Of a DNA stretch of 64,000 bases, positions 1 to 64,000 are shown in pieces. Below the pieces are notes generated by a model that was not told the DNA's origin, did no database searches, and saw only the letters and a program-made list of their open reading frames with translations. Origin of the DNA: Acidimicrobiales bacterium. Its GTDB lineage: Bacteria > Actinomycetota > Acidimicrobiia > Acidimicrobiales > CADCTF01. A program made the position numbers and the translations under genes. The DNA is taken from the NCBI GenBank assembly GCA_035540495.1, contig DATLGL010000004.1, positions 568 to 64,567 on the forward strand, given 5' to 3'. The stretch's first letter is position 1; each line of letters begins with the position of its first letter.

Positions 1-42
1 TGCTCCTCCGCCCGCCACCCAGCACGCGGAGAAAGGCTGATC

Positions 43-1059
43 ATGAAGCAGCTCACGCTCGTCGAACCAGGCACGTTGGAATGGCAGGCAGTCGCCGCGC
101 CGGTGGTGTCGTCACCGACGGGTGCCGTCGTTCGTCCCGTCGCCGCGGCGACGTGCGACTTCGATCACCTGCTCGTCTCTGGAGCCATGCCCCTACCGAT
201 GCCGATCGCGGTCGGCCACGAGTTCGTGGCCGAGGTCGTCGAGGTCGGCTCCGGAGTCGGTGCTGTGGAAGTGGGCGACGTCGTCGTCGTCTCCTTCCAG
301 GCGTCGTGCGGAACCTGCGACAACTGCCGGCGCGGCCTCACGAGCGCCTGCGGCAACGTGACATGGCTCTCCGCGTACGGCCTGGGGGTCCTGGGCGGCG
401 ATCGCGGCGGAGCGATGTCCGACCTCGTCGTGGTGCCCTGGGCAGACGCGATGTTGCGAAAGCTTCCTCCCTCGATCACCCCACATGACGTCGCGGCCGC
501 GAGCTGCAACATCCCCGACGCGTACCGTGCCGTGGCGCCCCATCTCGACGAGCGCCCCGGAGCGCAGGTCTTCATCGTCGGAGGCGCGTTCGGGAACATC
601 AGCCACTACAGCGTCCTCATCGCGAAGGCTCTCGGAGCCGGATCCGTCGACTACTTCAGTCCGGACGCAGAGCAGGCCGCGAAGGCCGAGAGGCTCGGCG
701 CGCGAGTCGTCGGAAGCCCCGTCGAGGTCGCCAGCGAGACCTACGAGGTCGTCGTCGACAACAGCCAGAACCCGGATCTCCTCGCTCTCGCTGTGCGGGC
801 GGCCGCGTCGGCGGGTGTCGTGACGGCAACCACGATGTATCCCGACGCACGCACCCCGGTGCCTCTGATGGACATGTTCGCTCGGTGTGTCACGTTCTCG
901 ACGGGGCAGCCGCATGTCGCCGCGCTCCTCGATGACGTCCTCGGACTGATCGCGACGGGTCGGCTCGACCCAGCGCAGGTCGTGGACGAGGTGGCGCCGT
1001 GGGATGCGGGACCCGACGTGTTCCGGCGAGGCAGCGGCAAGGCCGTCTGCGTGAGGTGA
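43..1059 (+). CDS. Zn-dependent alcohol dehydrogenase (MDR superfamily), host gene left of the island
   Basis: TCDFD catalytic Cys, GHEFV motif, structural Zn CGTCDNCRRG...C cluster, Rossmann-like C-terminal half. Confidence 0.9.
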   Translation: MKQLTLVEPGTLEWQAVAAPVVSSPTGAVVRPVAAATCDFDHLLVSGAMPLPMPIAVGHEFVAEVVEVGSGVGAVEVGDVVVVSFQASCGTCDNCRRGLTSACGNVTWLSAYGLGVLGGDRGGAMSDLVVVPWADAMLRKLPPSITPHDVAAASCNIPDAYRAVAPHLDERPGAQVFIVGGAFGNISHYSVLIAKALGAGSVDYFSPDAEQAAKAERLGARVVGSPVEVASETYEVVVDNSQNPDLLALAVRAAASAGVVTATTMYPDARTPVPLMDMFARCVTFSTGQPHVAALLDDVLGLIATGRLDPAQVVDEVAPWDAGPDVFRRGSGKAVCVR

Positions 1060-1157
1060 CCCTCCGGCTCGTGGACTGGTCGCAGGGTCCCGCACGACGA
1101 GGCTGCTGACGGATCACTCGCACGCGGACGCGTCCGCAGCAACTCGCTCGCTCGCTA

Positions 1158-1261
1158 CGGAAGCTCCTCCTGGCGATCGACGACTCCGGACGCTGACGCA
1201 TCCAGGCGCCGCGGCCGACGGCGGTCCAGCGAGCGCCGAGCGCTCGTTCTCGGAGCTTCCG
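1158..1261. repeat. Inverted repeat / stem-loop lying just 3' of the tRNA in the pre-integration chromosome
   Basis: CGGAAGCTCC (1158-1167) and GGAGCTTCCG (1252-1261) are exact reverse complements; role (terminator or REP-like) not established. Confidence 0.4.
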
Positions 1262-1265
1262 CGCA

Positions 1266-1310
1266 GCGCCCTCGGAAGGATTCGAACCTTCGCACCCGGC
1301 TCCGGAGGCC
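1266..1310 (-). repeat. att site: 45-bp duplicate of the 3' part of tRNA-Arg(CCG)
   Basis: GCGCCCTCGGAAGGATTCGAACCTTCGCACCCGGCTCCGGAGGCC is identical at 1266-1310 and 55000-55044. Confidence 0.96.
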
Positions 1311-1370
1311 ATGCTCTTTTGTAGGGAACTCCCAGGTCAGAGCACCTGTCGCAACGCTGTGGTAAGCCTC

Positions 1371-1389
1371 GTCCCATGGTGGTCCCAAA
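1371..1389 (+). repeat. Putative integrase arm-type site pair, left arm
   Basis: GTCCCA at 1371 and 1382 (11-bp period); TGGTCCCAAA 1380-1389 also occurs at 54894-54903. Confidence 0.65.
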
Positions 1390-2740
1390 CAGGACGGTCA
1401 CGGCGCCGCCGGTGCCGGACGTCGCGGTCTATGGCGTGCAGCAGCGCAAGCGAGACAAACAACACCGTCCGTGGATCGTCCGGTGGTCGGTAGGCCGGCG
1501 GCAGCGAAGCAAGTCGTTCAGGACTCGTAACGAGGCGGAGCGGTACCGTGCCGGCCTCCTCGTAGCGGTGCAGAACGGCCTGTCCTTCGACGCCCAGTCC
1601 GGCGAGCCTGCCGCATGGCAGCCGGCGCCCGAGGACGTTGCCGTCTACCGATGGTCGCAGCAGTGGTTGGCAGAGCAGTGGCCCGAGTGGGCACCGCGCA
1701 CGCGGGACTCGGCCGTTGAAGCGATCGCTCGCTTCGTGGCTCTTCTCGCGCGGCCACTGGCGCCCCCGCCGCCCAGCGGGCTCCGGCGTCACCTGATGAT
1801 GAGCCTTCGCCCCGGCGGGGAGTGCCCTGACCTGGACGCGGAGCGATGGCTGGAGAAGTGGTCACTGCCATTGAACCAACTCAGCCGACCGTTGCTGGCC
1901 TCCGTTGACAGCAGACTCGGCCTGCGCGATGACGGCGGCGCGCTCGCGCCCTCTACCGCCTCACGTTTCCGCAAAGTATCTCGCGCGTGCGTCCGACGCG
2001 CTGTGGACCTCGGGGTGCTCGACGTGGACCCGTGGCCACCCCCGCCGAGGGGACGTTCGAAGCGCAAGGCGGCGCGCGTACGCCACACGGTCAACGTCCG
2101 AGTTCTGCCTGACCCGTCGACGATGGAGCGCATCATCGACGCCCTCGCGTCGTCGCAACCCGCCAGTCGTACGTATCGCGTCATGACTGCCGTCGTGTAC
2201 TACGCCGGATTACGACCATCCGAGGTGGTAATGCTCCGACAAGGAGCGTTGGTCCTACCGAAGCGCGGGTGGGGCCGTATCGAGGTCACGGAGGCAGACA
2301 TCGACTTCGATGTGCCGGGAGAACCAAAGACCGGACCTCGGTCGGTGCCCATCCCTCCGCAGCTCGTGAAGATCCTTGCCGAGTGGGTTGACGCCCATCA
2401 GTTCGGAGCCGGAGACCTTCTCTTCCGGACGCGGACTGGGCGCCGTCCGGCCAGGTCGAACTGGTCGCGCGCTCTTCAGCGCGCGACCGCGGCCTCCGGC
2501 GCCCACCCGATGCGCGTATATGACTGTCGGCACGCCGCAGCTACGACCTGGCTCCGGGCGGGTGTCCCGCTTGGCGAAGTGGCCAAGCGACTCGGCCACA
2601 GCGTCGAGACGCTTGTCTCGACGTACGTCGGAGCGCTAGAGGGCGACGAGGTACTCGCGAATGATCGAATTGAACAAGCGCTGACGCCACCGCCGAAGGA
2701 GACCGCAAGGAGTCGAAGCAAGATAGAACGGTCACCGTGA
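1376..2740 (+). CDS. Tyrosine recombinase / ICE integrase (true start may be the GTG at 1412)
   Basis: Catalytic R in AGLRPSE, K in EPKT, YDCRHAA (H replaced by C in HxxR), LGHS and Y in STYV; immediately adjacent to att. Confidence 0.93.
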   Translation: MVVPNRTVTAPPVPDVAVYGVQQRKRDKQHRPWIVRWSVGRRQRSKSFRTRNEAERYRAGLLVAVQNGLSFDAQSGEPAAWQPAPEDVAVYRWSQQWLAEQWPEWAPRTRDSAVEAIARFVALLARPLAPPPPSGLRRHLMMSLRPGGECPDLDAERWLEKWSLPLNQLSRPLLASVDSRLGLRDDGGALAPSTASRFRKVSRACVRRAVDLGVLDVDPWPPPPRGRSKRKAARVRHTVNVRVLPDPSTMERIIDALASSQPASRTYRVMTAVVYYAGLRPSEVVMLRQGALVLPKRGWGRIEVTEADIDFDVPGEPKTGPRSVPIPPQLVKILAEWVDAHQFGAGDLLFRTRTGRRPARSNWSRALQRATAASGAHPMRVYDCRHAAATTWLRAGVPLGEVAKRLGHSVETLVSTYVGALEGDEVLANDRIEQALTPPPKETARSRSKIERSP

Positions 2741-2750
2741 ATCTGGGCGC

Positions 2751-2782
2751 GCGTTCGGCTCGGCTCGGTTCACGCCGAACGC
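2751..2782. repeat. 9-bp inverted repeat directly after the integrase
   Basis: GCGTTCGGC (2751-2759), 14-nt spacer, GCCGAACGC (2774-2782). Confidence 0.5.
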
Positions 2783-2808
2783 CGATTACGGGCGGTCGAT
2801 GTCAACGG

Positions 2809-3396
2809 CTAGAGATGAAACCCCGGTGGTTGACGGAGGTGAGGTGCGGCGGACTTTGTGGTCCGAACGGCCTGCAGAGTTGGTAGCCACTCATAAAAAA
2901 GCTGCTTCGCGGACAAGAGCTCGACGCCGAACTGGTCAAGCCGGCGCAACCCGTGTTGGTGCGCTGGCCCAGGTGAGAACGTGGCGTCGACGACTACCGC
3001 GACGCGGTGACCATGGGCTGCGAGTCCAATTGCAGAGTGAGCAACGCAGACGTCTGTCTCCATCCCGACGAGGACAGCGGTCTGCCGTCCGAGTGCGGCT
3101 ACGGCGGCGTGGATGTCGGCCTGGGCTGCAAGGTCGAAGGTGTGCTTCTCGTAGACTGTTTGAGTTCCCGCCGCAGCGATCACGGCGTCCGCTGGCGGTC
3201 CGTTGCGATCGGGGCGCTCTGCGGTGAGGATCGTCGGGACCTGCAGAGCCCGCGCCAGATGGGTGACCCATACGACGGAGTCGATGAAGGTGGAGAAGAT
3301 GTCTGGATCGACGTCTGGGCGTTCCCGATAGAAGCCCGGTTGGGCGTCGATCACCGCGACGAAGCTCTCCGGAGCGCTCAGGAGCGAGGCCGCCAC
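2809..3396 (-). CDS. Isochorismatase-family cysteine hydrolase
   Basis: VIDAQ, EKHTF and GMETDVCV motifs; GTG at 3396 overlaps the TAG of the upstream DUF402-like gene. Confidence 0.85.
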   Translation of the reverse strand: MAASLLSAPESFVAVIDAQPGFYRERPDVDPDIFSTFIDSVVWVTHLARALQVPTILTAERPDRNGPPADAVIAAAGTQTVYEKHTFDLAAQADIHAAVAALGRQTAVLVGMETDVCVAHSAIGLAAHGHRVAVVVDATFSPGPAHQHGLRRLDQFGVELLSAKQLFYEWLPTLQAVRTTKSAAPHLRQPPGFHL

Positions 3397-4082
3397 TACG
3401 CCGCGTTCTCGATGCGCCATCGTCGTTCTCCGTCGATCAGGAGGTTCGGTCTTGGCCATTCCTGTGGTGGGCGCCAGTCTTGCCAGGCCTCGTTGAACGG
3501 CCACGCTCGTCGCTCGACGCGCTCGATCATGCGCTCGGCCTCTGCTAGGGCGGTGGCTCGTTCAGCCTTGGTCAAGAGCCCGAGGTTGCAGGCGGCCTCG
3601 AACTCGTCGCGGTCCTTCCATGCCCACGTGAGGTCTGGCTCCACCTTGAGGTCCAGGTAGTAATCACCGCGGCACCCGCGCCCGATTGCGATCCCGACCG
3701 GCGTGCGCTCGTATGGTGATTGCAGGTTGATGTACCACCCGAAGAAACGCCAGTCCGGCCACCAGAACGCCCAGAAAGAGTGGTGCGTGGCGTGCGGATT
3801 TAGCGTGAGCACGTGAAACCTGACGGGTCGCTCCTCAAGCGGCTGCGGCTCGGTGAGTTCGTACACCCGCATCCGCTCGTCGAGTGGGATTGAGGGCCTC
3901 CGCGGCATGGTTCCGTCCACCCGAGTGCTTCCGGCACGGGTGTAGAGCGAGAGATAGCCCTCGCAGTCCTCAGCGACGACCACCGGGAAGGCGGTTATGA
4001 GGTGGCCAGCGTAATAATTCTCTTGAACCACGACGTCGCCGGGGCTCCACGCAATCGAAGGACTCCAGCACGCCTCGGGCAC
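3396..4082 (-). CDS. DUF402-domain protein (start approximate)
   Basis: GWYINLQSP, DYYLDLKVEPDLTWAWKDRDEF pattern; it is the C-terminal half of the 504-aa ORF. Confidence 0.7.
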   Translation of the reverse strand: MPEACWSPSIAWSPGDVVVQENYYAGHLITAFPVVVAEDCEGYLSLYTRAGSTRVDGTMPRRPSIPLDERMRVYELTEPQPLEERPVRFHVLTLNPHATHHSFWAFWWPDWRFFGWYINLQSPYERTPVGIAIGRGCRGDYYLDLKVEPDLTWAWKDRDEFEAACNLGLLTKAERATALAEAERMIERVERRAWPFNEAWQDWRPPQEWPRPNLLIDGERRWRIENAA

Positions 4083-4272
4083 GCTTGAACTATCGCAAAC
4101 CGGACGCAGAATCGCACAGCGCGCGTGGCCACGGAACGCGTGCGCGACGGAGGGAACGCCGGACCGGGGTGCGAGTCCAGCCAGCTCTTGAAAAACTGGG
4201 TGTGACAACGGCGAGCGAGTTCTGGCGGAAGCGAGTGATCGCACTCGCCCCGGGGCGCCGGTCTGGTATGGC

Positions 4273-4910
4273 TCAGCTCGCTCGCTCGATCTGCTGATGA
4301 ATTGCGTGGCGAAGTCTCCGGGCGACGACGTAGGATCGGCGGCTTCCGTTAGCCATCGGACCACGACGAACCTCCGCGCGCCGGCCTCCGCCATCGGGGC
4401 GACAGTGTCGGGTCGAACGTTGCCCGTGACGAAGATCGGCGTAGCGACTCGCGCGGCGGCGTCAGCGACGACCGAGAGCCGCACGGGGTCGCGGGTTGGA
4501 TGAGTATCGGTGCGCATCACCGGACCGACGGAGACATAGTCGACCGGCTGATCTGCAGCCTTTGACAGCTGGGCGCCTCCGCGCGTCGAGAGGCCGATGA
4601 TGGCGCTGGGGCCAAGGATGCGGCGGGCGAGACCAGGCGGAGCGTCGCGCTGTCCGACATGCACGCCGTCGGCGCCAATCTCGAGGGCGAGGTCCGGACG
4701 GTCGTTGAGTAGAAACGGGACCCCGAGGTCTTGGCACACCCGGAAGGCCACACGGCCGCGCTCGACGAGCGAGCGGGGGTCGAGTTGTTTGTCCCGTAGC
4801 TGAACGACGTCGACGCCGCCGCGAACGCACGCCGCAATGAAGCGTTCTAGGTCGGGCCGATCGGGCGTACACAGGTAGAGAACGCGGTTCGTGAGTCGAC
4901 TCAATGTCAT
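4273..4910 (-). pseudogene. Thiamine-phosphate synthase-like (ThiE/TenI family) gene with a frameshift near the 3' end
   Basis: VQLRDK, LLNDRPDLA, ADGVHVGQ and IIGLST motifs; GGAGG RBS before ATG 4910; expected C-terminus (YVVARRLRHAIHQQIERAS*, stop 4273) is in another frame from about 4333. Confidence 0.7.
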
Positions 4911-5170
4911 CGTCCTCCTACGGCACCCCGACCAATCAAATCAACTTCGTCGGCCGACACCTCATCAGCCTCGCAGCCGTCAACGAAGTAGCGGTGTGGG
5001 ATCCGGCGTCGGAGCGCGGCAAAAGCGCCGCACGAAAGCGGTCCGACCAGCCGACGGCGCACATACCGACGGGTCCGCGCGCGGTTGTACCGCGACCTAT
5101 CGCGCTGGAGATGCGTCGCGACGATCTCCGTCGACAAGCGAAAAGCGTGCTGCCGTAGCGTCGGCGGTCG

Positions 5171-5947
5171 ATGACGACGCGCACGTCGGTTCAGGGTCTT
5201 CTTGAGGAGTTCGTTTCTGCGCTGAATGTTGCCGGTCTCAGCGCGCAGCTCACGCCCGATCCTGTGCGGGCCGAGGAGATCGTCGCCGCCCTCGCCGAGC
5301 CGGCTACAGATCCAGATCACCGGATCGACTGGATCGTCATCAACAACCGACGCGTGGACGCCACCGTCGTGTCGGGCGACCGCGAGTGGCGCATCGCGTG
5401 TTCGATCGATGGTGAAGGTGTTCACTCGGCGTCCGCCTTCGCGCGACCGGCTCCCTTCCAGGGCGTCGCCGGCGGTCGTGCCGTGATCATCACCGGTCCC
5501 TCGAGCGCTGGAAAGACGACCGTTATGCGGGCTGTGGTCGACACAGCGCTCACACCGTGGGTGATGTTCGACGAGCTGTTCTTCGGAACGGTGGCCTGGC
5601 CGTTCCTGATTTGGCCTGACCAGTCGCCGACCCTGAGACGCGGGTTCATCGCCGGGATCGCGGCCCTGGCGTCTGCAGGCAATCAGGTCATCCTCACGAG
5701 CGGTGCCGCCAGCCCAGAGGAGCTGGACCCAATCGTCAGATCCGTCCCGACGGTGATCGTCGGGCTCGACTGCCCGCTGGAGGTCCGGATCGCTCGCCAG
5801 CAGGCGCGCGCCGACAGGTGGGGCGGCCTCACCGAAGAGTCCGACGACTCTCATGCCGGCTGGGTCCTGGACGCCCGTTTCGATACCGACAGACTCTCCT
5901 CTCTCGAGGTCGCTGGCGCCATCCTCGAACTCGTCGGCGAACCGTGA
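5171..5947 (+). CDS. Chloramphenicol-phosphotransferase-like P-loop kinase with an extra N-terminal domain
   Basis: IIT-GPSSAGKT Walker A, VGLDCPLEVRIARQQARADR lid region, DTDRLS near C-terminus. Confidence 0.7.
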   Translation: MTTRTSVQGLLEEFVSALNVAGLSAQLTPDPVRAEEIVAALAEPATDPDHRIDWIVINNRRVDATVVSGDREWRIACSIDGEGVHSASAFARPAPFQGVAGGRAVIITGPSSAGKTTVMRAVVDTALTPWVMFDELFFGTVAWPFLIWPDQSPTLRRGFIAGIAALASAGNQVILTSGAASPEELDPIVRSVPTVIVGLDCPLEVRIARQQARADRWGGLTEESDDSHAGWVLDARFDTDRLSSLEVAGAILELVGEP

Positions 5948-6009
5948 CGGCAGCCGACCCGAACGACGGCTACGCGCTGTCCGAAGTCGCGACAGATTGC
6001 TCCTGTCGG

Positions 6010-6846
6010 CTACAAGACGTTGGCCGCTCTCCAGGCTGCGACGACCTGCAAGAACTCCTCTGTCTCCTCCACGTACGGAGTGTGACCCGACCGCTTGAAC
6101 AGGTGGAGCGTCGCAGCTGGCGGCGCGACTTCGGCCGTCCATGCGCCCGGCGGAGCGACGAAGTCGTACTCCCCGAACGCCAAGAGCACCGGCTGCTGGA
6201 GCCGCCGAAAGAGGCTCTGCCAGTCGACCGCCTTTCCACTCTCGAAGATTGATGAGACCCAGTTTCCGTTGAGCGTCGCCAGTGCGTCGAGCTCCGTCGG
6301 ATCGAACTCGAGGTCGTACCACTGGCGGAGTCGGGATTCCGACTGGAGGCGTGCCCGGTCTTCATCGCTAGTTGCCGCCTCGTGGGCCTTGATGATCTCG
6401 TTCGCGCGGCGCCGACGGTCGGGCTCAGCGTGGCTCTCCCAGTACGCGGCCACGGCTGCTTGATCGGGCGGGAGTGACGATGGCGGGGTCACGGCGATGA
6501 CACCGCTGCAGGCTTCGGTCGATGCCGCTGCGAACGCAAGGCAGCCGTTCATCGAATGGCCGAAGAGGACGGGCTTCTCGCCGATGCGCTCGACCACATC
6601 GTGCACGGCGTCCACTACCGCATCGATGGTTGAGGCGCCGGCCGGGGAAACGGCACTTCCTCCGCCGGGCAGCTCGACGAGATTGACCGTGAACAGGTCG
6701 CAGAGTTCGGCGGGTAGCGCGGCAACCATCCACTCGGCCATGGGCGTGATCACGAGGAGCGCCGTCTCGGCTTGGCCCGCCTTCGACAAACGGATCTCGC
6801 CGACCCGCGTCTCGACCGTCGCTGCGGTGTGCACCTGTAGCGCCAT
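6010..6846 (-). CDS. Alpha/beta-fold hydrolase
   Basis: GHSMNG nucleophile elbow, GEYD, SGHTPYVEE; start reassigned to ATG 6846. Confidence 0.85.
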   Translation of the reverse strand: MALQVHTAATVETRVGEIRLSKAGQAETALLVITPMAEWMVAALPAELCDLFTVNLVELPGGGSAVSPAGASTIDAVVDAVHDVVERIGEKPVLFGHSMNGCLAFAAASTEACSGVIAVTPPSSLPPDQAAVAAYWESHAEPDRRRRANEIIKAHEAATSDEDRARLQSESRLRQWYDLEFDPTELDALATLNGNWVSSIFESGKAVDWQSLFRRLQQPVLLAFGEYDFVAPPGAWTAEVAPPAATLHLFKRSGHTPYVEETEEFLQVVAAWRAANVL

Positions 6847-6946
6847 GTGCTCGAGCCAAGCACGCTCGCCGAGCTGACGGCGAGCAGAGTGCCTGCCTGG
6901 CGGTCGCTCGCGAACGCCATCCGACCGGAACGACGGATAGTGGCCG

Positions 6947-7753
6947 TCAAGAGGGCGCGACGGAACCCCGCAGTCCAGCCCCATCGATCCACTCCGCGAA
7001 CTCGTCGGCGGCTTCGAGCTGCGGTCGAGGGTCCGACCGCTCCGACCACACCCGGTCGTACAACGAGATCGCTTCAGAGGGGATGCCGAGGTGCTGCATC
7101 ACTCGGCGAACCCACTTCAGCCCGGGGTAGTAGTGCCCATGGACGGCGAACAGCGCGACGAGCTGCACGGCGATCGACTGGGCAAGCACGTACGCGAAGA
7201 CGAGGTGGTCACCGCGGTCCGCCGCCTTCGCGAGCTCGGTCTTGGCATATGCCCAGTCATTGCGTGCCCGCCGGCACGCTTCTGCCACCGCGGTCTCGGG
7301 CACCGATGCGGTCGCTTGTCGGTAGCCGGCGGCGGCGCCGTCCTCATCGACGACGACCGAGCCTCGGAGAAACCCTGATCGCACCTGGAGCGTGGTGAGG
7401 TCGTTCGCGAGCCGTCGCCCATCAGCGTCCGCAGCCATCCGGCGCGCAAAGGCGTCGCCAGCGTGGTGACCGAGGTTGAACTCCTGGTCGTGCCGCCACA
7501 GCCGATCGATCGCGAGGTCCGAGGCGTCGTAGGTGAACAACTCCACCGAGGGATCGTCGTGAAGTTCGCTGAGCCATGTCCGCTGCAGCGGGATGTCGTG
7601 TTGCCACACGACAACGACGTCGAGGTCGGCTTCCTCAGTGAATCCCGAGGCCAGCGATCCCTGGACGTAGCAGAGGTGCACGTCGCCATGCGCTTGGAGG
7701 ACGGGCAGGACATCGCTGCGAAGCAGCTCCAGCGATCGCGCCAGCGCGTTCAT
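6947..7753 (-). CDS. Nucleotidyltransferase (Pol-beta superfamily) with DUF4037-like C-terminus
   Basis: QGSLASG...ADLDVVVVW (GS/DxD) and HYYPGLKW motifs. Confidence 0.75.
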   Translation of the reverse strand: MNALARSLELLRSDVLPVLQAHGDVHLCYVQGSLASGFTEEADLDVVVVWQHDIPLQRTWLSELHDDPSVELFTYDASDLAIDRLWRHDQEFNLGHHAGDAFARRMAADADGRRLANDLTTLQVRSGFLRGSVVVDEDGAAAGYRQATASVPETAVAEACRRARNDWAYAKTELAKAADRGDHLVFAYVLAQSIAVQLVALFAVHGHYYPGLKWVRRVMQHLGIPSEAISLYDRVWSERSDPRPQLEAADEFAEWIDGAGLRGSVAPS

Positions 7754-7864
7754 CGGTACAGCATTCTGATCCGGTGGTCCGGTCGCAAACCCTCAGCGTC
7801 AACGGTGGCTGCCGAACGCGACACATCGAGGCTCGGCGCGCGTGTGGCACAGATGCCCGCGCGG

Positions 7865-8278
7865 CTACTCCGGGTCAAACCCTGGTGCCCAAGCGAACTC
7901 CCATCGGTTGCCCTCGACATCGGCGACATAGCCCGAGTAGCCGCCCCACTCGCGCTCGACGGGATCTCCGACAGCAGAGCCTCCGACAGCGACGGCGTCC
8001 GCGATGGCACGATCAACGTCTGCTCGCGACGTGAAGTTGATGGAGAACGTCACGCCGTTCCAACCATCGCGCTCACGCGTGAGCGCATTGGTGGCAGCTT
8101 CGTCGGCGAGGCGATCGATCGGAAAGATCGCAAGGACGACAGATCCCACCCGGAACGAGACGTAGTCGTCGGATCCACCTTCGTTCTCGCGCCAGCCCCA
8201 GTGGCGGTAGAAGTCGCGCAGCGCGCTCACCGACCAAGCGCCGATGGTCACGAAGTTCAGGCGCTGCGGCACGGGCAT
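7865..8278 (-). CDS. VOC/glyoxalase family protein
   Basis: FVTIGA...LRDFY, REWGGYSGYVADVEGNRWE. Confidence 0.9.
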   Translation of the reverse strand: MPVPQRLNFVTIGAWSVSALRDFYRHWGWRENEGGSDDYVSFRVGSVVLAIFPIDRLADEAATNALTRERDGWNGVTFSINFTSRADVDRAIADAVAVGGSAVGDPVEREWGGYSGYVADVEGNRWEFAWAPGFDPE

Positions 8279-8380
8279 GACGTCAGCCTTGCGTACGGAG
8301 ACGGATGCGTGCGCTGGTCTGGCGCGACGTAATGCGCAGCGGGCCGTGAACCCTCACGCCGACTCGGTACGGCTTGACGA

Positions 8381-8719
8381 CTACTGCTCCGAGAGGAGTT
8401 CGGTCCTGAAGTCCGCGAGCCATGCTCCTGAGCGCGATACCAACAGGATGGCCACGGCTCCCAGCGCTACGAATAGGGCCGCGACCACGACGTGGGTCCA
8501 CCTGCCACCGCGAAGTGAAACCCAAGCCGTGCGGACTGCTCCCCCGACGCTCGCGGCTGCGAGCATGTAGCCGACTACAGCGAGGGCGGGCGACTGCCAG
8601 GACCACTGCCAGTTGGCGCGCGTCGTCAGCGGATAGGTGCCACCAGTGACGACGAGGGCAATGCACGCCAGGCCAAGTGCTGTAGCGGCCGCGCCGGGAG
8701 TAGTCAGGTGAAAGCGCAC
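8381..8719 (-). CDS. Small membrane protein, unknown function
   Basis: Three hydrophobic segments; fills the gap between two motif sites. Confidence 0.5.
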   Translation of the reverse strand: MRFHLTTPGAAATALGLACIALVVTGGTYPLTTRANWQWSWQSPALAVVGYMLAAASVGGAVRTAWVSLRGGRWTHVVVAALFVALGAVAILLVSRSGAWLADFRTELLSEQ

Positions 8720-8827
8720 ACCGACATTGTTCCTTGGAACGACGCGGCACTGCAGTCGTCAGAGCCGCGAGCGCGCCATCCACACCCCGCGCGCTGAACC
8801 AGCGGGTCGCTGCGCCACAATCACGCG

Positions 8828-9136
8828 GTGAAGACTGTCCGACTCGCCGTGGTGGTGGTGGTTGCTGCCGTGGCGTTCGTGGCCGCGGCCGCGCTGGTTG
8901 CCGCGAACGCCCGGCCCGAGCCTGGGCCGTGCAACGACACTGCCATCGTCGAGTTGCAGACCGGCAGCCGACAAGTAGGGCGGAGTCAGACAGCGCCGAT
9001 CTGTGCTGCCCCGGAGGCGCCAGGATGGTTGGTCGTCGCCGGAGGGGCGGTTGCAGCGGGCGCGGTTGTCGCCGGTTACGTGCTGCTGGCTCGAGGGCGA
9101 TCGGGCGGGCGACGCCGCGTCGAACTGGTGGCGTAG
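8828..9136 (+). CDS. Small membrane protein, unknown function
   Basis: N- and C-terminal hydrophobic helices around a Cys-containing loop. Confidence 0.55.
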   Translation: MKTVRLAVVVVVAAVAFVAAAALVAANARPEPGPCNDTAIVELQTGSRQVGRSQTAPICAAPEAPGWLVVAGGAVAAGAVVAGYVLLARGRSGGRRRVELVA

Positions 9137-9246
9137 ACGCCGGCGCGCCCCGGCTCGGACGGGCGGGGCCCGGGACGGAACGCACCGGTCAACGGCGCGC
9201 CACAACGACGGGCGAGAACGATGGCAGGGACGGGCAAGCTGGGAGC

Positions 9247-9798
9247 ATGTGGCGAGGACTTTTCCGCTTCTCATCCTCAAGGCCGATCAGCGCGCCGTCG
9301 GACCATGACGTCGCCGCGGTCCTCAGCGAGCTCCTCGCACAGGGCTCACAACCGATCGCAGTCTTCGTCAACGACACTGGTCGTGAAGTCTCAGTGGTCG
9401 TTCAGGCCGAGCACCCCGGCCCAGACGCGGGGGCTCTTGGGCTGCGCGAAGTCGGAGGGCTTCGCCTGACTGAGCGCCTCGATCACGACGACGCCCCCCA
9501 GTCCACATCGACCCCACAACAGTGGAGGTTGGCGCAACGGAGGTCGGGATTGCGGTCGCTGCGTGAGACCGACTGGTCCGCCCTAGCGATCACCGGCAAG
9601 AAGGCTTTCGTGACCTTCTCCAGAGGGCCACGCGAGCACCTCCACGACGCCACCGCCGCGTTCGATGAGCGCGGCCGTTTGCGTGTGACCGTGATCGTCG
9701 GCACACCACCGGACGACAACGGTGGGGTCGTCCCAGCTGTCGCCGTCATCGACCGTGCCGTAATCGAGCTCCCATTTGAGGTCGTCGGTTCGCGGTAG
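9247..9798 (+). CDS. Hypothetical protein
   Basis: GGGAG RBS before ATG 9247; globular-looking composition; no family recognised. Confidence 0.5.
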   Translation: MWRGLFRFSSSRPISAPSDHDVAAVLSELLAQGSQPIAVFVNDTGREVSVVVQAEHPGPDAGALGLREVGGLRLTERLDHDDAPQSTSTPQQWRLAQRRSGLRSLRETDWSALAITGKKAFVTFSRGPREHLHDATAAFDERGRLRVTVIVGTPPDDNGGVVPAVAVIDRAVIELPFEVVGSR

Positions 9799-9886
9799 AG
9801 CGACTCCCCGCCGCTCGCGCGGTTCTCCGAGTGGGCGTACGGAACGACGGTTCCCGTCCGCACGGCGGTACACCAGAATCGCGGGT

Positions 9887-10360
9887 GTGGCTGACGGTGG
9901 CGTCCGCTTCAGGCTGGCGGGTGAGCTCCCGCGGGAAGCGCTGATGGCGATGCGTGAAGGGACGACCGTCGACGCTTGTGACGCTCGGCTATCGAACGCC
10001 GTGGCTGGAGCGAGCGAGTGGCTCGTGGTTGTGGATGGCACGAGGCCAGAGGGCTGGCTGCTCATCGAGTGGAACGGGAAGCCCTCGAAGCCCGATCACC
10101 CCGACATCGCGGATGTCTTTGTCCGCGAGGGGGCAAGGGGCAGAGGCCTCGGCACGCTCTTGGTGCTCGAGGCGGAGCGCCGCGTCCGTGAGCGCGGGCA
10201 TTCGCGAGTCGGCCTTTCGGTCAACCCGGAAGAGAACGTTGCTGCGCGGCGCCTCTACGAGCGCCTCGGGTACCACCACGACGGAGGAGAGCCATACCTC
10301 GATGGTGTCTACGACGGTGTCGAGGACTGGGTGATCGACCTTGTAAAGGATCTGGGATAG
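9887..10360 (+). CDS. GNAT acetyltransferase
   Basis: VFVREGARGRGLGTLL acetyl-CoA motif, ARRLYERLGY; start reassigned to GTG 9887. Confidence 0.88.
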   Translation: MADGGVRFRLAGELPREALMAMREGTTVDACDARLSNAVAGASEWLVVVDGTRPEGWLLIEWNGKPSKPDHPDIADVFVREGARGRGLGTLLVLEAERRVRERGHSRVGLSVNPEENVAARRLYERLGYHHDGGEPYLDGVYDGVEDWVIDLVKDLG

Positions 10361-10472
10361 GACACGTCACCGGGCGGCATGACCTCGGGCTCCGCGCATC
10401 CGTCGCCCCAGCTCCCGTCCCTCCGCGCGAAATGAACGTGCAGGCGCCTTTGTCGTCGCCGAAGCTGGCGGG

Positions 10473-10814
10473 ATGATCCCCGGTCCGGCTGGTCCGCACG
10501 TCATCACGCAGTTGCTCCGCTGGCTGAAGGACAAGTGGCCCGAGCCACGGCAGTGTGCGATATGCGACGCCGACAACTGGAGCTACGGGCACTTCATCCA
10601 AGAGAGCATCCAGTTGCTCGATGACTTGGCTCTTGAAGACCTCGTCGACAACCCCGATGATGCGCAACCGGCCGTTACTGCCTACTGCGCCGCTACGTGC
10701 CTCACGTGCGCCCACACGATCTTCTTCAACGCTCACCTCATCGGCGTCATCAGCACGGTGCAGGTTGAGCAGCGCTCCGGCCGAGTGCGCGTGCAGGCCC
10801 TCACCACGAGCTGA
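10473..10814 (+). CDS. Hypothetical Zn-ribbon-like protein; stop codon overlaps the IS110 left junction
   Basis: CAIC and CLTC pairs; TGA 10812-10814 spans the IS junction. Confidence 0.55.
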   Translation: MIPGPAGPHVITQLLRWLKDKWPEPRQCAICDADNWSYGHFIQESIQLLDDLALEDLVDNPDDAQPAVTAYCAATCLTCAHTIFFNAHLIGVISTVQVEQRSGRVRVQALTTS

Positions 10815-11120
10815 CGGACGGTTGACTGCAGCGCATCGGACGACCATATCGACAGTGATAATCCACCAGTAGCGGTTCCCCGCCACGTAGAAGGTTGGCG
10901 GCGCCCCGCTCACTCGGTCTGACTCGCATATCGACCGACTCCGTCTGGATGTCCTTGAGCCGATCGGTCGGCCGAGTGAGCAGGACGCCGCCGGCACAAC
11001 CGGTCGGTCGAACGTGACCTGATAGGAGCTCGTGCGAGGAGCCCCGTCACTGTCCTGTCCGTCTTCGCGGCCGTGCGTGCCACCCACGACCAGCCAACGA
11101 GAAGGGATGGCGAGAACACG
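10813..11120 (+). ncRNA. Candidate IS110 bridge RNA
   Basis: Stems 10909-10918/10971-10980 and 10932-10938/10964-10970; ATAGGAGCT (11022-11030) equals the element right end (12206-12214); CCGTCA (11044-11049) complements the left end TGACGG. Confidence 0.65.
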
Positions 11121-12200
11121 ATGTCAGATCCGTCGCGCTCGATCACCGGAGGCGTCGACACCCACAAGGACTTCTACGTTGCCGCCGCGATCGACGGGCT
11201 CGGCCGCATCCTCGGCACCGAGCAGTTCCCCACGACGCCACGCGGCTATCGCCGGCTACTGCGCTGGCTGCGCCGCTTCGGGGACGTCGTCGCTGTCGGC
11301 GTTGAGGGCACCGGCGCGTGGGGCGCTGGTCTTGCGCGCTACCTGACGGCCGAGGGCGTGCGGGTGGTGGAGGTCGACCGCCCGAACCGCCAGCGGCGTA
11401 GGCGGCGCGGCAAGTCCGATCCCGCCGATGCCGAGGCCGCCGCTCGAGCAGTGCTGGCGGGCGATCAGACCGGAACCCCGAAGGCCGCGACCGGCATGGT
11501 CGAGGCGATTCGCCTGGTGCGCGTCGCCCGCCGCAGCGCCATGAAGGCCCGCACGCAGGCAGCAAACCAGATCCACTCGGTGATCGACACTGCGCCGGAG
11601 GAGCTGCGCGGCCAGCTGCTCGGACTTCGCGAGAACGAGAGGATCGCCAAATGCTCGCGCCTGCGCGCCACCGATCCGACGACGCCAGCCGGTGCTGCGA
11701 AGCTGACCCTCTCGACACTCGCTCGGCGGTGGCTGGCCCTCAGTGATGAGATCAAGACGCTCGACGCCCAGCTCGAGCGGCTGGTCGAGGCCACGGCTCC
11801 CTCGCTCGTCGCCGCGAAGGGAATCGGCACCGAGACAGCGTCGATGTTGCTCACCACCGCCGGCGACAACCCCGGCCGGCTCAGCAGCGAGCGGTCGTTC
11901 GCCGCCGTCTGCGGATCATCACCCGTCGATGCGTCCTCCGGCAGGCAACAGCGCCACCGTCTCAACCGCGGCGGCGACCGGCAAGCGAACTGTGCGCTCT
12001 ACCTGATCGTCTTGAACCGGCTGTCGTGGGACCCGAGGACGAAGGCCTACATGCAACGACGACTCGCGGAGGGGAAGACGAAGAAGGAAGTCATCCGCTG
12101 CCTCAAGCGCTACGTCGCACGCGAGGTCTACAACCTCATCGCCAAGGACCTTGCGGGGCGTTCCGAAGCCGCGCAGCGACGTGTTCAACTCGCTGCTTGA
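11121..12200 (+). CDS. IS110-family transposase/recombinase
   Basis: GGVDTHKD, VGVEGTG, GKSDPADAEAAA, SSG...RHRLNRGGDRQAN. Confidence 0.96.
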   Translation: MSDPSRSITGGVDTHKDFYVAAAIDGLGRILGTEQFPTTPRGYRRLLRWLRRFGDVVAVGVEGTGAWGAGLARYLTAEGVRVVEVDRPNRQRRRRRGKSDPADAEAAARAVLAGDQTGTPKAATGMVEAIRLVRVARRSAMKARTQAANQIHSVIDTAPEELRGQLLGLRENERIAKCSRLRATDPTTPAGAAKLTLSTLARRWLALSDEIKTLDAQLERLVEATAPSLVAAKGIGTETASMLLTTAGDNPGRLSSERSFAAVCGSSPVDASSGRQQRHRLNRGGDRQANCALYLIVLNRLSWDPRTKAYMQRRLAEGKTKKEVIRCLKRYVAREVYNLIAKDLAGRSEAAQRRVQLAA

Positions 12201-12269
12201 CACCTATAGGAGCTTCGGCTCGGCGTGCGCGATCTCGCGACCGAACGCCTGGCCTGATTCGGCGCAGCG

Positions 12270-12932
12270 CTACTGCGTCGCCAGATCGAGGACCGCCAGG
12301 CATGGTCCCAGGCCGAGGATCTCGATGTCGTTGCGGCGGTGTGCCTCCCACATCTCCCTGGTCATTACGTACCGATGCATGAGCGCCATGCCGCTGGGGC
12401 GCGCAGCGAGCATGGTTCCGTTCGGCTGGTAGCCGAGCGAGCGTGACACGCCGTTTGACTCAACGTTGTCAGCGAACGCTTCGCTCTCCGCTCGCAGAGC
12501 ACCCAGCCCCCCAAACGCGAGGTGGAGAACCGCCGATCGCATCTCCTTGCCGATTCCTTTGCCGTGGTGTTCGAGCAACAGCACGGAGAACGAGCTGACG
12601 GTGCGCAACACCTTGAAGCTGTCGGCGGTGATGTTCTGCTGTCCGACGACGACGCCGTCCACCAGGACCGCGAACGACAGGTGCCACCACTCCGGAGACG
12701 TGCGGGAGCGAGCGCGCCACTCGCCCGTGAGCGCGGCCCACTCCGCCTTCGGGGAAACCATGTAGAACGACGACTCACCGTCGACCCACTCGTAGCCCGC
12801 GCGCGCGACGTCTCTGCTTCGAAAGCGCGCGAGCTCGCTCAGGAGGCCGTCGTCGGCGTATCGCAGGGTGACCGCCGGGGTCCGGACTTCGAGGTTGAAG
12901 AAGGGCCAAACGTTGACGTCTGTCTCTGTCAC
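12270..12932 (-). CDS. RimJ/RimL-type GNAT acetyltransferase
   Basis: HHGKGIGKEMRSAVLHLAF, ADNVESNGVSRSLGY; start reassigned to GTG 12932. Confidence 0.88.
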   Translation of the reverse strand: MTETDVNVWPFFNLEVRTPAVTLRYADDGLLSELARFRSRDVARAGYEWVDGESSFYMVSPKAEWAALTGEWRARSRTSPEWWHLSFAVLVDGVVVGQQNITADSFKVLRTVSSFSVLLLEHHGKGIGKEMRSAVLHLAFGGLGALRAESEAFADNVESNGVSRSLGYQPNGTMLAARPSGMALMHRYVMTREMWEAHRRNDIEILGLGPCLAVLDLATQ

Positions 12933-13230
12933 GTCTCCAGCCTCCCCACACGTCGGCGCCCTCACCAGTGAATAGCTGGAGGGTGTCCCCGAACGACGGA
13001 TCGGGTCTCCATCATGCGCGACAGAACTGCGAGCGAGGTGTACAGGGCGGGCAACGCTCTCTACGCCTCGCATGTACAGCCTGGCCAGGGATTGGTGCCT
13101 GGCTGTCGGGGAGCAAGAGGGGAGCGGATGCGAGCCGCCGAACCGCCGAGCAGGGGTGCCCTCGTAGCCGACTTCCAGGCAGTGGACGGGGCTATTCAGT
13201 GGGCGAAGTATCGGGCTGTTCGCTGCCTCT

Positions 13231-13419
13231 TTATCGTCTCGAGGCGGTGACTGCGACCCATGCGAGGGCGACCGTTGGCGCGAAGAAGATGCCAACCGAC
13301 ATGAGAGCAAGGGCGGTGACGCCGGTGAGGCTGGCTGCCGTGACAATGGTCGACCACTCAGAGGCCACGATCACGGACAGCAGCGCGACCAGAGCCGGTA
13401 CCGCGAGGATGAACAGCAC
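13231..13419 (-). CDS. Very small hydrophobic protein
   Basis: 62 aa with two TM-like segments; may be a remnant. Confidence 0.35.
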   Translation of the reverse strand: MLFILAVPALVALLSVIVASEWSTIVTAASLTGVTALALMSVGIFFAPTVALAWVAVTASRR

Positions 13420-13521
13420 CGCTCGGCCCTCCGTCGAGACGAGTGAGACTTGGGTCGAAGGATGATGGTTCGGTCGAGCAGCTGTTCACCGGGGGCGACG
13501 CGGCGATCGATGCAGGCACGA

Positions 13522-13872
13522 TCAGGTCTCGCTGGACGTGTGTTCGATGAGGCCCAAGGTGATGTCGTCAGGGGTGGTGACCGTCGCGACCTTGGTGCCC
13601 GGAGCCACCTGCGTCGGCTCGCTCGCGAGGGTGGCACCGGCCCGCCGGACCTCGGTGAGCGCTGCTCTGAGATCGGGCACGTGGATGTGGGCGACGGCAC
13701 CGACCGACGAGTGGGGCCTCTGTGGTGTGAGGCCGATCTCGAACCCTGCGACGTTGAAGCCGACGTAGTAGGGCTGGTCGGTGTGAGGTTCGACACCGAG
13801 GAGGGCGATGTGGATCGCCTTGGCGGTCGCGATGTCGGTGACGGTGTAGACGATGTTCTCGACGTTGTTCAT
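13522..13872 (-). CDS. VOC/glyoxalase family protein
   Basis: IVYTVTDIATAK, YYVGFNVAGFEIGL, PDDITLGL. Confidence 0.88.
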   Translation of the reverse strand: MNNVENIVYTVTDIATAKAIHIALLGVEPHTDQPYYVGFNVAGFEIGLTPQRPHSSVGAVAHIHVPDLRAALTEVRRAGATLASEPTQVAPGTKVATVTTPDDITLGLIEHTSSET

Positions 13873-13880
13873 GCCCTTGT

Positions 13881-13946
13881 GACGTGTGCCGGCGGAGCGA
13901 TGTGACGGTCGCTATCCCGTGTCACGATCGGGGCGTGGCGAACGTC
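13881..13946. promoter_or_regulatory. Back-to-back ECF41-type promoters
   Basis: Minus strand GTCACA(13906-13901)-N16-CGTC(13884-13881) before the VOC gene; plus strand TGTCACG(13920-13926)-N16-CGTC(13943-13946) before the sigma gene; ECF41 consensus is TGTCACA-N16-CGTC. Confidence 0.75.
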
Positions 13947-13963
13947 AGCAGGGTGTGACCGAG

Positions 13964-14812
13964 ATGGACCTTTCCGCACTCGAAGACGAGCGTCCCCGGC
14001 TGGTCGCCCTCGCGACGCGGATCCTCGGCTCCGCAGCGGAGGCCGACGACGTGGTCCAGGAGGCTTCGCTGCGCCTGTCCGCGACGGACGGGATCGACGA
14101 CCCGCCGGCGTGGCTGACCACGGTCGTCACCCGGCTGTGCCTGGATCTGCTCCGCAAGCAGGCGACTCGGTCGAGGTATGAAGCGACTGCGTCCTCGGCG
14201 GCCGGTCGCGATCCGCTCGACCCCGAGGCCGATGCCCTGGTCGCTGATCGCGTGGGGACGGCGATGACGGTGGTGCTCGACACCCTCGGGCCGGCCGAAC
14301 GGGCGACGTTCGTCCTCCATGATGTGTTCGGCTACCCGTTCGACGAGATCAGTGCCGTGCTCGGCCGCTCCGATACGGCGGTGCGCCAGCTCGCCAGTCG
14401 AGCACGGCGCAAAGTGCAGGGCGCGTCCGAACCGCCCTCGGAGCGGGCCGGGCGGGCCGAGAACCAGCGGCTGGTGGGAGCGTTCCTCGACGCGGCCCGG
14501 GGTGGAGACGTGACGACGCTGCTGCAGCTGCTGGCGCCGGACGCTGTCATGCACGCCGATCGCGTCGGCCAGCAGATGGGCGCGCCATCCAGCTTCGACG
14601 GTGCGGCGGCCGTCGCGGCTCGGTTCGACGGAGCTCAGGGTGCGGCGCCGGCGACCATCGACGGCGAACCCGGAGCCGCTTGGATCGCCGGCTCGACGGT
14701 CAGGGTCGCCTTCGCGTTCCACGTCGAGGACGGGTTGGTGCGCGAGATCGAACTGATCGCCGACCCCGAGGTGCTCGCCACGATGGATGTCGTTGCGGTC
14801 CGGTGGAGCTGA
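13964..14812 (+). CDS. ECF41/SigJ-type sigma-70 factor with SnoaL-like C-terminal extension
   Basis: EADDVVQE, WLTTVVTRLCLDLLR, LHDVFGYPFDEI, LLAPDAVMHAD. Confidence 0.92.
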   Translation: MDLSALEDERPRLVALATRILGSAAEADDVVQEASLRLSATDGIDDPPAWLTTVVTRLCLDLLRKQATRSRYEATASSAAGRDPLDPEADALVADRVGTAMTVVLDTLGPAERATFVLHDVFGYPFDEISAVLGRSDTAVRQLASRARRKVQGASEPPSERAGRAENQRLVGAFLDAARGGDVTTLLQLLAPDAVMHADRVGQQMGAPSSFDGAAAVAARFDGAQGAAPATIDGEPGAAWIAGSTVRVAFAFHVEDGLVREIELIADPEVLATMDVVAVRWS

Positions 14813-14814
14813 GG

Positions 14815-15291
14815 GTGAGGTTCCGCGCCGAGGTTGAACCGAACGAGCCAATGAGGGGACTCGAGGTCCCTGCTGATGTCGTCGAGGCGCTCGGTGACGG
14901 CAAGCGACCGCGCGTCACCGTCACGCTCAACGGACACTCGTGGAGCACGAGGATCGCGATCATGCGCGGACGCCACCTGGTCGGGCTCAGCAACGCTCAC
15001 CGCGCCGCCACTGGTGTCGTCGTGGGCGAGCATGTCGACGTCGAGGTCGAACTCGACACCGAGCCGGTGACCGTCGAGGAGCCTGCTGACCTTGCGAGCG
15101 CCCTCGCCACGGACCGACTCGCGCGAGCCGCCTATGACCGGCTCACCTCGAACCGGCGCAAGCAGCACGTGCGCATGATCGAGGACGCGAAGCGCCCAGA
15201 GACACGCGCTCGGCGGATCAACAAGCTCATGGATCAGCTACGACAAGACCACGCCGAACGCCCTTCGCCAGCGGACCCCGACCAGGGCTGA
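14815..15291 (+). CDS. DUF1905 + YdeI/OmpD-associated domain protein
   Basis: KRPRVTVTLNGHSW, VEEPADLASAL, KRPETRARRI. Confidence 0.82.
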   Translation: MRFRAEVEPNEPMRGLEVPADVVEALGDGKRPRVTVTLNGHSWSTRIAIMRGRHLVGLSNAHRAATGVVVGEHVDVEVELDTEPVTVEEPADLASALATDRLARAAYDRLTSNRRKQHVRMIEDAKRPETRARRINKLMDQLRQDHAERPSPADPDQG

Positions 15292-15428
15292 CGCACAGGA
15301 GAATGCCGGATCTTCTGCGGCCTCGACCCGATCCGCGACGCGTCGGTGTCGCGGATCCGGTGATCCTGCGCGCTCCGCTGTGGAGCGCTCCCCGTGGCAC
15401 CGCTCATGCAGGCGCCCCGGATGTTGTG

Positions 15429-15815
15429 TCAGCGGGAACGCCACCACGACACCGCCGCCACAACTGCGGCGAGTGGGACACCTGCGACCCATCCCCAGAG
15501 GAAGATGAGAGCCGAAGTGGAAGAGTCGTTGCTCGCGAAGGCGGTCCACATGCCAGCGATACCGGCAGCGAGAACGACACAGCAAACGACGACGGCGTGG
15601 CGCTGCATCGGACCGAGCGCCAGCACGAGGCACATCGGACCGAAGTACAGAAGCCCTAAGCCTGCTGCGTTGAGCGGATCGATCCTCGACCACGCATCTG
15701 AGAAGGTGGTCGCTGACACTCCGGCCGCCGTCGACGTGACGACGGCAACGGCAAAGTAGGCGGCCAGACGTGCGATACCCGGGACGGGCTTGGCGGGCGC
15801 GGCGAGGATCGTCAT
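15429..15815 (-). CDS. Membrane protein, unknown function
   Basis: Four hydrophobic segments; start reassigned to ATG 15815. Confidence 0.55.
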   Translation of the reverse strand: MTILAAPAKPVPGIARLAAYFAVAVVTSTAAGVSATTFSDAWSRIDPLNAAGLGLLYFGPMCLVLALGPMQRHAVVVCCVVLAAGIAGMWTAFASNDSSTSALIFLWGWVAGVPLAAVVAAVSWWRSR

Positions 15816-16180
15816 GCGGAGAAGGTGCTCCCCTGGGGCCGGCTGAGATATCCGGGGTTGCCCCCAAACCCCAGCCGGTGCGGAGTCTCGTTGAACCCAC
15901 GCATCGGATCGACACGTCGCCGCTCTGTAGGGGGCTCGCAAGGCACCTGACAGAGTTGCGAAAGCGGCTGGTCAGTGTGTTGCCGCTCCGGTTCCTGGGA
16001 GCAGGACGGGAGCAGCTGATAACGCCGGATAGCGGCGGCGCCCGACTAACAACACGCCCCACATCCCTGGCCACAACCTGCTGCTCAGGCGCAGGTTCTG
16101 GCCAAAGATGGGACCACCGTGGCCCGTGTGCCGCACGCGCCGAACGGCGCGTCGCGAGCCGACGCGGCGATGATGCAGCC

Positions 16181-16558
16181 GTGGGAGTTCCGCGCTTCAC
16201 CGGTTTCAGCATCGCCTCAACCGATCCCCACGCGACGGTTGAGTTCTATCGGGCGATGGGCTTCGAGGTTCAGGAAGACACCCACGGCGGCGGCCGTTCG
16301 TGCGTCGACGCACCGAACCAGCACTTCGATGTCGATGATGTTCAGGCCGTTCCGCAGTGGAACACCGGTAGCCGGGGTCCGGGCGTCTCGATCGGCTTCG
16401 AGGTCGACGGCCGCGACGAAGTCGATGAGCTGGTCGAGCGGCTTGCGTCGCTTGGACACCGCGTCCAGCAGCCGCCTTTCGATGCGCCTTGGGGACGCCG
16501 ATTCGCGGTCGTCGAAGATCCCAACGGCACGCCCGTCGGACTGATGAGCGCTCACTAG
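16181..16558 (+). CDS. VOC/glyoxalase family protein
   Basis: TVEFYRAMGF, PFDAPWGRRFAVVEDPNG; start reassigned to GTG 16181. Confidence 0.88.
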   Translation: MGVPRFTGFSIASTDPHATVEFYRAMGFEVQEDTHGGGRSCVDAPNQHFDVDDVQAVPQWNTGSRGPGVSIGFEVDGRDEVDELVERLASLGHRVQQPPFDAPWGRRFAVVEDPNGTPVGLMSAH

Positions 16559-16668
16559 CCACCCAGACTCCGGGTACCGAACGCGCGATCGCGACTCCAT
16601 CGCGCAGGCGTCGTGGACGCGACAACAACTGCGCTCCGCGAGGCCCAGGCCGGTCCGGCTAGGTCGTC

Positions 16669-17346
16669 TCATTTGAGGGCGAGGACGTCGATCCACATCA
16701 CGTGGCCCTGACGGTGGAGGAAGCTGTCGATGACGAACCCGGCGTCGATGAGTGCGGCGTGCAGAGCGTTCTCGTCGTGGTTGGCGAACCACCGGTCGAG
16801 CTGAGCGGAGCTCCTCGGTCCACGTTCGGGCGCGTACGGCACAACTTCAAGACCTTCGGTTCCTCCTGAAGAGGTGGTAAGGGCCAGCGCTCCTGCCGGC
16901 TCGAGAACGCGATGCCACTCGCGCAGCGTTGCGCCGAGCAGCGGCGATGGCACGTGCAGCAGCGATGCAGCGCTCCAGACTCCGCGGACCGATGAACTCG
17001 CGATTGGCAGCGATGTGAGGTCCGCCTCAACTGCGGGTCCCCGGGCGGCCGTCTTGGCAGCCATTGTTGGTGAGCGGTCGACCCCGACAGCGGTACAGCC
17101 TCGCGACCTGAACCAGGCGACGTCTCGGCCCGGCCCGCAGCCAAGGTCGAGGATGATGCCACCGCCATCGATGTGAGCGACGAGCCATTCGCGGAGCTGC
17201 GCGACAGCAGGTGAAGCGGTGAGAGTCGACTGCTCGTACTCGCTCGCGATGCGGTCGTACGTCTTCGCTGTCTGCTTCTGCAGATGCCAAGGATCCGTCA
17301 CCTCATCAGTTTCGAGCGATGACTCCGGTCGCTCCAGTCCGCTCAT
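16669..17346 (-). CDS. Class I SAM-dependent methyltransferase
   Basis: ILDLGCGPGRD, VGVDRS, SLLHVP, WHRVLEPAG. Confidence 0.9.
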   Translation of the reverse strand: MSGLERPESSLETDEVTDPWHLQKQTAKTYDRIASEYEQSTLTASPAVAQLREWLVAHIDGGGIILDLGCGPGRDVAWFRSRGCTAVGVDRSPTMAAKTAARGPAVEADLTSLPIASSSVRGVWSAASLLHVPSPLLGATLREWHRVLEPAGALALTTSSGGTEGLEVVPYAPERGPRSSAQLDRWFANHDENALHAALIDAGFVIDSFLHRQGHVMWIDVLALK

Positions 17347-17508
17347 ATCGCACGCACCGAACCGCGTCCGGGTGCGACTTCATCGCCGCGCCGAACGGCG
17401 CGTCGGGAGCGCACGTTCTGTACGCCTCGGTGGTGCCCCGGATCGCCGACTCGGGCGCGCTCGCGGCCGCAAGCAGGACTCGCCCGAGCGTGGCACACAA
17501 TTCGGCGC

Positions 17509-18807
17509 GTGTACGCGCCGCTCTGGCCAAGTCGGGCGCGGAGCGAAGCGGATACGGGAGTGACTGGTCGCAGCGTCGTAGCGTCCGGGCCTGTGGCCGT
17601 AGCGCACCTGGTTGTCGTCAGCGACGAAGGAGGTGTCGCAGTTGTTAATGGGCGACTACCGATGGTTCCGACTAGTGAACTGTTGTCTGCAGGCACGACT
17701 CTCGGGGTCCCCTTGGCGATCGTGCGCACGGTCAGCCGATTGGGCGACGATCGCGTCGTCCTGGCGGAGTGCGTCGGTTCTCCGGACAGCGATGACATCG
17801 ATTGGGTTGACCCCTCCAGGGTTCGGGTCACCAGCGTCGACCTCGGTAGCGCGATCGCGGCAGCTTGCCGTCCGGACGATGACACGCCTCGCGCAGCATG
17901 GATGGTTCGCGGCTGGTTGAACAAGGCCCTGGACGAGGTCGCCGAGCAGCACGGTCGGGTCACGAGCTTTCGGCAGCTCAAGCACTGGGCGCTTTCGGCC
18001 GTCGTTCACGTCGTTACAGAGACTGCCGATGTAGTCCTGAAACAGGTCCCGCCGCAGCTTGCCGCCGAAGGTCCGGTGACGGCGCTGCTCGCGGACCTCG
18101 GCCCTGGTGCGGTCCCTACGGTCCTCACCGCCGACAGTGACCGATTCGTCATGGAGACCTTCGGCGGAACCGAGGGGTCGGTCGAGGCCGACGGACTCGA
18201 GGCGCTGGCCTCGCTCCAGCAGACCGCAACGGCGCACTGCGATCGGCTCTTTGCCGTGGGTTGCCGAACCCAGACGGCGAGCGCGCTCGCACTCGACATC
18301 GCAGCGCTGCTCGCCCGGGAGGACGTGCTCTTCGAAAGGACTTGGCAGCTGTCGACAACCGACGGTCGGCGGCCGACTCGATACCTAGAGCCCGAGGACG
18401 TCGCTCATCTCCGCGGGCAACTCGACCGGATCGCCGCCGACGCCCATCGTCTAGACCGGTCTGCCCCCACCACCATCGTCCATGGCGACTTCCACCCGTT
18501 CAACGTCGCCCGTGTCGACGATCGCACCGTCATCCTGGACTGGGGGGCCGCCTTTCTCGGCGACCCTCGCGCGGATCTGCCAACGTGGCGGCAGCTCGCC
18601 CCCAGCGACGCTGGCGTGGATGACTACCTTGCCAAGTGGAACACGAGCGTCGACGACTGGGACCAGGTTGTTTACGCCGCGTACCTGATGAACGCACTGA
18701 CGTGCGCAACGCTTGCAGACGCCGTCCTCGACGAATCCGCACGCAAGGACTGGAGCGCCGGCGTCCAGAAGCGCCTCATTGAGGCTCTCGAGCTCATGGG
18801 GAGGTAG
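17509..18807 (+). CDS. Aminoglycoside-phosphotransferase/choline-kinase-like protein (start uncertain)
   Basis: HGDFHPFN Brenner motif, VILDWG, VVLKQV. Confidence 0.82.
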   Translation: MYAPLWPSRARSEADTGVTGRSVVASGPVAVAHLVVVSDEGGVAVVNGRLPMVPTSELLSAGTTLGVPLAIVRTVSRLGDDRVVLAECVGSPDSDDIDWVDPSRVRVTSVDLGSAIAAACRPDDDTPRAAWMVRGWLNKALDEVAEQHGRVTSFRQLKHWALSAVVHVVTETADVVLKQVPPQLAAEGPVTALLADLGPGAVPTVLTADSDRFVMETFGGTEGSVEADGLEALASLQQTATAHCDRLFAVGCRTQTASALALDIAALLAREDVLFERTWQLSTTDGRRPTRYLEPEDVAHLRGQLDRIAADAHRLDRSAPTTIVHGDFHPFNVARVDDRTVILDWGAAFLGDPRADLPTWRQLAPSDAGVDDYLAKWNTSVDDWDQVVYAAYLMNALTCATLADAVLDESARKDWSAGVQKRLIEALELMGR

Positions 18808-18895
18808 GGAACGAAGCGCGAGTCGCCGAGTCGCGCCTCATGCCACGCCCTTCCTGGGAGCCAGCGACCTTGTGTAACCATCCTCCGACTGCCTC

Positions 18896-19763
18896 ATGCC
18901 GCTGACCGCACTCGCCCATAGCCGCGCCAGGACTGACGACGGCGTTGACCTCTGGACGGCGCGGTCCGGTGTGGGAACGAGAGCCGTCGTTCTCTGCCAC
19001 GGAGGGCCCGGCTCTTGGGACCAGATGGAACCGGTCGCGGAGATGCTCGACGATCTTGCCGTCGTCATCCGGTGGGACCAACGGGGGTGTGGGCGATCCG
19101 AAGGGAACGGTCCATACACCTACGAACGCTTCATCGCCGATCTCGACACAGTCCGACGCCACTGGCAACTCAACTCGTTCGTCGTCGGCGGCCACAGCGG
19201 CGGCGCGTCGCTGGCGCTCTTCTACGCCGCATCGCACCCCGACCGCACCGCAGGAGTGATCTACATCTCCGGGACGGGTCTTAGCTGGACCGACAAGCAC
19301 AGCCACGCGTACCGGCAGAACCGGCTCGCTCACCTCGGCACGCACCGCGACCGGTGGGAGCAACTGCGCCGCTCGACGGAACTCGACGAGAGCGAGCGAC
19401 GCGAGCTCACCCTCCTCACCTTCGCGACGGACTTTGGCGACGTCACCCCACACACGCTCGAACTTGCCCGGCGGTGGCTAGATGAACGATTCGATGTGAA
19501 TCGCGACTGCAACACCGAACTCGGCCGCGAGATGGGCGAACGAGAACGTTGGGTGGCGGGACGCCTCGGCAACATCAAGTGCCCGGTTCTGGTCCCACGG
19601 TCAACTCGACCCGAGGCCAGCGATCGCCGCCGAACAGCTCGCCGGAAAGCTTCCCAACGCATCGATGGCGCTCCTCGACGAGGTCGGCCATGTGCCATGG
19701 GCAGACCATCCCGAACATCTGCGAGCCGCGCTGCGCTCGTATCTCAGGCAACTCGGTGCATGA
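18896..19763 (+). pseudogene. Alpha/beta hydrolase (proline-iminopeptidase-like) with a +1 frameshift
   Basis: HGGPG, WDQRGCGRS, GHSGG; after the C run at 19594-19596 the catalytic Asp/His region (VHGQLDPR...VGHVPWAD) continues in another frame to TGA 19763. Confidence 0.8.
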
Positions 19764-20037
19764 ACGACTATCGGCCAGCGACAGGTCCGGTGCGCGAACG
19801 ATCGGGGCGCCTATGCGCAGTCACGACGGCTCTTAGGGCTGCCTGTCCCGGGGTCACAACCCCACGTCCGAACCGATCTCGAGCAACGTGTAGGTCACGC
19901 CGGCGCTCGCGTAGCAGGCGGCAGTTCGCTCGTGCGCTTCGCCAGCGCGACCGAACGACGGGTCGGGATCGTCGTTGGTGTCGCAGATCACTCACGGACG
20001 GTGCGGTCCGCCGACGGGGGCGGCCCGCACCATCCGG

Positions 20038-20772
20038 CTAGCCCTGGTATAGCCAGATCCAGTTCCCGCTTGGGTCCTTGACCGCCGAGTTGCGCGGCAT
20101 TCCTTCCGCGTCGCGTGGCGCGACCACTTCTCGCGCACCGGCGGCAACGGCTCTCTTGTGCGCCTCGGTGAGGTCTTCGACGAGCAGACCGAGTGTCGTT
20201 GCGCCAGGCCGGTCGGCTTGATCCGCGTCGGCGACGAGGTGCAGCAGGAAGAAGTCTTTCTCGCCGTACTTGCTGAACACGAAGCCGGAGTACTCGGCGT
20301 CTTCGGTACGCCGGGTGATGTCGTAGTGAAAGCCGAACGCCTTCTGGTAGAACGCGACGGCGGCGTCGACGTCCTCGACGTTGATCTTGATTTGCACGGG
20401 CCGCGCGCCTGTGACGGTTGACATGGTGAGTCCCTTCTCAAGGTAGTAGTCGATGTCGGCCACTCGAGCGGTCAGCGCGCGCTGCTGTCGCTCCAGCCGC
20501 CGACGTTGGGTGGAGAGGACGTCGCGGATCGTTTCCCCGGTCGGGTCAGCGACCGCGCGCTTGATGTCTTCGATCGGTAGGTCGAGCCAGCGCAACGCCT
20601 GGATCACGCGCGCCTCTCGAACCTGTGATCGTCGATAGCGGCGGTATCCCGTCGCCGCGTCGACCTCCGCAGGATTCAGCAGAGCGACGTCGTCGTAATG
20701 CCGCAGCGTGTGCGTCGACAGCCCACTGATCTCGGCGAACTTCCCGATCGTCAGCAACTCGTCCCCAGCCAC
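20038..20772 (-). CDS. MerR-family regulator fused to a VOC domain
   Basis: LTIGKFAEISGLSTHTLRHYD HTH, TGYRRY, coiled coil, then VOC (VEDVDAAVAFY...KDPSGNWIWL); GTG 20772 chosen from promoter geometry. Confidence 0.9.
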   Translation of the reverse strand: MAGDELLTIGKFAEISGLSTHTLRHYDDVALLNPAEVDAATGYRRYRRSQVREARVIQALRWLDLPIEDIKRAVADPTGETIRDVLSTQRRRLERQQRALTARVADIDYYLEKGLTMSTVTGARPVQIKINVEDVDAAVAFYQKAFGFHYDITRRTEDAEYSGFVFSKYGEKDFFLLHLVADADQADRPGATTLGLLVEDLTEAHKRAVAAGAREVVAPRDAEGMPRNSAVKDPSGNWIWLYQG

Positions 20773-20779
20773 GAACCGC

Positions 20780-20810
20780 ATCGTGGGGCTTCGGGTAACC
20801 CGAAGGTCAA
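20780..20810 (-). promoter_or_regulatory. MerR-type promoter with 19-bp spacer and dyad operator
   Basis: TTGACC(20810-20805)-19 bp-CACGAT(20785-20780); dyad CTTCGGGTAACCCGAAG at 20789-20805; GTG 7 nt after the -10. Confidence 0.85.
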
Positions 20811-20927
20811 GACCCATCACCGGATTTCTAGAAAGAGATGCGTCGCCACCCGATCGACGGGGGATGCGTGTCCAGCGAGCGCGACAGAATTGCCCGCCGC
20901 TGCGCGTGCGATGGCTGGGGAGGCACC

Positions 20928-21395
20928 ATGAGCGAAGTCGTGTTGGAGCCGACGCGGGATCCGGTTTCTGCGTCCCTCGGCGTGGGCGTCGCAATCAACA
21001 TCAGCGCCCGCGACGCGAAGGCGCTCATCAGGTGGATGCAAGACGTGCTCGGGTTCAACCTCGTTGCCCTGTACCAGGATCTGGACGACGGGCACGTGCG
21101 CGCATCGCGTTTGGAGTTCGGCAACCACGCGGTCCACGTGTCGCAACGCGGACCCTCCGAGACCGCGCCGCGCTACGGCGTCGGTATCGGTGTGATCGCC
21201 GCTGACGAAGCCGCGGTCGACGCGCTGCACGCGCGGGCCTTGGCCGCTGGTGCGGAGGTCGTGACTGTTCCGGAACAGTCCTTCACCGGCTCGTACCGGT
21301 TCAGCGTGCGCGACCCTGAGGGTGACGTCTGGGGCGTGGGCACCACGTGGCACGACAAGCCAGCCTCGCTGAACCTCCCTGAGCGCGTGATCTGA
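20928..21395 (+). CDS. VOC/glyoxalase family protein
   Basis: GGGAGG RBS; LIRWMQDVLGF, FSVRDPEGDVWGVG. Confidence 0.85.
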   Translation: MSEVVLEPTRDPVSASLGVGVAINISARDAKALIRWMQDVLGFNLVALYQDLDDGHVRASRLEFGNHAVHVSQRGPSETAPRYGVGIGVIAADEAAVDALHARALAAGAEVVTVPEQSFTGSYRFSVRDPEGDVWGVGTTWHDKPASLNLPERVI

Positions 21396-21510
21396 CGCGC
21401 TTCAACGACACGTCGAGACGCGGGCGCGACCCAGCGACGGTCGGCGCTCGTTCCGATGCGTCCGAAGTATCCGGCACCCGTGGCTCGTCGGTGCGGTACG
21501 GATCGCGAGC

Positions 21511-22272
21511 GTGTTCGCCGAGGTTCATCGCGCGGCTGCGCCTTCGTTCGTGGTGGCAAGCATTCCGCATGGCGGACGGCAGTGGCCGGAGAGCGCTGCG
21601 GAGGATCTAGTCGTGGCACCGGAGTCCGTTGTATCGGACTGGCACACGCCAGAGCTCTACTCGTTCCTCGCGGACGTAGGAGTGGACGCAGTCGAGAACA
21701 GAGCGAGCCGCTTCGTCGCTGACCCCAACAGGGATCCGTCCACGGGCTTTGGATCAATCAACAACCATGTTGTTGCCGACACCGACTTCCGAGGTACGCG
21801 GCTCTACCGACGCCATCTCACGCCCGGTGACGTCTCGGCCCGTGTAGCGCTGGCCCACGCCCCTTACCATGAGGCATTGGATCTGCTCGCCGGGGAGGCC
21901 GTCGCGCGGCACGGCCGAGTTCTGGTCCTTGACCTCCACTGTTTCGGTGCCGACGTTGACGCCGACATCGTGATCGGCGATGGGTGGGGCACGACCGCTT
22001 CGAGCGCAACCGTCGCAGCGGTCGAACACGTCCTCGAGCACCAAGGATTCCGCACCGTGCGCAACCAGAAGTTTCCCGGCGGGTGGATCGTGCGAAGGCA
22101 TGGCCGTCCACCAGTGAGGGAAGCGATCCAGCTTGAACTCAATGCCCGCACCTATATCGATCCCGACACGGCACGGGGCGTGTTCGGTCTACCCCCATAC
22201 GACGCCAGGTTTGAAGCTGTCCAACAACGGCTCCGCAGTGCGCTCGCGGCATTGCCGCAGCTCTTGAACTGA
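21511..22272 (+). CDS. N-formylglutamate amidohydrolase family protein
   Basis: SIPHGG, SDWHTPELY, SRFVADPNR, PYHEAL, LDLHC, RNQKFPGG, IQLELN. Confidence 0.88.
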   Translation: MFAEVHRAAAPSFVVASIPHGGRQWPESAAEDLVVAPESVVSDWHTPELYSFLADVGVDAVENRASRFVADPNRDPSTGFGSINNHVVADTDFRGTRLYRRHLTPGDVSARVALAHAPYHEALDLLAGEAVARHGRVLVLDLHCFGADVDADIVIGDGWGTTASSATVAAVEHVLEHQGFRTVRNQKFPGGWIVRRHGRPPVREAIQLELNARTYIDPDTARGVFGLPPYDARFEAVQQRLRSALAALPQLLN

Positions 22273-22386
22273 GTCGTTCGGCTTGCTAGCAGAAGCGGAG
22301 TAGTAGAGCCGACAGCGCCGGCCTTCGCCGGGGAGACGCTGTGCGCGTGGACGGCTCTTGTCGGACGCAGCCGCTACGTTCGGCGG

Positions 22387-22947
22387 ATGGGGATTCTCGT
22401 CGTTGGTCTTGGTGGCACAACACGAGCGGACTCATCGACGGAGAAGGCCCTGCGAGCGAGTCTTGACGCTGTGGAGCGGTCCGGCGCGGAGACAGTGCTG
22501 TTCGGAGCGGTTGACCTGGATCTGCCGATGTATGCGCCGGAGCGTTCGGCCCGGACGCCGAACGCGCATCGTCTGATCGAGGCACTCCGTGCGAGCGCAG
22601 GAGTCATCGTCGCCTCCCCTGGCTACCACGGGACCCTGTCAGGTCTGGTGAAGAACGCCCTCGACTACATCGAGGACATGCGCGAGGACGATCCCCCATA
22701 TCTCGACGGGCGAGCGGTGGGCACGATCGCCTGTGCCTACGGTTGGCCCGCGACAATTCATACCCTTGCCGCACTTCGCTCGGTGGCCCACGCGCTCCGC
22801 GGCTGGCCCACGCCAATGGGCGCTGGCGTCAACACGGCCGAGAACATCTTCGGCGATGACGGCACCGTGATCGATGACAAGAGTCGCTTTCAGCTGGAAC
22901 TCGTCGGACGACAAGTCGTCGAGTTCGCGCAAATGCGCCGTACATGA
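22387..22947 (+). CDS. NADPH-dependent FMN reductase
   Basis: GGTTRADSST, SPGYHGTLSGLVKNALDY. Confidence 0.92.
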   Translation: MGILVVGLGGTTRADSSTEKALRASLDAVERSGAETVLFGAVDLDLPMYAPERSARTPNAHRLIEALRASAGVIVASPGYHGTLSGLVKNALDYIEDMREDDPPYLDGRAVGTIACAYGWPATIHTLAALRSVAHALRGWPTPMGAGVNTAENIFGDDGTVIDDKSRFQLELVGRQVVEFAQMRRT

Positions 22948-23029
22948 CGAGCAGGCGACCCGAACGACGGTTCGTGCGTGGTGGAGTTCGCGCCAGATCA
23001 GCGGCGGGTTCCGTGCCCGGCGCAAGTGG

Positions 23030-23989
23030 TCAGCTAGCAGCGGTCAGGTGCCGGACGACCTCTGGAAGGGCCGCTTCGTGCGCCGCATCGAGGGCTTCGG
23101 GTGTGCCGCCGTTGTCGAAGGGCGTCGGAGGCATCTGCCCCTTGGGCCAGGGGCGGATGATGACGTGTCCGCATTCGGGGAAGTGGAGCCGCTGCACGCC
23201 TTCGCTCCGCCCATGGGCGGCCATGCGGTCACAGATCATCTCGGCCATTAACGACGCCGGGCAGGCAGCGTCCTCGCCGCCCGACAACAACAACAGCGGC
23301 CCGTTCGCCCTTTCGACAGCGATGGCCGCCGCGGCGACTGCCTCCGACTGTTCGAGCGCCGCGAGGTAGACACCAACCGAGCGCAGCCCGAGGTCAGTGC
23401 GCTCGGGCAGAAGGCCGCGCACCGCCGGAACGAACGGCACGGGCTCGCCCCCGATGCTCCAGCTTGATCGAAACGACAGGCCCCGGACCCGCCCGCGGGG
23501 GTCGTAGCCGAACCACGCCACTGACTGGGGAGCGATGGCAACAACAGGGCCGAAGTGATCAGGAAACGTCGACGCCGCGAGGAGGCTGAGCTCGGCGCCC
23601 TTGGATCCGCCGATCAGGCCGACTCGCCCCTGTCGGATCTCCGGCCGTCGTCGGAGCCACTCGGCGGCAGCAACCACCGTCTCGACGGGGATCTCGCAGA
23701 TCGCTGTCGGCAGCGGGTCGATGCCGAAGTAGGCGGCAGCGAGCACCGCTATGCCGTGGGGAGCCAACAGCGAACCCCACCAGCCCGGGATACCTCCACC
23801 TGAGCCGCTCAGCGCGACGACCGCGGGGTGAGGCCCTGGGCCATCCGGAACCCAGTACACCCCCGCCACCCCCGGCTCGCGCACCTCGATCTTCGTCGGC
23901 ACCGACCTCAGTCTGCGCCGGACGGAGACATCGTCGCCATGCGTACGGATGGACGGCTGCGGGCGTGGGTCTTCGCGCCCGAAGTGCAC
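23030..23989 (-). CDS. Acyl-CoA thioesterase / BAAT C-terminal domain hydrolase
   Basis: GSGGG, GGSKGAELSL, SGGEDAACP, CGHVI. Confidence 0.85.
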   Translation of the reverse strand: MHFGREDPRPQPSIRTHGDDVSVRRRLRSVPTKIEVREPGVAGVYWVPDGPGPHPAVVALSGSGGGIPGWWGSLLAPHGIAVLAAAYFGIDPLPTAICEIPVETVVAAAEWLRRRPEIRQGRVGLIGGSKGAELSLLAASTFPDHFGPVVAIAPQSVAWFGYDPRGRVRGLSFRSSWSIGGEPVPFVPAVRGLLPERTDLGLRSVGVYLAALEQSEAVAAAAIAVERANGPLLLLSGGEDAACPASLMAEMICDRMAAHGRSEGVQRLHFPECGHVIIRPWPKGQMPPTPFDNGGTPEALDAAHEAALPEVVRHLTAAS

Positions 23990-24010
23990 TCGCCACCGCG
24001 CGTGCGGTAG

Positions 24011-24985
24011 CTACGACAGCGCCGTTACCGCTCGCTCGGCGATCGACGCGACGTCAACGCTTGCGTTGGTGCAGTACGAAACCGACACAGCATCGCCGAT
24101 CCAGAGTTCGGCGTAGCCGCCAAAGCTGGCCCCGTTGTGCCACGCGAACGTCTGACCCCTGTACTCCCGAACCATGAACCCGAGGCCCATCCGCAGATCT
24201 GGCATCGGCATGCTCACTTGAGGATGTGTCGCCAGTACGACCGCGCTGTAATGCCTCTCGTCCGGGTCCGTCAGGGCAACTACCAGACGCTCTTGGTCGC
24301 GCGCTGAGAGCCACAGCCCACCAGCGGCGAGCGGCGGGTACATGTTCGGCGACGTATTCCACGCGCCATCAGCGCCCCGGTCGTAGCCGACGGCAGCGCC
24401 CGGCGGGCCGGGAGGCTCGAAGAACCCACCGTCTTCCACGCCAAGAGCCCGCACGAAGTGGTTCATGTAGTCGCCGAAGTCCACGTCGACGACGTCCTCG
24501 ATGAGCTGTTGCAGCACGCCGTAGCCGTCATTGCTGTAAGCCCAGCTCTCACCGACGGGACCCAGGCAGGAGATTCGCCCATCGACGAGGTCTGCGAAGC
24601 GGCGGGGACAACCCACGAGACCTCGCGTCATGACGGCGGGCTCGAGAGGAGCCGTGTGGGTCAGGAGCGCGCGGATCGGAACCGCTGTCGCCGATCCGGA
24701 TGCGTCGACGACCTCCAGGCTCCGAAGGTGTCGGTTTGCGTCGTCGTCTAGCTCGAAGCGGCCTTCGAGGTGCATCGCGACGATCGCCAGCGCGGTGAGT
24801 GGCTTCGAAACCGAGTACGCGCGGAAGGGAGTCGCCTCGGTCGCCACCCGACTCGCCAGCTCAGCCTCGCCAAGCGCAGCGGTAGCGACCTCGGCGCCAC
24901 GTGCCGCCGCTCCAGCAAGCGACGGAACCTGGCCGCCCGCGATCGCTTCATCGAACAGGGACTCGATGATGCCCCTTACCGTCAC
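24011..24985 (-). CDS. Serine hydrolase, beta-lactamase class C-like
   Basis: SVSK, LLTHT, YSNDGY, WHNG; start approximate. Confidence 0.88.
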   Translation of the reverse strand: MTVRGIIESLFDEAIAGGQVPSLAGAAARGAEVATAALGEAELASRVATEATPFRAYSVSKPLTALAIVAMHLEGRFELDDDANRHLRSLEVVDASGSATAVPIRALLTHTAPLEPAVMTRGLVGCPRRFADLVDGRISCLGPVGESWAYSNDGYGVLQQLIEDVVDVDFGDYMNHFVRALGVEDGGFFEPPGPPGAAVGYDRGADGAWNTSPNMYPPLAAGGLWLSARDQERLVVALTDPDERHYSAVVLATHPQVSMPMPDLRMGLGFMVREYRGQTFAWHNGASFGGYAELWIGDAVSVSYCTNASVDVASIAERAVTALS

Positions 24986-25107
24986 AGCGGCAATGTAGGC
25001 AGGAGGGCGCTTCGAGCGCTGGGTCGGCCCGACCAGATCGACGGGAGCGTGCGCTTTCTCAACGCGACGGAACCACACCAGCACGCGTCCGCTGCGACAC
25101 TGAGCGC

Positions 25108-25806
25108 GTGAGAGCGGTCGTGCTGGTCCACGCCCCACTGGTTGGTCCGTCGACATGGCGTTGGGTCGCCGAGGAGTTGCGGCGACACGGTCACGACGTC
25201 TTCGTGCCGGTTCTCCGCGATGACGCCGAGACGGGCGGGGAGCGGTTGCAGGATTCGCTGGTCGACCGTGCGGCTTCGGCCGTGCCTCCTGACAGCGACG
25301 TCGTTCTCGTGGGCCACAGCGGTGGCGGCATGCTGCTCCCGCTCATTGCCGATCGTTCGAGCGCCCGATCGGTGAGGTACGTCTTCGTCGACTCGGGGCT
25401 CTCGCCCGCCGAAGGAGCGTTGGAGCTCGCTGGTGACGAGTTCCGAGCGTCGCTTCAGAAGCGTGTCGAACCTGACGGACGCTTGCCGGGCTGGCACACG
25501 TGGTGGGGTGACGACGCGATGGATTGGATGGTGACGGACGCCGAGCGCCGAGCCGAGGTGATCGTGTACATCCCACGACTCGCGCTCGCCTACTTCGACG
25601 TTCAACGTCCGCTGCCCGCAGGATGGCGGTCGTCGCTATGCGGCTAGGTGCTCCTCAGCGAGGTGTACCGAGCATCGGCCAACGAGGCGAAGGCGGCGGG
25701 ATGGCGCGTTCTCGAGGTTCTCGGCACACACCTTGAGTTGGTGAATCGTCCCGTCGCTGTCGCCGACGCGATCGTCGAGGTGGGTCGCTTGACCGCCCCG
25801 GAGTAG
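25108..25806 (+). pseudogene. Alpha/beta hydrolase interrupted by an in-frame TAG
   Basis: LVHAPLVG, GHSGGG; the frame continues past TAG 25645-25647 as VLLSEVY...GTHLELVNRP to TAG 25806. Confidence 0.75.
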
Positions 25807-25856
25807 GGCGCGTTCTAAATCGAGACGGCGACCAGATCGACGGGTGCGGGAGCTGG

Positions 25857-26591
25857 GTGCCCGCAACAGATTCGCGGCGACGCCGCCGATTCCGGCCGCG
25901 TAAGGATGTGCGGGTGCCGTCGGATTCCTTCGCAGAGGTGGCTGCGGCGGGCTGCAGTGCGATTCTGGACGGCTCTCACGGGACAGAGGAGCCGCCTGAG
26001 CGAACGGGCCGTTGGGGCCCGTCCTTGGTCTTCCGCCCACGCGAAGAGCTGTCACTGGCGCTAGCCGCGCTCGCCACCGAAGCAGCGGTGCGCGCAGGCG
26101 CTCACCACTGGCGCTCCGGCGACATCGGTCGCAGTCACGTCACGATTCGCGCGCTCGAGCCCTACGTCGACGCGATCCCTGGAGATCGCCGGGAGCGCTA
26201 CTTGGCTGCTGCTCGAAGGGCGGCCGCCGGCCTCGGTCCCGTCCAGTTCGCGTTCGATGGCGTGACGCTCTCGACTGGCAGCGTGATGGCGAGGGCGATA
26301 CCCCTTGACGATCGCGCTGATCGTGTCCGCCAGCGGCTCGACGACGAGCTCGCTGACGACGGCTGGCTCGAGCGCCGGGTATTTCCCAACGGTCGAGATC
26401 CGATCTGGTACTGCTCCGTTCTCCACTTCGCCGGTCAGATCGCTGACCCACAGGCCCTCGTCGAGTGGGCAGAAGCGCAACACGGCGTCTCGCTCGGCGG
26501 TGCCAGCTTCACCGAACTCGACTTGTGCACCTGGGCGTTTGATGGCACGGCGATGACACCACGAGTCGTCGGTGTCGCTTCCACCGCTTGA
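25857..26591 (+). CDS. Hypothetical protein, possibly 2H phosphoesterase/LigT-like
   Basis: SHVTIRALE resembles HxT; the second HxT/S motif is not clear (CSVLHF); start uncertain. Confidence 0.45.
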   Translation: MPATDSRRRRRFRPRKDVRVPSDSFAEVAAAGCSAILDGSHGTEEPPERTGRWGPSLVFRPREELSLALAALATEAAVRAGAHHWRSGDIGRSHVTIRALEPYVDAIPGDRRERYLAAARRAAAGLGPVQFAFDGVTLSTGSVMARAIPLDDRADRVRQRLDDELADDGWLERRVFPNGRDPIWYCSVLHFAGQIADPQALVEWAEAQHGVSLGGASFTELDLCTWAFDGTAMTPRVVGVASTA

Positions 26592-26730
26592 ACAGCGGTT
26601 TCGGTGCGTGGGTGCGTACGGAAGAACGGCTCGGTGGGCGGCTCACCGTACCGAACGACCCGCGTGCCGCCCGTGCCGACGTGCGCTCGGCGATCTTCGG
26701 CGCCTCGATGATCGCGTAGTCAGCCACTAT

Positions 26731-27315
26731 GTGGTTGTGCATCCTTCGTGGCGGTATCGGCTCGTCGAGGTCGGGATGCTCACAACCGCATTTGTGGGGA
26801 TCGGCATCCTCGTCTGGGCGGCGACGCTTGCCTTCCAGCGCAGGCCGCTCCCGACCTGGATGTGGATCGTGTTCGGCTTGGTGTGTGTCATCGCGGCCCC
26901 GTTGATGATCTTGCAGGGGCGCCAACACGAAAATCCCGAAGGGGCGTTACGCCATTCCTCGGGCGAGTTCGTCGTTCTTCACGGATACCGGGAGCGTCGT
27001 CAGCGGGGGACGAGGTTGGCGCTCAACTGGAGGTACAACGCGCGGACCTACATGTTCGTGCCGCTCGGTCTGGTGATGGCGGCGTCCGGAGGACTGACTC
27101 TCCTCACCGACGGCGCATGGTGGAAGGAGACCGCCGGTGCGGTCATCGTGATTCTGGTCCTTGTCGCTACTGGAGCTCTGGTCCGATGGCTGCTGCTGCC
27201 GGTCGACGCAGAATCCAAGGCCAGGCTCGAGGCCTACTACGAAGACATGCGGTGGGACTGGGGATGGATTCTCCGCAAAGGCAGGTCGTTGCGCGCACGA
27301 CGCCGCCTGGGCTGA
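26731..27315 (+). CDS. Membrane protein, unknown function
   Basis: Four TM-like segments in two pairs; start approximate. Confidence 0.55.
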   Translation: MVVHPSWRYRLVEVGMLTTAFVGIGILVWAATLAFQRRPLPTWMWIVFGLVCVIAAPLMILQGRQHENPEGALRHSSGEFVVLHGYRERRQRGTRLALNWRYNARTYMFVPLGLVMAASGGLTLLTDGAWWKETAGAVIVILVLVATGALVRWLLLPVDAESKARLEAYYEDMRWDWGWILRKGRSLRARRRLG

Positions 27316-27502
27316 GGAGGTAAGGCCCGACACGATCGACGAGTTGCGACCCGAGCCGGCCCGCCGCGACCGATCGACGGGAGCGTGTGCTGATCGGGCG
27401 CGACCGAACGCTCAGCGAGTGGTGACCAGCACGCAGTGTCTGTCGCGAGGGTCCGGATGTCGTCCTGACGCCGGCGCAGGAAGGTGGTGCGAGACTCTGG
27501 CG

Positions 27503-28084
27503 GTGCAGCCCAGTGTTGTTGTGGTCTCGGGCCCGCCGGGCAGCGGGAAGACGTCGTTGGCGGCAGCCCTGTCGACGCGGCTCGGCTGGCCGGTCGTGTC
27601 CCGGGACGCAGTCAAGGCTGGAATGATCGATGCTGAGCGGCGCCAAGAACCACCGCCCCTCGGCGACCCGCTCGCGGTGAAGGCGTACGAGGTGATGTAC
27701 GAGATCGCCCGGCGCCATGTGGAGTGCGGCGTGAGCGTCATCGTTGAGAGCGCCTTCCGTGTGGATCTCTCGAAGCCGGAACTCGAAGCGATGACGGAGG
27801 GCGCTGAGGTGCGTCAGATCGCGTGCTACTGCCCGATCGAGCTGCTGATCGAGCGCTTCGATGCCCGCCGCACAAGTGATGGTCGTCGGCGAGCGCATCC
27901 AGACGACGCGGTCCTGCAGCTGTTCCGTGATGCCAGCTTCGGTTGGCACCTGTACGAGCCAGTCGAGTTGGGCGCCCCCCTCTTACAGGTGGACACGACG
28001 GACGGCTACAACCCGTGCCTCGACGACATCGACTTCTTCGCACGAACGGCTTCTGTGCCGATCGCGAGAGCGGACGATCTGTAA
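27503..28084 (+). CDS. P-loop kinase (AAA_33-like)
   Basis: VSGPPGSGKTS, VVSRDAVK, VIVES, LQVDTTDG; start reassigned to GTG 27503. Confidence 0.85.
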   Translation: MQPSVVVVSGPPGSGKTSLAAALSTRLGWPVVSRDAVKAGMIDAERRQEPPPLGDPLAVKAYEVMYEIARRHVECGVSVIVESAFRVDLSKPELEAMTEGAEVRQIACYCPIELLIERFDARRTSDGRRRAHPDDAVLQLFRDASFGWHLYEPVELGAPLLQVDTTDGYNPCLDDIDFFARTASVPIARADDL

Positions 28085-28165
28085 TTGGCGTTGAAGATCA
28101 ACGCTCGCGTCCGAGCGCCGATTCCATGACACCGGTCATCGCTCCGGAGCGAGGAGTTTTGCCGC

Positions 28166-29158
28166 TCACCGTCTACGCGGTCGGCGTCCCTTCCTGGCGC
28201 GAATGACTCTTGCTCGTGATCCGTTGACGAGCACAGGCAGCGTCATCTCGCTGCGGAGGTTTCCCGCGTGGAGCAGGGCTTCGAGCGCTCGATCGGGTGC
28301 GCCGGTGAGCAGAACGACCGCGCCGCCCGGGCGCAGCCATTGTTGGGCTGCCGCTCCGAGGTCGCGATAGAAGCCGGCGGCGCCGTGCTTCATGTTCCAG
28401 TTCCGGCCCCACGGGGGATCGGTCACGAGGGCGTCGATCGACTGCGGTCGCACGCGAAGCTTGCGGAAGTCGCTGCGCGTCCACCTCACTCGTGGTGACG
28501 CGGCTATTGCAGAACCTGGCGGGTTTAGATCGTTGAGCCAAACCTTCGTCGCTCCGGCCTTGAGGCAAGCGTCGCCGATCGCGCCGCTACCGGCGAACGG
28601 GTCGAGAACGAGTTCGGCGTCTCGGAGAGGCTCCACCCGTGCGAGCGCGGCGCAGATCTCTGAGCGAAGCTGCCCGCGGGGCGGTCTGGGCCCGCCGGAA
28701 CTGAGTCGTGCCGCCACCACCGCGGTGCGAAGGTCTGATCTGTGGAGGAGCCAGACCTCGTCAACCGTCGACCGTCCCGTCGCTGTCGGCCACCCGGCCG
28801 CGATCGCCGTCTCGAGGCCGCGGTATGCCGCGGAAGGAGAAATGAGTTTGCCGTCGATCGAGACGCGCAGCGGGGGCGGACCGGCGCGACCGAACTCGAG
28901 GGGCACGTTCACGGCCGCTAGTCGCTCGGCGAGGACGCCGGCCTCACTCTCGGCAGTCGTGCGAGGAAATTCAGCGAGCACGACGAAGGCGTTCGTCGCG
29001 CAAGGGAACGTTCGCAGCGCGGCGAGATCCGCTTCGGTAGACCCGCGGATCAGACCGCGCCCGGTGGCCGTTGGCGTGAACACGTCGAGCTCGCGCTCAG
29101 CGAACTCGGAGACGAGCTCCTCGAACCCCGGTGGGCACAGAACGACAACGTCGCGCAC
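28166..29158 (-). CDS. Putative RNA/amino methyltransferase (Trm11/RlmL-like)
   Basis: VLDPFAGSGAI and VTDPPWG motifs; start approximate. Confidence 0.75.
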   Translation of the reverse strand: MRDVVVLCPPGFEELVSEFAERELDVFTPTATGRGLIRGSTEADLAALRTFPCATNAFVVLAEFPRTTAESEAGVLAERLAAVNVPLEFGRAGPPPLRVSIDGKLISPSAAYRGLETAIAAGWPTATGRSTVDEVWLLHRSDLRTAVVAARLSSGGPRPPRGQLRSEICAALARVEPLRDAELVLDPFAGSGAIGDACLKAGATKVWLNDLNPPGSAIAASPRVRWTRSDFRKLRVRPQSIDALVTDPPWGRNWNMKHGAAGFYRDLGAAAQQWLRPGGAVVLLTGAPDRALEALLHAGNLRSEMTLPVLVNGSRARVIRARKGRRPRRR

Positions 29159-29668
29159 GGATCGGAGTCTTGCTCCCGTCGCGGAGCGCGATGGATCGAC
29201 GGCGATGTGCACCTCCACGGCGGAACAGATCATCGGAGGGAGGGCCGTGTCCGCGACAGTGCAGAAGTGGCTCGGGTTGATCCGGAAGATGCATCTCGTG
29301 ATCGCTGGATTGCCCTCTGCCACACCTTCGATCCCTCGGTCGGCTAACGCCGTCACGTTCTTCTCGCCGCCTTCGAGTCAGCGCGCGAGATGGAGGAGTT
29401 CGTTGCGGCTGAATCCGCCCGGTTGCAGTCGTGGAAGTCGACCGGCGAAGCGGACGCCCGAGACTGGTTGAGCGGACGGAAGCTTGAGCGTGGTAGGACT
29501 TACCCCACACCCCAGCCGCGACGTCGGTTTCCGTCGTGATGTCGCGCCGACGCGAGGCGTACCGATCGACGGTTCGTGGACTGGCGCGGACCGGAACCGA
29601 CTGCGCGAGCGCGACGCGGTTGGTGTGTCGCAGGTTGGTCGGAACGTACCCTCTGGGCCGTGACGGAG

Positions 29669-30280
29669 ATGACGGCCGCCGAGGTCATGTATCCGCGACC
29701 GGGCTTCGGTGAGCCGCATCCGTCGGTAGCGGCGTTCCTTGCGAGGCACCAGCCGCTGATCGAGACGGAGTTCGAGTGGCCCAACGGCAGCGTCGTGACG
29801 GCGCGTGCTTTTGATGTCCTCGATGATCTTCCAAGTGAGGTAGTGCAGTCCGTCCGCTGCCTCGTGTTCACTGACGACGAGCACGTGGTGATGTGCGAGA
29901 ACGTTCGCGGGGTCCGCCATGTGTGGCCAGGTGGGCGACGCGAGGTTGGCGAGACGCTCGTGGAAACGGCGTGCCGCGAGGTACTCGAGGAGACGGGGTG
30001 GGTCCTCGATCCGGAGTCGCTGAAGCACATTGGATGGCTGCACTACGAGGCTGGGCCGCATCGAGGGCCAGACATCCCGTGGCCGCACCCGGACATCTTC
30101 CATGCGCTCTTTGCCGGCCGGGCCCGGTCGCTGCAGGCAGAAGGCTGGGTCGACACCGAGGGTTACGAGTTGTCGTCACGCGTGGTGTCTACGAAAGAGG
30201 TCGTGAGCGCCATCACCCCCGGGGACGCCGCGACGGCGCTCCTTGATGTGCTTCTCGAACGAGGTCCCCGCGATCTGTAG
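29669..30280 (+). CDS. NUDIX hydrolase
   Basis: GGRREVGETLVETACREVLEETG Nudix box. Confidence 0.92.
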   Translation: MTAAEVMYPRPGFGEPHPSVAAFLARHQPLIETEFEWPNGSVVTARAFDVLDDLPSEVVQSVRCLVFTDDEHVVMCENVRGVRHVWPGGRREVGETLVETACREVLEETGWVLDPESLKHIGWLHYEAGPHRGPDIPWPHPDIFHALFAGRARSLQAEGWVDTEGYELSSRVVSTKEVVSAITPGDAATALLDVLLERGPRDL

Positions 30281-30612
30281 CACCCGCGCGCGGCCGGTGC
30301 ATCGCGGCCCTTAGCGACCTACGGGTCGGGATGGACTGGCGACGCGACCGAACACCGCGACGGCTGATCGGGCCGACCGTCACGATGAGAACAGTCCTCG
30401 CTCCTGCGAGTTGCTGCGGGTTCTCTCGAGGGCCACGAGGGATGGCTCTGCCTGCGTCGGCCTCTTGAACACCACCACGTCCGCGGGTGGCGCGCGCTCA
30501 GCGAGCATTGCGACCGTCTTCGGCCGGTTCTCGGTGTTGTACCGCCACACCAATCGGATGAAGGCGAGGTCGAGCCGTTCGGGTCCGCCCGCTTGCGCGG
30601 GCTACTGACAAA

Positions 30613-31002
30613 TCACTCGTGAACCGCATCCTCGGCGTTCTGTGCGAGTGGAGCCCGTAGCCACGACAACATCTCGCGGAGCGATTCGTACGCTTCGAGG
30701 CGCGCGTCGTCGCTTCCGCGGTGCTCGGCTGACTCGCAGGTCTCCCACATTCGCTCGACAACGGACGGCCCCATACTGAGCAGAGCCTCTGATCCCGCTG
30801 AGGCCCATCGCGCCAATGCGTACCGAACGACAGCCCCGACTGGCACGCCCACGCTCGCTGCTAGTGCATTGAACGTGTCCAGCGGGTCGACGTGCGAAAA
30901 CAGAGCGATGTCACGTTTGAAGTTCGCGTCTGGATCGTCGCTCGAGACCTCACCGTCCCACCGCTCGAGGCGCACGATCGGGTCTGCGCTTCGCTTACCC
31001 AT
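30613..31002 (-). CDS. Conserved hypothetical protein (DUF6027-like)
   Basis: DPDANFK...DPLDT...VRYALARWASAGSEALL pattern recalled from actinobacterial proteins. Confidence 0.55.
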   Translation of the reverse strand: MGKRSADPIVRLERWDGEVSSDDPDANFKRDIALFSHVDPLDTFNALAASVGVPVGAVVRYALARWASAGSEALLSMGPSVVERMWETCESAEHRGSDDARLEAYESLREMLSWLRAPLAQNAEDAVHE

Positions 31003-31110
31003 CGAGGGAGTCTTCCAGCTGGGTGCCTGATCGCACGGAACACCGCTCGGCGTGCTGGCTGAGCCGCACAGTCGCCGCGCTCATGAAAGCCGAGTCCGGA
31101 TACGCCTAGG

Positions 31111-31794
31111 TCAGAGGCTATCGAGAGCGGCGCGCGCGTTGTCGGTGAGGGACGCTCGAGTTGCTCTCCAAGTTTGGCCGGAGGTGAGCGCGATGGCGTC
31201 GACTGAGACCACCCCCTCTTCGTACGCCAACAATCGTGTCGCGTCAGCTGATGCGAGCAGCTTCTGCTGCACTGCGTCGGACACAGCTGAGATCAGCTGT
31301 TCTTCGGAGGTGCGCTCGGCCGGCGCAACCGTGGTCGGAACCTCCTCGCTGGTCTCCGGTTCTGCGAGATACCTGGCGACGTGCTTCCGGGTATCAAGGG
31401 CGATGTTGGCCGCGATCCGCGCAGGCCGCTTGTCGAGGGGGTAGGTGGCGAGCCGCTCCCAGGCCGCGGCGATGATGGCGGCTTCGAGTTCGTCGAGCTC
31501 TGTCGCGAGAGATCGACGCTGGCGGGCGATGCTCTTCATGGTGGGTAGGAAGGCCTGGAGCAGGACACGCATGGCCGTCGGGTCAGGTCGAGCTCGAAGG
31601 AGTGCGGTGAGAATTGCGTCGTCCTCACCACGATCGTCGCTGTGGAGTTTGGCGACGACGGCGTCGGCTGTGCCGTGGTCAGCCAACCCATAGGTGGTGG
31701 CGACTCGATCGAAGTCACTGATCCATCTACGGCGGCGGACGAGTGCTGTCCATTCGCGTTCGATGCCCTGGAGGAGGCTGGGGCGGCTAGTCAC
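31111..31794 (-). CDS. Sigma-factor-like helical regulator
   Basis: Region-2-like LLQAFLP...AWERLATYP...NIALDT and a C-terminal HTH-like segment; start overlaps the end of the BTAD gene. Confidence 0.45.
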   Translation of the reverse strand: MTSRPSLLQGIEREWTALVRRRRWISDFDRVATTYGLADHGTADAVVAKLHSDDRGEDDAILTALLRARPDPTAMRVLLQAFLPTMKSIARQRRSLATELDELEAAIIAAAWERLATYPLDKRPARIAANIALDTRKHVARYLAEPETSEEVPTTVAPAERTSEEQLISAVSDAVQQKLLASADATRLLAYEEGVVSVDAIALTSGQTWRATRASLTDNARAALDSL

Positions 31795-33250
31795 GGCGGG
31801 ATCCCGGCGCTGATGCGGCTTCAGGAAGCCGTTGGCCGGTGGCGGAGCGGTATTCCTCTTCGACGCGGCGTGCTCCGAGGTCGTCGCCGCCGGCAAGTCG
31901 TGCGTCGCGGTGCAGGCGGCTGAGAGTCGGGTCGAGCGGCACTGCGATGAGGCATCGGCGGGCTGTGCGCGCGGCGCGGTCGTATTGGCCTCGAGCGACG
32001 AGGTGGGGGATCACGATGGTGGCCGCATTGCGCACTGCGGCGATCGCATCCTCAACGAGGCCTTGACGGTGGGCCCACTCGTAGCCGTGGGAGCCGGTGA
32101 AGGGCCGGCCGTCTATGCCTTCCAGAGCGGAGGCAGCGGCTTCGATGTCGTCGTCCACGCTGCCAATGACCTGGAGATCCGTCGTCACGACCGGATTGAC
32201 GTGGTAACGGCCGCCAGATCGATTCGGCAGGAGGGGAGCGCCCTCTGGTGTTGATCCGAGTGCTCGCCTTGCGTCGGAGACGACGTTGATGAATCGTCCC
32301 TTGGCGGGTCGTTCGTCCCAGACAGCGCTCTTGAGCTCTGACTCGGTGGCGCCGGCCGAGTGGGTGGCGAGGTAGGTGACGAGTTCGACCATCTTCGGCG
32401 TCAGCGTTCGCGCGCCGAGGCCGGTGATCTCGACGTGGCCTAGGACGTGAACACGAATGCGACGGTCGCTGTGCTTGGCGGCGGTAGCAGTGTCGGTGCT
32501 GCCCTCGGCACTGCATCGACCGTGGTCGTGGCGGAGGTCGTCTGTGAACGCTGGCGTGAGCGCGAGACCGAGCGGCTCGAGAGCCCATCCCTCGTCGGTT
32601 GACGTGAGCGCCCACCCACTCGAGTCCGTTCCGGCCGGACTGCCGGTATCGATGATGATGCGGGCTGCGGCGGGAACTGCGGGGAGTTCTCGGCTGGCGC
32701 GACCGTCGGCCACGAGAATGAGGGCACGGTCGGCGTTGTGGTGATGGCGGGTCATGGTGATGACGCCCGCATCGTCAGCGGTCGCCACCGCGATTTCCCA
32801 GTTCCAGCGCGCGGCCTCTTCTCGGAGCCAGGTCGTGGTGGACGGCATGTCGGCGGCGAGGTGCAGGTCTTGAACAGCTGCGAGGTCAACGACGAGCTCT
32901 CCCTCCTCTGTTCGGCCGATCGCGAGGGGTACGTGGAGGAGCTCTGCTGCAGCGAGGGGCTTGTCGGCCGGCAGCGTCCAGAGGCGGCCTTCTCCGTCTA
33001 TGCCATCGGGAGGTGGAGTGGGATCTTCGAGGAGGAGTCGTTGGCCGTTGATGGTGGACTCGATTGCTACGACCCGAGCGCCGGAGTTCTTGACGATCTG
33101 CTCGATGGAGCGGTGCACCCCGATGTGGGGCGCACCGCTCCCTTCAGCCTCGTCGGCGTGGCCGGTCGGTCCTGTGGCTGGCCACAGGAGCAGCACGACG
33201 GCGACTGCTACTGCGACGGCGACGAGCAAGTGGAGGGTGGTGAGCTGCAT
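31787..33250 (-). CDS. Membrane-anchored protein with C-terminal wHTH/BTAD (SARP-like) region
   Basis: N-terminal TM helix; IRVHVLGHVEI, VELVTYLATH, GRPF, TPR-like end. Confidence 0.65.
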   Translation of the reverse strand: MQLTTLHLLVAVAVAVAVVLLLWPATGPTGHADEAEGSGAPHIGVHRSIEQIVKNSGARVVAIESTINGQRLLLEDPTPPPDGIDGEGRLWTLPADKPLAAAELLHVPLAIGRTEEGELVVDLAAVQDLHLAADMPSTTTWLREEAARWNWEIAVATADDAGVITMTRHHHNADRALILVADGRASRELPAVPAAARIIIDTGSPAGTDSSGWALTSTDEGWALEPLGLALTPAFTDDLRHDHGRCSAEGSTDTATAAKHSDRRIRVHVLGHVEITGLGARTLTPKMVELVTYLATHSAGATESELKSAVWDERPAKGRFINVVSDARRALGSTPEGAPLLPNRSGGRYHVNPVVTTDLQVIGSVDDDIEAAASALEGIDGRPFTGSHGYEWAHRQGLVEDAIAAVRNAATIVIPHLVARGQYDRAARTARRCLIAVPLDPTLSRLHRDARLAGGDDLGARRVEEEYRSATGQRLPEAASAPGSRRD

Positions 33251-33960
33251 CAGACCTGGGCCTTGTTGATGCTGCCGATCACCGCTCGTGCCTGGGTGAT
33301 GTAGTGCTGGTCGACGCCGTCCTCCGCCGCCACGGCAGCGACGATCAGCTCCCTGTACTCGGTAACGGCGTAGACGATCTCGATGTAGCGGCCGTCGATG
33401 CTCCCTGCGAGTCGGCAGCCGTTGACGCCGGCGAAGGTGACCTGCTCTGCGGTGGCGAGGCGAGCCCCCGTCAGCCCAGCGTCGTTGAGGTAGTCCTCGA
33501 GGAACAGGTCAACCGCGACGGCGCCGAAGCCTGCGGGTAGCGATCCGATCGTGATGGCGATGTCGGTGTAGTCGTACGGCTTGAGGACGAACTGCGACGA
33601 GACCGCCGAGCCTTCGTCGGAGACGTGCCAGCCGTCGGGAACGGCGGCGGTGTAGGTGTCGCCGTACACGCGTAGCGGGGCGCGGTTCCAGCCGCTGGGA
33701 GCAGCGGGGAGTTGGGCACGTCCGCCGCGACACGAGGTGTTGGACTCGTCGCGGTCGGTTCGTGCCGCCGTTGCCTTGGCCGTGGGGGCCGCGGCTGTGA
33801 CCGGCTTGGGTGCGGGCGCAGGGGTGGAATCGGACCCGCCGATGAGGGTGCTGCCGACGATGATGGCGCCGGCGCCGAGGACTCCGGCGGCGACGAGTCG
33901 AACCCTCTTGGTCTTCGCCGAGGTCGATCCGGAGGTGGTGGTTGAGGTGGTGTTGGTCAT
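33250..33960 (-). CDS. Secreted/membrane-anchored protein with PsbP/LpqN-like domain
   Basis: TM/signal segment, Pro/Ala linker, YTAAVPDGWHV; start overlaps the BTAD gene start region in an operon-like arrangement. Confidence 0.55.
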   Translation of the reverse strand: MTNTTSTTTSGSTSAKTKRVRLVAAGVLGAGAIIVGSTLIGGSDSTPAPAPKPVTAAAPTAKATAARTDRDESNTSCRGGRAQLPAAPSGWNRAPLRVYGDTYTAAVPDGWHVSDEGSAVSSQFVLKPYDYTDIAITIGSLPAGFGAVAVDLFLEDYLNDAGLTGARLATAEQVTFAGVNGCRLAGSIDGRYIEIVYAVTEYRELIVAAVAAEDGVDQHYITQARAVIGSINKAQV

Positions 33961-34037
33961 GGATGAGACGATGCGTTCTCATCCGGCGAGTGCCTAGACG
34001 GCGATGCCACCCATTGCCGTTAGGGGGGTCCCCAATC

Positions 34038-34664
34038 TCAGGTGTCGAGGCCGTGCTTGATCGCGTAGCGGGCGAGCTCGTCGCGGCGCGTCAGGTGCAG
34101 CTTGTGGAGTATGCGACGGGTGTGGTTCTCGACGGTCTTCGGCGAGATGAACAGCGACTCGCCGATCTGGCGGTAGGTGCGGCCCTTGGCGATCCCGACG
34201 AGCACTTCGCGTTCGCGGTCCGTCAACGATTGCGCGCTGTGGCTCTGTTGGCCAAGGCGTCGGAACTCGGCGAGAACCAGGCCGGCGAGGTCGGGGGAGA
34301 ACACCCCGTCCCGCTTCGCTGCACGACGCATTGCGCTGCGCAGCTCATCGCCCGAGGTGGTCTTGAGCATGTAGCCGACCGCGCCGGCGACAACGCAGTC
34401 GAGCACGTCTCGTTCTGCTGCGCTGGAGGAGACCATCACGATGGGAGCCTCGGACGCGCATCGATGGACGACGCTGATCCCGCCCCCGTCGGGCATGAAC
34501 ACATCGCACGCGACGACGTCGGGTCGGGTCGCCTCGATGGCATCGATTGCTTCGACGGCGTTGGCTGCTTCGGCGACGATCTCGAAGCCCTCGCCGAGTT
34601 CGTGACGAAGACCGCTCCTCCAGACCGGGTGGTCGTCGGCGATTACGACGCGGAGGGTATCCAC
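34038..34664 (-). CDS. NarL/LuxR-family response regulator
   Basis: IADDHP, phospho-Asp CDVFMP, GYMLK, LTDREREVL...TVENH HTH. Confidence 0.95.
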   Translation of the reverse strand: MDTLRVVIADDHPVWRSGLRHELGEGFEIVAEAANAVEAIDAIEATRPDVVACDVFMPDGGGISVVHRCASEAPIVMVSSSAAERDVLDCVVAGAVGYMLKTTSGDELRSAMRRAAKRDGVFSPDLAGLVLAEFRRLGQQSHSAQSLTDREREVLVGIAKGRTYRQIGESLFISPKTVENHTRRILHKLHLTRRDELARYAIKHGLDT

Positions 34665-35875
34665 AAGCTCACCTCGGTGCCTTCGCCCGGTGTCGAGGAG
34701 ATCTCGGCGATCCCTCCGACACGCTGCGCCCGCTCGATGATCGAAAGCCGCAATCCCTGTCCGTTGCCATTGACCCGCGTAGGGTCGAACCCGAGTCCGT
34801 CGTCACTCACGGTCACAGTCACGCCTGCGCTCACGTCACTGCCGACGCTGCGCTCTTCGGGCGCGGCGTAGATCACCACGCGGCGCGCCTGGGCGTGTTT
34901 CGCGACGTTGGCCAGCGCTTCGGCGACCATCCCCGTCACGGCGTCGGCCAGCTGAGGGCCAACGGATGGCAGGTCCGGAGCTAGCACGAACTGGGGATCG
35001 AGATCCGCCCGTCGGGCGAAGTCGAGCCCGGCTTCGCGGAGCCTGCCGGCGAGAGGTTCGGTTCGCTTGGCTGTTCCCGGCGAGGACCCGAACAGGAACG
35101 ACCGAAGATCGCGTTCGGCCTCACGCGCAAGCCGTGCGTGGGTGGGATCGGAGGCCTTTGCGCCGATGAGAGCGAGCGTCTGGATCACGCCGTCGTGCAA
35201 GGCACGACTCACATCCTGGCGGGCTTGCACCGTCGCCAGTTCTGCCTCGGCGGCCCGAAGCCGCTGAGCGAGGTAGCCGACGCCCGCTCCGACCGTCACA
35301 TACGTCGCAACCAACACGACGGACGGCACGAGGCGGGGCAGCTCACGCATCGGCATCAGCGTGAAGTACACGCCCGAGAGCATCTCCGGTGGGGCCAGGT
35401 CACTGAGCAACCGGGACAACCCAAGCGCGCCGCCGGCGGCGGCACCGAGGAGGGGCCCTCGACCGATCCCGACTGCGGCCGGCGTAGCGAGGACCCACAG
35501 CCCGCCGATCACCGGGATCTGCCAGGTGATGACGGGATGGACCGCCCATCCGTCGGCAGCGACGGCTCCCGCCGCAATCGTCAGTTCGATGATGAGCGCC
35601 AACGGGCGGAAAGCGTCGGCGGGGCGAACCGTCGCCGTGTAGGCCAGCCACCCGGTCCAACCGGCCATCGCTGCGAACGCCACGTAGGCCGCTTGGGGGC
35701 GAGCCATGGCCTCGTCGTAGCCCTCGACGATGACGAACAGCGCCACGGCCAACCCGACGATCCGAAGAGCCAGCAGCGCTCGCGCCAGCACGCCATCGGT
35801 CAACCGAACCGCCACGGCAGACGCCAACTCGACGTCAGCCCGCATCCCGACTCCAGCCCCAGCCCCCATGACCAA
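34643..35875 (-). CDS. NarL-type sensor histidine kinase
   Basis: Multiple TMs, RALHDGVIQTL H-box, EALANVAKHA, SDDGLGF, GQGL, GEGT. Confidence 0.93.
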   Translation of the reverse strand: MVMGAGAGVGMRADVELASAVAVRLTDGVLARALLALRIVGLAVALFVIVEGYDEAMARPQAAYVAFAAMAGWTGWLAYTATVRPADAFRPLALIIELTIAAGAVAADGWAVHPVITWQIPVIGGLWVLATPAAVGIGRGPLLGAAAGGALGLSRLLSDLAPPEMLSGVYFTLMPMRELPRLVPSVVLVATYVTVGAGVGYLAQRLRAAEAELATVQARQDVSRALHDGVIQTLALIGAKASDPTHARLAREAERDLRSFLFGSSPGTAKRTEPLAGRLREAGLDFARRADLDPQFVLAPDLPSVGPQLADAVTGMVAEALANVAKHAQARRVVIYAAPEERSVGSDVSAGVTVTVSDDGLGFDPTRVNGNGQGLRLSIIERAQRVGGIAEISSTPGEGTEVSLWIPSAS

Positions 35876-36004
35876 ATCGTAAGGACTACGAGCAGCGGCT
35901 ATCCACTCACGCTTGGTGCTTCAAGGCACCCCAGAATCACGGTCACACCGTTGCATCAGCAGATGCTGCGCGCGTTCGGCCGTCGCGAAGGGCTTTAGGT
36001 AGGT

Positions 36005-38464
36005 GTGTTGTCGATCGGAAAGCTCGGCGTTGGCCAGCAGCAGTACTACCTCGACGCTGTCGCCAAAGGCGCAGAGGACTACTACACCAACAGCGGCGAA
36101 GCCCCCGGCGCCTGGGTCGGCGCGGCCGCCGCCGAACTCGGCCTCGGCGGGACGGTGCATGACGTCGACCTCCACGCCGTCCTCTCAGGCCTCCACCCGC
36201 AAACGCTGGTCGGGCTCGTGCGCGCCAACCAGAAGGTGCCGGGCTTCGATCTGACCTTCTCCGCGCCGAAGAGCGTCTCGTTGCTCTGGGCGCTCACTCC
36301 CGATCGCGACGTCGCCCGAGTGGTGATGGCGGCGCACGACACCGCGGTGCGCGCCGCGGTCGGCTGGCTGGAGCGGCAGGCGACCTTCGTGCGCCGCGGC
36401 CGCAACGGCGTCCACCAGCTCGACGGCAGCGGCCTCGTCGCCGCAGCGTTCCGCCACCGACTCTCCCGGGCCGGCGACCCCCAGCTTCACACCCACGTCG
36501 TGGCCGCCAACATGACCCGAGGCGCCGACGGCAAGTGGTCAGCCCTTGACGCCCGCCACCTCTACTGGCAAGCCCGCACTGCGGGCGCCCTGTACCGTAG
36601 CGAGCTCCGCCGCCAGCTCTCGCAGGAACTCGGCGTCGCCTGGACGACCGCCGATGACCGCGGGTTCCACGAGATCGAAGGCATCACCGCCGCCCAGCGC
36701 CGCGAGTTCTCCCGCCGGCGGCAAGACATCGAACAGGTCCTCGCCGAACGCGGTATCGGCGGCGCCGAAGCCGCCCGCGTCGCCACCCTGCACTCCCGCC
36801 AAGCCAAGGACTACACCGTTAACGCGGACAACCTCCGCAGCGACTGGCAACAGCGAGCAACAAGCGTCGGCCTCACGGACGACAAGCTCCGCTCGCTTAC
36901 CACCAGGGACAACGCCGCCAGCCCCGTCGCGTCTCCCGTGAACGCCGACGAGCTCGGGCGCGAACTCACCGAACACGACAGCACCTTCACCCGAAGCGAC
37001 GTCCTCCAGGCCCTCGCCGCCCGACACACGGCTGGCGCAACGATCGACGCCCTCAACCGCGAAGCCGACGCCTTCCTGCGCGAGGCGCTCGTCGTGCGCC
37101 TCGCCGCCGACGCACGCGGCCCGCGGTACTCGACGAGAGAGCAGCTGGACCTCGAGAAGCACGTCCTCGAACTCGCAGAAGCCGGTAAGCACCGCCGAGT
37201 CGCCGTCGTCGACAAGGCCACCGCCGACGACGCCACGCGCAGACGGTCGCTGAGCCGCGAGCAGCAGCGCATGGTCGATCACCTCGTCACGAGCGGCAAC
37301 GCCGTCGACGTCGTCGTCGGCGTCGCCGGCAGCGGCAAGACAACGGCACTCGCAGCCGCGCACGACGCGTGGCGATCGAACAACATCCCCGTCGTCGGGG
37401 CAGCGCTCGCCGCCCGCGCCGCCGCCGAGCTCCAAGCCGGCAGCGGCATCCCATCCACCACCCTCGCAAGCCTCCTCATCGCACTGGAAGGGCCGATCAA
37501 CCGGCTACCAGCAGGCGGCGTTCTCGTCATCGACGAGGCGGGCATGGTCGGCACCAGAGACATCGCCCGCGTCCTCGACCTTGCCCACCGCGACGCGGCC
37601 AAGGTCGTCCTCGTCGGTGACCACCGGCAGCTTCCGGAGATAGAAGCCGGCGGAGCGTTCGCTGCACTCGCACAGCGCCTCGACGCCGTCGCGCTCAAAG
37701 AGAACCGACGACAACGCTCGCGGCACCATCGAGCGACGCTTCGGCACCTCCGCCACGGCAACGCAGCGACCGCGCTGAACCAACTTCGTGAGCGAGGTGA
37801 CCTCGTCACGACCGAGACCCGTAGCGAGCTGCTCGACCGGATGATCGAGGACTGGAAGCACGCGCGGGCTCTAGGTGGGGACGTCCTGATGCTCGCAGCT
37901 CGGCGCAGCGTCGTAGCTGAGCTCAACGAGCGCGCCCGGCGGTACCGGCGCGAAGCCGGGGAAATCGGCCCCGACGCCGTCGTCGTCGACGGACGTGCGT
38001 TCGCTGTCGGCGACCGGGTGATCGCGCACCGAAACCTTCGAAGCAGCGGACTCATGAACGGGTCCCAGGGCACCGTGAACGCAAGCGTGGACGGCACCGT
38101 GAGCGTCGCGCTCGATGACGGAAGAACGGTTGTTGTTCCTCGCCGGTACCTGGACGCCGGGCACTTGACTCACGGATACGCGGCGACAATCCACAAGGCT
38201 CAAGGCTCGACCGTCGACCACGCTCTCGTCCTAGCGGACCTAGTGCTGGCGCGAGAGGGCGCGTACGTCGGTCTGTCTCGCGGCAAGCAGACGAACCGCC
38301 TGTACGCAACGGTGGTCGACGTCGCTGACGACACCGCTCTCGAGGTGGCGCACACGCGCAACACGTGGAACCTGCTCACCAGGCTGAGCCGGAGCGCAGC
38401 GAAGCACCTCGCCTCGGAACTGTCAGCGCGACGCGAGCAAGCGCCCCGCGGAGTCCGCGTCTAG
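36005..38464 (+). CDS. MobF (TrwC/TraA-type) relaxase with RecD-like helicase domain
   Basis: MLSIGK...YY..DYY, FDLTFSAPKSVS, HRLSRAGDPQLHTH, EFSRRR, GVAGSGKT, IDEAGM, HKAQGST. Confidence 0.96.
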   Translation: MLSIGKLGVGQQQYYLDAVAKGAEDYYTNSGEAPGAWVGAAAAELGLGGTVHDVDLHAVLSGLHPQTLVGLVRANQKVPGFDLTFSAPKSVSLLWALTPDRDVARVVMAAHDTAVRAAVGWLERQATFVRRGRNGVHQLDGSGLVAAAFRHRLSRAGDPQLHTHVVAANMTRGADGKWSALDARHLYWQARTAGALYRSELRRQLSQELGVAWTTADDRGFHEIEGITAAQRREFSRRRQDIEQVLAERGIGGAEAARVATLHSRQAKDYTVNADNLRSDWQQRATSVGLTDDKLRSLTTRDNAASPVASPVNADELGRELTEHDSTFTRSDVLQALAARHTAGATIDALNREADAFLREALVVRLAADARGPRYSTREQLDLEKHVLELAEAGKHRRVAVVDKATADDATRRRSLSREQQRMVDHLVTSGNAVDVVVGVAGSGKTTALAAAHDAWRSNNIPVVGAALAARAAAELQAGSGIPSTTLASLLIALEGPINRLPAGGVLVIDEAGMVGTRDIARVLDLAHRDAAKVVLVGDHRQLPEIEAGGAFAALAQRLDAVALKENRRQRSRHHRATLRHLRHGNAATALNQLRERGDLVTTETRSELLDRMIEDWKHARALGGDVLMLAARRSVVAELNERARRYRREAGEIGPDAVVVDGRAFAVGDRVIAHRNLRSSGLMNGSQGTVNASVDGTVSVALDDGRTVVVPRRYLDAGHLTHGYAATIHKAQGSTVDHALVLADLVLAREGAYVGLSRGKQTNRLYATVVDVADDTALEVAHTRNTWNLLTRLSRSAAKHLASELSARREQAPRGVRV

Positions 38465-38775
38465 AGGTGGAACGGTTGTGGGCTTGCACGGCACTTGCCG
38501 CCGGGACCACCCGTGCTGGTCATGGGCGTCGCACCGACGCGAGGGGAGGCTGCTCGAGCGCGGCGCGAGGGTGACGGCGTGCAGCGCGATAGGGGACCGG
38601 CGCGACGCGCATCTGCGTGATTCCCCCTCGGACGATTTCATCATCGAGGCTCGGCAGCTGCGCGGGTGCCTCGCCAGCTGTAGTCCCGGGTTTTCTACGA
38701 CGCCTCGGAAATGCGACCAAGCCGGAAAGGGCCTGACGAGCCAACTAGTGCGACGAGGTCCAAGGTGACGGCGCT

Positions 38776-41271
38776 CTACTTTGCGCTCTCGTAAAGATCC
38801 TCAAGTTCGGCCTTCGTGGAGATCCTGACCGCTCTCTGACGGTTGCGCTCGTCGGAGAGGTTGATCCGCTTGATGCGGTCGCCCTTGACCATGACGAGTT
38901 CGATGCGTCCGAACGATGCGGAATGCTTCATGGCGAATTCCGCGAGACCAGCAGCTTTCGGCGGTGCATCAGCCAAGTCGATCCGATGTGGGTCAACGAT
39001 GTCCACCACGAGGTCTGCCCCACTCTTTCGGATGATCAGGAAGTCTGGGTACAGCGACTTCCAGGCCCCTTCCATCTTGTAGGGGATGCGGAGCGACCAA
39101 GCCTGACGGTCTCGGTTCCTCAACCACCCCACGGTGTCCCGGCGAGCAAGCACCTCCTCGAGGACTGTCGTCTCCCAACTCGATTTGAAGTTCATGGGCA
39201 ACTCGCCGGCATCGTTCACATAGAGGTGGCGCGCCCAGCCTCGGTCCGCTGAGCGGACCTCAACCGAGGCTGGGTACGAGAGACCACTCAATTCAGGATC
39301 AGATGCCATCGCCCGCACCTCGTCGTACAGGTCGCGTTGCGCGTCGCTCAGTTTGCGAATCCTCGTGTTGTACCGGTCGAGGAGGTACTGGACGCGCGCC
39401 TGCGCCACGTTCCGCACCTCGTCGATGAACCCGGTCGTCGAGACGAGAGCGAATAGCTCGAGCTTTGACTGCACCTTGCGCGACGAGTCCTTGACAACGA
39501 CGGCGCGCCACCACTCCTTGTGCAGTCCCTCGCCAAGGCGCCGTCCCGCCCACGCGAAGAGGTCGTCGATGTTCTCGTCGGTCACATCGACAGTGGACAC
39601 TCCGTCCTCATCGTCATCGCGCAGCTCGCCGAGAACATCCCAGACGACACCGCGGAGCTCGACCTTGCGCCGATCGTCAACTACCGACTTGAAGTCAGGT
39701 CGCCGCCGAGCCTTTGCCAGGGCGGAGTCGATCGTCTTGAGAATAAGAGCAGTCGACTCGTCTGGCGCGTCCTCGTCCAGACCGTCGTTCGAGAGGAGAC
39801 GCGAAAGCTTGAACAACCTGCGAACAGGGTTCGCCGGTCTCGACGACGGGACGATGTAGGACGGGAGTGACTCCAGCGCAGCAAACATCCGGTCCGACCG
39901 AGGAGCTCGTGCCAGTTGGACGAAGTCGTCCTCCTCGATCTCTACGGGACCGACAGACGAATCTGAGTCCGGATCCGTCAGCTCTTTCACGACGGCCGCA
40001 AGCTGCTTACGGTCGTAGTGAGGCAGGAAGAGGTGCACGCCGTTGAGGAAGTCGTCTCCTTCAACCTGGCGAGCAAGGGGTGCCCTTACCATTCGTCCGA
40101 CCAGCTGCGCGATCGCAGTCGAGTCGAGCGCCGTTCGAAACGACATCATCACTTCTGCGCGCGGGCAGTCCCAGCCGGTGTTTAGGCCCGTCTTGAAGAA
40201 CACGACGCGCACATCGGGATCTGCATCGATGTCCGGAGGAGCGATATACCTGACGGAATAGCCGCCGACATCGATGGAGCGGCCCTCCTGGAACGAGTGT
40301 GCGACGGCGAGCGGACTGAGCGGTCCGATCACGTCGTTGATCTTGGACAAGGCGTGCCCGAGGTCACTGTTAGAGATCCGCCGGCCTGAACCATCCTGCA
40401 CCTGGACAACGAGGACCGGATCCACGACCCGGTCGCTGGTGCCGGAGCAGTACTTCTGCCAGCGTTCCGTGTACTCGTTAAGCCTGCGTGCCGCTTCCCC
40501 AAGGAGCGTGAAGTCCGAGGCATTCGCGCGTCGAGGGTGCTTGATCTTGATCCGATGCTTCAGGAGTCCGGAAGTCCGCACCGCGTCGACTGGCACGAGC
40601 ACCTGACGAAAGGTGCGTGTCGTTCCTTGGACCACGCTATGAAATCGCTCCGGCGTGGCGGATATACCAACAACGACGGGGACTGGTGGGAGTTCACCCT
40701 CAGAGCCTTTGATGAACTTCTGAATGATGCTGTTCGCCTCGCTGCGTGCACGTGGGTTCTCGGTCATGCCCCGATGCGCTTCGTCGACGACCACGAAGAA
40801 CCTGCCGCGCTGGCGTTCGGATGTCGCGGCAACCACGTCCCAGAAGGTCCGCACACGGCCATCGCCTCGCTTAACGAGGTCTCGATCCCTCGCGAGCTTT
40901 TGCGTGTTGATGAAGTACACACGGCCGCTCTGGAGCTCGTCGTGGCCGAGCTCAGATCCACCCACCACTACCAGTCGCGACTCATCGAGAAGCGACGAGG
41001 TCTCATTCATCTTGCGGCGCGTCTGCGTATTCAGTTCCGGCTGGTCACTGATCCACAGGAACGTGGCGTCCGGGATCCCGCCATGGTCGGCGTCGCCGGT
41101 GAGCAGGTCCTCAATCGCAGCTGTGACCATCGCTGTCTTCCCGGAGCCGGTCGCCGAGACGAGTGAGACCGCCTGCAGGTCGCCCGATCGAGACTCACGA
41201 GCGGCGGAACGGAGCTTCTTAACGAGGTCCGATGCGTACGTCTGCTGGAAGTCCTTGAGAACGATCTTCAC
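38776..41271 (-). CDS. Type III restriction-like SF2 helicase-nuclease (Res)
   Basis: SATGSGKT, VDEAH, SATP, GWDCPRAEV, QLVGRMVR; C-terminal YPDFL...VDIVDPH; GTG overlaps the mod TGA. Confidence 0.85.
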   Translation of the reverse strand: MKIVLKDFQQTYASDLVKKLRSAARESRSGDLQAVSLVSATGSGKTAMVTAAIEDLLTGDADHGGIPDATFLWISDQPELNTQTRRKMNETSSLLDESRLVVVGGSELGHDELQSGRVYFINTQKLARDRDLVKRGDGRVRTFWDVVAATSERQRGRFFVVVDEAHRGMTENPRARSEANSIIQKFIKGSEGELPPVPVVVGISATPERFHSVVQGTTRTFRQVLVPVDAVRTSGLLKHRIKIKHPRRANASDFTLLGEAARRLNEYTERWQKYCSGTSDRVVDPVLVVQVQDGSGRRISNSDLGHALSKINDVIGPLSPLAVAHSFQEGRSIDVGGYSVRYIAPPDIDADPDVRVVFFKTGLNTGWDCPRAEVMMSFRTALDSTAIAQLVGRMVRAPLARQVEGDDFLNGVHLFLPHYDRKQLAAVVKELTDPDSDSSVGPVEIEEDDFVQLARAPRSDRMFAALESLPSYIVPSSRPANPVRRLFKLSRLLSNDGLDEDAPDESTALILKTIDSALAKARRRPDFKSVVDDRRKVELRGVVWDVLGELRDDDEDGVSTVDVTDENIDDLFAWAGRRLGEGLHKEWWRAVVVKDSSRKVQSKLELFALVSTTGFIDEVRNVAQARVQYLLDRYNTRIRKLSDAQRDLYDEVRAMASDPELSGLSYPASVEVRSADRGWARHLYVNDAGELPMNFKSSWETTVLEEVLARRDTVGWLRNRDRQAWSLRIPYKMEGAWKSLYPDFLIIRKSGADLVVDIVDPHRIDLADAPPKAAGLAEFAMKHSASFGRIELVMVKGDRIKRINLSDERNRQRAVRISTKAELEDLYESAK

Positions 41272-43499
41272 GCGATTAGCTCCGGTCGAAACCGTTCGAG
41301 ATAGTCGGCATACAACCGCCCGACTTGAAGATGCGCTGGCAAGGCCTCCGTCATTTCCGCGAGCGCTTCCTCGGATTCAGTCACTAGCCACACGTGTGTG
41401 ACATCAGTTCGCTTCTCGAGTTCCGCTGCGAAGCGGCGGAAGCGTGATGCCCTCAGCAGTACGGCGAACGGGCAGTCCGGCGGCATAACCCAGTGCTCAC
41501 CCTCGACCGAGTGTGGCACCGGACCGATTGCGCCAGACGCAAGCCACAGTGTGGGCAAGAGCCGCGGTAGATCTAGTCCCAGTTCGACGTCGTCCCGGTC
41601 GAGGTACTCCAACGCAAAGAACTCGACGTTCGCCTCGAAACCCTCCGCGTATGGTCGATTCGCCGCCCAGCTGTGCTTTCCTCGTACCGGAAGGCCGTCC
41701 GGGCGGCGCCCGGAAACGACGGCTTTCGCACGGGGCAGAGTGACTGACTCGAAGATGCCGTGCGCTTCGAACTCAGCGTCGCCGGGGAAGTGCCCTTCCT
41801 TCGCGAGACGCTGCGCTGTCTTCTGATCAACCTCGTTGTTCGTGACGACTATGCAACGACGAGTCCCCTCGTCCATTGCGTTCAATAGCAAGGTCGCGTG
41901 CAGAGTCGTACCCGACCCGCCGAAGAAGTCCAGGATGACTGCATCCGTGCGCCGACCGACGACAGTCGCAAGCGTGTCACGGACCGCATACACGGACTTC
42001 GGGAAAGGAAACGCGCCTGACCTTCCGAGAAACGCCTTTAGCACGAGAGTGCCATTCGACCCGGCGTCGTATGACGGATGCCACCAAATCGTACGCTCCC
42101 GAAATCGCTCCTTGGTTCGGCGAACGCGGTAGGCGTTGATCGGGTACGTCCCACGCTGTCGGTTGTACCTGCCAACCTTGACGTGTCCAGCCGCGATGGC
42201 TCGGTTCATCCGCCCGGGTTCCCAGCACCACACGCGATGTTCGCCCTCTTGGTCGATCGGCCATACGGGAACCAGGCCCTCGACTGAATCGAAGTCCGGC
42301 TCCAGGAAGTTGCCGTCTGCATCCCGGCCCAGCACTTCTCCGGCCCGGACCGGAACGTGCTTCTTCGGGTCTATGAAGATCGGATAGAACTGGCGTTCCC
42401 TCTGATGGCGGAAGCTGGTCGCTTGTCCTGTCCGTTGTGCGCCGCGCCAGTAGCCGTTCGAGTCGACAGGAGTGCTCCCCGCCTCGTCTTCTTGTTCCTC
42501 GTCGTCATCCTCATCGTCGTCAACGTCGTCCGTGGCTTCTACACCCAGGGCTGCAAGGTCCGCGCCGGTGAGGTCAACCCCCGCCGCCTCGAGGCGCTCC
42601 ACGATGTCGGGAACGGCACGCACGACGTCCGCGAGCAGCGGATGGGCGGAGCTTTGGGGCCGCAGGTGGTCGAAGTAAAGCTCCCGTGCCTCCACAAGGT
42701 CGTGACCATCTGGCACCACGAAGAGTGCATGCTCTTCGATGACACCGAAGTTGCCAGACTTCCCAGTGCTGCCGCGTGAATTGATCACAATCGAAACGAG
42801 GTAACGGTTGTACTCGGCGAACAAGTGAGGCCGTTCGAGCAGCATCCCGAGATGATGAAGCTCATGCTCGTCGATGGTGATGATCAATACGCCGTCAGGC
42901 TTGAGCAGCTGCTTAGCAAGGCGCAGCCTCTTCTCCATGAAGCTGAGCCATTTACTATGCCGCCACGTGTCGTTGTCGTCGACGAACCGGTTGTTGTACT
43001 TCCACGCTCCATCACCACCGACGTTGTACGGCGGATCGATGTAGATACAGTCAACCGACCCCCGTAGTCCGAATAGCATCAGTTGTAGAGCGTGGAAGTT
43101 CTCGCCGTCGATGACCACATGCGATGGTGCATCGCTGGGTCCTTTTCTGAGTGAATCGCGCTGCTGTAACGCCGGAAACATCGGCTCGCCCATACGTTTC
43201 AGCACCAACAGGTCGCTAATCAGAGCTTCGCTCTCGGTGTGGTCGTCGAGGTCTCGGAGCTTCGCTGACTTCCCTCGCAGGGCTTCGACACGGAACAGCC
43301 GGGCGGACTCATGATGCCGAATCGTGACGATCGAACCCGGCACAGCCGGCAGGCCGACGAGGGCAGCCATCTCGGGGATGTGTTCCTCGAACACGAGCCC
43401 GAAAGGCACCCGGCGTTTGAGTTCGGCCACCGCCGCAGCGAGTTCGGATCGGAGAGCGCCGTCAGCAATCTTCGAAATCAGATCTTCGACCCTGGCCAT
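41268..43499 (-). CDS. Type III-like adenine DNA methyltransferase (Mod, beta class)
   Basis: IDGENFHAL, YIDPPYN, WLSFMEKRL, FPFPKS, ILDFFGGSGTT. Confidence 0.92.
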   Translation of the reverse strand: MARVEDLISKIADGALRSELAAAVAELKRRVPFGLVFEEHIPEMAALVGLPAVPGSIVTIRHHESARLFRVEALRGKSAKLRDLDDHTESEALISDLLVLKRMGEPMFPALQQRDSLRKGPSDAPSHVVIDGENFHALQLMLFGLRGSVDCIYIDPPYNVGGDGAWKYNNRFVDDNDTWRHSKWLSFMEKRLRLAKQLLKPDGVLIITIDEHELHHLGMLLERPHLFAEYNRYLVSIVINSRGSTGKSGNFGVIEEHALFVVPDGHDLVEARELYFDHLRPQSSAHPLLADVVRAVPDIVERLEAAGVDLTGADLAALGVEATDDVDDDEDDDEEQEDEAGSTPVDSNGYWRGAQRTGQATSFRHQRERQFYPIFIDPKKHVPVRAGEVLGRDADGNFLEPDFDSVEGLVPVWPIDQEGEHRVWCWEPGRMNRAIAAGHVKVGRYNRQRGTYPINAYRVRRTKERFRERTIWWHPSYDAGSNGTLVLKAFLGRSGAFPFPKSVYAVRDTLATVVGRRTDAVILDFFGGSGTTLHATLLLNAMDEGTRRCIVVTNNEVDQKTAQRLAKEGHFPGDAEFEAHGIFESVTLPRAKAVVSGRRPDGLPVRGKHSWAANRPYAEGFEANVEFFALEYLDRDDVELGLDLPRLLPTLWLASGAIGPVPHSVEGEHWVMPPDCPFAVLLRASRFRRFAAELEKRTDVTHVWLVTESEEALAEMTEALPAHLQVGRLYADYLERFRPELIA

Positions 43500-43824
43500 G
43501 CCTGGCAGCCCTCCGAGCGTTGCGGTGACGGTTCGAGCGTAAACAACCGGTCCGACAGAAATGCGCACGTGTGCCCGAGCCCGCTCGATGTACAGGTACT
43601 CCGGAGCGCCTGCCGCGCCGCCTAAGACGGCACGGGATATGTCGGTCGCGTGCCGGCGTGGGAGCGATCCGGGAGCAGGCGCGTCGACAACGGTGTAGTT
43701 GCCGGTTCAGCCGGAGGCGCCAGCCGCTGCATGTTGGATCCTCAGCAGCGCGGAATGTCGCGACTGCGGGGCGGCAGCGGGGATGTCAGCGACAGAGCGG
43801 TGGACCGCAAGCGCGGGCGCTAGC

Positions 43825-44908
43825 TGTACTCGGCCGGGACGTTGGTGACGGACGGGTCGTTGACCTGAGAGAAGACCTCCGGTGCAGTGGAGATAGCCGT
43901 CTTCACCACCCGGAGGTCTTCATGGGTCACCGTAACGCTCGTCTCACGTTTCATGGTCGGCTGCTGCTCGTGCAGCGGGTCCGACACCAGCACATGCCGG
44001 TCGCTCATGTCGCCAAAGCCATGGGTGTGTCACGACAATGCGCTCACCGTTGGCTGGCCCGCTTCGACACCGAAGGCGAAGCCGGCCTCCACGACCGCTC
44101 ATCGCGACCGCACCACACGCCGACCAAGACGCCGCGCCGAGTCGAGCGTCGAGTGCTGGCCGCTCGCCGCCAGCATCGCCGCGGCCAGGACTGGTTGGGC
44201 GCCGAGCTCGGCGCTGCACCCCGCACTGTGGGGCGGATCCTCCGTCGCCATGACGTGGCTCGCCTCGCAGCATGCGACCCCATGACCGGCGAGGTCATCC
44301 GCTCATCGAAGGCCACCGCGGTCCGCTACGAGCACGCCGAGCCCGGCGACCTCCTGCACATGGACGTCAAGAAGATCGGCCGCGTCCCCGACGGCGGCGG
44401 ATGGCGTGCCCATGGTCGCGAGATGGGATCGACGGCGGCCAAGAAGAGAACGAGGATCGGCTACGACTTCGTCCACTCCGTCGTCGACGACCACTCGAGG
44501 GTCGCCTACTCCGAGATCCTCGGCGACGAGACCGCAGCGACCACCGCTGCGTTCTTCCAGCGAGCCATCGCCGAACTCGCCGCCCTCGGCATCACCCGCA
44601 TCAAGGCCGTGATGACCGACAACGCCTGGAACTACACCCACAGCACAGTCTTCGCCGCGATCCTGCGGAATCTCGACGCCCGCCACGTGCTCATCAAGCC
44701 GCACTGCCCGTGGCAAAACGGCAAGGTCGAGCGATTCAACCGAACCCTTCAGACCGAGTGGGCCTACCGGCACGTGTTCCAGAGCAACGACGACCGCACC
44801 GCCGCCCTCGCACCCTGGCTCGACATCTACAACAATCACCGCCGCCACAGCGCACTCGGAGGCCTTCCCCCGATCAGCCGACTGTCACCAACCTGATGGC
44901 CGGGTACA
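43825..44908 (+). mobile_element. IS481-family insertion sequence
   Basis: 5'-TGT...ACA-3' ends; imperfect 25-bp IRs (TGTACTCGGCCGGGACGTTGGTGAC vs TGTACCCGGCCATCAGGTTGGTGAC); NCTAGN flanks. Confidence 0.9.
43922..44896 (+). CDS. IS481-family DDE transposase
   Basis: MGHRNARLT, HMDVKK, VDDHSR, MTDNA, PWQNGKVERFNRTL. Confidence 0.96.
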   Translation: MGHRNARLTFHGRLLLVQRVRHQHMPVAHVAKAMGVSRQCAHRWLARFDTEGEAGLHDRSSRPHHTPTKTPRRVERRVLAARRQHRRGQDWLGAELGAAPRTVGRILRRHDVARLAACDPMTGEVIRSSKATAVRYEHAEPGDLLHMDVKKIGRVPDGGGWRAHGREMGSTAAKKRTRIGYDFVHSVVDDHSRVAYSEILGDETAATTAAFFQRAIAELAALGITRIKAVMTDNAWNYTHSTVFAAILRNLDARHVLIKPHCPWQNGKVERFNRTLQTEWAYRHVFQSNDDRTAALAPWLDIYNNHRRHSALGGLPPISRLSPT

Positions 44909-45766
44909 ACTAGATCGGTCGCGCGGTACCGCAGCACCGGCGGTGAGGCCACGAGTGACAGTGGCCGTTGCTTCGCGCAGCGGCAGGCCTGGGTTGTTGG
45001 CTGCGGCGACGAGCGATTGGCGGGTCACGTCGTGATCGAGCTGTCCTGCGCCGACCAGCTGTCCGAGCTTGAACGCGGCGCGGACGAGCGTCGAGTTCCT
45101 AGTTCCGGGCTCGGAGGTCGCCACGAGTGCGAGCTCGCGCTCGAACGCTGTGCGCGCCCACGCGCTGCCCTCGCGCACCCCCGGATGCGACGACGTGATG
45201 TGAGTTGGGAGGGTTGGCCGGATCGCGTCAATGATCGAGCGCGGGAGTGGTGCGATCGACCGGACGTCGCCGATGCGGTAGGTGCGGCCACTCGCGTGGC
45301 TGGAGGGCGGCGCAACGATGTAGCCGCCGTCTCCTCGCACGTCGACTCCGGGCCCAAGAAGGCTGGCGCTGTTGCGGACTGGGTGGTCGGGATGGGTGAA
45401 GTAGAGGTGCCAGCCTCCACCGCCCGTGCGGATGACGCGTGTGTCGAGTACGGCAGGGTCTCGATCGGCGAGGTCGGCCAGCGCGTGGTGGCCGCGGTGC
45501 CGGATGTCGATGTCGAGGACGACGAGGTTGGATGCCATCCCGGTGCGGATGCCGATGTTCCCTTGCGGCCAGCGTGTCCACCATCGGCGGATCTGGTCGA
45601 TGTCGGTGGTTGCTTCGTGGAGACCGTGACGTACTCGCGGGTGTTTCGCAGGGCTGGAGCAGTCGGCGCGGCCGCAACTGCATCTCCCGGCTATCGCGGT
45701 GTGAAGAGGGAGAACGGCGCGGCCTTCAGCGGCGTAGCCGACGGCTGCCTCGAGAAGGTCGCTCAT
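44885..45766 (-). CDS. Bifunctional DNA primase/polymerase (Prim-Pol); the last codons run into IS481
   Basis: AKHP, WWTRWPQGNIGI, VLDID, TGGGGWHLYF, DVRGDGGYIVAPPS. Confidence 0.92.
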   Translation of the reverse strand: MSDLLEAAVGYAAEGRAVLPLHTAIAGRCSCGRADCSSPAKHPRVRHGLHEATTDIDQIRRWWTRWPQGNIGIRTGMASNLVVLDIDIRHRGHHALADLADRDPAVLDTRVIRTGGGGWHLYFTHPDHPVRNSASLLGPGVDVRGDGGYIVAPPSSHASGRTYRIGDVRSIAPLPRSIIDAIRPTLPTHITSSHPGVREGSAWARTAFERELALVATSEPGTRNSTLVRAAFKLGQLVGAGQLDHDVTRQSLVAAANNPGLPLREATATVTRGLTAGAAVPRDRSSCTRPSGW

Positions 45767-47388
45767 TGTTGACGTCCCGGCGAGGGTCGGAGCCGCACAC
45801 GGGCGGGGAGGTGGTGTCCGTAGAGGAGGAGCGCTTCATGGGGCGCGATGCGACGGAGCGTGTCGGGCGGGGCGGCGCGCCGCCACCCGAGGGTTTCGTT
45901 GATCGTTCTCCCGCCATCGCTGTGGCTGGTGGTGGTGGTGTCGCGGTCTTCTTCATCGCCGATGAGCGCAGCGAGGGTGTCGAGGGTGTCGCGATCGGCG
46001 ATGCCGGACCCGAACAGCTTCGCTCGGTGGTTGTTCACGACCGTCGCTGCAAGGGCGCCGTAGCGACTCTTGATCTGGGCGAGGTCTTGCCAGACGGTGA
46101 CGAGGGAGATGCCGTGTGATCTCGCGGTGGCGGCCCACGTCGGGAGTTCTGCGAGTGGCGCCATCGTCCCGGCCTCATCGAGCAGCGCGAGGAGCGGCTG
46201 GTCGAGGGTTCCGCTGCTGCGGTTGGCGGTGTCGAATGCGGTGCGGATGGCGTCGGCGACGAGGACGGCGAGCACGGGGCGGAGGCGGGCTTGGTCGTGG
46301 GCTGCGCTGACGACGTAGATCGTGTTGGGTCCGGCGAGCCATTCGTCGAGGTTGATGGTCGAGTGTTCGGCGAGGGCGGCGACATGGGGATCGGCGTAGC
46401 CCGCGAGGACGGTCTCGACGGTTGAGGTGATGGAGGCGACGAGGCGTTCGTCCTTGCCCCACAGCCCGTGGAGCACGCGGAGCGCGTCCTGCGCCTTGTG
46501 GTCGCTCAAGATCTGGAGCGCCTCGGTTGGGTGGGTGTCGACCCAGCGCACGACCGTCCCGACGGGTTCGCTGGCGAGGGCTGCTGCGAAAAGGTATGGC
46601 GCGAGGGCGCGGCGCGCTTGTGCGTACCAGTAGTCGCCGTCGGCGAGCGTGGTGGTCGCGGGTTGGGCGGCGTCGGTGAGCCATGCGGCGACGCGTTGCG
46701 CGCCGGCCCAGGTGCGGCAGGTCGCGAGGGGTGACCAGCCGTCGTCGTGGGCGGTGATGTTGGCGGGGTCGTAGACCCAGACGCGGCCGATCGCGCGGCG
46801 CGCGTCGATCGTGGCGGCGAGGAGGTCGGTTTTGACGCTGGTGGCGATGACGGGTCCCCGCCATTCGCGGAGGTTCGGGATCGCGAACCCTGCCGTCTTT
46901 CCGCAGCCGGTTGGTCCGACGACCAGTGCGCTGACGCCCGGTTCTGCGGCGACGAGCCTGCGTCCGACGGTCCCGATCGTGACGCGTCCGGCGGTGGGCT
47001 CGGCGACGGCCAGGGAGCGCAGGTGCGGGCCTCGTCCGACACCGACGCCGACGGCCATGCCGAGCGACCCGCGACGTCCTTTCGGGCGTCGCCGCCATTC
47101 GACGATCGCAGCGACAGACGCGGCGACCGCTCCGATGACCACGACCTGCGTGATCCAATAGGTGACGGGTCCAGCGGAGAATGGGTGCGGCCATGCATGG
47201 CCGGGGTCGCCGATCGTGTGCGGCAGGCGAGTGAGTGCAACCGCGGCATCGGTGAAGGACGGGACTCGTGCCCCGAGCAGGAGACCGATGGCGGCGGCGG
47301 TCGCCCAGGTGCAGGCGCTCGCGGCGGCGAACACGAGTAGGGCGCCGATGGCGAGGTCCTCGAGCGGAGATCGCGTCTTGGTGGTCAT
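45763..47388 (-). CDS. VirD4/TraG-like type IV coupling protein
   Basis: N-terminal TMs, GPTGCGKT, TSVKTD, LLDEAG, WQDLAQ. Confidence 0.92.
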   Translation of the reverse strand: MTTKTRSPLEDLAIGALLVFAAASACTWATAAAIGLLLGARVPSFTDAAVALTRLPHTIGDPGHAWPHPFSAGPVTYWITQVVVIGAVAASVAAIVEWRRRPKGRRGSLGMAVGVGVGRGPHLRSLAVAEPTAGRVTIGTVGRRLVAAEPGVSALVVGPTGCGKTAGFAIPNLREWRGPVIATSVKTDLLAATIDARRAIGRVWVYDPANITAHDDGWSPLATCRTWAGAQRVAAWLTDAAQPATTTLADGDYWYAQARRALAPYLFAAALASEPVGTVVRWVDTHPTEALQILSDHKAQDALRVLHGLWGKDERLVASITSTVETVLAGYADPHVAALAEHSTINLDEWLAGPNTIYVVSAAHDQARLRPVLAVLVADAIRTAFDTANRSSGTLDQPLLALLDEAGTMAPLAELPTWAATARSHGISLVTVWQDLAQIKSRYGALAATVVNNHRAKLFGSGIADRDTLDTLAALIGDEEDRDTTTTSHSDGGRTINETLGWRRAAPPDTLRRIAPHEALLLYGHHLPARVRLRPSPGRQQ

Positions 47389-48644
47389 GGGCGCATGCGG
47401 TGGTCGGTATCGGCGAGGTCGCGGTCGCTATTCGCGAGGTAGGTGGAGACGACGGCGGTGTGGGCGCCGACCTTCCAGAGTGCGCGGCCGCGGGCGAGGC
47501 GCCCGATGAGATCGGTCTCGGGTTCGGTGAGGCCGAGAAGGGCACGTGCGTCGGGTGCCTGGTCGGCGGCTTGGCGGAACACGATTCGTGTCGCAGCGTC
47601 AGCCAGGAGTCCTGCTGCGACTTTGCTGGTGGCGGTGCCGTCGTCGGCTTGGGCGCGAAGGTCGCTGAGGCGGTGGACGACGGCGATGTTCGCGACGCCT
47701 TGGGCGCGGCCGAGCTTGAAGCTGGCTTGTAGGAACCGGGCGGTGCGCGGGTCGGCGAGCACGGCCCATGCCTCGTCGAGAACGAGGATGCGGCGCGGTC
47801 CGTCCGGGGCTGCGAGCGCGGCGGTGAGCCATCCGGTGGTGGCGACGAGCACGGCCCGGAGTGCTTCGGGGTCGCCGTGGACGGCGGAGAGGTCGATGAC
47901 GATCCCGGGTGCGTCCCAGTCGATCGGGTGGGTGGTCTGCGTGTCGAACATGCCGCGCAGGCTGCGGTCGAGGAGCTTGCCGAGCGCGAAGCGTGCGCTT
48001 TCGATGGTGTGCGCGAGCTCGCTGGGGGTCCGTCCGGCGAGGGATGCCATGTGGGTGGTGGGGGAGACGAGCAGCCGGACGAGGTCGTGCAGCGTTGCGT
48101 TGCGTGTGGTGGAGAGGTGGGTGAGGGCCCAGCCGATGGCGGCGTCCTCAAGCGGGAGGAGCTCGCGTGCCAAGACGGCGCCGGCGAGCGCGGCGACCAT
48201 GGCTGCCTGGCGGCGGGCGACTTCGGCGGTGCCGACCTCGCCGGCGGCGGGGCCGGGGTCGAGCGGGTTGATGCGGCTGGACCCACCGGGCGCGAGGCGC
48301 AGGGTGCTGTAGCCGAGGGTGGCGGCGAGTTCGAGGTATTCGCCTTTGGGGTCGCACACGGCAGCCCAACGGTTCCGGACGGCGCACGCCCGCGAGAGGA
48401 GCGCCTTGACGGTGGCGGACTTGCCGGTGCCGGGCTCGCCGACGATGAGCGCGTTCGGGTTGGTGACGAGCTCTGCGGCGTAGGCGTCGAACGGGTCGAA
48501 CGCGAAGGGAGCGCCGCCGGCGAGGTGGTCGACGCCGATGAACACGCCCGGTGCGCCGAGCCCGCCGCCGGTCAGGAACGGGTAGATCGCCTGCGCGTTC
48601 GCGAGCGACGCGTGGTGGTGGACCAGCCGCAGTCGGCGTCTCAT
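47385..48644 (-). CDS. VirB4-like conjugation ATPase (short)
   Basis: GEPGTGKS, DPKGEY, LDEAW, KLGRAQG. Confidence 0.9.
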   Translation of the reverse strand: MRRRLRLVHHHASLANAQAIYPFLTGGGLGAPGVFIGVDHLAGGAPFAFDPFDAYAAELVTNPNALIVGEPGTGKSATVKALLSRACAVRNRWAAVCDPKGEYLELAATLGYSTLRLAPGGSSRINPLDPGPAAGEVGTAEVARRQAAMVAALAGAVLARELLPLEDAAIGWALTHLSTTRNATLHDLVRLLVSPTTHMASLAGRTPSELAHTIESARFALGKLLDRSLRGMFDTQTTHPIDWDAPGIVIDLSAVHGDPEALRAVLVATTGWLTAALAAPDGPRRILVLDEAWAVLADPRTARFLQASFKLGRAQGVANIAVVHRLSDLRAQADDGTATSKVAAGLLADAATRIVFRQAADQAPDARALLGLTEPETDLIGRLARGRALWKVGAHTAVVSTYLANSDRDLADTDHRMRP

Positions 48645-49999
48645 GCCCACCACCCCTCGTCAACAACGTCAGCGGGAAGCGGCAAGGTTGCGGCGACGGC
48701 GAGGTGGTGGCGTCCGTCGAGGCGGCGCAGCTCCAGGCCGCACCGCGCTGCGGCCGCTTCGAGCTCTGATGACCGTTCGGAGAGCTGCTCGGGTGTGGGT
48801 GCGGTGGCGGTGAGGATCGCAGCGAAGGACACTTCGCCGTAGCCGTCGACGAGCTCGGCCTCACGAGCGTCGAGCAGCGCAGCAGCGCGTGCACTTCGAT
48901 GGCTCACGCGAAACCCGGCACGGTCGCGTTGGATGCGATCGGTCGCCAGGCGCACCGCTTCCCGATCGACCCGGCGTCGCGATACGCGCGGTGGCACCGG
49001 TGTGAGCGACACCGAGAACGTGCGCGTCCCCGCCGCGCCGACGAGCAGCGATTCCAACCACGCCGCGTGCACACCGGCGCGAGGCCACTCGGTCACCTCC
49101 CACGCCCGGTGATGTTCACCGAGCAGCGCGGAGATCCACTCCGCGGTGTCGGTCAGCTCTGCCTCACCGTGCGCCGTGATGTCGGCAAGTGTCCGCGAGA
49201 GACGACGCTCGGGCGGCGACGGCTGTAACCGCTGGTCAACCGTCCGATGGACGTCGCGCCGACCGAGCGGCGTCGCGTCGAGCCCCGCGAGTTCGAGCCG
49301 CTGGATGAACAGCCGCAGCTCCTCCGCGACGGCGCGCTCGACGCGATCGGGGTGCGACCCACGCACTCGTCTGGTGTCGATGATGACGGTGACGATCACC
49401 TCGACGGTCGTGAACGAACGACCGGCGTCTTGAACCAACGCGCGATACGCGGCGGGTCCATCGACTCGGATCGAGCTCGGTGCCGTCGGCCCCGACCAAC
49501 ACGTCACGACCACACGCGCGACCGGCGATCCGTCAACGCAGAAGGCACCGAGGGCCGCGCCCCAGGCCGCCAGCAGGCGGTCCTGATCGGCGGCCTCGGC
49601 CAGGGCGAACGACCTTCCCCGAACTCGCAGCGACGCTGATGCGTGCCGCGAGGACCGGGTAACGGCGATCGGTGTCGACGACCACGGCACGCCCATCTCC
49701 ACGATGTGGATGTCGCCGCTGATCAACGCTCGGCGGCCGACCGGCTGCCTCCGGTTGCGGGCGAGGGCCAGGACTGCGGCCACTGCGTCCCACGTGGGCA
49801 TTCCCGACACCCGGATGAACGAGGCCGCGACACCGGCCGCGACGAACACCACCGCAACTGCAAGGGGGAGCGCCGCCCAGAGGCACGCGCTCGCCGCGAT
49901 CCCAGCTGCCGCAAGGCTCAGGCACTGGCCACCGCTCAGCCCGAGCAGCCATCCCGTGGCGTCGCGCGGAGCGAATTGATAGGCCCTGGCGTCAGCCAC
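48641..49999 (-). CDS. SCO6880-family (PrgI/VirB3-like) conjugation membrane protein
   Basis: Y.F..R...G.LLGL start, TM pair, WPR; sits directly upstream of the VirB4-like gene. Confidence 0.75.
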   Translation of the reverse strand: MADARAYQFAPRDATGWLLGLSGGQCLSLAAAGIAASACLWAALPLAVAVVFVAAGVAASFIRVSGMPTWDAVAAVLALARNRRQPVGRRALISGDIHIVEMGVPWSSTPIAVTRSSRHASASLRVRGRSFALAEAADQDRLLAAWGAALGAFCVDGSPVARVVVTCWSGPTAPSSIRVDGPAAYRALVQDAGRSFTTVEVIVTVIIDTRRVRGSHPDRVERAVAEELRLFIQRLELAGLDATPLGRRDVHRTVDQRLQPSPPERRLSRTLADITAHGEAELTDTAEWISALLGEHHRAWEVTEWPRAGVHAAWLESLLVGAAGTRTFSVSLTPVPPRVSRRRVDREAVRLATDRIQRDRAGFRVSHRSARAAALLDAREAELVDGYGEVSFAAILTATAPTPEQLSERSSELEAAAARCGLELRRLDGRHHLAVAATLPLPADVVDEGWWA

Positions 50000-51041
50000 G
50001 AGACGCTCCCGCTAGGCGAGCGACACTCGCGTCGCCGCTCGGTGAAGCGACCCGTCCCACCGACGCGGCGGTCGCCGCCACGGCGAGTGTGGTCTGTGCA
50101 GCCCGCACTGGCATTCCGGCCGCGCTCTGCCCGGCCGTCGCCGCTTCCGTGAGCGGGAAGAGCCGCAGCACCAAGAACGGCGAGAACGCCGCGAGGACCA
50201 ACACCGTCGATCCCACGACCAGAGGCGCCATTCCTTCGTCGCCTGCCGTGCCGAGCGCAGCGAGGCCGACGGCGAACGCGACCGCGATCACCAGCTTCGA
50301 CAACACAACCGCCACCAACAGCTCGCACACGCGGCGAGCCGCCGAGCGTGCCGGCGGGAAGATCGCCGCGGCGAACGACAGCGGCGACAGCGCGATCAGG
50401 ATCACCACCAGCGCAGAGCGGACCAACAGCTCGACCCACACGACGATCGCCGCGAGCATCGCCACGACCGCGACGATGACTCCGGCGGCACCGTTGGTGA
50501 GCACCGACGCGGACGCGAACAACTCAACCATCGCCTGCGTCGAACCTGCAGTTGTCGGAGCGAGGATCGACGCCGACAGCGCGTCCGTCAACGTCAGAGC
50601 TCGAGCCGTCACCACCGTGATCACCGCAGTCGCCAGCGCGGCCGCCGGAACGCCGAGCAGGACACGGCGGGCCATCCCACCGGGATCGCCCGTCGCCACC
50701 CCAGCGACGATCGAGGCGAGCACCATCAACAACGCGGCCGCGGCGGCAGCGGACCGCACCGCCGCGTACGGCGAACTCGGACCCGAGAACCACACCGCGG
50801 TCGGATCGACCGCGGTCGATGACGACATCGCGGACGAGACGCCACCGACGATCGTCGCTAAGCCATCGGCGATCCACGCGGCGAGGTGGTCGAAGAACCG
50901 GTCCACAGCCCACCCGCCCACCGCGGATGTGGCCTCCTCGACGACGCCTCCTACTTCCTGCGCCGCGGCTCTCGCCGGCACGAGGAGGCTCCATGCGAAA
51001 CCGGCCGCCGCTGTGGTTCCGACGCGCGCGGCGCGATTCAT
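49992..51041 (-). CDS. VirB6/TrbL-like polytopic membrane protein
   Basis: VWVELLVRSALV...SPLSFAA, VLSKLVIA; many TMs. Confidence 0.8.
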   Translation of the reverse strand: MNRAARVGTTAAAGFAWSLLVPARAAAQEVGGVVEEATSAVGGWAVDRFFDHLAAWIADGLATIVGGVSSAMSSSTAVDPTAVWFSGPSSPYAAVRSAAAAAALLMVLASIVAGVATGDPGGMARRVLLGVPAAALATAVITVVTARALTLTDALSASILAPTTAGSTQAMVELFASASVLTNGAAGVIVAVVAMLAAIVVWVELLVRSALVVILIALSPLSFAAAIFPPARSAARRVCELLVAVVLSKLVIAVAFAVGLAALGTAGDEGMAPLVVGSTVLVLAAFSPFLVLRLFPLTEAATAGQSAAGMPVRAAQTTLAVAATAASVGRVASPSGDASVARLAGASRG

Positions 51042-51325
51042 CCCGCTGACGCGGCCCGGAACAACAGGTTCACCGCCGTCGGCGCGACGCCAACCAAACA
51101 GGCGCCGACCACGCCACCCAGCGCGAGCTGCTTCCCGCGGTAGGCGCCGGCGTAGTTCCCCGCGTGCTGCGAGATCCCGTAGATCGTCGCGCCCATCAGG
51201 ATCGAACCAACCGATCCCCACAAGGCGACCTGCGCCAACCAGTTCAACAGCTGCTGCATCAACGCGCCGCCAGGCATCCCGCCCGACGACGGCGACACCG
51301 ACACCTGCGCGAACAACCAGCCCAT
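51038..51325 (-). CDS. Small pilin-like (VirB2/DUF6112-like) protein
   Basis: SPSSGGMPG, two TMs, GKQLALGG; first gene of the T4SS operon. Confidence 0.7.
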   Translation of the reverse strand: MGWLFAQVSVSPSSGGMPGGALMQQLLNWLAQVALWGSVGSILMGATIYGISQHAGNYAGAYRGKQLALGGVVGACLVGVAPTAVNLLFRAASAG

Positions 51326-51617
51326 CGCAACCTCCCGAAGACGAACGCCACCGAGAGAAGGCCCATCCATCAGCGCAAACGCGCGGAGAACCTTCGGTCG
51401 CAGTAGGAGAGGCGTGAACACCTACACGCCCGCGTGAACGCCGTCGTGAGTTCGCGCGTGAGCGAATCGTCCAACGCTGAGCACCGCCGCTAGGTGCGTG
51501 AACCGGTGGCTTTCGTCACACCATCGGCTAAAATGACAGCCATGTGATCGCTGCCGACGGGGGCAAGGGCGCCTCCTCCAGGCGAGATGAATATGCGTTC
51601 CGCCTGGAGGATCAGCC

Positions 51618-52931
51618 ATGGCTACAACTCACCCCGGAGGAGTGATCCCGCCGCCGCCTTTCGGGCCGGCGCGACCGCCGCGCGAGCCGTCGCTCACCCC
51701 GGCCCTAGTGGTCGTGGATTCCCGGAACATCTACCACCAGACCGAGACGGCGACGGGCTTCCGGCAACTCCCATGCGTAGACGGAGTGGTCGATGCGCTG
51801 AGGGACTTCGGGTACGACGCCCTTGAGGTTCACGTGGGCCTGGCCCTCCCCAGGAACACCGACGCAAAGCGTCTAGCCGCAGCAGGAACCGCGAACCGCG
51901 CCTTCAAGAAGCAGATCGAGAGCCACATGAGAGGGCGCGTGCTCCTCGGCGAACTGCACGCAAAGCCGCGTGACGGCGGTCGTTACGTAGGCGAAGAAAA
52001 GCAGGTAGATGTCGCATGCGCCGTGGATATCTGTCGGCACGCCACGCTCATCGCGCGTCACGAGAGCCCCTTCAAAGCGATAGTCGTGCTCTCGCAGGAC
52101 ACCGATCTGACGCCAGCTCTGCGGTACGCGGAGGAAGTCCACGTACCGGCGGTTGTCGCCGCTCATGAGCGCGTTGAGTGGCGGGGCTTTCCATACTTCC
52201 TGCTGACCGAACGATCGTTCCGCAAGATCGCCCGCGTGCACGCGCCACTCGTCGGTCACGCGTTGCGATCAGCAGTTGCAGTGGCTGCTTCCGGCCCCGA
52301 GATGTGGTGTGACTGGGAAGTCCTCGGGTGGGATCCGACGCGCGAGCGCATCCTCCTCGTCAACGGCGATGGACTTCGCGGAGTCATCAAGAGGAACCTG
52401 CTTGATGACATCGGCATGGCCAAGCCAGGCGCGATCGTGAGGCTACGTGTCACCGGCATCAACTACGGGCCGAGACGCAACAACTTCCCGCTCGTCGCAT
52501 GCACGACCAAGGGTGTCCACCCAAGCCATGACCATCGGAAGGACCTTGAGATCCGAAGGGTCGTCGCGCGCCGTACGGTCGGCGAGATCGAGGTCGATGC
52601 ACCGGTGTACTCGAAGACACGGTTGGCGTATCCGTTAGGCGGGGCAACACCAGGTGTCGAGGTCGTGATCGACTGCTCGGAGCCGAATCGCCCGATAGTG
52701 GTCGGACCCACCTCGTTGCCGACCAACCGTGATGTGGTGCAAGCCGCTCCGGTGCTCGTAGACACGATCACACGCGCCTCACCGACAACGACGGCCGCGT
52801 CGTGTCCCGAGGGCCGCTTGGTTCTGGCTCACAGCGCCGCCGAGGCTCCCGCCCTCGGCCGGCGCTATGCTGCGGTGATCGTCGACGACCGGTCGCGCGT
52901 CGGAAAAGTGATTTCTGGACCTATCTCTTAG
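51618..52931 (+). CDS. NYN (PIN-like) ribonuclease-domain protein with long C-terminal extension
   Basis: VVDSRNIY, EEKQVDV, LSQDTDLTP conserved acidic residues. Confidence 0.8.
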   Translation: MATTHPGGVIPPPPFGPARPPREPSLTPALVVVDSRNIYHQTETATGFRQLPCVDGVVDALRDFGYDALEVHVGLALPRNTDAKRLAAAGTANRAFKKQIESHMRGRVLLGELHAKPRDGGRYVGEEKQVDVACAVDICRHATLIARHESPFKAIVVLSQDTDLTPALRYAEEVHVPAVVAAHERVEWRGFPYFLLTERSFRKIARVHAPLVGHALRSAVAVAASGPEMWCDWEVLGWDPTRERILLVNGDGLRGVIKRNLLDDIGMAKPGAIVRLRVTGINYGPRRNNFPLVACTTKGVHPSHDHRKDLEIRRVVARRTVGEIEVDAPVYSKTRLAYPLGGATPGVEVVIDCSEPNRPIVVGPTSLPTNRDVVQAAPVLVDTITRASPTTTAASCPEGRLVLAHSAAEAPALGRRYAAVIVDDRSRVGKVISGPIS

Positions 52932-53163
52932 GTCGCGCCTATGTTGCGCCGAAGAGGTCACTGGCTATAATGTCAAGTACATCGCACTGCGGGACGTACG
53001 GGCCCGCTCTTCCAGGAGGCGGCCTTCGGGCCGCCTTCTGCGCGTCGAGCAACTCCCGTCGGAGCGTGGATCTGGTGCCCGAAATAGCCGGCAGCTCCTT
53101 CTGTGGTGACGCATCGGGCACACTCCCACGCTCCACTCGGCACCACTGCCCGCAAACTGGGAC

Positions 53164-53421
53164 TCAACCCACGTCGTCGGAGTAGTCGCCGCCCTTTGGG
53201 TCCGGGTACAGGTGCCTCAGCTCACCGGGCTGAACTCGCGTCGACTCGAGGAACGCTTCGAGATCGTCCGCCTTCAGGCGTATGACGCGGCCGAGTTTGT
53301 AGGCGGGGATGCTGCCCTCGTCGATGAGTCGGTAGAGGGTGCGGGGGACGACGCCGAGAAGTTCCGCAGCTTCGGTTGTGCCAACCCAGTGTTCGGCGCG
53401 CTTGTCCCGCTTCTGAGCCAC
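53164..53421 (-). CDS. Excisionase-like HTH protein (HTH_17)
   Basis: TTEAAELLGVVPRTLYRLIDEGSIPAYKLGRVIR; GTG start from promoter geometry. Confidence 0.88.
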   Translation of the reverse strand: MAQKRDKRAEHWVGTTEAAELLGVVPRTLYRLIDEGSIPAYKLGRVIRLKADDLEAFLESTRVQPGELRHLYPDPKGGDYSDDVG

Positions 53422-53428
53422 GCCCGGC

Positions 53429-53458
53429 AGTGTACGGGATGACATGAAAGTCTGTCTA
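53429..53458 (-). promoter_or_regulatory. Sigma-A-type promoter for a leaderless xis-like mRNA
   Basis: TAGACA(53458-53453)-N18-TACACT(53434-53429), then 7 nt to GTG 53421. Confidence 0.7.
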
Positions 53459-53467
53459 GCGACCACA

Positions 53468-53481
53468 CGAACATGTGTTCG
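53468..53481. promoter_or_regulatory. LexA (SOS) box
   Basis: CGAAC-ATGT-GTTCG matches the actinobacterial/Gram-positive GAAC-N4-GTTC operator; adjacent -10 TACGAT at 53483-53488. Confidence 0.8.
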
Positions 53482-53495
53482 ATACGATGACTTCC

Positions 53496-53684
53496 GTGGA
53501 CCGGCGACACGAGCTGGAGAATCTTCGACGGTCGGTGGCGATGCTCAACCAGTCCTCGCACGGGCTCAGCGCCGACGAGGCCTACCGGCTCATCGTCGAG
53601 CTCCAAGACGTGCGCGAGCGGCTCGACCGGCTCCGTCGCGGGCTGCAGGCGCTCCTCGACGACATCGCACGAGACAGCGGGTGA
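53496..53684 (+). CDS. Small coiled-coil protein, probably leaderless (alternative start ATG 53487)
   Basis: GTG 7 nt after TACGAT; helical heptad-like sequence. Confidence 0.6.
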   Translation: MDRRHELENLRRSVAMLNQSSHGLSADEAYRLIVELQDVRERLDRLRRGLQALLDDIARDSG

Positions 53685-53697
53685 TTGGTCATCGACG

Positions 53698-54363
53698 ATG
53701 CCGTCGCAGTTGGTCGAGCAGCGATGGCAACATCGATCCGTGGTATTGCCTCGCTTCCGCCCGATGCTTGCGTCATCTGGAGCGATTCCGGGCGACGCCG
53801 ACGACTACGCCTTCGAGCCCAAGCTCGACGGGTGGCGGAGCTTGGTGTACGTCGAGCCTGATCGTCTGACTGTGCGGACGCGTACGGGTCGCGATGTCAC
53901 CGACGCTCTCGTCGGGCTGGACGGTCTTCGTGGCGCATGCGGTGGCTCCCGCGTGATTCTCGATGGCGAGCTGGTCGCACACCGAGGGACGCCGGACTCC
54001 TTCTATCGGCTCGGTGCGCGCATGGCGGCAAGGTCGCCGCTGGCGAAGGCGGCCCGCGTGCCGGTGACCTTTGTCGCGTTCGACGTGCTGTTCCGCGACG
54101 GCGAGCTCATTCGCTCGTCCTACGTTGAGCGCCGTCACGTCTTGGAGTCGCTACACCTTCAGGGGCCCGCGTGGTGCACCGCCCCGTCGTTTCGCGGGCT
54201 CGGCGCGGAGCTGTTCGCCGCATGCGTCGAGTTGGGGCTCGAGGGTCTCATGGCGAAGCGCCTTGATGGTCGCTATCGACCAGGCGAGCGGTCGAGTACC
54301 TGGATCAAGGCGAAGACGGTCGAGTGGAAGACGCGGCACCTGCCGTACCGCGGCGATCGGTAG
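53698..54363 (+). CDS. ATP-dependent DNA ligase, adenylation domain only
   Basis: EPKLDGWR (motif I), LDGELV, FDVL, EGLMAK, WIKAK; ends without an OB domain. Confidence 0.85.
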   Translation: MPSQLVEQRWQHRSVVLPRFRPMLASSGAIPGDADDYAFEPKLDGWRSLVYVEPDRLTVRTRTGRDVTDALVGLDGLRGACGGSRVILDGELVAHRGTPDSFYRLGARMAARSPLAKAARVPVTFVAFDVLFRDGELIRSSYVERRHVLESLHLQGPAWCTAPSFRGLGAELFAACVELGLEGLMAKRLDGRYRPGERSSTWIKAKTVEWKTRHLPYRGDR

Positions 54364-54387
54364 CCGACGCCCGCGACGCACGTCGTT

Positions 54388-54409
54388 GGTACTAGTTCGG
54401 TACTAGTTC
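54388..54409 (+). repeat. Tandem 11-bp direct repeat
   Basis: GGTACTAGTTC x2, intergenic between ligase and xis-like gene. Confidence 0.6.
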
Positions 54410-54633
54410 TGGCCGGACGACCGCGGATTCGCCAGCACGACGTGCGACAAACGTGCTGGTCAACGCATCACGCGGACGAGATGGACAAGGTCTGGAGACC
54501 ATGGACATCTCTGCGCTTCGGCAACGGGTGGCCTCACGACCGCGTTCACGTGCTGCCGCGGGCGCTCACGGTTCCCATACCGAGCCAGCAGAAAGGCCGC
54601 GGACATGTCGCGTCGTCGCGGCCTTTGCATGGC

Positions 54634-54849
54634 ATGAACCGAACCATCACCACCCGAGCCGCTCTCGTCGACATTGCTGCCGTCGCCGACCGTCTCGGCG
54701 TCTCCGTCCGCCACGTGCGGCGACTCGTCGCTGAGCGGCGCATCCCCTTCATCAAGTGGGGGCATCTACTTCGCTTCGACATGGACGACGTCGAGCGCTG
54801 GATCGAGGATGCCCGCGTGACGTCGTTCGTCGACGGGCACGGCCGATGA
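54634..54849 (+). CDS. Excisionase-like HTH protein
   Basis: DIAAVADRLGVSVRHVRRLVAERRIPFIKWGHLLRFD; close to att. Confidence 0.9.
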   Translation: MNRTITTRAALVDIAAVADRLGVSVRHVRRLVAERRIPFIKWGHLLRFDMDDVERWIEDARVTSFVDGHGR

Positions 54850-54883
54850 GAGCGGCCGCAAGGTCGCCGCGGCTTCCCTTTCC

Positions 54884-54903
54884 GGTCCCAACGTGGTCCC
54901 AAA
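54884..54903 (+). repeat. Putative integrase arm-type site pair, right arm
   Basis: GGTCCCAA-CG-TGGTCCCAAA; same motif and 11-bp period as 1371-1389. Confidence 0.65.
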
Positions 54904-55000
54904 GAGGGCGGTAAATCGCGTGCTCGGAGGGTTCATTGCGGCTAGCGCCACCACTGCACGAGGCAGCAAGAACGCCTTGTTTTTCCGACGTCCTTAGTTG

Positions 55001-55072
55001 CGCCCTCGGAAGGATTCGAACCTTCGCACCCGGCTCCGGAGGCCGGTGCTCTATCCCCTGAGCTACGAGGGC
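55001..55072 (-). tRNA. tRNA-Arg(CCG), CCA not encoded
   Basis: Full cloverleaf: GCCCTCG/CGAGGGC acceptor, GCTC/GAGC D-stem, CCGGC-CTCCGGA-GCCGG anticodon arm, GAAGG-TTCGAAT-CCTTC T-arm. Confidence 0.97.
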
Positions 55073-55135
55073 GGGAACAGGGCGATCATCGTAGTCCCTC
55101 CGCCCTAGGGCTCTCGCCGCCTACCATCTCTCCCC

Positions 55136-55519
55136 GTGCCCGACGCCAAGGTGCTGCTGGTCGACGACGACCCGGTGATCCTCAAGCTCCTCCAGGTCAA
55201 CTTCGAGATGGAGGGCTACACCGTCATGACTGCGAGCGACGGGGTCGAGGGCCTCGAGAAGGCTCGTGCCGAGCGTCCCGACATCGTGCTGCTCGACATC
55301 ATGATGCCGAGGATGGACGGCCTCCAGGTGACCAAGGAGCTCAGGGGCTCCGACGACACGAAGGAGATCCCGATCATCCTCCTGTCGGCCAAGGCACAGG
55401 CGTCCGACATCCAGACCGGACGTGAGGTCGGGGCCGACGACTACCTGACCAAGCCCTTCGATCCGCTCGAGCTCCTCGAGCGCGTCGGCGACCTCCTCGG
55501 CACCGGCGACATCCACTAG
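55136..55519 (+). CDS. Single-domain response regulator (receiver only)
   Basis: LLVDDD, LLDIMMP, LSAK, YLTKPF. Confidence 0.93.
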   Translation: MPDAKVLLVDDDPVILKLLQVNFEMEGYTVMTASDGVEGLEKARAERPDIVLLDIMMPRMDGLQVTKELRGSDDTKEIPIILLSAKAQASDIQTGREVGADDYLTKPFDPLELLERVGDLLGTGDIH

Positions 55520-55547
55520 CGCCACCCGCCGCGGGCGCTCGTCCGGG

Positions 55548-57278
55548 CTACATCCGCTCGGGCGCTTCGATCCCCAACAGGTCGAGCCCGCGCGCCAAGG
55601 TGCGCGCCGTGACCTCGCAGAGCGCAAGCCTCGACGAGCGCGTCGCCTCGTCGGGAGCCCTCAGCACCGGGCACGACTCGTAGAACGCGGTGAACGACTG
55701 CGCGAGGTCGAACAGGTACGTGCACAGCCGGTGCGGCTGGAGGTGCTCCGCTACCGAGTGCACGGCGTCGCCGAACCCGAGGAGCTCGAGCACGAGCGCC
55801 CGCTCCGCGGCATCGGCCAGGACGATCGGCGTCGAATCGTCGACCGTCACGTCCTCGGCGCGCCGGAAGATCGACCGGATCCGCGCGTGGGCGTACTGGA
55901 GGTACGGCCCGGTGTTGCCTTCGAACGCGAGCATCCGGTCCCAGTCGAAGACGTAGTCCTTGATGCGGTCGTTCGACAGGTCGGCGTACTTCACCGCGCC
56001 GATGCCGATCGCACGCCCCAACCGATCGATGTCGTCCGAAGGCAGGTCGGGGTTCGCATCCCGCACCTTGGCCGTGGCGCGGGCGACCGCCTCGTCGAGC
56101 AGCTCGTTGAGCTTGATGTTCTCGCCGGTGCGGGTCTTGTACATCTTCCGGTCGGGGCCGAGGACCGACCCGAACGACACGTGCACCGCACGCGCAGGCG
56201 GCTGGAGCCACCCGGCCCGCGACACCGTCATGAACACCTGGTCGAGGTGCTGCGTCTGCGGCGAGCCGACGACGTAGATCAGCCAGGTCGCGCCGAGGTT
56301 GCCGACCCGGTAGCGCACGCCGGCGAGGTCGGTCGTGCCGTAGCCGTAGCCGCCGTCCTGCTTGCGGACGAGCAGGGGCGCGTCGTACTTCTCCGTGAAC
56401 ACGACGAGGGCGCCGTCGTCGACCGCAGCGACGCCGACCGCCTCGATCTCGTGCGCGACGTCGTCGAGCATGTCGTTGTAGGCGGACTCGCCGTGGATGT
56501 CGTCGTCGGTGAGAAGCACGCCGAGCCGGTCGTAGGTGTCACGCGCGTGGCCGAGGGAGACGGAGACGAAGGTTCGCCACAGCTCGAGCGTCTCCTCGTC
56601 TCCCGACTGCAGCTTCACGACCCGTTCCCGCGCGCGATCCGCGAAAGCGGCGTCGTTCTTGAACCGGTCGTTCGCCTCCCGGTAGAAGGCGTTGAGGTCG
56701 GCCAGCGACGCGTTCGCCGAATCGGCGGCCGCGCCGATCTCGAGCATGTGCTCGACGAGCATCCCGAACTGCGTTCCCCAGTCGCCGACGTGGTTCTGTC
56801 GGATGACGGTGTGGCCGAGGAAGGTCAGGACGCGCGCGATCGAGTCGCCGATGATCGTCGACCGGAGATGCCCGATGTGCATCTCCTTCGCCAGGTTCGG
56901 CGAGGAGTAGTCGATGACAACCGTCTCCGGAGCCTCAGCGGGGTCGACGCCGAGGCGGTCGGGGTCGCCGAGCAGCGACCGCGCAGCGACGCCCAGCGCG
57001 TCGTCGCTCAACCAGATGTTGATGAACCCGGGGCCGGCGACCTCGACCTTGGCGATCAGGTCATCCCCGTCGAGCGCGTCGACGATCTGCTGGGCCAGCT
57101 CCCGCGGCTGACGGCCGGCCCTCTTCCCCAGCGCCATCGCTGCGTTCGCCTGGAAGTCGCCGAAGCCGGGCTGCGTCGAGCGTCGAAGGACCGGGTCGCT
57201 TCCTGCGTACTCGGAGCCGAGCACGCCCTCTATCGCGCTCTGGAGGCGCGAGCGGAGCTGGGCGACCGGGTTGGGCAT
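55548..57278 (-). CDS. argS: Arginine--tRNA ligase
   Basis: GDFQAN, GPGFIN, SSPNLAKEMHIGHLRS, KYADLS, GNTGPYLQYAHAR. Confidence 0.97.
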   Translation of the reverse strand: MPNPVAQLRSRLQSAIEGVLGSEYAGSDPVLRRSTQPGFGDFQANAAMALGKRAGRQPRELAQQIVDALDGDDLIAKVEVAGPGFINIWLSDDALGVAARSLLGDPDRLGVDPAEAPETVVIDYSSPNLAKEMHIGHLRSTIIGDSIARVLTFLGHTVIRQNHVGDWGTQFGMLVEHMLEIGAAADSANASLADLNAFYREANDRFKNDAAFADRARERVVKLQSGDEETLELWRTFVSVSLGHARDTYDRLGVLLTDDDIHGESAYNDMLDDVAHEIEAVGVAAVDDGALVVFTEKYDAPLLVRKQDGGYGYGTTDLAGVRYRVGNLGATWLIYVVGSPQTQHLDQVFMTVSRAGWLQPPARAVHVSFGSVLGPDRKMYKTRTGENIKLNELLDEAVARATAKVRDANPDLPSDDIDRLGRAIGIGAVKYADLSNDRIKDYVFDWDRMLAFEGNTGPYLQYAHARIRSIFRRAEDVTVDDSTPIVLADAAERALVLELLGFGDAVHSVAEHLQPHRLCTYLFDLAQSFTAFYESCPVLRAPDEATRSSRLALCEVTARTLARGLDLLGIEAPERM

Positions 57279-57325
57279 GTGTCATGGTCGGTGAGCCCCC
57301 CACGGACGGTCAAACTGATAAGCGC

Positions 57326-58603
57326 ATGCCGCCGCTCCCGCGCTACCTCCTCCCCAAGAACGCCTCCGTCGACGAGCGCGGCCGCCTCGCGATCGCCGGC
57401 GTCGACTTGCTGGAACTAGCGCGCGACCACGGGACGCCGTTGTTCGTCTACGACGAGGATCATCTCCGCGCGCAGTGCCGCGCCGCGGTGGAAGCCTGGG
57501 GGGACGGTGTCGCCTACGCGTCGAAGGCGTTCCTGTGCAAGGCCATGGCGAGACTCGCCTACGAGGAGGGCATGCACATCGACGTCTCGACCGGCGGCGA
57601 GCTCTACGTCGCGCGAGCGGCCGGCGTGCCGGGCAGCCGGCTCGTCCTCCACGGCAACAACAAGTCGGAAGCCGAGCTCGCGTACGCCCTCGACGAAGGC
57701 GTGGGTCGGATCATCGTCGACTCCTTCGACGAGCTCCGGCGCCTGGCCGATCTGAAGCGGCCCGCCCGCGTCCTCCTGCGCGTGACCCCTGGCGTCGAGG
57801 CGCACACCCACGAGTACGTGATGACGGGCCACGAGGACACCAAGTTCGGGTTCTCCATCTCGAGCGGTGCTGCAGCGGAGGCGGTGGCGCGGGCGAGAGA
57901 CATCGCGCACGTCGACCTCGTCGGCATCCACGCCCACATCGGAAGCCAGATCTTCCTCCTTGCGTCGTTCGTGAAGGAGGTGGAGGCACTTGCCGGCTTC
58001 CTGCGTGACATCGGCGTCGATCAACTCGAGGAGCTCTGCCTCGGCGGCGGTCTCGGCGTGCCCTACGTCGAGGGCGAGGCAGCGCCGACGATCGACGAGT
58101 GGGCCGAGACGGTCCGGAAGGCGTGCGCGAACGTCGGTGTACCCTCGCACCTCCGGCTGACCGCCGAGCCCGGCCGAGCGATCGTCGCTGCTGCGGCCAT
58201 CACGCTGTACACGGTCGGGACGATCAAGGACCTGCCCGGCATCCGCACCTACGTGGCCGTCGACGGCGGCATGAGCGACAACCCTCGGCCGGTGCTCTAC
58301 GGCTCCGGCTACGAAGCGTTCCTCCCTCGGGCAACGGATGCGGACAGGCCTCGGCGTGCGACGGTCGTCGGAAAGCACTGCGAGTCGGGCGACCAGATCG
58401 TGCGCGACGCCGCCCTCCCGGAAGATGTGGCGGTGGGTGACGTGCTCGCGACACCGGTCACCGGCGCGTACGGCCACTCGATGGCGTCGAACTACAACAA
58501 GGTCCCTCGCCCGGCGGTGCTGTTCGTGCGCGACGGTGACGCGAGGATCGTGGTGAGGCGGGAGACCTACGACGACCTCGTGAGGTTGGACGCCGACCTC
58601 TGA
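57326..58603 (+). CDS. lysA: Diaminopimelate decarboxylase
   Basis: YASKAF, HGNNKS, KFG, HIGSQ, EPGR, GKHCESGD, GAYG. Confidence 0.97.
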   Translation: MPPLPRYLLPKNASVDERGRLAIAGVDLLELARDHGTPLFVYDEDHLRAQCRAAVEAWGDGVAYASKAFLCKAMARLAYEEGMHIDVSTGGELYVARAAGVPGSRLVLHGNNKSEAELAYALDEGVGRIIVDSFDELRRLADLKRPARVLLRVTPGVEAHTHEYVMTGHEDTKFGFSISSGAAAEAVARARDIAHVDLVGIHAHIGSQIFLLASFVKEVEALAGFLRDIGVDQLEELCLGGGLGVPYVEGEAAPTIDEWAETVRKACANVGVPSHLRLTAEPGRAIVAAAAITLYTVGTIKDLPGIRTYVAVDGGMSDNPRPVLYGSGYEAFLPRATDADRPRRATVVGKHCESGDQIVRDAALPEDVAVGDVLATPVTGAYGHSMASNYNKVPRPAVLFVRDGDARIVVRRETYDDLVRLDADL

Positions 58604-59646
58604 TGGAGGCCTTCGATGCCGCGCTCGAGATGCTCGACGGTTTCGGGACCGAGTTCGGCCCTGGCCTCTCGAATCACGGACCGATGGCCGCGGAGGCGCT
58701 CACGACGCTCGGCCGGGAAGATGTGGTCGAACGTTGGGTAGCCGCCTACAGGTCGCGATTGGAGCCGCGCGAGGTCGAACGTGACCCGATCACGGCCGGC
58801 GACTGGCGAGAAGCGCTCGGTGCGCCATCTCGCGTCGGCGACTGGATCGCGTTCTTCGAGCGCGAGCTCGGAGACGCCGGCGTCGACATGGTGCTCGCGA
58901 CGTGGCTGCCGCGGCTGGCTCCCGGCGCGATGGCCGCCGCCGCTCACGGGATCATCCGGACCGCGCACGCCGTTCGCGCGCTCGGCGGCGCCGCGTCGAA
59001 CGAGCTCCGACGAACTGAGGTAGCCACCGGCCTCGGGTATTGGGCCGCTCGCTACCAGGAGCTGCCGGGTGCGCCTCGGCCGACGGGTGCCAAGTCTGCG
59101 CTCGAGGCGCTCGACGACGTCCCGGTGATCGCCGAGGCAGACCGCGGCGCGTTCCTCATCTTCGAGCAGGTACGGGCGGTCGATGCCGTGTCGGGGTTCT
59201 CGGCCGCCGTCGACTCGTTCGGCCAGCCGGCTGATCCGGACGAAGCGCTCGATGCGGTGATCGCCGCGGCCGCGCATGCCTACGTCGGGTGTGACCGTCG
59301 CACCGAGATCGCGTTCGTGCACGGCGTCACCGGCCCATCGGCGCTCCGTGTCCTGCTGCCGTACCTCCCGGACGGAGACGGGCGACGCCTAGCGGTGACG
59401 TACGCGTGGCAGGTGGTGGCGGCGATCCGCTCGGCGTACGGGGCCCGTCGGTTGCCCGACGTCGTGATCCCCGACGCGGGCGCGTGGGACGACCTCGTCG
59501 ACCGCGCCGTGGCCGACGGCGACGGCGACGAGCACGCGATCAAGATGGTCGAGGCGTGCCGGCGCGAACACGCCAGAACCGGCTCGAACGTTCTGGTCGC
59601 CGCCGCACGGCGGGCCGCCGGTGCACCGATAGCGTGGGACTCGTGA
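58603..59646 (+). CDS. Questin-oxidase-like (DUF4243) protein
   Basis: GLSNHGPM, HGIIRTAHA, HGVTG, DEHAIK; start overlaps the lysA stop. Confidence 0.7.
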   Translation: MEAFDAALEMLDGFGTEFGPGLSNHGPMAAEALTTLGREDVVERWVAAYRSRLEPREVERDPITAGDWREALGAPSRVGDWIAFFERELGDAGVDMVLATWLPRLAPGAMAAAAHGIIRTAHAVRALGGAASNELRRTEVATGLGYWAARYQELPGAPRPTGAKSALEALDDVPVIAEADRGAFLIFEQVRAVDAVSGFSAAVDSFGQPADPDEALDAVIAAAAHAYVGCDRRTEIAFVHGVTGPSALRVLLPYLPDGDGRRLAVTYAWQVVAAIRSAYGARRLPDVVIPDAGAWDDLVDRAVADGDGDEHAIKMVEACRREHARTGSNVLVAAARRAAGAPIAWDS

Positions 59647-60926
59647 CTGCTCCCGTCCGGGTCGGGGTGATCGGATTCAGCAACGTGGGCGCCGCGCTCA
59701 TCCGTCTGCTGACCGAGGAAGCCGACGCGATCGAAGCCCGGACCGGCGTGCGCCTCGAGCTCGCGCGCGTCGCGGTGAAGGACGTCTCGAAGCGGCGAAC
59801 GGTGCCTCTGCCCGAGGGCATGGTCACCGACGACACCCTCGGCGTCGTCAAGGACCCCGACATCGACGTGATCGTCGAGCTGATGGGGACGATCGAGCCG
59901 GCGCGAACGTTCATCCTCGACGCGCTCTCGGCGGGCAAGCCTGTGGTGAGCGCGAACAAGGAACTGCTGGCCAACGTCGGACCCGAGCTCTTCGAGACCG
60001 CCGTGGCCAAGGGTGTCGATCTCCTGTTCGAAGCATCGGTCGGCGGCGGCATCCCGCTCCTGCGCCCGCTGCGCGAGTCGCTCGCCGGCGATCGAGTCAA
60101 CCGGATGATGGGCATCGTCAACGGGACGACGAACTACATCCTCACGAAGATGTCGGAGGAGGGGAGCGCGTACGAAGACGCGCTCGCCGAGGCCCAGGCG
60201 CTCGGTTTCGCCGAGCTCGATCCCACCGCCGACGTCGAGGGCTTCGACGCCGCGGCGAAGGCTGCGATCCTCGCCACCGTCGGCTTCGGCCAGCGCGTCG
60301 TCGCGAGCGACGTCTACCGCGAGGGGATCTCGGGAGTCACCGCGGCCGACATCGCCTTCGCCGCGCGCCTCGGTTACGTGGTGAAGCTCCTGGCCGTCGC
60401 CGAACGGGTCGGTGACGAGGTGGCCGTGCGCGTGCACCCGACGATGGTTCCCGACGCACATCCACTCGCCGCCGTGCGTGAGTCGTTCAACGCCGTCTTC
60501 ATCGAGGCGGAAGCCGTTGGCGACCTCATGCTCTACGGCCGGGGTGCCGGCGGCATGCCGACCGCGAGCGCGGTGCTCGGCGACCTCGTCGACGCGGCCC
60601 ACAACCTCCGCGCCGGAGCGAGCGGTCGCACGTCGATCCCCCCTGTGGCCGCCATCCATCCGATGGAGGAGACGAGCTCGCAGTACTACCTCAGCCTCGA
60701 GGTGGCCGATCGCCCCGGTGTGCTCGCCGCTGTCGCCGGCATCTTCGGCGAGCACGGCGTGTCGATCCGCTCCATGGAGCAGGAAGGCCTCGGCGACGAA
60801 GCCCGCCTCATCTTCATCACCCACCGCGCGGTCGAGCGCGACATGCAGGCCACGCTGCGGGCACTGCGCGAGCTCGATGCGCTCGATCGCGTCGGCACCG
60901 TCCTCCGCGTCGTCGGACAGGAGTAG
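59643..60926 (+). CDS. hom: Homoserine dehydrogenase with ACT domain
   Basis: VSANK, FEASVGGGIP, NGTTNYIL, DPTADVEG, GAGGMPTASAV, DRPGVLA. Confidence 0.96.
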   Translation: MTAPVRVGVIGFSNVGAALIRLLTEEADAIEARTGVRLELARVAVKDVSKRRTVPLPEGMVTDDTLGVVKDPDIDVIVELMGTIEPARTFILDALSAGKPVVSANKELLANVGPELFETAVAKGVDLLFEASVGGGIPLLRPLRESLAGDRVNRMMGIVNGTTNYILTKMSEEGSAYEDALAEAQALGFAELDPTADVEGFDAAAKAAILATVGFGQRVVASDVYREGISGVTAADIAFAARLGYVVKLLAVAERVGDEVAVRVHPTMVPDAHPLAAVRESFNAVFIEAEAVGDLMLYGRGAGGMPTASAVLGDLVDAAHNLRAGASGRTSIPPVAAIHPMEETSSQYYLSLEVADRPGVLAAVAGIFGEHGVSIRSMEQEGLGDEARLIFITHRAVERDMQATLRALRELDALDRVGTVLRVVGQE

Positions 60927-60935
60927 GCGTTCGCG

Positions 60936-61976
60936 ATGGCCGGTTGGCGTGGACTCATCGAGGAGTACCGCGAGTTCCTCCCCGTCACCGACGACTCGCC
61001 CGTCGTCACCCTGCAGGAGGGGAACACGCCCCTGCTACCTGCGCCCCGACTGTCCGATCGCGTCGGTGCCGAGGTGTACCTGAAGTACGAGGGCCTCAAC
61101 CCCACCGGTTCGTTCAAGGACCGTGGGATGACGATGGCCATCTCGAAGGCGGTCGAAGACGGCGCGAAGGCTGTCGTGTGCGCATCGACCGGGAACACCT
61201 CCGCGTCGGCCGCGGCCTACGCGGCGCGTGCCGGGCTGACGTGCGCGGTCCTCATCCCGGAGGGCTACATCGCGCTGGGGAAGCTCGCACAGGCCCTGAT
61301 CCACGGGGCCAAGGTCCTCCAGATCCGCGGCAACTTCGACGTCGCGCTCGACATCGTCCGCGACCTCGGCGAACGCGCGCCGATCACCGTCGTCAACTCG
61401 ATCAACCCCCACCGGATCGACGGGCAGATGACGGGCGCGTTCGAGGTGGTCGACGTGCTCGGCGACGCGCCCGACTACCACTGCATCCCGGTCGGCAACG
61501 CGGGCAACATCACCGCGTACTGGAAGGGCTACCGCCGCTACCAGGACGCGGGTCGCACCACGAAGCTGCCTCGGATGCTCGGCTTCCAAGCCGCTGGAGC
61601 CGCGCCTCTCGTCGACGGCCACGACGTCGAGAAGCCCGACACCATCGCGACCGCCATCCGGATCGGCAAGCCCGCGTCGGGCTACGGCGCATTGGCGGCG
61701 GCGCGAGAGTCTGGCGGCGGCATCTTCGCGGTGACCGACGACGAGATCCTCGAGGCCTACCGCTTCGTCGCGAGCGAGGAATCCGTCTTCTGCGAGCCCG
61801 CGTCAGCGGCGTCCGTCGCCGGGCTCATGAAGGTCGGTGTGCCCGAGGGGTCGAAGGTCGTGTGCGTCCTCACCGGCCACGGGCTGAAGGATCCCGACAC
61901 CGCGATCGGCCAGATCGCGGTCCCCGACGCCGTCGACGCCTCCTTCGAAGCGATCTCCCGCGAGCTCGGCATCTGA
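60936..61976 (+). CDS. thrC: Threonine synthase
   Basis: [38 protein letters not shown]. Confidence 0.96.
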
Positions 61977-62283
61977 GGCTGCCACGAGGTCGCTTCGGGC
62001 CCCCAACGCCTCGCCGGTGAACCGGTCGGGGCCTGAAGCGGGGAGCGGCGGCTGTTGTCGCAGGTCACACGGGGCGGGTACACTCGATGGCGAATCGCCC
62101 GACCAGGGCGGCCGTGCACACGGTCGCAGGCTCGGCGTGGGGGACAGGCGGCAGGCGTTTCTCGCTCCCTTCTTTCTTCTCGTTGCGATTCTCCCGACGT
62201 TGACTTCTGGGGCCCCAGGTCGCTGGAAGGCCGCGCCACGAACCATCGAGTCCCTTCCCGACGCGGAAGCAAGTGAGGTGCAC

Positions 62284-64000
62284 ATGAGCGGAGAGCAGGC
62301 GCTCGAACGCTCGGTCCTGGAGCGCAAGGAACGCGACGAGCTCCAGACGATCGCAGAAGCCCTTGGCGTGAAGCCCGGGTCGCGGACCAAGAAGGCCGAC
62401 CTGATCGGGCAGATCCTCGTCGCAGCCGGGGTCGAACCGGCACCGGCCGAGGGCGAGGCCCCCGAGAAGCCGAAGCGGACGCGCACCCGCAAGGCCGTCG
62501 CCGCGGCCGACGGGGCGGGGGATGCTGACGTCGAGCTGACGGCCGAGGCCGCAGCGCCGTCTGTGGCGAACGGGCAGGCGAACGGCCACGTCGACGACGC
62601 GTCGGCAGAGGGGATCATGATCGGCGACGCCGCAGCGGTCGACGCGCCGGCGCCCGATGCACCCGCGGAGGCAGAGCCCGCGACCGAGCTCGCCAGTGGC
62701 TCCGACACCGATGAGCGTCCGCGCGAGCGCCAGCAGCAGCCGCAGCGGAACGAGAACCGTCAGGGCAACGACAACCGCCACGGCAACGACCGCCAGCCCA
62801 ACGACAACCGTCAGGGCGGCCGCGGCCAGCAGCAGGGCCAGCAGAACCAGGGCAACCAGCAGAACCAGGGCAACCAGCAGAACCAGGGCGGCAACTTCGA
62901 CGACGCCCAAGGTGAGGGTCGTCGCAGCCGCCGCCGGCGCGGACGGGATCGAGACCGCGACCGCGACTTCCGTGTCCAGGAGCAGAACGCCGAGCAGCAG
63001 TACCAGGGCGAGCTGATCGAGGTCACCGGCCTGCTCGACCTCACCGAGCAGGGCTACGGCTTCCTCCGCACCAAGGGCTACCTGCCCCATCCCGACGACG
63101 TCTACGTCTCGACCAGCCAAGCCCGCCGGTTCGCGCTCCGAAAGGGCGACCACATCGAGGGCGCCGCTCGTCCGCCGATGGGGAACGAGAAGTACGGCGC
63201 GCTGCTGCGGATCGACAAGATCAGCGGCCAGACGCCCGACGAAGCACGCGACCGCCGCAAGTTCGAAGACCTCACGCCGCTGTTCCCCGACGTGAAGCTG
63301 CCGATCAGCCGGTCCGACAAGCCCTACGACACGACCGGCCGCATCATCGACCTGATCAGCCCGATCGGGAAGGGCCAGCGCGGGATGATCGTCTCGCCGC
63401 CCAAGGCCGGGAAGACGACCGTCATCAAGGAAATCGCGACGGCGATTGAGCACAACAACCCTGAGGTCCACCTCATGGTGCTGCTCGTCGACGAACGTCC
63501 CGAAGAGGTGACGATGATGAAGCGGACGCTCAAGTCCGGCGAGGTCGTCGCCTCCACGTTCGACCGTCCGTCCGAGGAGCACACGCTCGTCGCCGAGCTG
63601 GCACTCGAGCGGGCGAAGCGCCTCGTTGAGCTGGGACAGGACGTCGTGATCATCCTCGACGGCATCACCCGCCTCGCCCGCGCCTACAACCTGTCGGCTC
63701 CCGCGTCGGGGCGCCTCACGTCGGGCGGCATCGACCAGGCCGCGATCTACCCGCCGAAGAAGTTCTTCGGAGCGGCGCGGAATATCGAGGAGGGTGGATC
63801 GTTGACCATCCTCGCCACGGCGCTGGTCGAGACCGGCTCCAAGGCAGACGACGTGATCTTCGAGGAGTTCAAGGGCACCGGGAACATGGAGCTTCGCCTC
63901 GACCGCCGCCTGGCTGAGCGCCGGGTGTATCCGGCGATCGACGTGAACGCCTCGTCGACTCGCCACGAGGAGCTGCTCTTCGACGGGAAGAAGACGCTCG
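62284..64000 (+). CDS. rho: Transcription termination factor Rho, 3' truncated by window end
   Basis: Read manually (absent from the ORF track): [40 protein letters not shown]-like [19 protein letters not shown]. Confidence 0.96.
62839..62889 (+). repeat. 18-bp in-frame tandem repeat (QQNQGN)x~3 in the Rho N-terminal insertion
   Basis: CAGCAGAACCAGGGCAAC at 62839 and 62857, partial copy at 62875. Confidence 0.9.

Follow-up and report, generated by a model that had tools for sequence, protein, structure and literature searches.

An integron-like tract of probable gene cassettes with a two-block candidate recombination site in an ICE of a soil Acidimicrobiales bacterium

Results

The window analysed here, a stretch of 64,000 nucleotides from a soil Acidimicrobiales bacterium, contains a 53.7-kb ICE at a tRNA-Arg(CCG) gene (55000-55072, - strand). 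The element is an ICE of the T4SS type, with an integrase, an Xis, a relaxase, a coupling protein and a VirB4-like ATPase encoded between direct att repeats. The attL sequence (1266-1310, 45 bp) directly repeats the 3' portion of the tRNA gene and corresponds exactly to positions 55000-55044, which constitute attR. The tyrosine integrase (454 aa, 1376-2740, + strand; Pfam Phage_integrase) gave only weak matches to XerC, XerD and XerA models of NCBIfam, and the Xis is of the HTH_17 type. The backbone carries the gene for a TrwC (MobF) relaxase at 36005-38464 (+ strand) and those for the T4SS coupling protein and the VirB4-like ATPase at 45763-48653 (- strand).

The cargo of the ICE is a cassette tract of about 25 kb, with genes at 5171-30280 identified from Pfam and public gene calls. 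In order, these encode a CPT-like kinase, alpha/beta hydrolases, a DUF4037 protein, VOC proteins, GNATs, an ECF sigma-SnoaL protein and a DUF1905 protein, followed by methyltransferases, an APH, a MerR-VOC protein, an FGase, an FMN reductase and a BAAT hydrolase, and finally by a beta-lactamase-fold protein, an AAA_33 kinase and a NUDIX protein. The Pfam assignments bear out the original prediction that the cargo genes are small, have no functional relation to one another and lie in either orientation.

That prediction had also named ten copies of a short motif, all of which are present at the given positions on the + strand, and had taken a 9-mer as the repeated unit. The actual unit is a two-block site of about 50 bp, gCGACCnGAWCGACGG-N17-19-gCGCGACAGAWy. 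Block A consists of a left arm (gCGACCnGAW), a nearly invariant centre (CGACGG) and a right arm that is only weakly conserved. About 18 bp further along lies block B (CGCGACAGAWy), a second direct copy of the left arm, so that the two direct arm copies are about 35 bp apart. The positions G-A-.-C-G-A-C-G-G were invariant in an alignment of 16 copies. The dyad form reported earlier (CGAAC-GACG-GTTCG) proved to be the rule across the wider site family and a minority among the copies in the window. The claim that the site is not an attC agrees with the folding tests: RNAalifold gave zero consensus pairs on the site alignment, and single-stranded DNA folding of 12 copies on both strands gave z-scores of -0.3 and -0.1, that is, no hairpin. 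RYYYAAC/GTTRRRY boxes are absent from the sites, and the only Rfam match in the window is the tRNA.

The tract has 17 sites, 12 of them strong (E<3e-4) and four weak in profile searches and one split by an IS110-family element; all are on the + strand and confined to 5056-30357. The leftmost is a weak site at 5056-5096 (nhmmer E=0.007) in the spacer preceding the CPT gene, and the next, at 5949-6004 (GAACGACGG at 5961), is the best match (E=2e-10) and is flanked by two convergent stop codons. Further profile matches lie at 6916-6973 (motif at 6928), 9829-9885 (9842; dyad GGAAC-GACG-GTTCC), 12988-13032 (12991), 19940-19989 (19953), 20845-20893 (20852), 22949-23007 (22962; dyad CGAAC-GACG-GTTCG, with convergent stop codons on either side), 25824-25879 (25835), 27365-27414 (27372) and 29552-29609 (29564), together with two good copies that the original prediction overlooked, at 25025-25075 (25036) and 29183-29239 (29194; E=9e-8 with the refined profile). 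The remaining weak copies are at 8291-8328 (E=0.017), in the spacer upstream of the VOC gene at 7865-8278, at 23936-23983 (E=0.08) and at 30321-30357 (E=0.17), the last being the final copy ahead of the ICE backbone.

At E<0.3 the tract gave 16 profile matches on the + strand and none on the - strand, and the rest of the window gave no match at this threshold. The 17 sites serve roughly half of the approximately 33 spacers, fewer than the majority claimed originally, and the 14 weaker variants that had been proposed to fill most other spacers were not recovered by the profile search; the interval from 13.0 to 19.9 kb (6.9 kb, eight genes) contains no site by this search. Seven or eight intervals between sites hold a single gene. 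The matches sit in spacers or at ORF ends, and site direction is independent of gene direction. Not all copies are intergenic, as had been supposed: about eight of the 11 strongest clearly are, and those at 6928, 19953 and 25036 overlap the ends of called ORFs (at 19953, the tail of an alpha/beta-hydrolase ORF at 18896-20041), a possibility of which the original prediction had warned.

The bare 9-mer GA[AT]CGACGG occurs 639 times in the genome, and its density in the rest of the genome leads us to expect 4.35 copies on both strands of a 28.3-kb tract; the earlier estimate of about 0.2 chance hits was about ten times too low. In this tract we counted 13 copies on the + strand and four on the - strand (Poisson P=3e-6), so that enrichment over the rest of the genome is confined to the + strand. 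Of the 25 copies of the two-block pattern in the whole 4.07-Mb genome, 10 belong to the array, or 40% of the copies in 0.7% of the length. Strong copies beyond the tract are few and clustered on contigs C6, C36 and C33 of the same genome. Same-strand arrays also occur in a genome of another genus (G005, 11 copies) and in two Acidimicrobiales MAGs.

One site of the array is interrupted by an IS110-family element at 10854-12215 (+ strand), whose transposase (11073-12200) has the DEDD_Tnp_IS110 and Transposase_20 domains of Pfam. It fits the IS110 family, whose members have a non-coding left end and insert sequence-specifically with no long terminal repeats. The left part of the site is at 10832-10853 (CGGACGACCATATCGAC) and the right part at 12216-12250 (CGGCTCGGCGTGCGCGATCTCGCGACCGAAC), and deletion of 10854-12215 in silico rejoins them into a complete site, with the insertion point in the centre at GATCGA^CGG. 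A second IS110 copy, on C36/C2, lies at the identical point of a site and in the same orientation, and a paralogous empty site is found on C6. From two copies at one point and in one orientation we conclude that the site is stable and recognisable as a target.

The proposal that gene modules were joined by recombination at the repeat is supported by four comparisons of related DNA segments, in each of which homology ends within block A. For a contig from run X4 (91% identity), the match to the window starts at 6932, inside the site at 6928, and extends to the right only. Window positions 13004-13125, comprising the right half of the site at 12991 and about 130 nt downstream, are 80% identical to C36 7222-7100, and the left sides are unrelated. 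From GACGG onward, the identity between C6 and C36/C2 is about 94%, and their left arms differ. A 1754-bp unit common to loci L136 and L137 (97.8% identity) stops at GAA|CGACGG in one locus and at GAT|CGACGG in the other. In the two comparisons where the breakpoint could be resolved it was GAW|CGACGG, which is mid-repeat, where the left arm meets CGACGG.

Other results count against this reading. Four public assemblies carry the array in identical form, with zero polymorphism, and neither excised circles nor deletion joints were seen in assembled contigs, the sole data type examined. Five other contexts of the MerR-VOC gene lack a flanking site, four with homologues (identities of 85, 74, 72 and 71%) and one, on C51, with a paralogous remnant, which goes partly against the original prediction's expectation that homologues elsewhere would carry one and indicates that the site is not always a travelling companion of the gene. 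Overall, the original observation is partly confirmed, and its interpretation of the tract as built by site-specific capture is partly supported, being weakened by these siteless homologues and by the unchanging array.

Capture of the cassettes had been attributed to the resident integrase (1376-2740) or a host recombinase. The integrase is not supported as the enzyme of the array: it is the ICE integrase and attaches at the tRNA-Arg repeat of 45 bp, and a 69%-identical relative resides in a small element with neither array nor motif. Judged from sequence, a better candidate is a Xer-like tyrosine recombinase of about 305 aa, intact on C2 and frameshifted on C6 of the same genome, whose best matches are XerD/XerC models. 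No member of this family is encoded on the ICE itself. Inverted sites bracket the recombinase gene in C6, C2/C36, L136 and L137, a single site adjoins it in L015 and L138-143, and the copies in the same genome are flanked by the GACGG subtype, as found in the ICE array. The recombinase is very common in soil metagenomes, where we surveyed 80 independent soil loci (recombinase identity 73-82%), of which 65 had 300 bp or more of sequence beyond the gene. The core A.CG[AG]CGG was present on the opposite strand within 300 bp past the recombinase stop in 39 of these 65 loci, against 0.16 expected per interval searched, and the stop-to-core distances cluster at about 100-120 bp. A 54% identical paralogue on C11 has no site, and a 79% homologue in L157 has weak site-like matches only. 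The recombinase unit is edged by inverted rather than direct sites, an arrangement that simple integration would not give.

Discussion

Like an integron, the tract combines unrelated accessory genes of small size, some of them for resistance-type enzymes, and the oriented recombination-like sites between them form a single family that is linked to a tyrosine recombinase. IS110-family elements insert in its sites. The IS1111-attC group inserts in integron attC sites in the same way. Arrays of attC cassettes without an adjacent integrase are known as CALINs (PMC4889954), and the ICE array, having no adjacent recombinase, is similar in this respect. However, an IntI is lacking (the Xer-like recombinase reaches 71.7 bits on TIGR02249 against a cut-off of 265, with only the C-terminus aligned), and the sites are not attC, since they remain unfolded in both folding analyses and their blocks are direct rather than inverted. 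Nor are the cassettes promoterless, co-oriented and read from a Pc, as the genes lie on both strands and the MerR-VOC cassette retains its own conserved promoter. The platform is also borne by an ICE, and its host belongs to the Actinomycetota, from which complete integrons are reported absent (PMC4889954).

The array shares with the pdif modules of Acinetobacter plasmids the use of short double-stranded Xer-type sites bracketing modules of one or a few genes in either orientation, and a recombinase of the Xer clade. The pdif sites are 28-bp XerC-spacer-XerD sites of alternating orientation that are served by host Xer proteins (PMC7399989). In contrast, 17 of 17 array sites are on one strand in a two-block layout of about 50 bp, with the arm directly repeated some 35 bp away and a dedicated, site-linked recombinase gene, and we therefore do not class them as pdif/dif modules. 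In the TnpI/IRS system of Tn4430 and Tn5401, a crossover core is followed by direct repeats of the recombinase-binding motif that impose directionality. This plan of core plus direct accessory repeat matches the array site, although that system has a single site, serves to resolve cointegrates of one transposon and builds no cassette arrays.

We consider that the tract is probably a cassette platform that is integron-like but of another kind than integrons, joined and exchangeable at a double-stranded recombination site, and our search of the literature found no description of such a platform. The abundance of the bare 9-mer might suggest that chance, or the base composition of a GC-rich genome, produced the pattern, but this explanation was rejected as practically inconceivable on the genome-wide counts and the two-block profile results, with E-values down to 2e-10 and 16 matches to 0 by strand, and the same element recurs in other genomes. 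It seems to us very unlikely that the repeat binds a protein outside recombination, whether as a LexA (SOS) box, an ICE silencer or partition site, or a polar signal for conjugative transfer. The SOS box of Gram-positive bacteria and actinobacteria has inverted CGAAC/GTTCG arms around a variable 4-nt spacer, and some copies here do read CGAAC-N4-GTTCG; single-strand polarity would also be compatible with a transfer-related signal. However, conservation is opposite to that of a LexA box, the "spacer" CGACGG being invariant and the right arm variable, and both arms are found in only two window copies. In addition, site direction is unrelated to gene direction, other contigs and other genomes also carry sites, outside the ICE and beside the recombinase gene, and the homology breakpoints would be left unexplained.

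The repeat could also be selfish DNA of small size, derived from the recombinase unit as a solo end or MITE-like element and spread into spacers of the cargo, with the genes between never having been mobile; motif-like inverted sequences at both ends of that unit, the MerR-VOC module known elsewhere without the repeat and an array unchanged across samples are in its favour. We nevertheless regard it as unlikely, given that the resolved homology breaks fall in mid-repeat and not at the outer edges, that left arms and right halves are variously combined among copies, that copies are uniform in direction and concentrated in the tract, and that neither a target duplication nor a pair with an empty site turned up for the roughly 50-bp repeat. 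The absence of a hairpin, the strand bias of 16 to 0 and the few, clustered copies outside also set it apart from REP/MITE-type repeats. Alternatively, the same cassette exchange could be carried out by host XerC/XerD on dif-like sites, in the manner of pdif modules, with the extra Xer-like gene as cargo or helper. In favour are the best scores of the recombinase family, which are against XerD/XerC models, and an ICE array without its own recombinase. Pattern searches of the 66-contig draft genome found no recognisable dif for comparison. We judge this explanation quite unlikely, because the array sites are all direct where pdif sites alternate, a direct second arm at a distance of about 35 bp does not correspond to the 11-6-11 layout of dif, and the tight linkage of the core, at a fixed position, to the extra recombinase gene points to that gene.

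Since the array site has the appearance of a crossover site used by an abundant Xer-like recombinase, the cassette platform that we favour would work in an integron-like manner without being an integron. The invariant centre CGACGG would be the overlap region for strand exchange, at which partner sites must match, and block B may be an accessory binding site conferring polarity. The recombinase of about 305 aa, itself carried between sites, would act on the ICE array in trans, so that circular cassettes could enter at any site and be excised between two direct sites. Such integration and excision would leave every site on one strand and gene orientation free, and the one-strand orientation emphasised by the original prediction is compatible with site-specific integration. 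Conjugation of the ICE would then disseminate the entire cassette collection.

A two-block site in the array

The ten copies of the nine-base motif named in the original prediction were all present on the + strand. The 9-mer did not stand as the unit, because alignment of the copies with their surroundings gave a larger element: gCGACCnGAWCGACGG (block A, a left arm followed by the CGACGG centre), then 17-19 variable bases, then gCGCGACAGAWy (block B), which repeats block A's left arm in direct orientation. A profile search recovered 12 strong copies, 4 weak ones and 1 split by an IS110 element, all on the + strand between 5056 and 30357, and at E<0.3 the profile matches in the tract numbered 16 on the + strand and 0 on the - strand. 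All four weak copies lie in spacers. A site in most spacers had been proposed; about half of the approximately 33 spacers carry one, and the stretch from 13.0 to 19.9 kb is free of sites. The earlier chance estimate was also too low, as the rest of the genome predicts 4.35 nine-mer matches in the tract, where we counted 13 on the + strand and 4 on the - strand. Ten of the 25 two-block patterns in the genome fall in the tract, and further strong copies are grouped close to contig ends elsewhere in the genome (C6, C36 and C33), amid the same sort of small accessory genes.

Other readings of the site were considered. The spacing of 17-19 between blocks looked promoter-like, but the -35/-10 distances are unsuitable, the distance to start codons is variable and four copies face the 3' ends of genes. 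A conserved peptide is ruled out by the variable spacing between the blocks. The site subtype with a GGCGG core is not enriched in the window (6 matches versus 5.5 expected).

Three features of the array genes were recorded in passing. Window positions 15373-16028 match the ends of contigs C1 (145-364) and C51 (144-571) at 83-88% identity; this repeat breaks the assembly and overlaps an ORF on the - strand (15238-16212) with no Pfam match. Directly after the stop of the Abhydrolase_6 ORF (25108-25647) comes an in-frame ORF of 52 codons (25648-25806), and a nonsense mutation may have split a single gene here. The alpha/beta-hydrolase ORF at 18896-20041 continues for about 80 codons beyond its Pfam domain, reading through array site S8, and its C-terminus may be the product of a cassette junction.

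Comparison with integrons

The original prediction had called the site non-attC, and rightly: RNAalifold found no consensus pairing among the copies, and single-stranded folding of the sites was no better than that of shuffled sequences, which rules out attC-type folding. An Rfam search of the window returned only tRNA. The array would work like an integron, but the defining features of one (IntI, attC folding, co-oriented promoterless genes) are lacking: no IntI is present, the array genes lie on both strands and the MerR-VOC gene retains its own promoter. From pdif modules the array differs in site layout and orientation.

Homology breakpoints at the site

Four comparisons of related DNA ended their similarity inside block A, as evidence that the site is a recombination joint. 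A contig from a soil metagenome run shares 91% identity with the DUF4037 cassette, but its match begins no earlier than 6932 (the G in GAAC|GACGG); upstream it has another gene neighbourhood on the left and a left arm that resembles the motif. Between window 13004-13125 and C36 7222-7100 the identity is 80%; alignment extends this match to about 13170, it includes block B and leader sequence, and the two left sides show no relation. A unit of 1.66 kb, about 94% identical, is common to C6 and C36/C2; it begins at GACGG and has different left arms (GAAC versus GATC). Finally, two metagenomic loci from one ENA sample, L136 and L137, have 1754 bp in common at 97.8% identity; one copy of this unit stops at GAA|CGACGG, the other at GAT|CGACGG. 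In the two comparisons where the position can be resolved (C6/C36-C2 and L136/L137), similarity is lost between left arm and invariant centre rather than at the repeat's outer edge. This is as expected of crossover at a recombination site, whereas insertion of a small repeat would not produce a break at that point.

Other observations weigh against recombination at the site. Homologues of the array genes elsewhere had been expected to carry flanking sites, and for the MerR-VOC gene they do not: none was found beside homologues at 85, 74, 72 and 71% identity. A paralogous remnant of the 5' end and promoter of this gene on contig C51 (14801-14909), 83% identical to window 20732-20842, has no array site, and its similarity ends about 10 nt short of the GATCGACGG core, at the left-arm edge. 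An identical-protein look-up of the FMN-reductase cassette led to four public assemblies in which the array is identical, with one gene order on all four contigs. No cassette circles or deletion joints were seen in assembled contigs of the soil runs. A tblastx comparison of related loci with the window gave too much noise to be of use.

An IS110 element in the site

An IS110-family element at 10854-12215 interrupts an array site at GATCGA^CGG, and its excision in silico restores CGGACGACCATATCGA^CGGCTCGG...CGCGACCGAAC. A second copy, 83% identical and split across C36:140-1398 and C2:194-317, is inserted at the same nucleotide in the same orientation, and a paralogous empty site is found at C6:3135-3200. 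The shared insertion point and orientation of the two copies, together with the empty site, indicate that the element homes to the centre of the array site.

The ICE and a candidate recombinase

The source genome is a soil assembly of 4.07 Mb in 66 contigs, of which the window is part of C4, and the closest protein relatives of the window are in Acidimicrobiales MAGs. The 3' part of tRNA-Arg(CCG) is directly repeated over 45 bp (1266-1310 and 55000-55044), and these repeats bound a 53.7-kb T4SS-type ICE, with a tyrosine integrase (1376-2740), TrwC relaxase, coupling protein, VirB4-like ATPase and HTH_17 excisionase inside the repeats. The backbone also has an IS481-family transposase gene (43571-44896) between type III restriction-modification genes and the T4SS operon. 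The resident integrase, put forward as a possible engine of the array, is rejected in this role since its attachment site is the tRNA repeat and a 69%-identical relative is found in a small element without an array. That array-free element fits with accretion of the array, and yields no breakpoints.

A better candidate is an Xer-like tyrosine recombinase of about 305 aa, encoded by both the C6/C36-C2 and the L136/L137 units and absent from the ICE. The gene is intact on C2 (725-1702, - strand) and frameshifted on C6 (3668-4700; 94% identical to its intact twin), and lies beside a small partner gene that is RHH-like in the source genome and VapC/PIN in L136 and L137. It is flanked by inverted sites, of which the upstream one has GGCGG at its centre and carries block B twice in tandem. 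The family comprises at least 7,936 proteins at E<1e-30, and the best 120 of these at least 7,936 relatives are all at least 77% identical; among known plasmids no relative exceeds 47% identity. A chromosomal dif was sought in the 66-contig draft of the source genome, with nothing convincing found.

We then examined 80 independent JGI soil-metagenome loci of the recombinase (L158-L237), 65 of them with enough downstream DNA for the core test. The core A.CG[AG]CGG occurred on the opposite strand within 300 bp of the recombinase stop in 39 of the 65 (0.16 expected per downstream interval), mostly at 100-120 bp and typically reading CAGAWCGGCGGTTCGCG. At most loci the downstream site reads C(A/C)GAWCGGCGGTTCGCG, the GAAC form of which equals the actinobacterial SOS-box consensus CGAAC-N4-GTTCG; a link of LexA to the candidate recombination site is conceivable. 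The recombinase copies in the source genome use the GACGG subtype of site, as does the ICE array. At several loci the recombinase is part of ICE cargo and adjoins coupling-protein, relaxase and integrase genes.

Distribution of the site

The site profile was searched in 61 genomes against a background of about 3 weak matches per genome. One genome of another genus in the same family had 11 matches, down to E=1e-8, and on its contigs with two or three matches all were on one strand. When 185,579 species genomes were scanned with the pattern TCTGTCGCGN{16,21}CCGTCGWTC, most of the matches were lone chance ones across all phyla, with multiple copies only in two Acidimicrobiales MAG contigs, each with 3-5 same-strand copies 0.5-2 kb apart. 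Arrays of this kind in Acidimicrobiia or Actinomycetota are not described in the literature that we searched.

A possible gene-capture platform

The original observation holds, in corrected form. Its best reading is a cassette array, carried on an ICE, that the Xer-like recombinase would have assembled and shuffled in trans at a two-block site in double-stranded DNA, recombination being judged here from sequence comparison. Perhaps Acidimicrobiia, and possibly other soil Actinomycetota, have an independently evolved gene-capture platform; we put this at a little under an even chance. Such a platform would consist of double-stranded two-block sites recombined by a very abundant, highly conserved Xer-like recombinase, itself a cassette; the cassettes would be stored in several arrays per genome and the arrays loaded onto conjugative elements for spread, and the platform would have its own IS110 parasites homing to the site core.

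A short site and a small candidate enzyme, itself extremely common in soil metagenomes, make direct testing in a laboratory host possible, and the recombinase-site pair could serve as a new recombination tool. Integrons are the textbook means by which bacteria collect and shuffle single genes. If the proposal is true, the platform would be their functional counterpart in a phylum reported to be without them, complete integrons not having been found in Actinobacteria (PMC4889954). It would account for the filling of ICE cargo in this group with resistance-type enzymes (VOC, GNAT, APH, CPT, beta-lactamase-fold), and a recombinase-site pair doing the integron's job in soil Acidimicrobiia would mean that cassette capture has evolved more than once.

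What the first reader, a model, noticed from the sequence alone, without database searches (positions are those of the whole stretch)
10808..12221. IS110 with readable bridge-RNA guide segments
Seen: both junctions share GAGCT, so the inferred circle junction (donor) is ATAGGAG-CT-GACGG and the inferred target is CACGAG-CT-TCGGCTC. The 5' non-coding end contains ATAGGAGCT (11022-11030, equals donor left plus core), CCGTCA (11044-11049, complements donor right) and GAGCCGA (10957-10963, complements the right target flank 12215-12221). The last lies in a loop closed by stems 10932-10938/10964-10970 and 10909-10918/10971-10980. The expected left-target guide (ACTCCGTCT, 10938-10946) ends in CT but does not match the left flank well. 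Established: IS110 recombinases use a bispecific bridge RNA from the non-coding end. Inference: this is a natural actinobacterial bridge system; the left mismatch suggests relaxed targeting or later rearrangement.
Basis: partly seen in the sequence, partly recalled or inferred. Interest (0 to 1): 0.62.

Follow-up and report, generated by a model that had tools for sequence, protein, structure and literature searches.

The report
IS110 element with bridge RNA

Summary
Window 10851-12216 is a 1366-bp IS110-family insertion sequence. It has a 270-nt left end that encodes a two-loop bridge RNA, a 359-aa DEDD/Ser recombinase (11121-12200) and a 16-nt right end.

It was wrong about the left end. Eleven related elements lose homology sharply at 10848-50, not at 10813. 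This moves four things:
- The core is T-C (10849-50 and 12215-16), not CT.
- The left target guide is CATATC(GAC) at 10927-35, identical to the left junction at 10845-53.
- The right donor guide is TCACTGTC (11047-54), the complement of the element's first eight bases.

No relaxed targeting or rearrangement is needed, because the target CATA-TC-GGCTC matches the guides 11/11.

Across about 21 distinct related elements the guides covary with the flanks (0 of 20,000 permutations reach the observed match) and the stems covary. A model built from these RNAs hits 17 of 121 genomes of the phylum. This is a new member of a known kind.

The parts
10808..10844 (+). It is intergenic sequence after the stop (10812-14) of ORF 10473-10814.
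   Evidence: No similarity to the C36 copy or to ten related elements; homology starts at 10848-50.
10845..10850 (+). Left target arm CATA (10845-48) plus core T-C (10849-50) at the left junction.
   Evidence: Identical to RNA-coding segment 10927-32. The same relation holds in relatives with different flanks.
10851..10858 (+). First bases of the element (right donor arm, GACAGTGA).
   Evidence: Start of family-wide homology. Complementary to 11047-54, with compensatory changes in relatives (GACTGTGA, GCCAGTGA, GCCAATGA, each matched exactly).
10857..10862 (+). -10-like hexamer GATAAT in the left end. It is conserved as GA(T/G)(A/G)AT.
   Evidence: Promoter function is inferred by analogy with IS621 only. 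Spacing to the -35-like box in the reconstructed circle would be 20 bp.
10897..10992 (+). Target-binding-loop domain of the bridge RNA. Stems: 10897-903/10986-92, 10908-19/10970-81, GAC 10921-23/GTC 10967-69.
   Evidence: RNAalifold consensus and pair counts: 89% of cells paired against 32-46% when slid, with 12 of the 22 pairs in these two helices changed on both sides.
10927..10935 (+). Left target guide CATA + core TC + 3-nt extension GAC, which equals the first bases of the element.
   Evidence: Equals left junction 10845-53 (9/9). Chance 3e-4. Covaries with the flank in relatives.
10937..10953 (+). Variable hairpin inside the target loop (GAC-TCC-GTCT-GGA-T-GTC).
   Evidence: The closing GAC/GTC is conserved, while the inner stem varies in sequence and length in relatives.
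10957..10963 (+). Right target guide GAGCC + core complement GA.
   Evidence: Reverse complement TCGGCTC = 12215-21 (7/7). The guide changes with the flank in relatives.
10993..11081 (+). Donor-binding-loop domain. Basal stem GGCAC 10993-97/GTGCC 11077-81. Closing stem CG 11013-14 + GAC 11016-18 / GTC 11057-59 + CG 11060-61. Inner hairpin GCTC 11028-31/GAGC 11039-42.
   Evidence: The inner hairpin shows GCTC/GAGC to GCCT/AGGC compensatory changes.
11022..11030 (+). Left donor guide ATAGGAGCT.
   Evidence: Equals right end 12206-14 (9/9). An 8-9 nt identity between this segment and the right end is seen in 25 of 28 related loci and 6 nt in one more.
11047..11054 (+). Right donor guide TCACTGTC.
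   Evidence: Reverse complement = 10851-58 (8/8). Exact in every window-type relative despite four sequence variants.
11121..12200 (+). IS110-family recombinase, 359 aa, intact.
   Evidence: Pfam DEDD_Tnp_IS110 8e-23 and Transposase_20 2e-15. NCBIfam NF033542 'IS110 family RNA-guided transposase', 186 bits against a cut-off of 140. Distant match to the ISCro4 and IS621 structures. Family-invariant D13, E62, D100, D103, S272-S273 present.
12197..12202 (+). -35-like TTGACA in the right end, overlapping the stop codon.
   Evidence: Present at a fixed distance from the right end in about 55 of the related loci. Function inferred.
12206..12216 (+). Left donor arm ATAGGAGCT (12206-14) plus core T-C (12215-16). 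This is the right end of the element.
   Evidence: The right end ...GAGC(A/T)TC is conserved across the family, and short repeat-collapsed contigs end there.
12217..12221 (+). Right target arm GGCTC (flank).
   Evidence: Complementary to 10957-61.

Best explanation
Window 10851-12216 is a complete IS110-group insertion sequence. It lies in the spacer between two convergent genes: ORF 10473-10814 on the plus strand and a GNAT acetyltransferase on the minus strand ending at 12270.

The 270-nt left end encodes a roughly 190-220 nt bridge RNA with two loop domains.
- In the target loop, the 5' side (CATA-TC, 10927-32) has the sequence of the top strand of the left target arm plus core, so it would pair with the bottom strand. 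The 3' side (GAGCC-GA, 10957-63) is complementary to the top strand of core plus right target arm.
- In the donor loop, ATAGGAGCT (11022-30) equals the last bases of the element. TCACTGTC (11047-54) is complementary to its first bases.

The recombinase (11121-12200) would bind this RNA, bring the circularised element's RE-LE junction (...ATAGGAGCT-TC-GACAGTGA...) together with a target CATA-TC-GGCTC, and exchange strands next to the C.

Shown here: the boundaries, the four sequence relations, their covariation in relatives, the RNA stems, and the recombinase family. Inferred from IS621/ISCro4 work: that the RNA is made, is bound by the recombinase and guides recombination; that a junction promoter drives it; and where the strands are cut.
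For: - Boundaries: homology with the C36 copy (83% identical) and ten elements from other genomes begins at 10848-50 and ends at ...GAGC(A/T)TC. Multi-copy genomes confirm the equivalent ends.
- Guides in the window: 9/9, 7/7, 9/9 and 8/8 matches, with chance frequencies 3e-4, 0.03, 4.5e-4 and 2e-3.
- Covariation, one insertion per distinct guide set: left flank against left guide 73/105 matches, against 40.1 +/- 4.8 when guides are re-dealt (21 sets). Right flank against right guide 61/95, against 36.1 +/- 3.8 (19 sets). In both, 0 of 20,000 permutations reach the observed value.
- The right donor guide tracks four variants of the element's first bases exactly.
- Three copies of one element in one MAG all sit at CAGA-TC-GC(T/A)TC, as their guides specify.
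- RNA stems: 89.3% of cells paired against 32-46% for slid partners, covariation score 0.348 against at most 0.13, 0 of 500 shuffles. The single-sequence fold has z = -2.8.
- Protein: Pfam and NCBIfam IS110 models above their cut-offs, and distant matches to the ISCro4 and IS621 structures.
- Architecture and pairing rules agree with those published for IS621 (PMC11208160, PMC11208158).
Against: - There is no direct evidence that the RNA is expressed or that the element is active.
- No empty site was found in 13 genomes of the family, so the pre-insertion sequence is reconstructed, not observed.
- The donor loop does not visibly pair with the core. The RNA reads CG after ATAGGAGCT and CU after TCACTGTC.
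- The -35-like and -10-like boxes would be 20 bp apart in the circle, longer than a canonical sigma-70 spacer.
- This copy has T at 12214 where most relatives have A. The RNA base expected to 'shake hands' with it (U10964) is complementary to A.
- Only one copy of this exact element exists, and the genome has no free exact target.
Confidence: 0.9

Rival explanations
1. One reading: the element starts at 10813, the core is CT, the donor is ATAGGAG-CT-GACGG, and a left guide at 10938-46 no longer matches its flank because of relaxed targeting or rearrangement.
For: GAGCT occurs at both proposed junctions, and CCGTCA (11044-49) complements TGACGG at 10812-17.
Against: No related element shares 10813-10847. 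The proposed left guide is a hairpin that varies in length in relatives. With the end at 10851 all four guides match perfectly, which leaves nothing to explain.
Confidence: 0.02
2. The complementarities are not DNA guides. They are intramolecular RNA structure or recombinase-binding repeats. For example, 11047-54 might pair with 10851-58 within a read-through transcript, and the 10927-35 repeat of the left junction might be a subterminal repeat.
For: Covariation alone cannot tell RNA-RNA pairing from RNA-DNA pairing for the pair 10851-58 / 11047-54, because both lie in the left end.
Against: - The left guide and right guide covary with DNA outside the element, which differs between copies of the same element.
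- The left donor guide matches a segment 1.2 kb away, beyond the gene.
- The layout reproduces the experimentally solved IS621 scheme position for position.
Confidence: 0.05
3. The architecture is that of a bridge system, but this particular copy is no longer mobile. It would be a fixed relic with a weakened handshake position and no available target.
For: Single copy. There are 0 free exact targets and 21 one-mismatch sites in the 4.07-Mb assembly. T at 12214 against the family's A. The sister copy on C36 is already destroyed by another insertion.
Against: The ORF is intact with all family-invariant residues. The guides match the flanks 11/11, so there has been no drift since insertion. Several relatives also carry GCTTC at the right end.
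Confidence: 0.25

Closest known systems
IS621 / IS622 / ISCro4 bridge recombinase systems (IS110 group of the IS110 family; Durrant et al. 2024 PMC11208160; Hiraizumi et al. 2024 PMC11208158)
   Same: - DEDD RuvC-like domain plus serine Tnp domain recombinase.
- Long left end encoding the RNA upstream of the gene, and a very short right end.
- RNA with a target loop followed by a donor loop, each split by a hairpin.
- Left guides have the top-strand sequence, and right guides are reverse complements.
- The core is covered by both target guides.
- RNA bases 3' of the right target guide are complementary to the last base(s) of the left donor arm in most relatives (handshake position).
- There is a -35-like box in the right end and a -10-like box in the left end.
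   Different: - The protein is only distantly related (E about 1e-10 to the solved structures).
- The donor core is T-C rather than C-T, and the invariant base is the second one (C).
- The left target arm is short (4-5 nt against 7), so the target is about 11 nt.
- No visible pairing of the donor loop with the core.
- The putative junction promoter has a 20-bp spacer.
- GC-rich actinomycetotal host.
- Nothing has been tested experimentally.
IS1111-group elements with seekRNA encoded in the right end
   Same: Same recombinase family and RNA-guided logic.
   Different: In those elements the RNA lies downstream of the gene in a long right end. Here the right end is 16 nt and the RNA is upstream.
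Classical actinobacterial IS110-family members (IS110, IS116, IS117, IS900, IS1547; recalled from the literature, not compared here)
   Same: Same family. No terminal inverted repeats, no target duplication, site-specific insertion.
   Different: The nearest relatives found are unnamed copies in Acidimicrobiia MAGs and in Streptomyces, Kitasatospora, Pseudonocardia and Frankia genomes.

Membership tests
IS110-group bridge-RNA insertion sequence | Recombinase with an N-terminal DEDD RuvC-like domain and a C-terminal Tnp domain carrying the catalytic serine | tested here: met
   PF01548 8e-23 and PF02371 2e-15. NF033542, 186 bits against a cut-off of 140. D13, E62, D100, D103 and S272/S273 are invariant in 25 homologues. 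Matches the ISCro4 and IS621 chains.
IS110-group bridge-RNA insertion sequence | Long non-coding left end upstream of the gene, short right end, no terminal inverted repeats | tested here: met
   Left end 10851-11120 = 270 nt. Right end 12201-12216 = 16 nt. The first 12 nt against the reverse complement of the last 12 nt agree at 4/12 (read).
IS110-group bridge-RNA insertion sequence | Structured RNA with two internal-loop domains, supported by covariation | tested here: met
   34 pairs in 5 helices. 89.3% of cells paired against 32-46% when slid. 16 pairs changed on both sides. 0 of 500 shuffles reach the covariation score. RNAalifold agrees.
IS110-group bridge-RNA insertion sequence | Target loop: the 5' guide equals the left flank plus core, the 3' guide complements core plus right flank, and both covary with the flanks | tested here: met
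   Window 6/6 and 7/7. Family permutation tests give 0 of 20,000 for both. Copies of one element share the target that their guides specify.
IS110-group bridge-RNA insertion sequence | Donor loop: the 5' guide equals the right end and the 3' guide complements the left end | tested here: met
   Window 9/9 and 8/8. An 8-9 nt identity between guide and right end is seen in 25 of 28 loci and 6 nt in one more. The right donor guide is exact through four variants.
IS110-group bridge-RNA insertion sequence | [quoted passage not shown] | tested here: inconclusive
   Included in both target guides (TC at 10931-32, GA at 10962-63). Not evident in the donor loop (CG after the left donor guide, CU after the right donor guide).
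IS110-group bridge-RNA insertion sequence | The same core dinucleotide at both junctions | tested here: met
   TC at 10849-50 and 12215-16 in the window. Across the family only the C is constant. The first position is T at every right junction (27/27) but follows the left guide at the left junction.
IS110-group bridge-RNA insertion sequence | A promoter is rebuilt at the RE-LE junction of the circle (-35 in the right end, -10 in the left end) | tested here: inconclusive
   TTGACA (12197-202) and GATAAT (10857-62) are conserved in relatives, but they would be 20 bp apart in the circle. No transcript data.
IS110-group bridge-RNA insertion sequence | The RNA is expressed, is bound by the recombinase and is required for recombination | not testable with these tools
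No wet-lab data.
IS110-group bridge-RNA insertion sequence | Match to a curated bridge-RNA covariance model | not testable with these tools
   Rfam 15 gave no relevant hit at E up to 10. Whether it holds a bridge-RNA family at all was not established. A model built here (R1) finds the window at 188.6 bits, the sister copy at 177.5 bits and 17 of 121 genomes of the phylum.
IS1111-group seekRNA element | Guide RNA encoded in a long right end downstream of the recombinase gene | tested here: not met
   The right end is 16 nt, and the structured RNA lies upstream of the gene.

The most novel reading that the evidence does not exclude
Across this actinomycetotal subfamily, donor and target share only one nucleotide (the C). 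The position before it is always T at the right junction (27/27). At the left junction it takes whatever the left target guide specifies, and it is not T in 16 of 29 insertions. If strand exchange is staggered by two bases as in IS621, such mismatched cores should leave both outcomes after replication. Only the top-strand outcome is seen. Natural insertions of this subfamily would then be a footprint of single-strand (top-strand) transfer, the copy-and-paste model proposed for IS621 in a 2026 preprint (10.64898/2026.08.31.748434). Otherwise this subfamily cuts with a different stagger.
Probability: 0.3. Interest if true: 0.5.

Novelty: new member of a known kind. Interest (0 to 1): 0.25.

Why it matters
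It adds a cleanly annotated natural bridge-RNA element from a GC-rich actinomycetotal lineage, with all four guides, the core, the target and the RNA stems placed by comparative evidence. This RNA type is common: a model of it hits 17 of 121 evenly drawn genomes of the phylum. For genome annotation, the corrected boundary matters. The element interrupts no gene, and its flank mismatch was an artefact of a misplaced end. For bridge-recombinase engineering it offers a distant orthologue with a short (about 11-nt) natural target and a T-C core. None of this changes what is known about the mechanism.

Tried and rejected
- Rfam scan of 10300-12700 at E up to 10 gave only chance hits (mir-341, snoU83B, hammerhead II) and no bridge-RNA family.
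- I searched 13 genomes of the same family for an empty site, using the two flanks joined. Only the GNAT gene matched, at about 74% identity, and nothing spanned the joint.
- I tested whether the target lies in a hairpin, as for some IS110 members. The reconstructed site folds no better than shuffles (z = 0.06), so I dropped this.
- I considered C-G (10850-51 / 12216-17) as the core, because left and right junctions agree there in 13 of 14 close relatives. I rejected it in favour of T-C. In the wider family the base after the C always follows the right-hand arm (T in the element, variable in the flank). The C is the only invariant base, and in IS621 the second core base is the invariant one and the cut lies after it.
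- A first version of the right-junction parser misread four loci, which only weakened the statistics. It is corrected.

Full report
**What is there**

Window 11121-12200 (+) encodes a 359-aa protein. It matches Pfam DEDD_Tnp_IS110 (8e-23) and Transposase_20 (2e-15). It also matches the NCBIfam equivalog NF033542, 'IS110 family RNA-guided transposase', at 186 bits against a cut-off of 140. It matches the solved ISCro4 and IS621 recombinases only distantly (E 5.5e-11 and 9e-10). The residues expected for the DEDD/Ser active site (D13, E62, D100, D103, S272/S273) are invariant in an alignment with 24 homologues of 63-92% identity. Rfam 15 has nothing that matches the non-coding end.

**Where the element ends**

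The assembly holds a second copy, 83% identical, on contig C36. Its 3' part continues on C2. A protein-pattern scan of one genome per species returned 80 related loci. Most are from Acidimicrobiia MAGs, and others are from Streptomyces, Kitasatospora, Pseudonocardia and Frankia.

- **Left end.** I aligned the left ends of the window, the C36 copy and the eight closest loci that retain a left end. The two further loci with this end type were read off. Homology starts abruptly at window 10848-50 (..AT-C-GACAGTGATAAT), and nothing upstream is shared.
- **Right end.** On the right the family ends at ...TTGACA-N8-GAGC(A/T)-T-C. Several repeat-collapsed contigs stop exactly there.
- **Multi-copy genomes.** Genomes with several copies confirm the same ends.

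The GAGCT shared by 'both junctions' is a chance 5-mer. The element is 10851-12216 (1366 bp counting one core copy). It sits 36 bp after the stop of ORF 10473-10814 and about 50 bp after the stop of a minus-strand GNAT gene (12270). It lies between convergent genes and interrupts neither.

**The guides, re-read** (coordinates checked against the ruler)

- The left junction is CATA-TC-GACAGTGA (10845-58).
- The right junction is ATAGGAGCT-TC-GGCTC (12206-21).

| Segment in the left end | Coordinates | What it matches | Match |
|---|---|---|---|
| CATATCGAC | 10927-35 | left junction 10845-53 | 9/9 |
| GAGCCGA | 10957-63 | reverse complement of 12215-21 | 7/7 |
| ATAGGAGCT | 11022-30 | right end 12206-14 | 9/9 |
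| TCACTGTC | 11047-54 | reverse complement of the element's first eight bases, 10851-58 | 8/8 |

In 20,000 shuffles of the left end these strings turn up with frequency 3e-4, 0.03, 4.5e-4 and 2e-3. The published rule for IS621 is that left guides carry the top-strand sequence, right guides are reverse complements, and the target guides include the core (PMC11208160). All of this is reproduced here. Its RDG (CCGTCA) and LTG (ACTCCGTCT) were not. The latter is the small variable hairpin that splits the target loop (GAC 10937-39 / GTC 10951-53).

**Covariation**

I extracted junctions and guides from 29 insertions, which carry 21 distinct guide sets.

- **Left arm.** The five bases before the core match the guide at 73 of 105 positions, against 40.1 +/- 4.8 when guides are re-dealt among elements.
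- **Right arm.** The five bases after the core match at 61 of 95 positions (19 sets with a right junction), against 36.1 +/- 3.8.
- In both tests, none of 20,000 permutations reaches the observed value.
- **Examples.** The window has CATA-TC with guide CATATC, and the C36 copy has CAGA-TC with guide CAGATC. On the right, the window has GGCTC with guide GAGCC. The C36 copy has GGTGC with guide GAACC, a 4 of 5 match in which one base of the guide changes together with the flank.
- **One element, three sites.** Three copies of one element in one MAG all lie at CAGA-TC-GC(T/A)TC, as their guides say.
- **Right donor guide.** It follows four different versions of the element's first bases exactly (GACAGTGA, GACTGTGA, GCCAGTGA, GCCAATGA).
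- **Left donor guide.** It shares 8-9 identical bases with the right end in 25 of 28 loci and 6 bases in one more.

**RNA structure**

I aligned 21 distinct left ends. RNAalifold gives the long target-loop stem and a donor-loop closing stem. A hand-drawn model of five helices (34 pairs) has 89.3% of cells paired against 32-46% for partners slid by 1-3 columns. Its covariation score is 0.348 against at most 0.13, and 0 of 500 shuffles reach it. A basal stem (GGCAC 10993-97 / GTGCC 11077-81, longer in relatives) encloses the donor loop. The single sequence 10866-11085 folds into the same two domains with z = -2.8. Its stem 10932-38/10964-70 is not kept in relatives.

A covariance model built from the alignment finds three places in the genome: the window (188.6 bits), the C36 copy (177.5 bits) and part of a third, 65%-identical element on C63. 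It gives matches in 17 of 121 genomes drawn evenly from the phylum, nearly all of them full-length. This RNA type is therefore common.

**The core**

In the window the two junctions share T-C-G. Across the family only the C is constant at both junctions.

- The base before the C is T at every right junction (27/27). At the left junction it follows the left guide.
- The base after the C belongs to the right-hand arm.
- In IS621 the second core base is the invariant one and the top strands are cut just after it (PMC11208158).

By analogy I place the core at T-C (10849-50, 12215-16). Where the strands are actually cut is not shown.

**How it most likely works**

This part is inferred from the IS621 and ISCro4 work. 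The element circularises, which joins ...ATAGGAGCT-TC-GACAGTGA.... The RNA is transcribed from the left end. The recombinase tetramer holds the donor junction on the donor loop and a CATA-TC-GGCTC site on the target loop, and exchanges strands. The conserved TTGACA in the right end and GATAAT in the left end look like the split promoter described for IS621. They would be 20 bp apart in the circle, so this step is weak.

**Weak points**

- There is no expression or activity evidence.
- No empty site was found in relatives.
- There is no visible donor-loop pairing with the core.
- This copy has T at 12214 where most relatives have A, opposite the RNA's handshake base.
- The genome has no free exact target, and 21 sites with one mismatch.

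**Verdict**

This is a real, intact, correctly classed IS110 bridge-RNA element. The 'left mismatch' was an artefact of a misplaced boundary. It is a new member of a known kind and of modest interest. The one thing worth a specialist's second look is the family-wide asymmetry of the first core position, described under the novel case.

Noticed in passing
L017, L019, L021, L023, L036, L040, L043-L048, L080, L081, L089 junctions (table); window 10849 and 12215: The first core position is T at all 27 right junctions. At left junctions it equals the left target guide, and it is not T in 16 of 29 insertions. Donor and target therefore share only the following C. With a 2-nt stagger and random segregation, both outcomes would be expected.
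   Followed up: partly
G000 contig C36:1-140 and contig C2:1-200 (loci L002, L004): The second copy of the IS110 element (83% identical) is split by another insertion sequence. That element has TGAACCGCCCTGGG... / ...CCCAGGGCGGTTCA inverted ends and a 3-bp duplication (CGC), which looks IS3-like. The assembly breaks inside it.
   Followed up: partly
G000 contig C63:26526-27744 (L003, L101) and C1:2307-3308: Two more IS110-family genes are in the genome, with 55% and 31% protein identity. The first has a partial match to the bridge-RNA model (28 bits, target-loop part only).
   Followed up: no
window 10473-10814 (+): A 113-aa ORF with no Pfam or NCBIfam match but two CxxC pairs (CAIC, CLTC), which looks like a small zinc ribbon. 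It ends 36 bp before the insertion and is not interrupted by it.
   Followed up: no
window 12214: This copy has T where most relatives have A (GAGC-A-TC). The RNA base 3' of the right target guide (U10964) is complementary to A, so the handshake pairing described for IS621 would be lost in this copy. L016, L017, L019, L020 and L050 share the T.
   Followed up: partly
L058, L059, L061, L062 (one Acidimicrobiaceae MAG): The repeated unit that carries the related recombinase and bridge RNA is about 2.69 kb, roughly twice the usual length. It extends about 1.16 kb upstream of the gene. This is either a larger composite element or a nested one.
   Followed up: no

Follow-up and report, generated by a model that had tools for sequence, protein, structure and literature searches.

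In ICEclc of Pseudomonas (Pcirc/Pint), an outward promoter located opposite the integrase gene (int) is joined upstream of int only on circularisation, and a weak int-proximal promoter serves the integrated state (PMC5812530). The locus described here shares this geometry in that outward transcription at the end opposite int would join int only in the circle and a weak int-proximal promoter would serve the integrated state. Yet the ICEclc promoter is constitutive, near the end and experimentally demonstrated, whereas here, as deduced from sequence only, the nearest recognisable promoter lies ~1.5 kb from the att core, would be LexA-controlled and would act through a structured spacer and a gene termed xis2. 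DNA damage, the excision trigger proposed here, is also that of SXT/R391 (SetR) and ICEBs1 (ImmR/ImmA). These elements sense the SOS response through a CI-like repressor of their own, which is lost under stimulation by RecA, whereas here a host LexA operator would be the sensor; no CI-like repressor was identified in this ICE.

Host LexA boxes on mobile-element promoters are known from tum of phage 186 and rstA of CTXphi. Such a box was also described at the integron integrase gene intI (PMC3108266). The present box likewise sits on a mobile-element gene promoter; however, those of intI, tum and rstA directly control a recombinase, an antirepressor and a replication gene, respectively, whereas this one precedes a ligase operon and the recombination directionality factor (RDF) would be reachable solely by read-through. 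The box itself, a CGAAC-N4-GTTCG palindrome overlapping a promoter, resembles those of the LexA (Cheo-box) regulon of Mycobacterium and Corynebacterium, from which it differs by its location on a mobile cassette within an ICE, in front of genes for a small helical protein and an OB-less ligase instead of a chromosomal repair gene. Finally, the two HTH_17 genes of the locus, xis1 and xis2, both encode the excisionase-type winged-helix domain found in RdfS of ICEMlSymR7A (8DGL) and Xis Gp37 of mycobacteriophage Pukovnik (4J2N). In contrast to that family, xis1 is the paralogue of a housekeeping gene, and xis2 alone shows synteny with integrases; it lies across attP from int here, whereas in relatives it is found next to int.

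The window, i.e. the whole stretch of 64,000 nucleotides that was analysed, comes from an Acidimicrobiales bacterium and contains a 53.7-kb T4SS-type ICE inserted at tRNA-Arg(CCG). Genes for a TrwC relaxase, a T4CP, a VirB4-like ATPase, a Prim-Pol and a tyrosine integrase are enclosed by perfect 45-nt repeats, which have just two copies genome-wide; the assignment to T4SS-type ICEs is based on the predicted integrase, relaxase, coupling protein and VirB4-type ATPase found together within these tRNA direct repeats. Metagenome contigs scanned for exact words at the core/P' and P/core junctions gave no match, and the tRNA was the sole known RNA family detected by Rfam over 52900-55150. The features discussed below are the following.

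1266-1310, no strand: attL core, 45-nt copy of the tRNA-Arg(CCG) 3' end and perfect direct repeat of 55000-55044
1371-1388, plus strand: GTCCCA-N5-GGTCCCAA in tandem (11-bp period), a P' arm-type repeat that overlaps the start codon of int
1376-2740, plus strand: tyrosine integrase gene int (Pfam Phage_integrase, E = 6e-17), reading inward from attL
53013-53040, no strand (folded on both): strong hairpin between a convergent NYN-like gene and xis1
53164-53421, minus strand: xis1, HTH_17/excisionase-family DNA-binding protein of 85 aa (Pfam HTH_17, 2.8e-16; TIGR01764)
53429-53458, minus strand: leftward promoter TAGACA-N18-TACACT (-35/-10), then 7 nt to GTG 53421
53468-53481, no strand: LexA (Cheo-type) operator CGAACATGTGTTCG
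53483-53488, plus strand: rightward -10 TACGAT, separated from the box by 1 nt and from GTG 53496 by 7 nt
53496-53684, plus strand: 62-aa helical-hairpin protein (AlphaFold model)
53698-54363, plus strand: minimal ATP-dependent DNA ligase of 221 aa (Pfam DNA_ligase_A_M, 3.7e-27)
54388-54409, plus strand: two copies of the 11-bp tandem direct repeat GGTACTAGTTC, inside the conserved module and unique in the window
54472-54516, plus strand: stable hairpin in the remnant of an acyl-CoA dehydrogenase 3' end (-23.8 kcal/mol, z = -4.6)
54592-54628, plus strand: GC-rich hairpin AAAGGCCGCG...CGCGGCCUUU, candidate attenuator/terminator (-20.1 kcal/mol, z = -1.64)
54634-54849, plus strand: xis2, HTH_17 protein of 71 aa (Pfam HTH_17, 3.2e-11; TIGR01764), facing outward to attR
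54884-54902, plus strand: P arm-type tandem repeat, two copies of GGTCCCAA, 11-bp period
55000-55072, minus strand: tRNA-Arg(CCG), whose 3' 45 nt (55000-55044) are the attR core

Sequence and Pfam analyses found the box, both promoters, the two HTH_17 genes, the small ORF, the ligase and int where an earlier, sequence-only reading of this DNA had placed them. The explanation that we favour overall (probability roughly 0.6) is that of a portable SOS cassette near attR, in which LexA would act on the ligase operon, xis2 would be the RDF and weak read-through would link the two. A 1.34-kb cassette (53172-54510) would have been captured near the attR end of the 53.7-kb element. Host LexA would bind CGAACATGTGTTCG, which occupies the -35/spacer part of the leaderless promoter in front of GTG 53496 (TACGAT, then 7 nt), and LexA is therefore proposed to repress the operon for the 62-aa protein and the OB-less ligase; DNA damage would derepress these two genes as it would the host's own leaderless SOS genes. 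The leaderless promoter of xis1 would be its own and would descend from that of a conserved paralogue on the chromosome. Transcription from the LexA promoter would probably reach xis2 as attenuated read-through over the structured spacer, giving excision at most a weak, secondary SOS input. For its part, int carries a degenerate leaderless -10 (TAAGCC) and has arm-type sites in tandem across its start, and after excision transcription leaving xis2 could cross attP (260 nt) and add to int expression, as compared above with Pcirc of ICEclc.

The box (aCGAAC-ATGT-GTTCGAt in context, 53468-53481) had been taken for a LexA-type operator, and this held when it was judged against the host's own SOS regulon. 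A LexA matrix built from 10 chromosomal SOS sites of this host was scanned over the 4.07-Mb genome: the ICE box reached 26.6 bits and ranked eighth genome-wide (23.8 bits for the recA box and 19.7 for the lexA box), and it was the sole strong LexA-type site within the ICE. The identical 14-mer CGAACATGTGTTCG also occurred at three chromosomal sites. Strict 14-mers numbered 27 in the genome versus ~4 expected from base composition, and GAAC-N4-GTTC occurred five times in the window versus 1.1 expected. Two of the window's occurrences, GAAC-GACG-GTTC at 9842 and 22962, were rejected as LexA sites; they represent a different, repeated cargo motif absent from the matrix hits above 13 bits. In the host, whose single lexA gene lies at C39:24787-24978, CGAAC-N4-GTTCG precedes recA, dnaE2, ruvC and imuA-like, dinB-like and UvrD-like helicase genes, as well as exonuclease/GIY, radical-SAM, HNH and lexA genes (all identified by eye from translations).

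The position of the box is also typical of this host. Its leaderless SOS promoters are laid out as box, 1 nt, TANNNT, 5-8 nt and start codon, to which the ICE box conforms; this layout was observed at 6 of the 19 top matrix sites versus 20 of 20,000 random positions (0.1%), and that of the rightward ICE promoter recurs at dnaE2, the dinB-like gene, the exonuclease/GIY gene and two other SOS genes. A related copy of the module with 87% nucleotide identity (L079) retains the two half-sites, the -35 and each of the -10 elements, in contrast to the spacer and flanks, which differ; the same invariance of half-sites and variability of spacer is seen in L080. Taken together, CGAACATGTGTTCG is very probably a real LexA operator, and we infer that LexA would bind it and that the promoter would be SOS-inducible.

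Both promoters look leaderless, as had been proposed from the letters alone. The small ORF (TACGAT-7 nt-GTG) and xis1 (TACACT-7 nt-GTG) each display a TANNNT element within 5-9 nt of their start; both elements are conserved in L079, the leftward one as TACAGT, and the host SOS layout and the promoter of the xis1 paralogue point in the same direction. The leftward promoter was the sole sigma-70-like match of a promoter scan over 52700-55200. As for the box being a divergent switch between the two, the idea fits one side and not the other: the box overlaps the rightward promoter, ending 1 nt before its -10, but sits upstream of the leftward -35, 9 nt away from it, is centred near -53 and leaves that core promoter free. 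Because of this upstream position, LexA control of xis1 would be at most weak. In some systems, such as E. coli uvrA/ssb, one LexA box can nevertheless govern two divergent promoters, and by analogy xis1 may be responsive to LexA after all.

The claim that xis1 is an excisionase-like gene under LexA was weakened by comparison with the host chromosome. Its product is 84% identical to a chromosomal paralogue (C60:67180-67368) that has a similar leaderless promoter (TAGTCT-N6-GTG) and no LexA box. Orthologues of this paralogue form a conserved housekeeping locus in other genera, with PhoH and ParA/ssd-like neighbours recognised by eye and, in L052, HIT and SAF/RcpC neighbours confirmed by Pfam. 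The homologues of xis1 were either such chromosomal housekeeping genes or companions of the ligase cassette, without linkage to an integrase; no LexA box was found upstream of its homologues elsewhere, which are housekeeping genes. Among solved structures, RdfS is the closest (E = 1.4e-3). Since it is so close to a conserved chromosomal housekeeping HTH_17 gene, xis1 probably encodes a DNA-binding regulator rather than an excisionase. A PafBC/RecA-independent promoter motif was also considered at xis1 and discarded, no match to its consensus being seen by eye. Downstream of xis1, the hairpin at 53013-53040 is probably a bidirectional terminator, judging from its predicted folding on the plus (-25.2 kcal/mol, z = -4.36) and minus (-21 kcal/mol, z = -3.0) strands.

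On the other side of the box, the 62-aa protein is predicted to fold as a helix-loop-long-helix (AlphaFold, pLDDT 87; helices 3-19 and 26-61). It had no match in Pfam, NCBIfam or PHROG, and its homologues occurred solely in the same module on other contigs. A divergent HTH gene next to a small LexA-controlled ORF that always travels with it recalls antirepressor switches (cf. Tum of coliphage 186, Gifsy), in which case xis1 would repress the ICE or the module, the 62-aa protein would be its antirepressor and SOS would act indirectly. The predicted helical hairpin would suit protein-protein contact, but the 62-aa protein lacks homology to known antirepressors, no xis1 operator was identified at the conjugation genes and xis1 resembles excisionase/RdfS-type proteins and not CI-type repressors, which makes such a switch highly improbable. 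The ligase that follows consists of the adenylation domain alone, the OB domain being absent (Pfam). It belongs to a large family of ~200-250-aa homologues, and its nearest relatives are found in Acidimicrobiia MAGs.

Alignment with other copies delimits what belongs together in this region. The block 53172-54510, comprising xis1, the box, the small ORF and the ligase, is 98% identical to three other copies (L080-L082) and 87% identical to L079. Three different left flanks were observed among the other copies, and their right flank consists of an acyl-CoA dehydrogenase remnant and a methyltransferase gene, not xis2. Within the block, the tandem GGTACTAGTTC repeat is conserved in L079-L081 while adjacent bases vary. 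The alignment breaks at 54510/54511, and the acyl-CoA dehydrogenase remnant of the window matches C29:103496-103588. Since this remnant is shorter in the window than in the other copies, the join between cassette and xis2 is, by this comparison, a secondary recombination junction. A search of 400 genomes of the order with the whole 1.8-kb region as query did not return the module at full length; only the two HTH_17 genes matched, each separately. Going by these boundaries, the unit that carries the LexA box is a discrete, portable cassette encoding a small protein and a DNA ligase.

Such mobility raises the question of whether the cassette has anything to do with the recombination functions of the element. 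It could be an SOS-inducible repair module without any role in excision or integration, xis2 and int being controlled independently and its position being accidental. The block is indeed found elsewhere unaccompanied by xis2 or att, on contigs of 5 kb or less where att and int may lie further off. LexA-like boxes also recur upstream of distant ligase homologues: in 38 loci, seven hits reached at least 14 bits, of which five are 290-805 nt upstream of the ligase gene, and one homologue locus (L054) shows box-g-TACGGT-8 nt-GTG. The secondary nature of the junction at 54510 and the stable hairpins parting ligase from xis2 are further arguments. Against this, there is no recognisable xis2 promoter in 54511-54633, and only 6 nt separate the second hairpin from the xis2 ATG, too few for a promoter; some transcription should therefore come from upstream, where the nearest promoter is the LexA one. 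On balance, a cassette without any such role appears rather unlikely.

This brings us to xis2 itself. Homologues with 62-75% identity are located directly upstream of tyrosine integrases, with an integrase-adjacent tRNA gene in two loci, and others adjoin integrases of this element's own int family; overall, a neighbouring integrase was seen in L039, L045, L047, L048, L062 and L064-L066. Because of this synteny, xis2 is likely a true RDF. Neither a promoter nor a Shine-Dalgarno sequence of its own was recognised, and the favoured explanation has it probably fed by read-through from the LexA promoter for want of another. In the ligase-xis2 spacer (270 nt, structured, z = -2.84), no TANNNT was seen by eye within 54364-54633 and the promoter scan was also blank there. 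A 135-aa extended xis2 ORF starting at GTG 54442 was discarded in view of its weak coding signal (GC3 0.73, GC2 0.55), its odd translation and the start of homologues near the ATG.

The small ORF, ligase and xis2 had been viewed as a single plus-strand unit. They are indeed co-oriented, and a scan of 52700-55200 did not find any canonical hairpin-plus-U-tract terminator; but xis2 lies past the recombination junction and behind the structured spacer. Likewise, the terminator between 54364 and attP that would have spoken against read-through was absent in canonical form, although the stable hairpins at 54472-54516 and 54592-54628 (the latter with a short tail, GCAU / UUUG) occupy this interval. 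Given these two hairpins, read-through into xis2 may be negligible. Conversely, the one located in the coding-sequence remnant may be fortuitous, and read-through could then be efficient.

At the opposite end of the element, the int ATG (1376) lies 65 nt inward of the attL core, which ends at 1310. Homologues of int (52-66% identity) were examined in 11 loci and displayed the same geometry wherever a tRNA-Arg fragment or gene was present; int directly follows attP and is oriented away from it, as in these homologues. GGTCCCAA has four copies in the window, three of which flank the att core. A tandem YCCCA pair was read by eye near the int start in the upstream sequences of the 11 homologue loci (clearest in ~9), and in about five of them the start codon lies between both copies. 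In the circle, the distance from the xis2 stop to the int ATG across the joined att amounts to 150 + 45 + 65 = 260 nt, in agreement with the about 250 bp put forward earlier. This interval contains no strong terminator, only a weak hairpin plus U5 at 54966-54984, and post-excision read-through from xis2 to int, the second such link that we infer, is possible. The outward-facing gene at the attR end is xis2, with its sole recognisable promoter ~1.5 kb upstream and the two stable hairpins intervening.

The sequence-only reading had gone further by tying int expression to the excised state. Int is needed for excision itself, so int cannot be expressed solely after excision; moreover, relatives carry their own leaderless int promoter, with a -10 of TAGTCT versus the degenerate TAAGCC here. 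Relatives of this int family have an HTH_17 gene just 3' of int, and no outward-facing xis was found at the tRNA-proximal end of the three relatives in which that end could be examined (L070, L071 and L078). Going by these comparisons, xis2-to-int read-through does not characterise this integrase family.

In its full form, that proposal had LexA repressing both promoters, so that damage would yield xis1 and a long transcript reaching xis2, excision would follow and the transcript would then cross attP to express int only in the circle. It accounts well for several features: an operator whose sequence makes it appear real and which has no strong counterpart elsewhere in the ICE, four co-oriented rightward genes, the absence of a canonical terminator in 52700-55200, an xis2 without recognisable promoter or Shine-Dalgarno, 260 nt from xis2 through attP to int without strong terminator, and the degenerate int -10. 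It is difficult to reconcile with a box 9 nt upstream of the xis1 -35, the housekeeping paralogy of xis1, an xis2 outside the conserved LexA module and past its junction, the structured spacer with a hairpin plus UUUG just before xis2, the need for Int before circularisation and the gene order of int-family relatives, none of which has an outward HTH_17 gene at the tRNA end. We consider it quite unlikely. A reduced version, in which host LexA would gate excision through attenuated xis2 read-through, without a CI-like repressor of the element, and this transcript, running on through attP and past the Int arm sites overlapping the int start codon, would raise int expression for reintegration, is unlikely too. 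The SOS link to excision and integrase is a possible geometry and not a supported mechanism, and the favoured explanation keeps it as an at most weak, secondary input to excision.

Excision coupling, if true, would carry the principle of ICEclc Pcirc over to a promoter inducible by DNA damage, and LexA-gated excision combined with an int boost would represent a LexA-driven feed-forward version of that logic; on present evidence, this is a secondary and uncertain feature. The tandem arm-type repeats straddling the int start codon are conserved and provide a useful marker of autoregulation in this integrase family. This analysis also defines a small, shuffled SOS cassette composed of an HTH_17 paralogue, a helical protein and an OB-less ligase. 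If LexA operates its promoter, the locus would clearly exemplify a mobile element that relies directly on the SOS repressor of its host and not on a cleavable one of its own, in a group of Actinomycetota that has received little study.

The element between two perfect 45-nt direct repeats (attL core, 1266-1310; attR core, 55000-55044) is a 53.7-kb T4SS-type ICE, hosted by a genome of 4.07 Mb with 69.5% G+C. The repeats copy the 3' part of tRNA-Arg(CCG) and occurred only twice genome-wide, both times in the window. They enclose genes for a TrwC relaxase, a T4SS coupling protein, a VirB4-like ATPase and a Prim-Pol, as well as a type III restriction-modification pair, two IS transposases and cargo genes. 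A divergent region with a LexA-type box forms the tRNA-proximal end of the ICE. The features considered here are:

1371-1388, tandem pair of repeats (1371 and 1381) straddling the int ATG
1376-2740, plus strand, tyrosine integrase gene (int), between the 45-nt repeats
53164-53421, minus strand, xis1, encoding an 85-aa HTH_17 protein; its leftward promoter, TAGACA-N18-TACACT, lies 7 nt before GTG 53421
53468-53481, box aCGAAC-ATGT-GTTCGAt
rightward -10 TACGAT, beginning 1 nt past the box and 7 nt before GTG 53496 (plus strand) of a 62-aa ORF
53698-54363, plus strand, ligase gene (221 aa)
54388-54409, exact 11-bp tandem direct repeat of GGTACTAGTTC (two copies), unique in the window
54472-54516, hairpin (-23.8 kcal/mol, z = -4.6)
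54592-54628, GC-rich hairpin followed by UUUGCAU (-20.1 kcal/mol), ending 6 nt before the xis2 ATG
54634-54849, plus strand, xis2, encoding a 71-aa HTH_17 protein, downstream of the ligase gene
54884-54902, tandem pair of repeats (54884 and 54895) with an 11-bp period, in the P arm
55000-55072, minus strand, tRNA-Arg(CCG)

The sequence-only reading had described a LexA-boxed divergent switch here, and re-examination bore out its entire anatomy (box, two promoters and ORF order). The leftward promoter was the sole sigma-70-like match of a promoter scan in 52700-55200. The 62-aa small ORF was modelled as a helix-loop-long-helix (predicted structure, pLDDT 87), and the 221-aa protein encoded downstream of it consists of a ligase adenylation domain alone. 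A very stable hairpin at 53013-53040 (GGAGGCGGCC-UUCG-GGCCGCCUUC, z = -4.4), probably a bidirectional terminator, separates xis1 from a convergent NYN-like gene.

The host genome contains a single lexA gene and 27 occurrences of CGAAC-N4-GTTCG, where base composition predicts about 4. The motif precedes recA, dnaE2, an imuA-like gene and a Y-family polymerase gene, as well as ruvC and genes for a UvrD-like helicase and an exonuclease/GIY protein; further sites were found upstream of lexA and of genes for a radical-SAM and an HNH protein (SOS gene identities were read from translations). With a weight matrix built from ten chromosomal SOS sites, the ICE site being left out, the ICE box scored 26.6 bits and ranked 8 among all genome positions, above the recA (23.8) and lexA (19.7) boxes. 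Its layout (box, 1 nt, TANNNT, 7 nt, start codon) is shared with dnaE2, a dinB-like gene, the exonuclease gene and two more host SOS genes, and box-TANNNT-start arrangements occurred at 6 of the 19 top matrix sites versus 20 of 20,000 random positions. At L079, a locus from elsewhere with 87% nucleotide identity, both half-sites, both -10 hexamers and the leftward -35 are preserved, changes falling in the 4-nt box spacer and between box and -35, as expected of functional elements. The box is thus very probably a LexA operator, as had been proposed. No second strong site was found by the matrix scan in the ICE, where the next best score was 13.3 bits. Repeats of CGACCCGAACGACGGTTCGTG dispersed in the cargo region (9842 and 22962; related copies at 5950, 6917, 26607 and 29555) contain GAAC-N4-GTTC, yet no copy exceeded 13 bits on the LexA matrix, and they form a different repeat family. 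Outside the window, high-scoring LexA boxes (C60:45570, C64:37577 and C65:17819) precede uncharacterised host genes, whose products are one 216-aa HTH protein and two Cys-rich proteins (184 and 204 aa).

That LexA acts on both promoters, as the sequence-only reading held, fits the anatomy of the rightward one, where the box fills the spacer/-35 region with its centre near -21, a standard repressing position. The leftward promoter has the box 9 nt upstream of its -35 (centre near -53), and repression of xis1 is therefore not implied by the anatomy.

Homologues of the 62-aa ORF were found on only four other contigs, L079-L082, from metagenomes; L080-L082 represent one identical sequence and L079 a separate copy. 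The common block (53172-54510, 1.34 kb) has sharp boundaries. It runs from xis1 through the LexA control region, small ORF and ligase gene to about 150 nt past the latter, and is 98% identical to the window in L080-L082 and 87% in L079. Left flanks of the window, the L080 group and L079 differ mutually from the xis1 stop codon on. To the right, L079 and L080 run on into the 3'-terminal ~30 codons of an acyl-CoA dehydrogenase gene, followed by a methyltransferase gene; the window retains about 40 nt of this dehydrogenase remnant, and unrelated sequence leading to xis2 starts at 54510/54511. These comparisons make the joining of xis2 a later rearrangement and mark the LexA unit as a portable cassette that lacks xis2. 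Among 38 loci with distant ligase homologues, five of the seven matrix matches of at least 14 bits fell 290-805 nt upstream of the ligase gene, and one locus (L054) displayed the layout box-g-TACGGT-8 nt-GTG. As the cassette excludes xis2 and boxes recur at distant ligase homologues, the predicted primary target of the operator is the small ORF-ligase operon. A 126-aa ORF upstream of the L054 ligase homologue shows, by eye, the C-x2-C...C-x2-C pattern of the 184- and 204-aa Cys-rich proteins.

Over 63 residues, the xis1 product shares 84% identity with a paralogue on the chromosome (C60:67180-67368, outside the window), itself an uncharacterised conserved HTH_17 protein with orthologues in many genera; those in other genera of the order are 60-83% identical to xis1. 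Their neighbourhood is conserved and of housekeeping type (PhoH, HIT, SAF/RcpC and ParA/ssd-like proteins, by eye; HIT and SAF/RcpC were Pfam-confirmed in L052). The paralogue has a leaderless promoter like that of xis1 (TAGTCT-gccggc-GTG), and no LexA box was found there. No linkage of xis1 relatives to integrases was found. The domain is of excisionase type (TIGR01764; closest solved structure RdfS, E = 1.4e-3), so xis1 may bind DNA much like a recombination directionality factor (RDF); from its relatives, it is probably not the excisionase. In the metagenome contig L052 (4001-8648), a few kb separate the conserved chromosomal HTH_17/SAF/HIT locus from a ligase homologue set among mobile-element genes (ArdC, resolvase), a closeness that may reflect coincidence or an insertion hotspot.

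The 270-nt ligase-xis2 spacer gave no match in the promoter scan and no TANNNT by eye, and the nearest promoter upstream of xis2 is the LexA promoter. Spacer structure exceeds shuffled controls (z = -2.84). The hairpin at 54472-54516 may be fortuitous, since it lies inside the dehydrogenase remnant; the one at 54592-54628 resembles the probable terminator at 53013-53040, and xis2 must be transcribed through it because no promoter fits between it and the ATG. The best reading is that transcripts from the LexA promoter would reach xis2 by attenuated read-through. The GGTACTAGTTC tandem repeat is preserved in the cassette copies despite varying neighbouring bases, and an HTH_17 protein may bind to it.

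Homologues of xis2 (62-75% identity) occurred immediately 5' of tyrosine integrase genes in L039, L045, L047 and L048; a tRNA gene adjoins the integrase in L039 and is also present in L046, where only an integrase remnant was found. Within the ICE int family (11 loci, 52-66% identity to the ICE int), an xis2-like gene lies directly 3' of int in L062, L064, L065 and L066. Xis2 is thereby the likely RDF. The circular order in these four islands is attP-int-xis, versus xis2-attP-int in the ICE, and an xis-like gene was absent from the tRNA-proximal end in all three relatives for which that end was retrieved; the outward-facing xis2 is hence a peculiarity of this ICE. In L076 (G368:C191), an xis2-like gene lies outside an 8.7-kb island, beyond its attL-type tRNA fragment, as if islands at this tRNA-Arg site had been arranged in tandem or had decayed. 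While the ICE is integrated, transcription out of xis2 (54850-55519) is predicted to run antisense across tRNA-Arg(CCG) and would then enter a host response-regulator gene (start 55136) in the sense direction; this tRNA/response-regulator synteny recurs in L071.

Four copies of GGTCCCAA were found in the window, three of them flanking the att core. Equivalent tandem YCCCA pairs, also with an 11-bp period, occur near the int start in the 11 homologue loci (L058-L068; clearest in about nine, by eye), with a repeat sequence that differs between elements. In about five loci the int start codon lies between two repeat copies, giving an N-terminus x-[VLA]-[LV]-P. The tandem repeats are most simply seen as Int arm-type sites, RDF sites being less likely; as arm-type sites they would imply int autoregulation.

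Circularisation was proposed to place int about 250 bp past xis2, and the joined att indeed gives 260 nt from the xis2 stop to the int ATG. No strong terminator was found in this interval; it holds only the antisense tRNA arms and a weak hairpin with U5 (54966-54984, -3.6 to -5.8 kcal/mol, z = 0.3), so the geometry allows xis2-to-int read-through. On the path from 54364 to attP, stable hairpins (54472-54516, 54592-54628) precede xis2. The proposed coupling of int expression to the excised state is likewise permitted by geometry, but excision requires Int, so Int has to be synthesised while the element is still integrated, and the xis2-attP-int arrangement is not conserved across the int family. 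In L058 and L061, int has its own clear leaderless promoter (TAGTCT-N6-ATG); that of the ICE is weaker (TAAGCC-N7-ATG).

SOS-inducible ICEs usually sense damage via their own repressor, e.g. SetR or ImmR/ImmA. Phage 186 tum and CTXphi rstA are mobile-element genes under direct LexA control. Integron integrases are likewise controlled (PMC3108266), and in ICEclc excision fuses an outward promoter, Pcirc, upstream of a weak Pint (PMC5812530). Direct LexA control of mobile-element genes and excision-coupled int expression were therefore already known, the latter being possible from geometry in this ICE. A link of the LexA cassette to RDF and integrase is possible but unproven, and would be evolutionarily recent; a leaderless, portable ligase cassette operated by host LexA on an actinobacterial ICE is well supported by the sequence comparisons.
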